Notes under the pieces: generated by a model
Told to the model about the DNA's origin: nothing
The model's input: only the letters and a program-made list of their open reading frames with translations
The model's database searches: none
Shown here: positions 1-20,000 of the stretch, one piece after another
Layout of the letters: each line of letters begins with the position of its first letter
How positions within the stretch are numbered: the stretch's first letter is position 1
Program-made: the position numbers and the translations under genes
Source: an uncultured virus (IMG/VR IMGVR_UViG_3300009159_000059)
Taxonomy: Duplodnaviria > Heunggongvirae > Uroviricota > Caudoviricetes
Virus record (IMG/VR): IMGVR_UViG_3300009159_000059
Direction: 5' to 3' (one strand)
Length of the DNA: 20,000 nt

Positions 1-507
1 CCATCTTCTAACCAAGCTCATATCTATAACAACGTTAATAATGCTTGGGTGAAGCAGTTTACTCTTTTTCCGACAAATGCTCCAGCTCAATCTAGATTTG
101 GTACTAATGTTAAATTATCTGGAGACGGTAATTTTTGTTTAGTATGTGATCCAACAGGAGGCGTTGGTGGTTATATTATAGCTTATGGTAGGAGCGGAAC
201 TAATTGGGTCCAGCTACAATTAATTAATGAGTCAGTGCAGAATATAGGCAATAAATTTGGACAGAGCTTGGCTATTAGCTATGATGGTACAAAATGCGTG
301 GTTGGAGCTGATGGTGTTAATCAGAACACCGGCAGAACATATGCTTTTACTAGAAATGGCTTAGCTTATGACGAAGAAGCGGTGTTTGGGCCATCAGATG
401 TCGCGGGTGGCATTAGATTCGGATACGCTACGAGTATGTCTTCAGACGGCACCACTACTGTGTCTTCAGCAATTGATGCTAATTCTGCATATATATTTAT
501 CAAATAA
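1..507 (+). CDS. FG-GAP-repeat beta-propeller protein, 5'-truncated; probable virion fibre/adhesin component
   Basis: Frame 1 is open from base 1 (PSSNQAHIYNNVNNAWVKQF...), so the GTG at 49 is internal. It has three FG-GAP-like repeats (RFGTNVKLSGDG, KFGQSLAISYDG, RFGYATSMSSDG) plus the tail of a fourth. Stop is TAA at 505-507. Confidence 0.8.
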   Translation, partial: PSSNQAHIYNNVNNAWVKQFTLFPTNAPAQSRFGTNVKLSGDGNFCLVCDPTGGVGGYIIAYGRSGTNWVQLQLINESVQNIGNKFGQSLAISYDGTKCVVGADGVNQNTGRTYAFTRNGLAYDEEAVFGPSDVAGGIRFGYATSMSSDGTTTVSSAIDANSAYIFIK

Positions 508-516
508 GAGATAATC

Positions 517-1152
517 ATGACAATTAGAGCACAGTTCAGAAGAGGCACAGTCGCAGAATGGGATAATATAAATCCGATCTTATTGATAGGTGAAATTGGT
601 TACGCTACTGACGCTAGTAGATTTAAAATCGGCGATGGGATTAAGAATTGGCGCGATTTACCATTCGTTTCCGCCGGTGGTGCTGGTACTTTAACGGCTA
701 TAACCGCAGGCAAAGGTTTAATAGGTGGACTGATAACTACGTCAGGCACTATAGCTGTCGATGATTCTGTAATTATGACTCTTGACACGCCACAGACCAT
801 ATACAATAAAACTCTTAAATCTCCTAGCGAAATAGTTAATCGGATAGCTCATACCGGTGGAGTTTTAAATATAGACGCTAGTTTGGCTAATGATCATTAT
901 ATATATCTGACTGGAAATATAACAAACATAAATTTTGAGAACATTGACCACATTGGTAAGATGGTATATATTCGATTATTATTCGAATCGACAAGCATTC
1001 ATTCGATAAATTGGCCGCCGTATGTTATGTGGCCAAATAGCCAACAGCCAATGCTTAGTGGCAGCGGCAGGATAGACATCATTGGTTTAATGACTTTCGA
1101 CGATGGCGTGAATTTTTTTGGGAAAAAAGAATCTAGTAACTTAAGCGTTTGA
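517..1152 (+). CDS. Phage fibre anchor protein with a major-tropism-determinant-like N-terminal domain, short shaft and C-terminal beta-rich domain
   Basis: The N-terminal motif QFRRGTVAEWDNINPILLIGEIGYATDASRFKIGDGIKNWRDLPF is typical of Mtd_N / phage hyaluronidase N-termini. The shaft motif is TAITAGKGLIGGLITTSGTIAVD and the C-terminal domain has INWP-x-VMWP...IDIIGLMTFDDG. It is collinear with aa 1-210 of the next gene. Confidence 0.8.
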   Translation: MTIRAQFRRGTVAEWDNINPILLIGEIGYATDASRFKIGDGIKNWRDLPFVSAGGAGTLTAITAGKGLIGGLITTSGTIAVDDSVIMTLDTPQTIYNKTLKSPSEIVNRIAHTGGVLNIDASLANDHYIYLTGNITNINFENIDHIGKMVYIRLLFESTSIHSINWPPYVMWPNSQQPMLSGSGRIDIIGLMTFDDGVNFFGKKESSNLSV

Positions 1153-1153
1153 T

Positions 1154-1157
1154 AGGA
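1154..1157 (+). promoter_or_regulatory. Shine-Dalgarno site for the 3921-aa gene
   Basis: AGGA lies 7 nt upstream of ATG 1165. Confidence 0.55.
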
Positions 1158-1164
1158 TCAATTA

Positions 1165-4100
1165 ATGAGCATAAAGATCCAAGTGCGTAGGGACACAGCC
1201 AGTAATTGGTTGTCCGTAAATCCAATCTTATCCTCAGGCGAAATCGGTTTAGAAACTGATACCTTGAGATTTAAATATGGTGATGGGACCCTTAAATGGG
1301 AAGATCTGCCTTATCCCTCTATCGGAGGAGGGAGTGTCCAATCGATTTCTGCTGGGTATGGGCTTCTCGGTGGTATTATAACTAGCCAAGGCGAAATAAA
1401 TGTCGATGGAAATATTGCTCTTGATGTCCTAAGCGAACAAGCTCTGGCTAATAAGGCTTTTAAAAACAAATCTGGAACATTTACCAATATCTTCGTCGAC
1501 AATGGCATATTGAATCTGGACCTATCCGCATCTAATAATTTTATCGTAAATTTTGAAGAAGACATCGATAGCTTTACCACTTCTAACAATCCAGAAAATG
1601 GTATGGCTTTCGTTATAACTCTCGTGTTGAATATTACAACTGGCTCAGCCGTCACTTGGCCATCTAATATCATATGGCCAGACAACGTGTTCCCTACCAG
1701 CAGTGCTGTCGGGACTACAGATATCTTTAAATTATTGACCATCGATGGTGGTTCGTCATTTTATGCTTACATAGTTGGCCAAGGGTATAACACTAATTCT
1801 ATACCACCGAACTTCTTGGATGAATTCTTAAGTCCTAGCGATGGTAAACCAGGCGATGGCTTTGGCATATCGGCTGCTATTTCAAAGGATGGTAGAACTG
1901 CTGTGGTTGGTTCTATATATAATCAATATTCTGGCGCCGCATATGTGTTTAGAAGATCTGATAATAGATGGCTACAGATAGCCAAACTACTTGGCGAAGA
2001 TAATGAAAGTGCTTTTGGAACGTCAGTTGCGATTTCTGAATATGGTGATGTGATAGCAGTAGGTGCACCTCAAGAAGGCACCAACGATATTGGCGCTGCT
2101 TATATCTTCACCGAAGCCAATGATTCTTGGTTAAACAATAAAATAATACCTGAAGATAGCGCCGACATAACGGCTAAAAATTTAGTTAGGCTATTTGGCT
2201 CAAGTGTCTCGCTTTCTAATGATGGTACTCTTCTCATTGTTGGAGCCCCAGACTTTGATGTTCCAGATAATCAAAACACCGGCGCGGTTTATGTGTTTAG
2301 ATCCGACGGTCCGCCAACGCCACCACCACCGCCAATTAATAATTATTATATATATGGAACCGGTAAAAACACAGATTGTGAACTTGGCCTAGGTGATAAA
2401 AACAATAGGGCACTTTTTACATTAATCAAATCAGCGACACCGCTGCAAATAGCGGTAGGTAAGAATTATGCTTTATATATAAAGCATGATGGAACATTAT
2501 GGGCAACTGGTAAAACTGGATTAGGCCTACCGTCCGATCCGATGAACCAGTCTTATCGAAATTTTATCCAATTAGGCAGTGATTATTGGCTTGATGTTAA
2601 AGCTAATAATAAAGGAACTACATTACTCATTAATGCCGATGGATCACTTTGGGGATGTGGTTATAACCAAGATGGTAATCTTGGTATTGGCATAACGACG
2701 AATGTTAACGACCTGATTATGCTTGATGATAATAATTGGCGAGCCATAAGCTGCTGCTCTTCTAGTTCATATGGCATTAAATCTGATGGGACCCTTTGGA
2801 GCTGGGGCGACAACACATATGGCCAGCTTGGACATGGAGATTTATACCCTAGACTGTATCCTGCTGAAGTCGGGGTCGACGCTGGTACCTTTGGCACTAA
2901 TGTTACTGGCGGCACTGGCGGCACTGGCGGCACTGGCGGCACTGGCGGCACTGGCGGCACTGGCGGTACAAATCCTGTTTATACTGATTGGGTTTACATT
3001 TCGCAAGGAAGTTCTGCGCATCATGTGTTCGCCATACGAAACGATGGAACTAACGCTACACAAGAAGATGGTACATTGTGGGCATGGGGTAAGAATAATC
3101 TGTACCAATTGGGTCTTAATGATACTATCGATAGAAGCACACCAACACGGGTCAATTCTGAATTCTGGATTAAGGTAGAAGCTGGGACTGACAGTAGCGC
3201 TGGTATCACTTCGGCCGGAGAGTTATTTGTTTGGGGCTATAATTCTTATGGCGAGCTTGGTCTGAATGATGTTGTTGTTAGGCCAATACCTACTAGAAAT
3301 GCGTTTTTTCCAGCCTTTTTTAGTGATTTGAGCTTTAATGGCCATACTTTAATCGCTCTAGACACTATAGGTTACATGTACGGCGCAGGTTTTAATTATT
3401 ATGGGCAATTAAGCCAAGGCTTTTTTAGCGCTAACGATCCATCAAATCAGATAAGAATGTTAACTCAGATAACCAAATCAGGTGGTTGGATTATCGCTAC
3501 TATCCTTGATTCTTTAATAGCGTCACGTGACAGTTTACTACCACCACCGGTAGCAGGACCGACACCTACACCTGTTACGCCAACACCGACTCCAACTTCT
3601 ACGCCTACGCCGACTCCTACACCTACACCAACGCCAACGCCAACCCCTGCGGAATGTGCCACAGTATGGACTGGACGCACGTTACCTGGCCTATCGATTG
3701 GCACAATCGCCGCAAGTCCAGATAAAATAGTAATCACGACTGCAGATGGCGGGACAGCTGCGGTGTCGACAGACGGGATAAACTGGTCGTTAAGCTCAAT
3801 ACCTAGCACGACATGGGTCGATGCGATGTATGCAAATAATTTATTCTTAGTGAGTGGCTATGATGCCGTCAATGTAGGCACGCAGCGTCTGATATCGTCA
3901 CCGGACGGTATTAATTGGACACCTATAGCATTACCAATTGGCATAGCCGGAAAAATGGCGTCCGGCAATTCGATTTATTTAATCTTTAGCGTATGGGGAA
4001 CATCATTTCTTCGATCTAATGACCTGATTACTTGGCTGCCTGGTACTTTACCAACTCCGATCGATTGGATTTGCGCTCAAGTGATTCATAATGGTGTCTA

Positions 4101-7100
4101 TTTCTTAGCCACCAGCTCCAATTCAGACACTTATATAATATCGACCGATGGTATTAATTGGACTGTGTCATCATTTCCAAGCAGCACATCTAGAAATTGG
4201 CAAGCTACTACATTTGGCTTAGGCCTTTTTGTGGCTATAAACTATAGTGCTAATCCGCCGCTATCTTTAACCTCTAGCGATGGTGTTACTTGGGTCAGCA
4301 ACACGATGCCTTTGGTTGGAAAGTATTCAAGGGTGATTTTTGGAAATGGCTTCTTCCTTGCGCTAATTGAAGAATCAACATATGGAGCTCTATCGTACGA
4401 TGGTAGAACATGGTCTACAGTAACTCTACCATACTCTTCTAGTTGGAAAAATGGTGTTTATGCTCACGATATGTTTATAGTTTCTGACCTCGGTAATAAT
4501 CAGAACTATATCACATCGCCATGTAAGAAAACGCCTACGCCTACACCGTCAGGAACATATACTTGGCATTACGTAATATCAGGTTTAAATACTAGAGGCC
4601 AACTAGGGTTAAGCGATATAGCGGACAGAGACCAATTTATAGCCCAATCGTGGAATACATTACCAGTAAATTCAAACGATTTTCCTTGTATCAGCCATGG
4701 CTACGATCATACGATGATGGTGAAAACTGACGGTAGTTTATACGCTTATGGTAACAATGATAGAGGCCAATTAGGCTTGCCGACATCGATGGGAGCTTAT
4801 TTAAACGTTCCAGTTTTAGTGTCTGCCGGACCTTACCACACTGTTTCATGTGGATATAAATACTCTATAGCTGTTGCTGCTAACGGTGACATATTTGCAA
4901 CAGGTGCGAACGAGAGTGGGCAATTAGGTGTCGGTGATTTAACAGACAAGATGGGCCTGACCCAATTGGTCGGCTATAAAGCATACATCGGCACAGATCC
5001 AAAGGTAGGCGCTACGCCATGTGTAGCCACAGGAAAAACAGCGACAGTGATGGTGTTATTAATAAGAATGACGAGTGGTGATTTAATACCAAGATACTAT
5101 TCATGGGGTCTAAATCAATCTGGCCAACTAGGCCAATCTAATAGTGACTACTCTTATCAGACATCGACCCCTAGTGAGATAGCAAACCTTAACGCCTCTA
5201 CACAACCTGCAGTATATGGCGGAATATTGAATCATCATTTCTTTGCAATAGCTTTAGATTCAGACTATAATCACATCTTCTGTGGATGGGGTAATAATGA
5301 CCGCGGCCAGCTGGGCAACGCCTTAATTAACATAGATAACCCTATGCTTGGGGCTGTAAGTGGATGGTCGAGTGATTCAATAAAAATATTTAATGTGGCT
5401 ATCGGACAAAGTTTTACAGCCTTTATTGCGCAGACTGGGATAGGAAGCCCCGCATCACTATTGATCTCTGGTGCTAATGACCGCGGCCAAATCGGAGTCC
5501 CAGTTGGTAATTCCACTAATATCTTTACAGAAGTTCCATTTCCAGTGAATTACACAAGCTGGGATAAAATAAGTGCTGGTGCTGATTTTATTTATGCTAC
5601 CGCCAGACAGACTGGTAGCCGAAATACTTTTGGCTGGGGCGACAACACATATGGTCAACTAGATGGCGGACCTACAGCTCCTAACAGTTATATCTCGCCA
5701 ACATTATTAGATGCACGAGAATCTGAGACATTAAACACTAACCATCTTGGTTTCGGATTTGGCGGGTATTGGGCTTATTATACCGATACACCATCAGCGA
5801 GTGCATGCGCAATACGCTTAAAATATAATGGAGTGTCGACGAGAATAGGATCAAATGGTTTATCGTTCGCTGTCGGTGATGTAATAACCGTTGCCGGTAT
5901 AGGCGGCCTTGGTGCTTGGTCTTCTGTCGATGGTGTGTATAAAATAAAAGATTTTGACAACACTAATGGGATGATTGTCGAGTGCGTTTCGCCAGGGTGT
6001 TTTAATGGCTGGAATACAGCGAGTGGTTCCTTAGCTGCCCCGATAGTCATGGGTAGAGCTATAACATCAAATGGTGGCGCTGTGGTAACATCTACAGCCA
6101 CGACGGGTAACGTACCATGGGAAGTGAATTTTTATTGCAACGTGACCCCTACTCCAACTCCTACTCCGACCCCGACGCCAACTCCGACGCCAACTCCGAC
6201 GCCATCAGCCGGTGGCTCTGCTTTTGCAGCTGGTGCCGCTGGCCTTATCTCAGCCAAATTAGGAGTCATAACTCCTAAATTCACTAAATTTTCACCTGAC
6301 AATACATCTTGGAAATTCGCAGCTGTCGATAGTTTTTATGGCGCGTTCCTTATTAAATCAGATGGTACACTATGGGGCTCTGGGTATAATACTTACGGCC
6401 AACTCGGTACTGGTACAAATAAGACCGTTACAGATATGGTTCAGATTGGTACTGACAATGATTGGAAATTCATAACCGCCGACGCAGCATCAACCATTGC
6501 TATGAAGGATGACGGTACTATATATGGCGCTGGCTACAATGACTCTGGAACACTTGGTTTGGGTGACCGACTACCACGGATGTTCTTTACTTTAATAAAT
6601 TCTGATACTTGGTTGACGATAAAAACATATCGACACCAAACCGTGGGTGTGCGTTCAGATGGTAAACTGTTTATATGGGGCTTATTTAGTGACGTATTTT
6701 ATTCTAGTAACAATATAAATAGTCCACCTAGAGATGTGCCATTTGAACTGGTAGATGCCGGAAGTGGTTATATAAAAGCAGATTGCGGATATAATACTTT
6801 GTATGCCATAAAGTCTGATGGTTCATTATATGGTATGGGTGAAAATGGGTCAGCCCAGATAATGATGCCGCCAAGTACTATAATAGAAAGTATGACTAAA
6901 TTAACTTCATCAGAGAATTGGGTTGATATTGCAGCCAGCGACCAAGCACTACTATTGCTAAATGATATTGGTGAGATCTTTTCGTTTGGTATAGGGGAAG
7001 TATTAGGGACAGGTAAACGGTATACTCCTAATGGTCTTGAAAAAATCGATAAGGATTTTAAATATACAAAGGTATTCGCTACAACCAATGTCGCCGGAGC

Positions 7101-10100
7101 ATTAAAAACTAACAAAAGGTTAATGGTTTGGGGAAATAATTATTACAATGCGCTTTCTTTAGCCTTGGTAAATAAAATAAGCACACCACAAATATCAAGG
7201 CCAGACAATATGTATGATCATGTGGCCTTGTCGGCGACATTTTCTATAGCCATCGGTGCTGTCAATTTAACACCTACACCTACGCCTACAATACCAAATG
7301 TTTTATATGTAAATGGTCGCAATATTTATGGTAATTTGGCTACTGGCGATACCATCGGTAGAGGTTCTTTTTATGAAATATTGAGAGATAATGCCAAAGC
7401 TGCAGCAGCCTCAGAGAGTGCTTGCGCTGTTGTAAAATCAGACGGTACATTATGGACAGCGGGAACTAATTTTAATGGCATATTGGGGCAAGGAAGCAAC
7501 AATATGCTAAAACAATATACATTAATGCAAGTTGGAACAGATACTAATTGGGTGAATGTAGAATCAAACAGCCTCTCCGCGTTTGCAGCATACAAAGAAA
7601 ATGGTGACATATATGTCTGGGGCCAGTCAGGTGTACCTGATTTAATACCTTTTAACGCGTCGAATCCGGGAATCTTTACTAGCCCAACACTTGTGGCTCT
7701 TGCAGATATTTCAAAAATAGTGTATCTATATATAACTGATCTAATAGTTATTAAAGACAATGGGTCTTTATGGGCTCAGGGAAATAATTCTAACGGTAAC
7801 CTTGGGCTTGGAGCGAATGCAACGATTAACACCTTAACTCAAGTTAACGCCGGCCCATTTAAGACTAGTAGAACATCGTACGCCTACAATGGCTCTAATG
7901 GCATGTACATCAAAACCGACGGAACGTTGTGGGCTACAGGAGCTAATGGCTTACAGACGCCTTGTTCTGGGTTTTTAGGAACAGGCGATACTTCAATCGT
8001 AAACGTCTTAACCAAAATCGGCACCGACACAAATTGGGATAAAGTCACACTCATCTGGGACTACGGGGCTTATGCGATTAAAACAGATGGTACACTTTGG
8101 GGATGTGGCACACAGATACTTAATCAAAACAATACTGCGAATTTTGGTTCTTCTTTAACATTTGTTCAGATTGGCACAGACACAGATTGGCATGATTTTG
8201 CAGGCACTAGCTATCAAGAATTATACATTATTAAAAACGATGGTAGTCTGTATGCTGCTGGAAATAATTTACTTAATAATTTTACAGGACCTATTGCTTC
8301 GATCAATCGAATTAACGATCCGATGACATTTAATTATGTAAGCAGCGGCCTATGGGATAATGGTAACTTCTTTGTCAGCGGCATCCTTGTACCACCAGGC
8401 CCAACACCAACGCCAACACCGACACCTACGCCAACTGGTTGCGCCATAAGCTCGTTAACCTTGACACAATTAGCGCCCGCTAATTATAATTCCTACGGTA
8501 TCGCTATAAGCCCTGATGATAAAAACATATACACATCTAGCACATCTAGCCCTCCCAATAGTTTACCTATAGTCAATATTTATCAAAGAAATATGTTTAA
8601 CGGTAGTTTAACGCTAATGCAAAATATTTCTACTCTTGTAAATCCTATCTCTATTTGTGTAAGTCCAGATGGAAAGTTTGTTTATACTGTTATTGATATT
8701 GATGCTAAGATTTTCATCTATTCAAGAAATGCCACGACTGGTGTGCTAACCGATGTGGGATCAGTCGCAACCGAAACTGGTTACTTATATTTAAATACTA
8801 CTATCCTCCTACAACCGCGTGAAATGTGCATAAGCCCAGATGGAAAAAACGCTTATGTAATTTGTTCTAGGGGCGATTCCCCAAATAATGCTATGATAGA
8901 TGTCTTTACCAGAGACATAGTTACAGGTTTATTGACTCATTTTGAAACAGTCGAAGGCGATATAGGACCAAATAGTTATTCAATTTGTATAAGTCCTGAT
9001 GGCCTTGATGTTTATGTTACAGATTATGATAGCGTCAATGGGGTACGTCTGTTCTCAAGAAATGCTTCAACAGGCAGCCTGACATTCAATGGGTCCATTG
9101 CATCGGGCTTAGATCCACATGGAATTATCGTTAGCCCAGACGGTCTTTCCGTCTATGTCACAAGCGTCAATAATGGCGGCCTTAACGATCAAATAAGCAT
9201 CTATACTAGAGATGCGGCTACAGGATTACTCACAGACGCGGGCTCAATAGCAACTGGTGATAAGCCATACCAATTATCAATAAGCGATGACGGTTATTCA
9301 GTTTATACTGCTAACAAGACAGGTCAAAAGATCTCGGTCTATTCTAGGGCCTCAGATGGATCGCTCACGGCTGATGGTTCTGTGTCAACCAGCGGCCAAT
9401 ATCCATATCGCAGTGTAGTGAGCCATGATGGCAAGAATGTTTATATGACGAATCTTGATTCAAATCACATATCTGTGTTTGCAAGAACATGCGGGTCTGC
9501 TCCTCCACCAAACACTAACCTTTTAGTGTCAGGCATGAGGACAAGCAGCATAGAGCTAGGCGTCCCTGCGAGCTATGTGCCTGCAGTTCCTAACAACTAC
9601 ACTTTCTATGGTGTCAGTAACGTTGCTACTTGGGACGGTGTCTTTGGGAACACAAATGTCTTATTTGCAACTAAAGGTGGCGAATTATGGGCATGTGGTC
9701 GAAATAACTTTGGGCAGCTTGGTATAGGTAATACTACAAATCAAGCTGAATTAGTGCAAGTCGGCAATGGCACCGACTGGAGTTATGTGGTTACATCTGG
9801 TGTCAGCACGCTAGCATTAAAGACCGATGGTACCTTATGGGGAACAGGTTATAATAGCTTCGGCGAATTAGGTCTTGGTCATACTAACCAAGTTAACACA
9901 TTCACACAAGTCGGTGTTGAGACAGACCATAATAATAATATAGCAATGAGTACGACCGGAAGCTCATATGTTTATAGAAGTGGTATACTTTACGCTACTG
10001 GCAACAATGCGAATTATCAGCTCGGAACAGGTAATACCATTAATTTAAGCACATTTAACGCAATGGATGCGCAAAGTTGGTATAATGGTCCATGGATGAT

Positions 10101-12930
10101 GGCGGCTCTTCCAAGCGCATTTATAGCGATCAAAGATGATAATACACTTTGGGGCGTCGGTAAAGGTTACGAACCACCAAGCGGTCAATTATCCGGCTAC
10201 CATCGCTATGGTGGCGGTATCGATGCTTACTTTTCTTTTCTTACTCAGATCGGCACCGACACTGATTGGATAAGATGCTTCTCTACTCAATATGGCGCAT
10301 CATTTGCTATCAAAGATGATGGCACTCTTTGGGCGACAGGGTTAAATGCTTTATCGCCATCGCAGAGTTATAGCATACTTGGTTTCAACCCTGCTACAAC
10401 CATCGGCTTGATGTACTATACTCAAGTCGGGACAGATACTGACTGGAATAATATCGTTAGTATGTCGAGCACAATTGGGCTAAAGAGTGATGGGACTGTT
10501 TGGGGGATCGGGCAGAATCAATACGGCCAATTAGGCCAAGGATCCACAAACGCTGTCGGGCCACTGTTTACTAAATTAAACAATGCGACCGATTGGACCC
10601 AAATTGCTCAGATGAATTATGGCACTGCCTTGTTGGGCTCCTTGGTGCCTGCTCCGACACCTACTCCAACACCAACACCTACCCCAGCTTCTTATTATGT
10701 TTATGGCTCTGGTAGAAATCAAGACCATCAACTTGGTATAGACACATTTGGTGCTGATTTGAATAACATGACATTGTTGACTAGTGGCAACGCTTCATCA
10801 GTCACAATATCGAATACTTCTAGTATGCTATTGATGAATGATGGTACGCCAACACCGACACCCACGCCCACACCTACACCCACGCCCACGCCAACGCCAT
10901 CTGCTAACACAGGTGCGATTTTTGGTTTTGGTTTAACCTCGAATTCAATGAATGTAAGCATCACTAACTTAGTTAATAGCTCTGGAGTCGTAGCAGCAGA
11001 TGTTACCTATATCGGACTAGTAAGGTCAAGTATAGCGGCTGCAGCTATTGGTGGCGGTAAGGCGATTTTTGCTTATGGTGTAACTGACCAATGGTTACCT
11101 ATGGTTACATTTAATACTGTCACAAATACCGGCGATTTAGAAACAGCACAAGACCTAGTGGGAACACGCAGAAAGAATCTAGCCGCCGCCCCTTATGGTC
11201 AAGGTCAAGCAGTATTTGCCTTTGGTGTAAATGAATCAGCGGTGGCGGTTTCAATTTCTAACAAAGTATCATCGCTCGGTGTTATTGAGACAGATAGCTT
11301 CGCTGTAGGAACATCTAGATCGCTTTTGGCAGCTGCCGGTTATGGTGCAGATAAAGGCATATTTAGTTATGGGCTAACTACTGCCGGGGTTGTAACTGTC
11401 ACGAATTTGGTAAGCAATCTCGGTGATATTATTGTCGACAGTGCCGGCGTCGGTACTGCTCGGTCAGGGCTAGCGGCTTCATCTTATGGCAGCGGTAAAG
11501 CGATATTCGGCTTTGGTAACACACAGGCATATTTATCGATCACCAATTTAATAAACGAAAATGGCGTAGTAGCAACCGATACTGCTGGCGTCGGCACAGA
11601 ACGTAGTAACCTAGCAGCAGCCGGCTACGGGTCAGGCAATGCGATCTTTGGTTATGGTTATAGCGGAAGCGGTTCATATGTCTCACTAAGCAATCTGGTT
11701 TCGAATGTTGGTGTGGTAGCTACAGACACTGCTGGCATTGGAATGGCACGAGTAAACTTAGCAGCTGCTAGTCTTTTAGCTGCCCCTACACCTAGCCCAA
11801 CGCCGACTCCAACGCCTACACCAACGCCGACTCCAACGCCAACGCCTACACCAACGCCAACATCGACACATTGTTTATCACAGATCCAGAGAATAGCAAC
11901 TCCCAATGGCATGTTTGCGCATGGAAATATAGTATCTCGTGACCAAAAATATGTCTATGCTAAAATGTATGGTTCTCAAACCGGCTTTGTCCAAGGTGTG
12001 GCTCAATATAAGATTACAGCTTTAGGAACATTAGAATATTTATCTTTATACAGTACCGGGGGATGGGATATATATGAGTCGCAATCTGGGACACATGTCT
12101 ATACTATCGATAACCAAAACGATACAATAGCGATTCTATCCAGAAATACCACAGATGGCACACTGGGGACACCGACTATATTGGCGACACCATACCCACC
12201 TGGTGAATTAATTGGTTCCGCTGATGGCAAGCACATTTATATAACTAATATCAACCGCGGTCCGGCGCCATATATGGCTAGAATAATGATATATGATATC
12301 AATAGCACTAACGGGATGTTATCATACAATAACACGATAGATATTCCAGACTCATCACCAATCGCATTTTCAATGACTTTATCGCCAAGTGGTCTATATT
12401 TTTATGCTATAACTGGCGCTCCTTATGGTGTCACTAATGCTGGTAACAAACTAAACGTGTTCATACGGAATACGACCTCTGGGACGCTGATTCTAATCGA
12501 TGCATTAGATATACCCGCAAATACCAGCGATATCCTGATATCATCGGATGGTCTATATTTATACACGATGGGCTTCCAGCAAAGTAACGGGATTAATAGT
12601 ATCGAAATAAATACATATGCCATCGGTATAACAGGCGGTTTGACATCAACTGGGACCACATATGTTATGGAAGCCAACGGTGGTGTTGGTAAAACACAAA
12701 TGATAGAAGCAACGGATGGGACAGCCATCTATTGTACAAGAGGAAAATCTGGGATAGTAATCGATAAAAACCCAACGACAGGCATAATAACCGGAAGCAC
12801 GGAGATTTTAAACTTAGTGCTTGGTGGAAGCGTGACTATAGCAGCTAAAAACTCAGATGTTAGATTTATCTATGTCGGTGAATATAGCAATAAGTCTATA
12901 GTGACTCTAAGCACGCTTTGTCCACCATAA
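1165..12930 (+). CDS. Giant (3921 aa) modular fibre/adhesin with an Mtd_N anchor and multiple beta-propellers joined by Pro-Thr linkers
   Basis: Order by motif: anchor ~1165-1790; FG-GAP x3 1813-2310; RCC1 x7 ~2335-3540; Asp-box (SxDGxxW) propeller 3655-4524; RCC1 x7 ~4550-5785; small Cys-flanked beta domain 5806-6138; RCC1 x7 ~6210-7260; RCC1 x7 ~7300-8390; lactonase/YVTN-like x7 8440-9492; RCC1 x7 ~9515-10645; single RCC1 repeat 10687-10845; Kelch-like AIFG(Y/F)G x6 ~10910-11780; lactonase-like x7 11872-12921. No signal peptide is evident. Confidence 0.9.
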   Translation: MSIKIQVRRDTASNWLSVNPILSSGEIGLETDTLRFKYGDGTLKWEDLPYPSIGGGSVQSISAGYGLLGGIITSQGEINVDGNIALDVLSEQALANKAFKNKSGTFTNIFVDNGILNLDLSASNNFIVNFEEDIDSFTTSNNPENGMAFVITLVLNITTGSAVTWPSNIIWPDNVFPTSSAVGTTDIFKLLTIDGGSSFYAYIVGQGYNTNSIPPNFLDEFLSPSDGKPGDGFGISAAISKDGRTAVVGSIYNQYSGAAYVFRRSDNRWLQIAKLLGEDNESAFGTSVAISEYGDVIAVGAPQEGTNDIGAAYIFTEANDSWLNNKIIPEDSADITAKNLVRLFGSSVSLSNDGTLLIVGAPDFDVPDNQNTGAVYVFRSDGPPTPPPPPINNYYIYGTGKNTDCELGLGDKNNRALFTLIKSATPLQIAVGKNYALYIKHDGTLWATGKTGLGLPSDPMNQSYRNFIQLGSDYWLDVKANNKGTTLLINADGSLWGCGYNQDGNLGIGITTNVNDLIMLDDNNWRAISCCSSSSYGIKSDGTLWSWGDNTYGQLGHGDLYPRLYPAEVGVDAGTFGTNVTGGTGGTGGTGGTGGTGGTGGTNPVYTDWVYISQGSSAHHVFAIRNDGTNATQEDGTLWAWGKNNLYQLGLNDTIDRSTPTRVNSEFWIKVEAGTDSSAGITSAGELFVWGYNSYGELGLNDVVVRPIPTRNAFFPAFFSDLSFNGHTLIALDTIGYMYGAGFNYYGQLSQGFFSANDPSNQIRMLTQITKSGGWIIATILDSLIASRDSLLPPPVAGPTPTPVTPTPTPTSTPTPTPTPTPTPTPTPAECATVWTGRTLPGLSIGTIAASPDKIVITTADGGTAAVSTDGINWSLSSIPSTTWVDAMYANNLFLVSGYDAVNVGTQRLISSPDGINWTPIALPIGIAGKMASGNSIYLIFSVWGTSFLRSNDLITWLPGTLPTPIDWICAQVIHNGVYFLATSSNSDTYIISTDGINWTVSSFPSSTSRNWQATTFGLGLFVAINYSANPPLSLTSSDGVTWVSNTMPLVGKYSRVIFGNGFFLALIEESTYGALSYDGRTWSTVTLPYSSSWKNGVYAHDMFIVSDLGNNQNYITSPCKKTPTPTPSGTYTWHYVISGLNTRGQLGLSDIADRDQFIAQSWNTLPVNSNDFPCISHGYDHTMMVKTDGSLYAYGNNDRGQLGLPTSMGAYLNVPVLVSAGPYHTVSCGYKYSIAVAANGDIFATGANESGQLGVGDLTDKMGLTQLVGYKAYIGTDPKVGATPCVATGKTATVMVLLIRMTSGDLIPRYYSWGLNQSGQLGQSNSDYSYQTSTPSEIANLNASTQPAVYGGILNHHFFAIALDSDYNHIFCGWGNNDRGQLGNALINIDNPMLGAVSGWSSDSIKIFNVAIGQSFTAFIAQTGIGSPASLLISGANDRGQIGVPVGNSTNIFTEVPFPVNYTSWDKISAGADFIYATARQTGSRNTFGWGDNTYGQLDGGPTAPNSYISPTLLDARESETLNTNHLGFGFGGYWAYYTDTPSASACAIRLKYNGVSTRIGSNGLSFAVGDVITVAGIGGLGAWSSVDGVYKIKDFDNTNGMIVECVSPGCFNGWNTASGSLAAPIVMGRAITSNGGAVVTSTATTGNVPWEVNFYCNVTPTPTPTPTPTPTPTPTPTPSAGGSAFAAGAAGLISAKLGVITPKFTKFSPDNTSWKFAAVDSFYGAFLIKSDGTLWGSGYNTYGQLGTGTNKTVTDMVQIGTDNDWKFITADAASTIAMKDDGTIYGAGYNDSGTLGLGDRLPRMFFTLINSDTWLTIKTYRHQTVGVRSDGKLFIWGLFSDVFYSSNNINSPPRDVPFELVDAGSGYIKADCGYNTLYAIKSDGSLYGMGENGSAQIMMPPSTIIESMTKLTSSENWVDIAASDQALLLLNDIGEIFSFGIGEVLGTGKRYTPNGLEKIDKDFKYTKVFATTNVAGALKTNKRLMVWGNNYYNALSLALVNKISTPQISRPDNMYDHVALSATFSIAIGAVNLTPTPTPTIPNVLYVNGRNIYGNLATGDTIGRGSFYEILRDNAKAAAASESACAVVKSDGTLWTAGTNFNGILGQGSNNMLKQYTLMQVGTDTNWVNVESNSLSAFAAYKENGDIYVWGQSGVPDLIPFNASNPGIFTSPTLVALADISKIVYLYITDLIVIKDNGSLWAQGNNSNGNLGLGANATINTLTQVNAGPFKTSRTSYAYNGSNGMYIKTDGTLWATGANGLQTPCSGFLGTGDTSIVNVLTKIGTDTNWDKVTLIWDYGAYAIKTDGTLWGCGTQILNQNNTANFGSSLTFVQIGTDTDWHDFAGTSYQELYIIKNDGSLYAAGNNLLNNFTGPIASINRINDPMTFNYVSSGLWDNGNFFVSGILVPPGPTPTPTPTPTPTGCAISSLTLTQLAPANYNSYGIAISPDDKNIYTSSTSSPPNSLPIVNIYQRNMFNGSLTLMQNISTLVNPISICVSPDGKFVYTVIDIDAKIFIYSRNATTGVLTDVGSVATETGYLYLNTTILLQPREMCISPDGKNAYVICSRGDSPNNAMIDVFTRDIVTGLLTHFETVEGDIGPNSYSICISPDGLDVYVTDYDSVNGVRLFSRNASTGSLTFNGSIASGLDPHGIIVSPDGLSVYVTSVNNGGLNDQISIYTRDAATGLLTDAGSIATGDKPYQLSISDDGYSVYTANKTGQKISVYSRASDGSLTADGSVSTSGQYPYRSVVSHDGKNVYMTNLDSNHISVFARTCGSAPPPNTNLLVSGMRTSSIELGVPASYVPAVPNNYTFYGVSNVATWDGVFGNTNVLFATKGGELWACGRNNFGQLGIGNTTNQAELVQVGNGTDWSYVVTSGVSTLALKTDGTLWGTGYNSFGELGLGHTNQVNTFTQVGVETDHNNNIAMSTTGSSYVYRSGILYATGNNANYQLGTGNTINLSTFNAMDAQSWYNGPWMMAALPSAFIAIKDDNTLWGVGKGYEPPSGQLSGYHRYGGGIDAYFSFLTQIGTDTDWIRCFSTQYGASFAIKDDGTLWATGLNALSPSQSYSILGFNPATTIGLMYYTQVGTDTDWNNIVSMSSTIGLKSDGTVWGIGQNQYGQLGQGSTNAVGPLFTKLNNATDWTQIAQMNYGTALLGSLVPAPTPTPTPTPTPASYYVYGSGRNQDHQLGIDTFGADLNNMTLLTSGNASSVTISNTSSMLLMNDGTPTPTPTPTPTPTPTPTPSANTGAIFGFGLTSNSMNVSITNLVNSSGVVAADVTYIGLVRSSIAAAAIGGGKAIFAYGVTDQWLPMVTFNTVTNTGDLETAQDLVGTRRKNLAAAPYGQGQAVFAFGVNESAVAVSISNKVSSLGVIETDSFAVGTSRSLLAAAGYGADKGIFSYGLTTAGVVTVTNLVSNLGDIIVDSAGVGTARSGLAASSYGSGKAIFGFGNTQAYLSITNLINENGVVATDTAGVGTERSNLAAAGYGSGNAIFGYGYSGSGSYVSLSNLVSNVGVVATDTAGIGMARVNLAAASLLAAPTPSPTPTPTPTPTPTPTPTPTPTPTSTHCLSQIQRIATPNGMFAHGNIVSRDQKYVYAKMYGSQTGFVQGVAQYKITALGTLEYLSLYSTGGWDIYESQSGTHVYTIDNQNDTIAILSRNTTDGTLGTPTILATPYPPGELIGSADGKHIYITNINRGPAPYMARIMIYDINSTNGMLSYNNTIDIPDSSPIAFSMTLSPSGLYFYAITGAPYGVTNAGNKLNVFIRNTTSGTLILIDALDIPANTSDILISSDGLYLYTMGFQQSNGINSIEINTYAIGITGGLTSTGTTYVMEANGGVGKTQMIEATDGTAIYCTRGKSGIVIDKNPTTGIITGSTEILNLVLGGSVTIAAKNSDVRFIYVGEYSNKSIVTLSTLCPP
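2905..2967 (+). repeat. 9-bp tandem repeat (ACTGGCGGC)x7 encoding (TGG)7
   Basis: Six perfect copies plus ACTGGCGGT, in frame, inside a loop of the first RCC1 domain. Confidence 0.95.
3541..3648 (+). repeat. Pro-Thr linker (degenerate CCN-ACN hexamer repeat)
   Basis: PPPVAGPTPTPVTPTPTPTSTPTPT... separates the first RCC1 domain from the Asp-box propeller. Confidence 0.9.
6145..6204 (+). repeat. Pro-Thr linker (TP)10
   Basis: Degenerate hexamer repeat between the small beta domain and the third RCC1 domain. Confidence 0.9.
8392..8436 (+). repeat. Pro-Thr linker
   Basis: PPG(PT)6 lies between the fourth RCC1 domain and a lactonase-like propeller. Confidence 0.85.
10648..10686 (+). repeat. Pro-Thr linker preceding the isolated RCC1 repeat
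   Basis: Encodes [13 protein letters not shown]. Confidence 0.85.
10846..10899 (+). repeat. Pro-Thr linker (TP)9 following the isolated RCC1 repeat
   Basis: Begins directly after ...MLLMNDG. Confidence 0.9.
11785..11862 (+). repeat. Pro-Thr linker
   Basis: PTPSPTPT... lies between the Kelch-like and last lactonase-like domains. Confidence 0.9.
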
Positions 12931-12969
12931 TTTAATTTTTTTAGATATCAAGATTTAAGCGAGAATACC

Positions 12970-15900
12970 ATGACGACAAGCAACAGTTTATTATTAGCCG
13001 GCGGTAATTTTTACGGCCAGCTAGGAGCATCAAGTACTCTTAAACCAACATTTGAATATTGGGCTTTTTCTAGTAAGTATGGTCCTTGGGCTAAAGCATC
13101 AACATCAGACAGCGGTCATACACTATTGATTAATATTGACCAGACATTGTGGGCGTCAGGGAATAACGAATACGGGCAGCTGGGGATTGGCACCACCGGC
13201 GCTGGCTATACACAATTTACTAAAATTAATGATACTATACAATGGATGGACGTTGCTACTTCAAACTGGGGTTCTTATGGCCTCAGTACAGTAGGCAATT
13301 TATATATTTGGGGAAGACAGGCAAGCAATAATTTTAATCCCATTGTTTCCATCACAGAGTTAGTTGTTTTAGATTATGTGGGCGGTAAGGTAAAATTCAA
13401 AAGCCTTGCTACCGGCAGTGGTACAAATCACATGCTTTTGATCGACAATGATGGTCAACTGTGGGGATGGGGTTCAAATACACGAGGACAATTAGGCTTA
13501 GGTGATACTTCAGTGCGCATAAATCCTGTTTTGATAAACGCAAATGAATGGCTATCTGCTGCAGTCGGAGATTCTTTTTCTATAGTATTAAGGAAAGATA
13601 ACACACCATGGGGCACTGGTGCTAATGATAGTTTTCAGTTAGGCCAAGGCTCATTCGACTCAAATGATAAAACAGTCTTGACAGCAATAAATACAACATC
13701 ATCATCTTCTAAGATCATTACCCAAATCGCTGCAGGAACAAAGAGTGCCCTTGCTCTAGACAACACTGGGCAGGTTTATGGCTGGGGTGGTAATACTTAT
13801 GGCGAATTAGGCCTAGGACATAATTTAAAAGTGCCTGATGCAGCACTTATCCAGAACCTGCCAGGACCAGCAAGCTATATAGCTATTAAAGACCATTCTA
13901 TTATAGTAGTAAGCAACGAAATGCCAACTCCTACACCATGTGTGGCTGGAGAATTAATTATCGCCGGCACAGTGGCGACGGCCGTTAATGCCTACGATTT
14001 AGCGATATCAAGTGATCAGAAGAATGTCTATGTGGTTCATTTAACCGGAGACATAATATCTATCTATGATCGAAATATAACCACTGGCGCACTTACAAGT
14101 GCAGGGACCATAGCCACAGGCGAATCATCTACAGCTGTTATATTATCAAACGACGGTATCAATGTCTATGTGGTTAACTCTGCCGGCCAAACAATTTTTA
14201 TCTATAATAGGAATTTAACCACTGGCGCACTTACCAGCGCCGGAACCATAGCGACAGAAGATGCACCAAGAGACATAGTCGCATCAAATGATGGTAAAAA
14301 CGTCTATGTGGTTAATAGTCAAAGCAATACAGTCTCTATTTACGATAGAAATTTAACCACTGGCGCACTTACCAGTGCTGGAACAATAGCCACTGGTGAT
14401 AGTCCATTTAATATAGCGATATCAAATGATGACAAGAATGTTTATATAAATGAATCTGCTGATGAATTAGTGATTTATAATAGAGATTTAACCACTGGCT
14501 CACTTACCAGCGCTGGAACCATAGCCACGGAGCAGGGTAGTTGGGGTATAGCGGTGTCTAGCGATGATAAGAATGTTTATGTAGTGAATGGTGCAAATGG
14601 TAGTAGCAACACTATCTCGATCTATATTAGAAATTTATCAACTGGCGCACTTGCCAGCGCTGGTACCATAGCCACTGGTACTGGTTCACTCGGGATAGCT
14701 GTACCAAATGATGGCAAGAATGTCTATGTTGTAAACTCTGTTAGTAACACACTTTCGATTTATAGCAGAAATACTACTACTGGTGCTCTAACAATCGCTA
14801 GCACTATAGCCACTGGTTCAACGCCATACAATGTTATCGTGTCAAGCGATAGCAGACATGTTTATGTATGTAACGAGACGGACGACATAATTTCGGTCTT
14901 TACCACATGTGAATCAACACCTACTCCAACACCTACTCCAACTCCAACTCCAACTCCAACACCAACACCAACACCAACACCAACACCAACACCAACACCA
15001 ACACCAACACCATGTGTTGTTGGAGATTTAATAAGCGCAGGCACGATAGCTACGGGAGAATACCCAGCTAGTTTAGCTCTGTCTATCGATCAAAAGAATA
15101 TTTATGTTACTGGCAACTACGCAATTTCTATTTATAACAGAAATTTAACGACTGGCGCACTTACCAGCGCTGGGACCATAGCCGCAACATCGGGAACAGT
15201 TGATATAGTCGCAACGGTCGACAATATTAGCGTTTATGCTGTTAGTTCTGACAGTAATTCGATATTAATCTATAATAGAGAATTGACTGCTGGGGCACTT
15301 ACAAACTTTGGAACCATTGCTACTGGTACTGGACCGCTGAGCATAACTGCGACGATTGATAATATGAGCGTATTTGCGGCTAATTCTGGAGACGATACGC
15401 TTTCGGTATACGACAGAGATATAACCACCGGCGCACTCACTAATATTGGAACTTTAGCAACTGGAGACACGCCTCGGGACTTGGCAGTATCTAATGACGG
15501 GAAGAGCATTTATGTGACTAACCAAAATAACAATTTAATATCAATTTATAGCAGAGACTTAGTTACTAGAGTAATCACCAGCATCGGCACTATCGCAGCA
15601 GGTAGCGTGCCCTGGGGTGTAGTAGTATCTAACGATAATGATAATGTTTATGTGGTGAATGGTGGTAGCAACACAATCTCGATCTATAACCGAAACTTAA
15701 CTACTGGCACACTTACTAGCGCTGGAACCATAGCTACAGGCGATAACCCGCTCAAAATAGCTATCTCAAATGATGATACAAAAGTTTATGTGACTAGTTA
15801 TGGCATAAATTCACTTTCGATTTATAATAGAAATATAGTCACCGGCGCTTTGACTAGCGTCGGTTTTATAGCCGCCGGCACTACACCATACACAGTAGTA

Positions 15901-16899
15901 GTATCAAATAATAATAAAAACGTTTATGTGACTAATTCAGGTGCAGACACAATCTCCATTTTTGCTGTTTGTGAGTTAACTCCAACACCAACCACTTCAG
16001 TCGGTGCCGTATTTGCTTTTGGTAATAATAGTTCGAATATAATCAACCTAGTTTCAGATATCGGTATTATCACTGAGGATATAAGCGTTGTTGGTACAGC
16101 TAGATATTCGGGGGCTGCGGCATCGTTCGGGACCAGCGGAACTGGCAAAGCGATCTTTGCATATGGTGTTAACGCTAGCACCCAGTCTGTTTCTTTATCG
16201 AACATCATATCCAGTGGCGGAACTGTGGCTTATGATACAGCTGGAGTAGGCACAGCAAGATATGGCTTAGCAGCTGCAGGATACGGAGCCGGCAAAGCAC
16301 TATTTGGGTTTGGCGATGCTGGAAAATATTTTCAGTCATACATTCCAGTAAGTATAACTAATCATGTCACTGACAATGGCATAATATCTTCAGATACCAT
16401 AGGAGTTGGAACAACGAGATACGGCTTAGCTGCGGCTTCTTATGGCACAGACAAAGCAATATTTGGCTTCGGATTTAAAAACTCTCCTAATTTACATCTC
16501 TCTATAACTAATTTAGTATCGAATACTGGTGTTGTCTCGACCGACACGACTGGTGTTGGAACTGGTCGTCGTGATCTCGCCGCCGCTGGCTACGGAGGAG
16601 ACAAAGCAGTATTCGGAGGCGGTAATGGTGATTATAATTCTGGTTCATTTGGCACCTATAATCTTGTCGATAATAATGGCATAGTTTTAAACAATAACAC
16701 ATTCGCGACATTCAGGCAATGGTATGGTTCAGCCTCTTCTTTTGGGCAATCTGGAGCAGAGCAAGCTATCTTTTCTTTTGGTTTTGTTCCTAACACCCAG
16801 ACATCATTTACGCTGATAATAAATAATAATGGAATACCAAGCAGCGAAGTCGCTCAGATCGGATCGGAGAAGCATAGTGCGTCTGGTGCTAAGTTATAA
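12970..16899 (+). CDS. Anchorless modular beta-propeller protein (1309 aa): RCC1 x6, two lactonase/YVTN-like 7-blade propellers and Kelch-like x6
   Basis: RCC1 repeats span 12970-13920 (six). [13 protein letters not shown] propellers span 13939-14910 and 15013-15972. AIFGFG/TDTTGVGTAR repeats span ~16003-16896. PT linkers join the modules. A weak SD (GAGA) is at 12961-12964. Confidence 0.9.
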   Translation: MTTSNSLLLAGGNFYGQLGASSTLKPTFEYWAFSSKYGPWAKASTSDSGHTLLINIDQTLWASGNNEYGQLGIGTTGAGYTQFTKINDTIQWMDVATSNWGSYGLSTVGNLYIWGRQASNNFNPIVSITELVVLDYVGGKVKFKSLATGSGTNHMLLIDNDGQLWGWGSNTRGQLGLGDTSVRINPVLINANEWLSAAVGDSFSIVLRKDNTPWGTGANDSFQLGQGSFDSNDKTVLTAINTTSSSSKIITQIAAGTKSALALDNTGQVYGWGGNTYGELGLGHNLKVPDAALIQNLPGPASYIAIKDHSIIVVSNEMPTPTPCVAGELIIAGTVATAVNAYDLAISSDQKNVYVVHLTGDIISIYDRNITTGALTSAGTIATGESSTAVILSNDGINVYVVNSAGQTIFIYNRNLTTGALTSAGTIATEDAPRDIVASNDGKNVYVVNSQSNTVSIYDRNLTTGALTSAGTIATGDSPFNIAISNDDKNVYINESADELVIYNRDLTTGSLTSAGTIATEQGSWGIAVSSDDKNVYVVNGANGSSNTISIYIRNLSTGALASAGTIATGTGSLGIAVPNDGKNVYVVNSVSNTLSIYSRNTTTGALTIASTIATGSTPYNVIVSSDSRHVYVCNETDDIISVFTTCESTPTPTPTPTPTPTPTPTPTPTPTPTPTPTPTPCVVGDLISAGTIATGEYPASLALSIDQKNIYVTGNYAISIYNRNLTTGALTSAGTIAATSGTVDIVATVDNISVYAVSSDSNSILIYNRELTAGALTNFGTIATGTGPLSITATIDNMSVFAANSGDDTLSVYDRDITTGALTNIGTLATGDTPRDLAVSNDGKSIYVTNQNNNLISIYSRDLVTRVITSIGTIAAGSVPWGVVVSNDNDNVYVVNGGSNTISIYNRNLTTGTLTSAGTIATGDNPLKIAISNDDTKVYVTSYGINSLSIYNRNIVTGALTSVGFIAAGTTPYTVVVSNNNKNVYVTNSGADTISIFAVCELTPTPTTSVGAVFAFGNNSSNIINLVSDIGIITEDISVVGTARYSGAAASFGTSGTGKAIFAYGVNASTQSVSLSNIISSGGTVAYDTAGVGTARYGLAAAGYGAGKALFGFGDAGKYFQSYIPVSITNHVTDNGIISSDTIGVGTTRYGLAAASYGTDKAIFGFGFKNSPNLHLSITNLVSNTGVVSTDTTGVGTGRRDLAAAGYGGDKAVFGGGNGDYNSGSFGTYNLVDNNGIVLNNNTFATFRQWYGSASSFGQSGAEQAIFSFGFVPNTQTSFTLIINNNGIPSSEVAQIGSEKHSASGAKL
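14917..15012 (+). repeat. Pro-Thr linker (TP)16 including nine perfect ACACCA units
   Basis: The perfect hexamer run spans 14959-15012. Confidence 0.95.
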
Positions 16900-16920
16900 T
16901 CTAAAGAGTAAATAGATTAT

Positions 16921-16926
16921 AAGGAG
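16921..16926 (+). promoter_or_regulatory. Strong Shine-Dalgarno site
   Basis: AAGGAG lies 8 nt upstream of ATG 16935. Confidence 0.8.
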
Positions 16927-16934
16927 AAAATAAT

Positions 16935-17558
16935 ATGGCAAGCAAGTTGAATTCGGAATTTAATTATCGTTACCAAGTCCAAGGCGAGACAGTCTGGGAA
17001 AAAATTAAAACCCTAAAGGGTTTTCTAGAGGGCCGAATAAGGGCAGCAGCTCTTGAAGAAATTAGCGAAAAGAAATACCAAGCTAAACTACTCGAATTAG
17101 AGCATCTTAAAAAGACTAATGCTTTACCGCACGTTATCCTTAATCTCGAAGCAGAGATTATGGAAACTGAAAGCTTTTTCCAAACACAGACTGAAGCTTT
17201 TAAATTGAATCTAGATGAAATAGCTATCTTAAATAAATTATTGGCTGAAGCTTATGAAATAGCAGAGCCGACAAGGATAGAAGGATACACCGATGAGCAG
17301 ATGTTCGAGGCAAATGCGGCAAATGAGTTCACAGTGATGATTGGTAAGGATATCCAAGCTGAGATAATTGCCCATGGCCGACCAAGCGCCGCAAAGATCA
17401 GAAATGCTATGTCTAACCCTATGACGCTATTAGCACTTCAGAACGCTGGTCTGATACCTAAAGAGGCCATCATGCTTCGTGGTAACGATAGTCCGCTGTC
17501 TATAGAACTTAAGCCTGCTGCTTTAGAAGACCGCTCTACACAACAGCTGATCCAATAA
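16935..17558 (+). CDS. Hypothetical alpha-helical / coiled-coil protein (207 aa)
   Basis: Strong SD. The E/K/L/A-rich amphipathic segments (e.g. EKKYQAKLLELEHLKK, FKLNLDEIAILNKLLAEAYE) suggest helices. No transmembrane segment or catalytic motif was recognised. Confidence 0.85.
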   Translation: MASKLNSEFNYRYQVQGETVWEKIKTLKGFLEGRIRAAALEEISEKKYQAKLLELEHLKKTNALPHVILNLEAEIMETESFFQTQTEAFKLNLDEIAILNKLLAEAYEIAEPTRIEGYTDEQMFEANAANEFTVMIGKDIQAEIIAHGRPSAAKIRNAMSNPMTLLALQNAGLIPKEAIMLRGNDSPLSIELKPAALEDRSTQQLIQ

Positions 17559-17597
17559 TATTATTAAATATAAATTTATTAAATCTTAACCGACAAA

Positions 17598-17605
17598 GAT
17601 AAATA
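17598..17605 (+). promoter_or_regulatory. Candidate T4-like late promoter
   Basis: GATAAATA is a 7/8 match to TATAAATA, in an AT-rich intergenic region ~33 nt before ATG 17638. A weaker TAAATA lies at 16909-16914. Confidence 0.35.
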
Positions 17606-17624
17606 GTGATGGATTTATCAGGTT

Positions 17625-17628
17625 GGAG
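17625..17628 (+). promoter_or_regulatory. Shine-Dalgarno site
   Basis: GGAG lies 9 nt upstream of ATG 17638. Confidence 0.65.
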
Positions 17629-17637
17629 TGAATATAA

Positions 17638-20000
17638 ATGGCATGGAAACAAGAGGCTATAATCTACCCCGGACGTAACGCTCCTCCAGCGCCAGTGCCG
17701 ACACCGACACCGACTCCAACACCAACCCCAACCCCAACACCTTTCAGTGCTCTAAAATATATCGCTACGGCTGGAAAAATTGGTGGGTTCGACAGTCTTA
17801 CACAAAAAGCCTGGATAGCTAATAATCTAAATAGCTGGGTGCCTTTCGACCTGCCAGTTTCAGGCAGTTGGACCAACAGCATTTATGGTAATGGCAGATT
17901 TGTACTGGCCGATCTTAATACCAAGCGTATATCTTTATCATCCACAGACGGTATAAATTGGACGCAAGGAATAATACCGCCAGATTTTATATCAACTAAC
18001 CCAAATCCGCCAAGACCATTATTTGTCTACGCCGCATCAGCATATTCCAACGGTATCTTCATCGTCATGAGTGATGATGGTAATTCTTGCATAAGATCTA
18101 CCGATGGCATAAATTGGGATTACATAATTATAAATACCGACAGACCAACCGGACCATCATCATATACCGGTATTGTTAATATTGCTGTTAATAACGTAAA
18201 CACGATTGCTTGTAGTGACGGCTTTGGTGGAGTATTATACTCTACCGATAACGGTATAAATTGGACTTGGAAAAGGATACTCGGAGATGCTAATGATATT
18301 TACGGGTGGTATGGTATCGCTTATGGAAAAGGCAAATTCGTTTTAATCCAAAATGGTGCGTCTTCTGGCACCAACACCAGAGGCAAAACCGCCATAACTA
18401 GCGATTTTATTTCTTTCACATATGGCAATATACCTAACGGTGGCTGGTATTTCGCTGGTTATAATCCTATCTTTGAAAAATATTACGCTTCTAGTTATAG
18501 CCCACGTAGCATTTATTCTAGTGTGGATGGTTTAACTTGGTCTTTAGAAATATCTGAAGTATTAACCTCTAGTCCTTATGTCTTTGATGGTAATAATTTA
18601 ATCGCGCCAAGCTATGTTTATTTGCCGCCTAATGGTGTATGGAAATATTTCAATATAGATCCAAACAATAATAGTAATGATTTTCTCGTCTCCGCTTCTT
18701 ATACTGCCCCAACTCCTGCACCGACCCCAACACCAACCCCAACACCGACACCGACTCCTACACCGACACCGACACCGACTCCTACACCGACACCAACTCC
18801 TACACCGACACCAACGCCGACTCCAACGCCAACACCTACACCAACACCTACTCCTACACCAACACCTACTCCGGCATTTTCTGGTTCTAGCGTTTACATA
18901 GGAAATTCTACACAAACACTTTCGATATTTTCGCGCGACGCTAGCACGGGGCTATTGTATGGTACATCTACAATTGCTTCAGGATCGTCAAGCGGTGCAA
19001 CTATCAATGGTGTTTGTGTTTCCGCTGATGGTACAAACGTTTATGCCCTTGATGTTGATAACACTAGAATTTTAATATTTAATCGCGACATCAACACTGG
19101 AGAGTTAACAGCTAATGGTATAATTAGCACAGGTAATGGTCTGTCTAGAGAAATTGCTATTTCTGCTGACGGCACATGCGTTTATGTGGTTAAAGTAGTT
19201 ACGAGTAATGTCGAGAATTTAGCCTTACTCTTCAATCGGAACATTAGTACAGGGGCATTATCAGCTGGGACTACAATAAGCACCGGAAACGATCCATCAG
19301 GAATATGCATTTCATCTGATGGCTCTAGTGTATATGTGGTTAATCAAACTTCTGAAACGGTTTCAATATTTTCTCGAAATACTAGCACAGGAGTATTAAC
19401 TTCCAATGGCACAGTACCCACAGATGTAAATCCTTGGAAAATCATTATTTCAGCAGATGGCGCAAGCGTTTATGTTCTTTATACAGACGCGAAAATGATA
19501 ATTTTTTCTCGCAACACTAGCACAGGAGCATTAACCGACAATGGAACGATTACATTATCGACTGGTATCAATCAGTATACATATGGTTTTTGCATTTCTG
19601 TAGATGGAAAAAACGTTTATGTGACTAATAATTATTTTAACGAAGTATTAATCTTTGATCGCAACACTTCCACAGGAGGGCTTACTTCTAATGGTAAATT
19701 AACCTTAGCAGGCTATAATTACCCACAAAAGATTTGTATTTCAGCCGATGGGAAAAATGTTTATGTGGTTTGGTATGGTTCTAATAAAACGTCCATCTTA
19801 GACCGAAACACTAGCACAGGGTCATTAAGCGAAAGTAGCATAATAGCGTCAGGAGATGGATTTTTAGGAATTTGCATATATCCTTTATCTAATTCACCAA
19901 CGCCAACGCCAACGCCAACACCAACACCAACACCAACACCAACACCAACACCAACACCAACACCAACACCAACACCAACACCAACACCAACACCAACACC
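17638..20000 (+). CDS. Anchorless modular beta-propeller protein, 3'-truncated (>787 aa), absent from the ORF track
   Basis: Translated by hand with no stop to the window end. An in-frame TAA immediately precedes the ATG. Order: [14 protein letters not shown] linker 17683-17742, Asp-box propeller (STDGINW repeats) ~17745-18705, PT linker 18709-18873, lactonase-like x7 ~18880-19884, PT linker from 19897. Confidence 0.9.
18709..18873 (+). repeat. Long Pro-Thr linker (55 aa) with 18-bp higher-order units
   Basis: 25 consecutive PT pairs at 18721-18870. CCGACACCGACTCCTACA occurs at 18745 and 18769, with a variant at 18787. Confidence 0.95.
19897..20000 (+). repeat. Pro-Thr linker, perfect microsatellite running off the window
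   Basis: (CCAACG)3 followed by at least 14 perfect CCAACA units. Confidence 0.95.

Follow-up and report, generated by a model that had tools for sequence, protein, structure and literature searches.

A short N-terminal tag as candidate donor strand for an incomplete FG-GAP propeller in the fibre locus of an uncultured jumbo phage

Introduction

The fibre locus of an uncultured freshwater jumbo phage encodes a giant protein whose FG-GAP domain stops in the middle of its third blade, which raises the question of where the missing outer strand and the remaining blades come from. A preliminary description of the window (the whole stretch of 20,000 nt analyzed here) had proposed that a peptide opening the last ORF is a donor strand docking this ORF onto the incomplete propeller. 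Split propellers are already known (Sec13, phage A1002). According to the available part of the integrin-type account (PMC3192720), the fourth strand of blade 7 is supplied by residues located N-terminal to blade 1, and the calcium-binding loop motif is a feature of the FG-GAP/integrin-type family.

Results

The features of the locus are listed in Table 1. The N-termini of ORF1 and of the giant protein are paralogous to ORF2, and the giant also contains an RCC1-like propeller, a lactonase-type propeller and other modules. The sequence available leaves out about 30% of the genome, each record stopping in or just after the fibre locus. The 207-aa gene, with no Pfam or PHROG family matched, was discarded as a marker of the locus, since 78 of 80 loci belong to unrelated phages without PT runs, and it shows no link to the tag elsewhere. 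Other discontinuous propellers occur in this phage, a point in favor of the donor-strand reading: an RCC1 propeller is split 1+6 over two genes, and an RCC1 half-repeat is found, in one chain, distant from its own domain.

Table 1. Positions in the window of the genes, domains and short elements discussed in the text.
Feature	Position	Strand	Remarks
ORF1, C-terminal end	1..507	+	whole gene (589 aa) at G000 54921-56690; Mtd_N, fibre module, FG-GAP propeller
ORF2, 211 aa	517..1152	+	Mtd_N and ORF1-type fibre module, without propeller
Giant PT-linked fibre protein, 3921 aa	1165..12930	+	Mtd_N, fibre module, three-blade FG-GAP fragment
Candidate own N-terminal strand of the giant, aa 216-224	1810..1836	+	AlphaFold2 model, codon comparison
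FG-GAP blades 1 and 2, four strands each	1861..2154	+	Pfam, AlphaFold2
FG-GAP blade 3, three strands (proposed acceptor)	2194..2310	+	AlphaFold2
Pro-rich linker at the break	2311..2334	+	sequence
Lone RCC1-like repeat amid PT linkers	10690..10845	+	also retained in G001
Six-repeat RCC1-like domain, start of a 1309-aa ORF	12970..13920	+	repeats counted by eye
207-aa gene	16935..17558	+	frequent in unrelated phages
GGAG, ribosome-binding-site-like	17625..17628	+	9 nt 5' of ATG; identical in G001
14-aa tag opening the last ORF (proposed donor)	17638..17679	+	residues 2-12 match an FG-GAP outer strand
Remainder of the last ORF, 3'-open	17680..20000	+	PT linkers, 320-aa repeat domain, lactonase-type propeller

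Pfam recognizes FG-GAP_2 in 3 stretches of the giant protein (PF14312, 92.7 bits against a cut-off of 23), with repeat anchors at nt 1861, 2014 and 2194 and the final C strand ending at 2310, directly before the proline run. In the AlphaFold2 monomer (pLDDT 86.7), which has a four-stranded blade fold like integrin alpha, blades 1 and 2 are formed by four strands and blade 3 by three, the outer (D) strand being missing. The three repeats and the mid-blade stop at 2310, as first described, are thus confirmed. Foldseek searches with the fragment returned integrin alpha propellers on top (best E 1.5e-7, TM 0.64 by query length), and nozzle proteins were absent among the matches listed. The break point is identical in all four giant N-termini (G000, G001, P0244 and P0245), each of which has three repeats instead of seven blades within a single chain. 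Over the 171 codons of the fragment, synonymous changes number 71 and non-synonymous ones 4 (against 68 and 22 in the preceding 212 codons), and such a strong constraint at the codon level indicates that it is not a relic.

Two sources for the absent blades had been suggested inside the locus, the upstream FG-GAP protein and the C-terminus of the last ORF, and neither was sustained. The ORF1 model (mean pLDDT 92.8, pTM 0.92) contains 28 strands, forming a complete seven-blade propeller closed by its own ordered N-terminal strand (residues 9-15), in which a Thr-Gln is invariant in the 12 aligned sequences; the ends of ORF1 are also shared by 12 of 12 orthologue sequences. It is literally true that this protein ends mid-blade, but the statement is misleading, since a seven-blade propeller closed in the normal way does end at a C strand; having all its blades in place, ORF1 was ruled out as donor. 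In the last ORF, no FG-GAP repeat was found either in the part inside the window (the gene ends beyond it) or in the full G001 orthologue of 717 aa, and its 320-aa repeat domain had no Pfam match. The expected sum of seven repeats is therefore not reached in the available sequence. Blades 4-7 were not found in the four incomplete records G002 (274 kb, 70% complete), G001 (24%), G003 (27%) and G004 (13%), and none of these contains a second FG-GAP array visibly without a D strand. Other candidates were rejected: the other fibre region has a protease-led protein, but its FG-GAP-like repeats, counted by eye, number about 12, giving no 3-to-7 complement; a DNA recombination joining the halves finds no common repeat in the flanks of the break (best match of 13 nt, E 0.14); and joining the two ends of the contig into a circle via the PT repeat conflicts with G002, which runs upstream into another gene.

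The last ORF, some 15 kb downstream of the break, does open with a short peptide followed by a PT linker, with 14 residues before the linker instead of the 12 first reported. An in-frame TAA immediately 5' of the ATG makes an earlier start impossible and excludes an upstream start or a frameshift into this ORF. Positions 17380-18380 are matched with 0 differences by a contig of run X4 (not flagged as a possible source), which excludes an assembly artefact as the origin of this start. For comparison we used a profile of 721 distinct D strands of 120 listed unrelated FG-GAP proteins, which came from a homologue search with the first 393 aa of the giant, crowded by generic FG-GAP proteins. Tag residues 2-12 rank third among 21,675 genome 11-mers (score 10.6); the eight others among the nine best-scoring 11-mers are D strands within FG-GAP-type repeats, and the best unrelated 11-mer scores 5.1. 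The score was reached by 9 of 20,000 shuffles, which upholds the resemblance to intact FG-GAP junctions noted earlier. Among 2,544 ORF N-termini, the tags of the source phage and of its relative rank 1 and 2, with one unrelated N-terminus scoring 10.0.

The related phage G001 retains both the break in blade 3 and the tag. In its last ORF, the module that follows the first PT linker has diverged, and the later modules are different. Between the two phages, the only genomes with a complete start of the tag gene in translatable sequence, the tag has 5 synonymous and 1 non-synonymous change in 21 codons (13-21 codons being comparable). The predicted conservation of this N-terminus in homologues is thus observed in G001, although the test is shallow, because it covers two genomes and the non-coding DNA flanking the tag is also well conserved. 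An ORF1 alignment search gave 3 viral loci, one of them new and ending just past ORF1, and none among genome contigs; the G001 end gene matched nothing except itself; and the metagenome search for distant relatives gave 6 loci, every one of which belonged to the other fibre region or else to a distant phage. The tag could also be a functionless remnant from an ancient fission of the gene, or its match could be accidental, with translation start as its only role, considering its shortness, the few comparable codons and the nearly equal score of the unrelated N-terminus. We regard this as very improbable, given the excess of synonymous changes and a match that begins at residue 2 in the sole locus holding a blade without exactly that strand.

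Co-folding of two fragments with two tags, alongside three controls, scored 0.59 against 0.01 for the best control, with runs agreeing in at least 61% of contacts and partner pLDDT of at least 50. Of 157 solved complexes, 116 reach the mark, as do 2 of 215 mismatches; at scores up to 0.60, however, it is reached by just 18 of the 157 and by both mismatches. Moreover, a fragment with a tag is unlike the calibration set, and the pass may reflect likeness to solved propellers. The co-folding proposed in the preliminary description therefore gives weak support; the contact positions are not in the output, nor is placement as the outer strand.

Since the D strands of the FG-GAP family are alike, this pass is no proof of specificity, and the tag might be a real donor strand for a different FG-GAP propeller, encoded where the genome is still unsequenced. 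The missing 30% offers room for such an acceptor, and in 5 of 7 ORF1 orthologues compared it is the first D strand that the tag resembles most, without a particular likeness to a third blade. It would, however, require a second unusual object and leave the three-blade fragment to be explained, when a blade missing exactly such a strand is already known upstream in the same gene order; we consider it improbable.

The preliminary description overlooked a second conserved strand, located N-terminal to the first FG-GAP blade in the giant protein. It lies at the place of a closing D strand, but has no partner and is not formed as a strand in the monomer model (pLDDT 64), and its 12 codons show 6 synonymous and 0 non-synonymous changes. 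Its profile score of -11.7 was considered as a sign of degeneration, an idea that was dropped because closing strands of ORF1 orthologues also score low (-10.2 to +1.8). The conservation of this strand would allow a closure by homo-oligomerization, with two copies giving six blades or three giving nine, and N-terminal strands completing blade 3 of the neighbor, the tag being a non-partner or an occasional substitute. With no tag at all the count would balance, each of the three blades having a D strand, and Mtd_N fibres are trimers, which would keep the copies together. Short propeller fragments are able to fold by oligomerizing, as stated in the available text of PMC9218822. This arrangement gives no account of a conserved, high-scoring D-strand tag, and the tag is still placed, weakly, when two fragments are present. 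We judge it unlikely, if less so than the two alternatives above.

At the other end of the last ORF, 35 of 49 genes located 5' of NAL1-like phage proteases, including the orthologue of this ORF, end in a conserved C-terminal tag. We found no published account of this tag in a limited literature search, and the comparison of solved structures with the protease alignment gave no sequence match. Before such proteases it is widespread, and it may be the finding of broader reach.

Discussion

The reading we favor, with a probability of about 60%, is that the N-terminal tag completes blade 3 of the giant protein and tethers the product of the last ORF to the fibre. The docking first proposed is backed by the profile match, the conservation in one relative and the weak co-folding result, the binding itself being a model prediction. 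The tag would form the outer strand of blade 3 in the three-blade fragment; the Mtd_N module, judging from its family annotation, would anchor the giant on the virion, and the modules of the last ORF would hang from the fibre by a flexible Pro-Thr linker. The split could have arisen by insertion of PT-linked modules into propeller loops, the gene being later cut within the insert. A third gene, downstream and still unsequenced, is predicted to bear blades 4-7 and to accept the N-terminal strand of the giant, and such a gene would be the simplest account of two conserved spare strands.

More tentatively, one FG-GAP propeller may be built from three gene products, the giant supplying three blades, the last ORF one outer strand and the unseen gene the other four blades. 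The last ORF would then be a two-ended adaptor, attached to the fibre by its N-terminal strand and recruiting a NAL1-like protease with its C-terminal tag, and, together with the split RCC1, such peptide couplings would build a branched PT-linked tree of enzymes and adhesins on the virion. We hold this extended version doubtful.

In chaperone-usher pili, donor-strand complementation adds a strand to the sheet of a partner through a terminal peptide of about 10 residues. PilC/PilY1 uses tail beta-strand augmentation, in which a terminal peptide links a large adhesin (available part of PMC13711793). The likeness with both lies in a terminal peptide of about 10 residues adding one strand; their acceptor is a pilin domain and not a propeller blade, and we do not claim homology. 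The giant resembles the integrin-type FG-GAP propeller (PF14312 / PF01839; PMC3192720, as far as its available text goes) in repeat sequence and fold, and closing by an N-terminal strand is seen in ORF1, but the integrin type has seven blades and the giant three, with the last outer strand proposed to come from another gene. In Pseudomonas phage A1002, the accessible portion of PMC13730344 describes a split propeller of the nozzle family (gp39/gp42), shown by cryo-EM, in which the donated strands are several and spread over two blades. As proposed for the present pair, the product of a second gene completes the unfinished blades of a tail propeller there, and this product also docks fibres; here, however, the acceptor is an FG-GAP fragment, one strand would be donated between PT-linked fibre proteins, and the assembly is modelled only. 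For Sec13/Sec16, the part of PMC2922654 at hand describes an open six-bladed WD40 propeller closed in trans by three strands of Sec16. As in the proposed pair, a propeller blade is completed by the N-terminal segment of a different protein, which tethers a large partner, but Sec13 keeps its outer strand and gains three, whereas here the three-blade FG-GAP acceptor would receive the outer strand alone.

Should the tag bind, an outer strand of 10 residues would suffice to attach a whole protein to a phage fibre, and distant genes of such loci must be read as a single assembly. A single-strand FG-GAP version would then join the known split propellers, providing a short natural tag/acceptor pair, and the same reading predicts one specific missing gene.

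The three-blade FG-GAP fragment and its missing blades

In the giant Pro-Thr (PT)-linked fibre protein, three FG-GAP repeats (aa 213-383, the fragment) are followed by a proline run after the third C strand, the break lying at 2310. In the AlphaFold2 model of the monomer, blades 1 and 2 are four-stranded and blade 3 is three-stranded; structure comparison matched this model best to integrin alpha propellers. Repeat calls and model confirm the coordinates of the mid-blade stop claimed in the preliminary description. The related record G001 and the partial proteins P0244 and P0245 share the break point. Against G001, the fragment shows 71 synonymous and 4 non-synonymous changes in 171 codons, while the 212 preceding codons show 68 and 22, which argues that the fragment is under strong constraint and is no decaying relic.

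Two of the three proposed sources of the other blades were not borne out. The upstream FG-GAP protein (ORF1, 589 aa), suspected of ending mid-blade, has seven repeats, and its model contains 28 strands, including an ordered N-terminal one; this strand, and the end at the last C strand, are kept in 12 of 12 aligned sequences. As in integrin-type propellers, where such closure is the ordinary form (PMC3192720), its last blade is closed by its own N-terminal strand, and being complete ORF1 was ruled out as a donor. No FG-GAP repeat was found in the full-length G001 orthologue of the last ORF (ORF 17638), which speaks against the C-terminus of that ORF, whose end lies beyond the window, as a source. 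PF14312 and FG-GAP alignment searches of records G001-G004 yielded ORF1, the giant and, in the other fibre region, a protein led by a protease, and no further FG-GAP array. The predicted sum of seven repeats is not reached in the available records, all of them incomplete and ending in or near the locus.

A D-strand-like peptide at the start of ORF 17638

The start of ORF 17638 is preceded by a GGAG motif 9 nt 5' of the ATG and by an in-frame stop immediately ahead of it. A contig of sequencing run X4 covers 17380-18380 with 0 differences, and contigs of X5 and X6 also span the start, with a few differences. We scored the N-terminal peptide (the tag), described earlier as strand-like, with a position profile; it was built on the internal D strands (721 distinct ones) of 120 listed FG-GAP proteins out of 925, to which this phage contributed none. 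Residues 2-12 ranked third among 21,675 11-mers (plus-strand ORFs of at least 150 aa in the virus record, G000); the top nine otherwise consisted of eight D strands inside FG-GAP-type repeats, and 9 of 20,000 shuffles matched or passed this score. Among 2,544 ORF N-termini from 234 loci, the tags of this phage and its relative took ranks 1 and 2, and one unrelated N-terminus scored 10.0, just below both. The profile thus bears out the match but does not single it out completely.

The tag is kept in G001, with 5 synonymous and 1 non-synonymous changes in the 21 codons of its region. As a test of conservation this is shallow: when viral contigs were scanned for the pattern, the tag was recovered in these two phages only, and the adjoining non-coding DNA is likewise well conserved between them. 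That the peptide is a relic or a chance match is very improbable.

Proposed docking of the tag

Two fragments were co-folded with two 30-residue tags, so that the tag had to compete. The score was 0.59 against 0.01 for the best control; the runs agreed in 61% or more of their contacts, and partner pLDDT was 50 or higher. In a calibration on unlike jobs, 116 out of 157 solved complexes attained this mark, as did 2 of 215 mismatches; passes at 0.60 or under account for just 18 of the 157 complexes and for both mismatches. The pass may stem from likeness to solved propellers. Of the proposed donor-strand docking, the co-fold weakly supports the association with the fragments, and the binding site stays putative.

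The giant has a candidate N-terminal strand of its own (see table), without a partner in the monomer model and identical in protein between G000 and G001 (6 synonymous, 0 non-synonymous changes). If the tag is counted, D strands outnumber blades by four to three; both spares would be taken up by one unseen piece of four blades, and only the giant's own by a homo-oligomer. The conservation of that strand would fit closure of the fragment by homo-oligomerisation, which we consider unlikely; natural oligomeric propellers are described as rare (PMC9218822). More doubtful still is that the tag is accepted by another, unseen propeller. We favour, with a probability of about 0.6, that the tag completes blade 3 and tethers the product of the last ORF to the fibre.

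Coordinates of the features discussed (window positions unless a locus or record is named)
Feature	Coordinates	Basis or remark
Giant's own N-terminal strand candidate	1810-1836	model and codon comparison
Tag of ORF 17638	17638-17679	
C-terminal hydrophobic tags	L055:2798-2830 (minus strand, G001); L143:2203-2238; L150:2460-2500; loci L155-L234	
Protein of 1944 aa	L143:2251-8085	protease, lactonase-type propeller, about 12 divergent FG-GAP-like repeats (by eye)
Single RCC1-like repeat, giant	10690-10845	kept in G001
Six-repeat RCC1-like domain, next gene	12970-13920	kept in G001
RCC1 half-repeat and RCC1-like domain, other fibre region	L057:16457-16606; L143:505-1620; also L056, L141	
Four tandem Mtd_N genes	G000 54362-69113 (window -1821 to 12930)	
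207-aa gene	16935-17558	no Pfam or PHROG family
Module swap at PT linkers	17680-20000 vs L055:2798-4951	

Hydrophobic C-terminal tags before protease genes

In G001, the orthologue of the last ORF closes with a PT linker followed by a short hydrophobic peptide, and a trypsin-like protease gene comes immediately after. The protease has a PHROG protease match, and of its listed homologues 2 of 120 carry PF25608, the NAL1 family. Around such phage proteases we collected 82 loci, in 4 of which no ORF was visible upstream. In length, the reading frames ahead of the proteases vary between <100 and >3,000 codons, and they look mostly unrelated, the hydrophobic tag coming after a Pro/Thr/Ser-rich linker. 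A terminal motif, drafted after viewing the sequences, occurs in 35 of 49 distinct upstream C-ends, some of them close relatives, against 2 of 637 other C-ends; several of the misses resemble variants by eye. The tag would probably act as a strand by which the protease docks. At a second locus of G001 the protease stands alone and terminates in a bare PT linker.

The locus and its probable history

The window makes up the final 20 kb of the virus record (76 kb), and its positions 12000-20000 are identical to the end of G002 (274 kb, estimated 70% complete); G001 (87 kb, 24% complete) spans the same locus and extends a few kb beyond the window end. The runs best holding the stretch are freshwater metagenomes. 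A head-tail adaptor gene (weak PHROG match, E 0.0004) precedes the locus, whose large proteins are strings of domains with Pro-Thr linkers in between. Four genes start with Mtd_N, a domain that in PHROG matches chiefly structural and tail fibre proteins; three share a 210-aa N-terminal module at 36-39% identity, and three further genes upstream share another. Heterotrimeric fibres are possible from such tandem genes. The 207-aa gene recurs at 59-74% identity across numerous freshwater viral contigs that are unrelated, and differs from G001 by 59 synonymous and 6 non-synonymous changes.

PT linkers are points of module swapping between relatives: DNA identity to G001 falls immediately past the first PT linker of the last ORF, which carries a lactonase-type propeller where G001 has a different repeat domain. 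PT-linked modules would have been inserted, nested, into propeller loops, and gene fission inside the inserts would have followed. Intermediates expected of this history are present as split RCC1-like propellers, although Pfam matches for the short RCC1 pieces are weak (E about 0.02). The 1+6 split between the giant and the next gene is retained in G001, though the 1309-aa ORF is shorter there (651 aa), lacking two lactonase-type modules. A further case comes from the other fibre region, where an RCC1-like domain is, by eye, one hairpin short and an RCC1 half-repeat between PT linkers precedes it in the same chain by 700-1,400 residues; the two would form a discontinuous propeller.

Comparison with known systems

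In the literature covered, mostly non-subscription papers, a split phage propeller of the FG-GAP type was not found. Completion of propellers in trans is already known, from Sec13 with Sec16 (PMC2922654) and the split nozzle propeller of phage A1002 (PMC13730344), as is terminal strand augmentation, from PilC (PMC13711793). What we propose as new here is that a single outer strand would be the donor and an FG-GAP fragment the acceptor.

Follow-up and report, generated by a model that had tools for sequence, protein, structure and literature searches.

In the window, a 20,000-nucleotide stretch of DNA from an uncultured virus of the Caudoviricetes, two adjacent genes carry propeller domains and Pro-Thr linkers, and RCC1 repeats are divided between them as one lone repeat and six. 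The features are as follows.

1165..12930, + strand: gene 1, giant fibre protein of 3921 aa, propeller beads on Pro-Thr linkers (ORF and translation)
1171..1509, + strand: N-terminal tail-fibre anchor, gene 1 aa 3-115 (Pfam Mtd_N, PHROG tail-fibre families)
9517..10644, + strand: D5, last complete seven-repeat RCC1 domain, a short way upstream of the fragment (repeat count by eye)
10645..10686, + strand: upstream Pro-Thr linker, 14 residues, differing in length among relatives (translation)
10687..10845, + strand: orphan single RCC1 repeat, 53 aa, gene 1 residues 3175-3227, between the two Pro-Thr linkers; proposed plug
10846..10899, + strand: downstream Pro-Thr linker, (TP)9 (translation)
10900..11784, + strand: six GAxFxFG repeats of gene 1, ~55 aa each (translation, repeat reading)
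11869..12927, + strand: C-terminal lactonase-type propeller of gene 1 (Pfam Lactonase)
12970..16899, + strand: gene 2, 1309 aa, six RCC1 repeats, two lactonase propellers and a GAVFAFG-repeat domain
12970..13920, + strand: six-repeat RCC1 domain, gene 2 N-terminus, residues 1-317 (motif reading, Pfam); proposed socket

The Pfam families Mtd_N, FG-GAP, RCC1/WD40_RLD (555 bits) and Lactonase were matched in gene 1, and at its N-terminus Mtd_N was aligned to aa 5-42 (E 8.5e-11), along with the PHROG tail-fibre families phrog_31660 (E 1.3e-11) and phrog_6049 (E 2e-10). The GAxFxFG-repeat domain of gene 1 matched no family in the Pfam search. Unlike gene 1, gene 2 yielded no tail-fibre N-terminal anchor with Pfam or PHROG, in keeping with the original prediction, which had called its product anchorless; an in-frame TAA lies 13 codons 5′ of the ATG at 12970, with no start codon intervening.

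Repeat anatomy and register of the two pieces

Repeats were counted by reading the D-strand motifs by eye, regex splitting being imperfect, and seven were found in each of the five complete RCC1 domains of gene 1 (D1 to D5) and six in the RCC1 domain of gene 2, the same numbers as had been read beforehand. A single-repeat HMM built here recovered 22 of the 35 repeats at E<0.1, plus five of the six in gene 2 and the orphan repeat (E 0.027); as many repeats are missed by this means, HMM counting alone would leave the counts unsettled. The orphan repeat, lying exactly where it had been placed by the first reading, is laid out as a D strand, a GxLG loop and then strands A to C. Its match to Pfam RCC1 is weak (E 0.027, 15.5 bits, under the cut-off of 21.7), and among its paralogues repeat 1 of D1 comes closest (E 1e-7 against a small database, with 31% identity across 55 aa). 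The four strands of an RCC1 repeat are shared out as one in a first blade and three in the blade that follows, and not, as was assumed at first, as halves of two blades.

The registers of the two pieces match, since the orphan repeat opens like the first repeat of a domain and stops at ‘NDG’, while gene 2 opens at the next D strand and closes like a complete domain, which bears out the suggestion that the gene 2 start reads as a continuation of the fragment. Pfam RCC1 scored 82-94 bits on gene 2, and the WD40_RLD profile (363 positions) covered residues 2-286 with its positions 47-336, its scores (136.5 bits, or 141.8 when just the N-terminal 320 aa were used) falling below the cut-off of 150 bits; because the alignment starts at profile position 47, one repeat is absent at the gene 2 N-terminus. 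A seventh repeat in cis for gene 2 was sought by HMM and in the structure model and found by neither, and a Pro-Thr linker directly follows the six-repeat domain in 4/4 relatives. A lone 53-aa repeat would not be expected to fold by itself, and would therefore need a partner.

Co-occurrence and purifying selection among relatives

Four distinct related contigs were compared, namely the window, L009/L014 (counted once), L011 and L012. Both pieces are present and arranged alike in all four, as the original prediction had anticipated for related genomes, and the relatives are all close (87-92% amino-acid identity); a distant locus for testing co-occurrence was searched for and none was found. Recurrence in separate records speaks against an assembly or gene-calling artefact, by which the contig would be chimeric or the two ORFs really one gene, a reading invited by genes 1 and 2 sharing one frame with a single TAA between them in the window, L009 and L012. 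In L011, however, they are in different frames, and, with a lactonase-type propeller at the end of gene 1, read-through would add no seventh repeat; we thus regard such an artefact as scarcely credible.

Purifying selection on the orphan repeat is strong. Its pN/pS was 0.02-0.17 in 6/6 pairs, at pS of 0.26-0.68, and neutrality was rejected in every pair (nonsynonymous deficit, P 2e-3 to 4e-11 per pair, the pairs not being independent). The complete domains have similar values (0.03-0.15, D5 at 0.05-0.08), and values of 0.11-0.15 and 0.03-0.08 were obtained for the six-repeat domain and the GAxFxFG-repeat domain of gene 1, respectively. No indel was found in the orphan repeat across the four relatives while the flanking linkers change length, and of its seven variable positions five are in loops or border the linker and two are Met/Ile swaps. 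These data bear on whether the fragment is evolutionary debris, left when six repeats were lost or when recombination cut at the Pro-Thr linkers, and persisting only as in-frame filler, with the six-repeat domain likewise a truncated relic. Domain shuffling at Pro-Thr linkers does occur at gene 2, where lactonase propellers number two, one or none depending on the relative. Strong purifying selection nevertheless means that the orphan repeat is not decaying, and the debris reading, already disfavoured, is in our judgement quite improbable.

In gene 2, the N-terminal six-repeat domain retains 87-92% identity among the relatives, the middle domains are swapped between them, and divergence is seen in the C-terminal domain (pN 0.16-0.21). 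Attachment domains of phage fibres are usually arranged in this way, the N-terminus being constant and the distal parts variable.

Structure models and the proposed joint

An AF2 monomer model of the six-repeat domain (pLDDT 88.6, pTM 0.86, 22 strands) has three strands in the last blade and no assigned strand in residues 1-33, so the model lacks velcro closure. It was superposed on residues 30-350 of seven-bladed UVR8 with 307 residues aligned (rmsd 2.1 Å, Z 37), which suggests an open six-sevenths ring and no closed six-blade propeller; matches to seven-bladed RCC1-like domains had Z of 34-37 and rmsd of 2.1-2.4 Å, and the TM-score against HERC2 RLD2 was 0.87. The closed monomer that would contradict the original prediction was thus sought in the model, where the ring is open, and the underlying alignment comprised 86 homologues, mostly of seven repeats, so that the seven-fold geometry may be imposed.

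When the orphan repeat and the six-repeat domain were modelled together, ipSAE values of 0.63, 0.81 and 0.76 (median 0.76) were obtained, against 0.00 for the best of three controls; in the calibration of the tool, which applies only roughly here since the model was run on an alignment of our own, the mark was reached by 116/157 solved complexes and 2/215 mismatched pairs. At least 93% of contacts agree between runs, with a partner pLDDT of at least 79. In the model the fragment is inserted with contacts at both ends of the gap, fragment residues 5 and 7 meeting gene 2 residues 312 and 314 and fragment residues 45-48 meeting gene 2 residues 8-11, and the ring is closed, as had been predicted. 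The model speaks for fold compatibility of the pieces rather than for binding, as its score may stem from seven-bladed RCC1 folds, already solved, that the method has learnt.

It is possible, though in our view unlikely, that the pieces do not depend on each other, with a six-repeat domain that is self-sufficient as a closed six-bladed or stable open propeller and an orphan repeat that is kept, for instance, for another phage or host partner, for packing in cis or as a structured spacer. The possible fold memory would fit such independence, as would the predicted gene 2 interface, in which 11/57 residues vary against 41/263 elsewhere, a conservation no higher than in the rest; moreover, with completeness of the record put at only 70%, further partners may be encoded in the missing portion. 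Against it, the exact complement of 1+6=7 in matched register in adjacent genes would be coincidence, the monomer model shows no velcro closure and matches seven-fold geometry, no further incomplete RCC1 domain was apparent within 274,625 bases (approximate reading of the sequences), and the flanking Pro-Thr linkers would speak against tight packing in cis.

Another giant protein contains a second RCC1-like orphan, also conserved, for which no six-repeat partner is visible, and orphan pieces may accordingly have some different role. This piece weighs against a joint between plug and socket, as do the ordinary conservation of the interface, the score of the fragment below the Pfam RCC1 cut-off and the closeness of all the relatives.

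On balance, we lean towards a split seven-bladed RCC1 propeller by which two fibre proteins of the virion are joined as plug and socket. The six RCC1 repeats of gene 2 would form an open six-sevenths ring, the socket, whose last blade lacks an outer strand and whose N-terminal strand is unpaired. Stiff Pro-Thr linkers on both sides would hold out the plug, whose first strand would complete the last blade of gene 2; the three strands after it would join the gene 2 N-terminal strand in a seventh blade, so that the ring is closed. By such binding within the virion, the anchorless gene 2 protein would hang as a side branch ~700 residues from the fibre tip, with the domains behind the socket exchangeable at Pro-Thr linkers, and the presumed purpose would be branching of the fibre. 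All tests run agree with the docking in trans proposed at the outset, the binding being predicted by modelling.

Comparison with known systems

The gene 2 domain shares its sequence family and fold with RCC1, UVR8, the HERC2 RLDs and RPGR; the solved RCC1-like domains matched by the model carry all seven blades on one chain, whereas here six of the repeats belong to one protein and the remaining one to another. In donor-strand complementation of chaperone-usher pili, subunits are likewise joined when a beta fold left incomplete in one of them is finished by the next; there it is one strand in an Ig-like fold, here four strands in a propeller, and neither protein had a Pfam match to pilin families. 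With cohesin and dockerin, too, a scaffold rich in linkers bears a small module that recruits the product of a separate gene, but there two whole folds meet by their surfaces, whereas here a single fold is split over two chains, and no Pfam match to cohesin or dockerin families was found in either protein. Of the analogies first offered, cohesin-dockerin docking gave way to the insertion blade of Sec13, which fits better. No earlier description of a trans-completed RCC1 or phage-fibre blade was found in the literature searched. RCC1-like proteins are numerous in large phages, with eleven in the jumbo phage phAPEC6, and in the portion of that report available to us they are given no function and a split domain is not mentioned (PMC7247149).

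The closest known mechanism is that of Sec13, a WD40 protein whose propeller has six blades, is open and is completed in trans by one blade of a partner protein; this insertion blade belongs to Sec31, Sec16 or Nup145C in the COPII coat and the nuclear pore (PMC2922654). The partner gives three strands, and N-terminal residues of Sec13 itself serve as the outermost strand, or velcro (PMC2922654). Sec13 and its helical eukaryotic ACE1 partners have no homology to the RCC1 system, and the plug here differs in being a full RCC1 repeat, which would also contribute a fourth strand, to the adjacent blade, in a binding that is modelled, and in sitting between Pro-Thr linkers of a phage fibre protein. 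The modelled contacts between plug and socket follow the closure logic of Sec13.

One repeat in gene 1, six in gene 2

The window occupies bases 254610–274609 of a 274,625-base virus record with an estimated completeness of 70%, and all its large ORFs are carried on the + strand. The two fibre genes and their parts are arranged as follows.

1165–12930, +: gene 1, giant fibre protein of 3921 aa, with an Mtd_N / tail-fibre N-terminus and FG-GAP repeats (Pfam, PHROG)
10687–10845, +: the fragment, a single RCC1-type repeat, gene 1 residues 3175–3227
10900–11784: GAxFxFG domain of gene 1, six ~55-aa repeats
12970–16899, +: gene 2, 1309 aa, with an RCC1 domain (RCC1x6), two lactonase-type propellers and six C-terminal GAxFxFG repeats
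13921–15996: gene 2 middle, swapped at Pro-Thr linkers among L009, L011 and L012, three contigs with related loci
15997–16896: GAxFxFG domain at the gene 2 C-terminus, six ~55-aa repeats

An N-terminal fibre attachment module was found in gene 1, where Mtd_N was matched by Pfam (E 8.5e-11) and PHROG tail-fibre families matched as well; the FG-GAP repeats are followed by five RCC1 domains (D1–D5), lactonase-type propellers and other beads, all joined by Pro-Thr linkers. The same Pfam and PHROG searches found a tail-fibre N-terminal family in a small gene at 517–1152 and none in gene 2. A (GGT)n-type run encoding Gly-Gly-Thr was also observed in a loop of the fourth D1 repeat (2890–2960, gene 1 residues ~575–600).

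Based on the D-strand motifs, D1–D5 contain seven repeats each and the N-terminal domain of gene 2 contains six. The repeats were counted by eye, as a regex split of the segments was imperfect, and a purpose-built HMM of one repeat detected 22 of the 35 repeats, five of the six of gene 2 and the fragment, so it cannot replace the hand count. Pfam represents the RCC1 repeat and RCC1-like domain by PF00415 and PF25390; the gene 2 N-terminus scored 82.1–94.4 bits against PF00415, above the cut-off of 21.7, and positions 47–336 of the 363 in the WD40_RLD profile were aligned to gene 2 residues 2–286 with 136.5 bits, below the cut-off of 150. The first repeat of that profile was left unmatched, which independently supports six repeats, and seven repeats on one chain were thus not found in gene 2. 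Nor was a seventh repeat present in cis, with a linker directly following the sixth repeat in all relatives and the gene 2 start codon bounded by an upstream TAA, 13 codons away in the same frame, and no other start codon intervening. These results, the D-strand count and the WD40_RLD alignment, confirmed the original prediction of one plus six repeats beside five seven-repeat domains, and the hidden seventh repeat that had been named beforehand as evidence against it did not appear in cis among the relatives.

Genes 1 and 2 lie in one frame, one TAA and 13 codons apart (12928–12972), in the window, L009 and L012, and not in L011; read-through between them is therefore not conserved, because L011 breaks the shared frame.

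The fragment is flanked by Pro-Thr linkers of 14 residues on one side and 18 on the other, and the direct DNA repeats around it were merely imperfect 18-nt linker units of 72–89% identity. By itself it scored sub-threshold against Pfam RCC1 (15.5 bits, cut-off 21.7, E 0.027), and its closest paralogue match, at 31% over 55 aa, was the first D1 repeat, so its RCC1 identity is drawn from the paralogue similarity and the complex model (partner pLDDT 80–85), not from the Pfam score. Gene 2 aligned with D1 in two near-equal registers (77.0 and 76.3 bits), which are uninformative on which repeat each piece resembles.

Conservation of the two pieces among relatives

Contigs of viral, metagenome and genome origin were scanned, and the locus was recovered in four distinct versions, i.e. 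the window (with L010 as the same genome), L009/L014 (91%), L011 (92%) and L012 (87%). All four carry the fragment between Pro-Thr linkers and a six-repeat domain opening the next gene, so the one-repeat and six-repeat pieces co-occur in 4/4 versions, all of them close relatives; L013 and L015, generic RCC1 proteins with 30% identity, were left out of this count. The metagenome contigs yielded L010, L011, L012 and L013 (30%, a 1307-base contig); the viral contigs, whether the protein, the fragment or the alignment served as query, yielded L009/L014 alone and no remoter relative; and the sole match among genome contigs was L015, a 30% generic RCC1 protein in a bacterial MAG. A further protein, P0005, was 44% identical and truncated, on a 1075-base contig without context, while phage GenBank records gave a single match to a 54-base linker stretch. 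When the six-repeat domain was searched against 1.84 billion representatives, the best 150 were giant proteins, and the six N-termini inspected among them (P0232, P0132, P0237, P0152, P0252 and P0206) were long unbroken RCC1 arrays and revealed no other 1+6 split. A survey of linker-delimited segments, by a rule that overlooked the window's own fragment, found at least three Pro-rich linkers in 4 of 157 long proteins.

The content behind the six-repeat domain varies: the window and L011 carry two lactonase propellers there, L012 has a single propeller of another type, and L009 has no propeller. This indicates that domains were swapped at the linkers and the N-terminal RCC1x6 was kept constant. 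The relatives also rank differently from domain to domain by pairwise synonymous distance, and these rank shifts in the sequences suggest mosaic recombination.

About 90% amino-acid identity is retained among the relatives despite large synonymous divergence, and pN/pS was calculated from Nei–Gojobori counts.

pN/pS of fibre domains among the relatives
Fragment, 53 codons: 0.02–0.17 (pS 0.26–0.68)
D5: 0.05–0.08
Gene 2 RCC1x6: 0.11–0.15
Gene 1 GAIFGFG domain: 0.03–0.08
Gene 2 C-terminal domain: 0.27–0.38

The fragment is under purifying selection: its most distant pair, L011 and L012, differs by 25.5 synonymous changes over 37.7 sites versus 5.5 nonsynonymous changes over 121.3 sites, and neutrality was rejected by a binomial test with P from 2e-3 to 4e-11 over six non-independent pairs. 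It is free of indels among the relatives, with the adjoining linkers varying in length, and only 7 of its 53 positions are variable, namely two at the linker edge, three in loops and two Met/Ile swaps. Selection, the lack of indels and the few variable sites together show that the fragment is maintained as a protein sequence, which counts against reading it as debris.

Modelled ring closure

An AF2 monomer model of gene 2 residues 1–320, built with an 88-row alignment of mostly seven-repeat homologues, reached a mean pLDDT of 88.6 and a pTM of 0.86 with 22 strands, displaying four blades of four strands and three-stranded first and last blades. Residues 1–33 had no assigned strand, so the N-terminal strand leaves the modelled ring open. 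The top Foldseek matches were seven-bladed RCC1-like domains, e.g. HERC2 RLD2 (TM 0.87, rmsd 2.6 Å), and VIA-align placed the 1–320 model onto residues 30–350 only of UVR8 (307 aligned, rmsd 2.1 Å, Z 37). Such a six-sevenths fit to a seven-fold ring would be unexpected for a closed six-bladed ring, although the homologue alignment may have biased the model towards seven-fold geometry; the model from four orthologs only was uninformative (mean pLDDT 36.6, pTM 0.32).

The complex of the six-repeat domain with the 53-aa fragment, whose modelling the original prediction had proposed, gave ipSAE values of 0.63, 0.81 and 0.76 (median 0.76) versus 0.00 for the best of three controls, with a contact agreement of at least 93% and a partner pLDDT of at least 79 among the runs; in the tool's calibration the same mark was attained for 116 of the 157 solved complexes and for 2 of the 215 mismatched pairs, counts that are a rough guide here, as our own alignment was used. 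In the models the fragment fits the gap and the ring is closed: its residues 5 and 7 contact gene 2 residues 312 and 314 in the third strand of the last blade, residues 45–48 pair with the N-terminal strand (gene 2 residues 8–11), and residues 42–43 pair with gene 2 residues 45–47. These modelled contacts would be those of ring closure, and the seventh blade is predicted to consist of three partner strands plus the propeller's own N-terminus as the outer strand. The tool cautions that parts of an already solved fold may score well merely because the network has learned that fold, and the complex score is to be read as fold compatibility and not as binding. The interface residues of gene 2 were no more conserved than the rest (variable at 11 of 57 versus 41 of 263 elsewhere). 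Position 50 of the fragment (M/I) varies together with position 8 of gene 2 (L/S), as does fragment position 47 with gene 2 position 45, from which no inference is drawn because many non-interface sites split the relatives identically.

The proposed joint, its neighbours and known systems

Further candidate elements were observed in the neighbourhood and in the virus record containing the window (G000).

16935–17558: 207-aa protein, encoded after gene 2 and ahead of the next fibre-like gene
17638–17700 in the window, 12696 onward in L009, 13782 onward in L012: N-terminal peptide of the downstream protein

The 207-aa protein matched no Pfam or PHROG family, and its gene is kept in the same position in L009, L011 and L012; our guess is a chaperone or assembly factor. 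The protein encoded after it opens with a conserved peptide of 14 to ~20 residues and then a Pro-Thr linker. This peptide, kept in the three relatives having the gene downstream of the 207-aa gene, may be another short docking element; behind its linker, GAxFxFG repeats replace a BNR-like domain in L012. The GAxFxFG domain, for which Pfam gave no match, is also present twice in a 4418-aa ORF of G000; the gene 1 copy shows strong conservation and the one at the gene 2 tip evolves fast, a contrast that would suit a receptor-binding tip.

That ORF (G000:C1:187408-200664), a stretch of which lies in L016 with its ortholog in L017, contains a second orphan RCC1-like piece at residues ~3024–3065, comprising a D strand, a GxLG loop and at least one further strand, immediately preceded by a Pro-Thr linker and followed by a Cys-rich module. 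Its motif is near-identical in the ortholog of another record (G001), with the surrounding 130-aa stretch 69% identical. No six-repeat partner was identified for it, and a conserved orphan piece without a visible partner counts against the docking explanation.

On balance, a split RCC1 propeller probably joins the gene 2 protein to the gene 1 fibre. The fragment, presented between stiff linkers, would act as the plug and the gene 2 domain, as an open six-sevenths ring, would be the socket, the two forming a seven-bladed ring that would mount the gene 2 protein on the giant fibre. The original prediction, that the single repeat completes the partner's propeller in trans and attaches the 1309-aa protein as a branch, was supported as far as computation reaches: the 1+6 anatomy, the co-occurrence and the selection are established from sequence, the open ring and its interface come from models, and binding of both chains and the branching role are inferred. 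A broader scheme seems rather unlikely, namely that this large-phage lineage builds branched, exchangeable fibre arrays via split-fold connectors, with receptor-binding cargos from separate genes docking onto giant scaffolds and being exchanged through recombination at the linkers. The RCC1 1+6 split would then be the clearest connector case, and the orphan piece of the 4418-aa protein and the N-terminal peptide of the downstream protein may share a docking code.

If true, the joint would account for the way in which a giant phage fibre bears a protein that has no anchor of its own and would exhibit cargo-domain exchange behind a constant connector, and the 53-residue plug and ~320-residue socket could be developed into a small, genetically encoded tag for assembling proteins. 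The likeness to cohesin–dockerin docking drawn by the original prediction stands as a looser analogy, its domains themselves being absent from both proteins (no Pfam cohesin or dockerin family at E ≤ 0.01), and donor-strand complementation is similarly a looser analogy, with no Pfam match here to the corresponding families. The joint would also offer a rationale for the abundant RCC1-like proteins of large phages, such as the eleven of jumbo phage phAPEC6, to which no function is assigned in the accessible portion of that account (PMC7247149). A split RCC1 propeller is not described in the excerpts available from the literature on RCC1 phage and tail-fibre proteins and on split, incomplete or six-bladed propellers; if real, the joint would set a precedent for the RCC1 fold, and would be a natural split β-propeller used as a protein–protein joint beyond eukaryotic coat and pore proteins. 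The closest known mechanism is the insertion blade of Sec13, with the same logic in another fold and biological setting: in Sec13–Sec16, as described in the accessible part of the source (PMC2922654), three strands come from the partner and the outermost strand from Sec13 residues 1–6. Sec13 is a WD40 protein with an ACE1 partner, whereas Pfam gives RCC1 families and no WD40 or ACE1 here, so the likeness is one of mechanism and not of homology.
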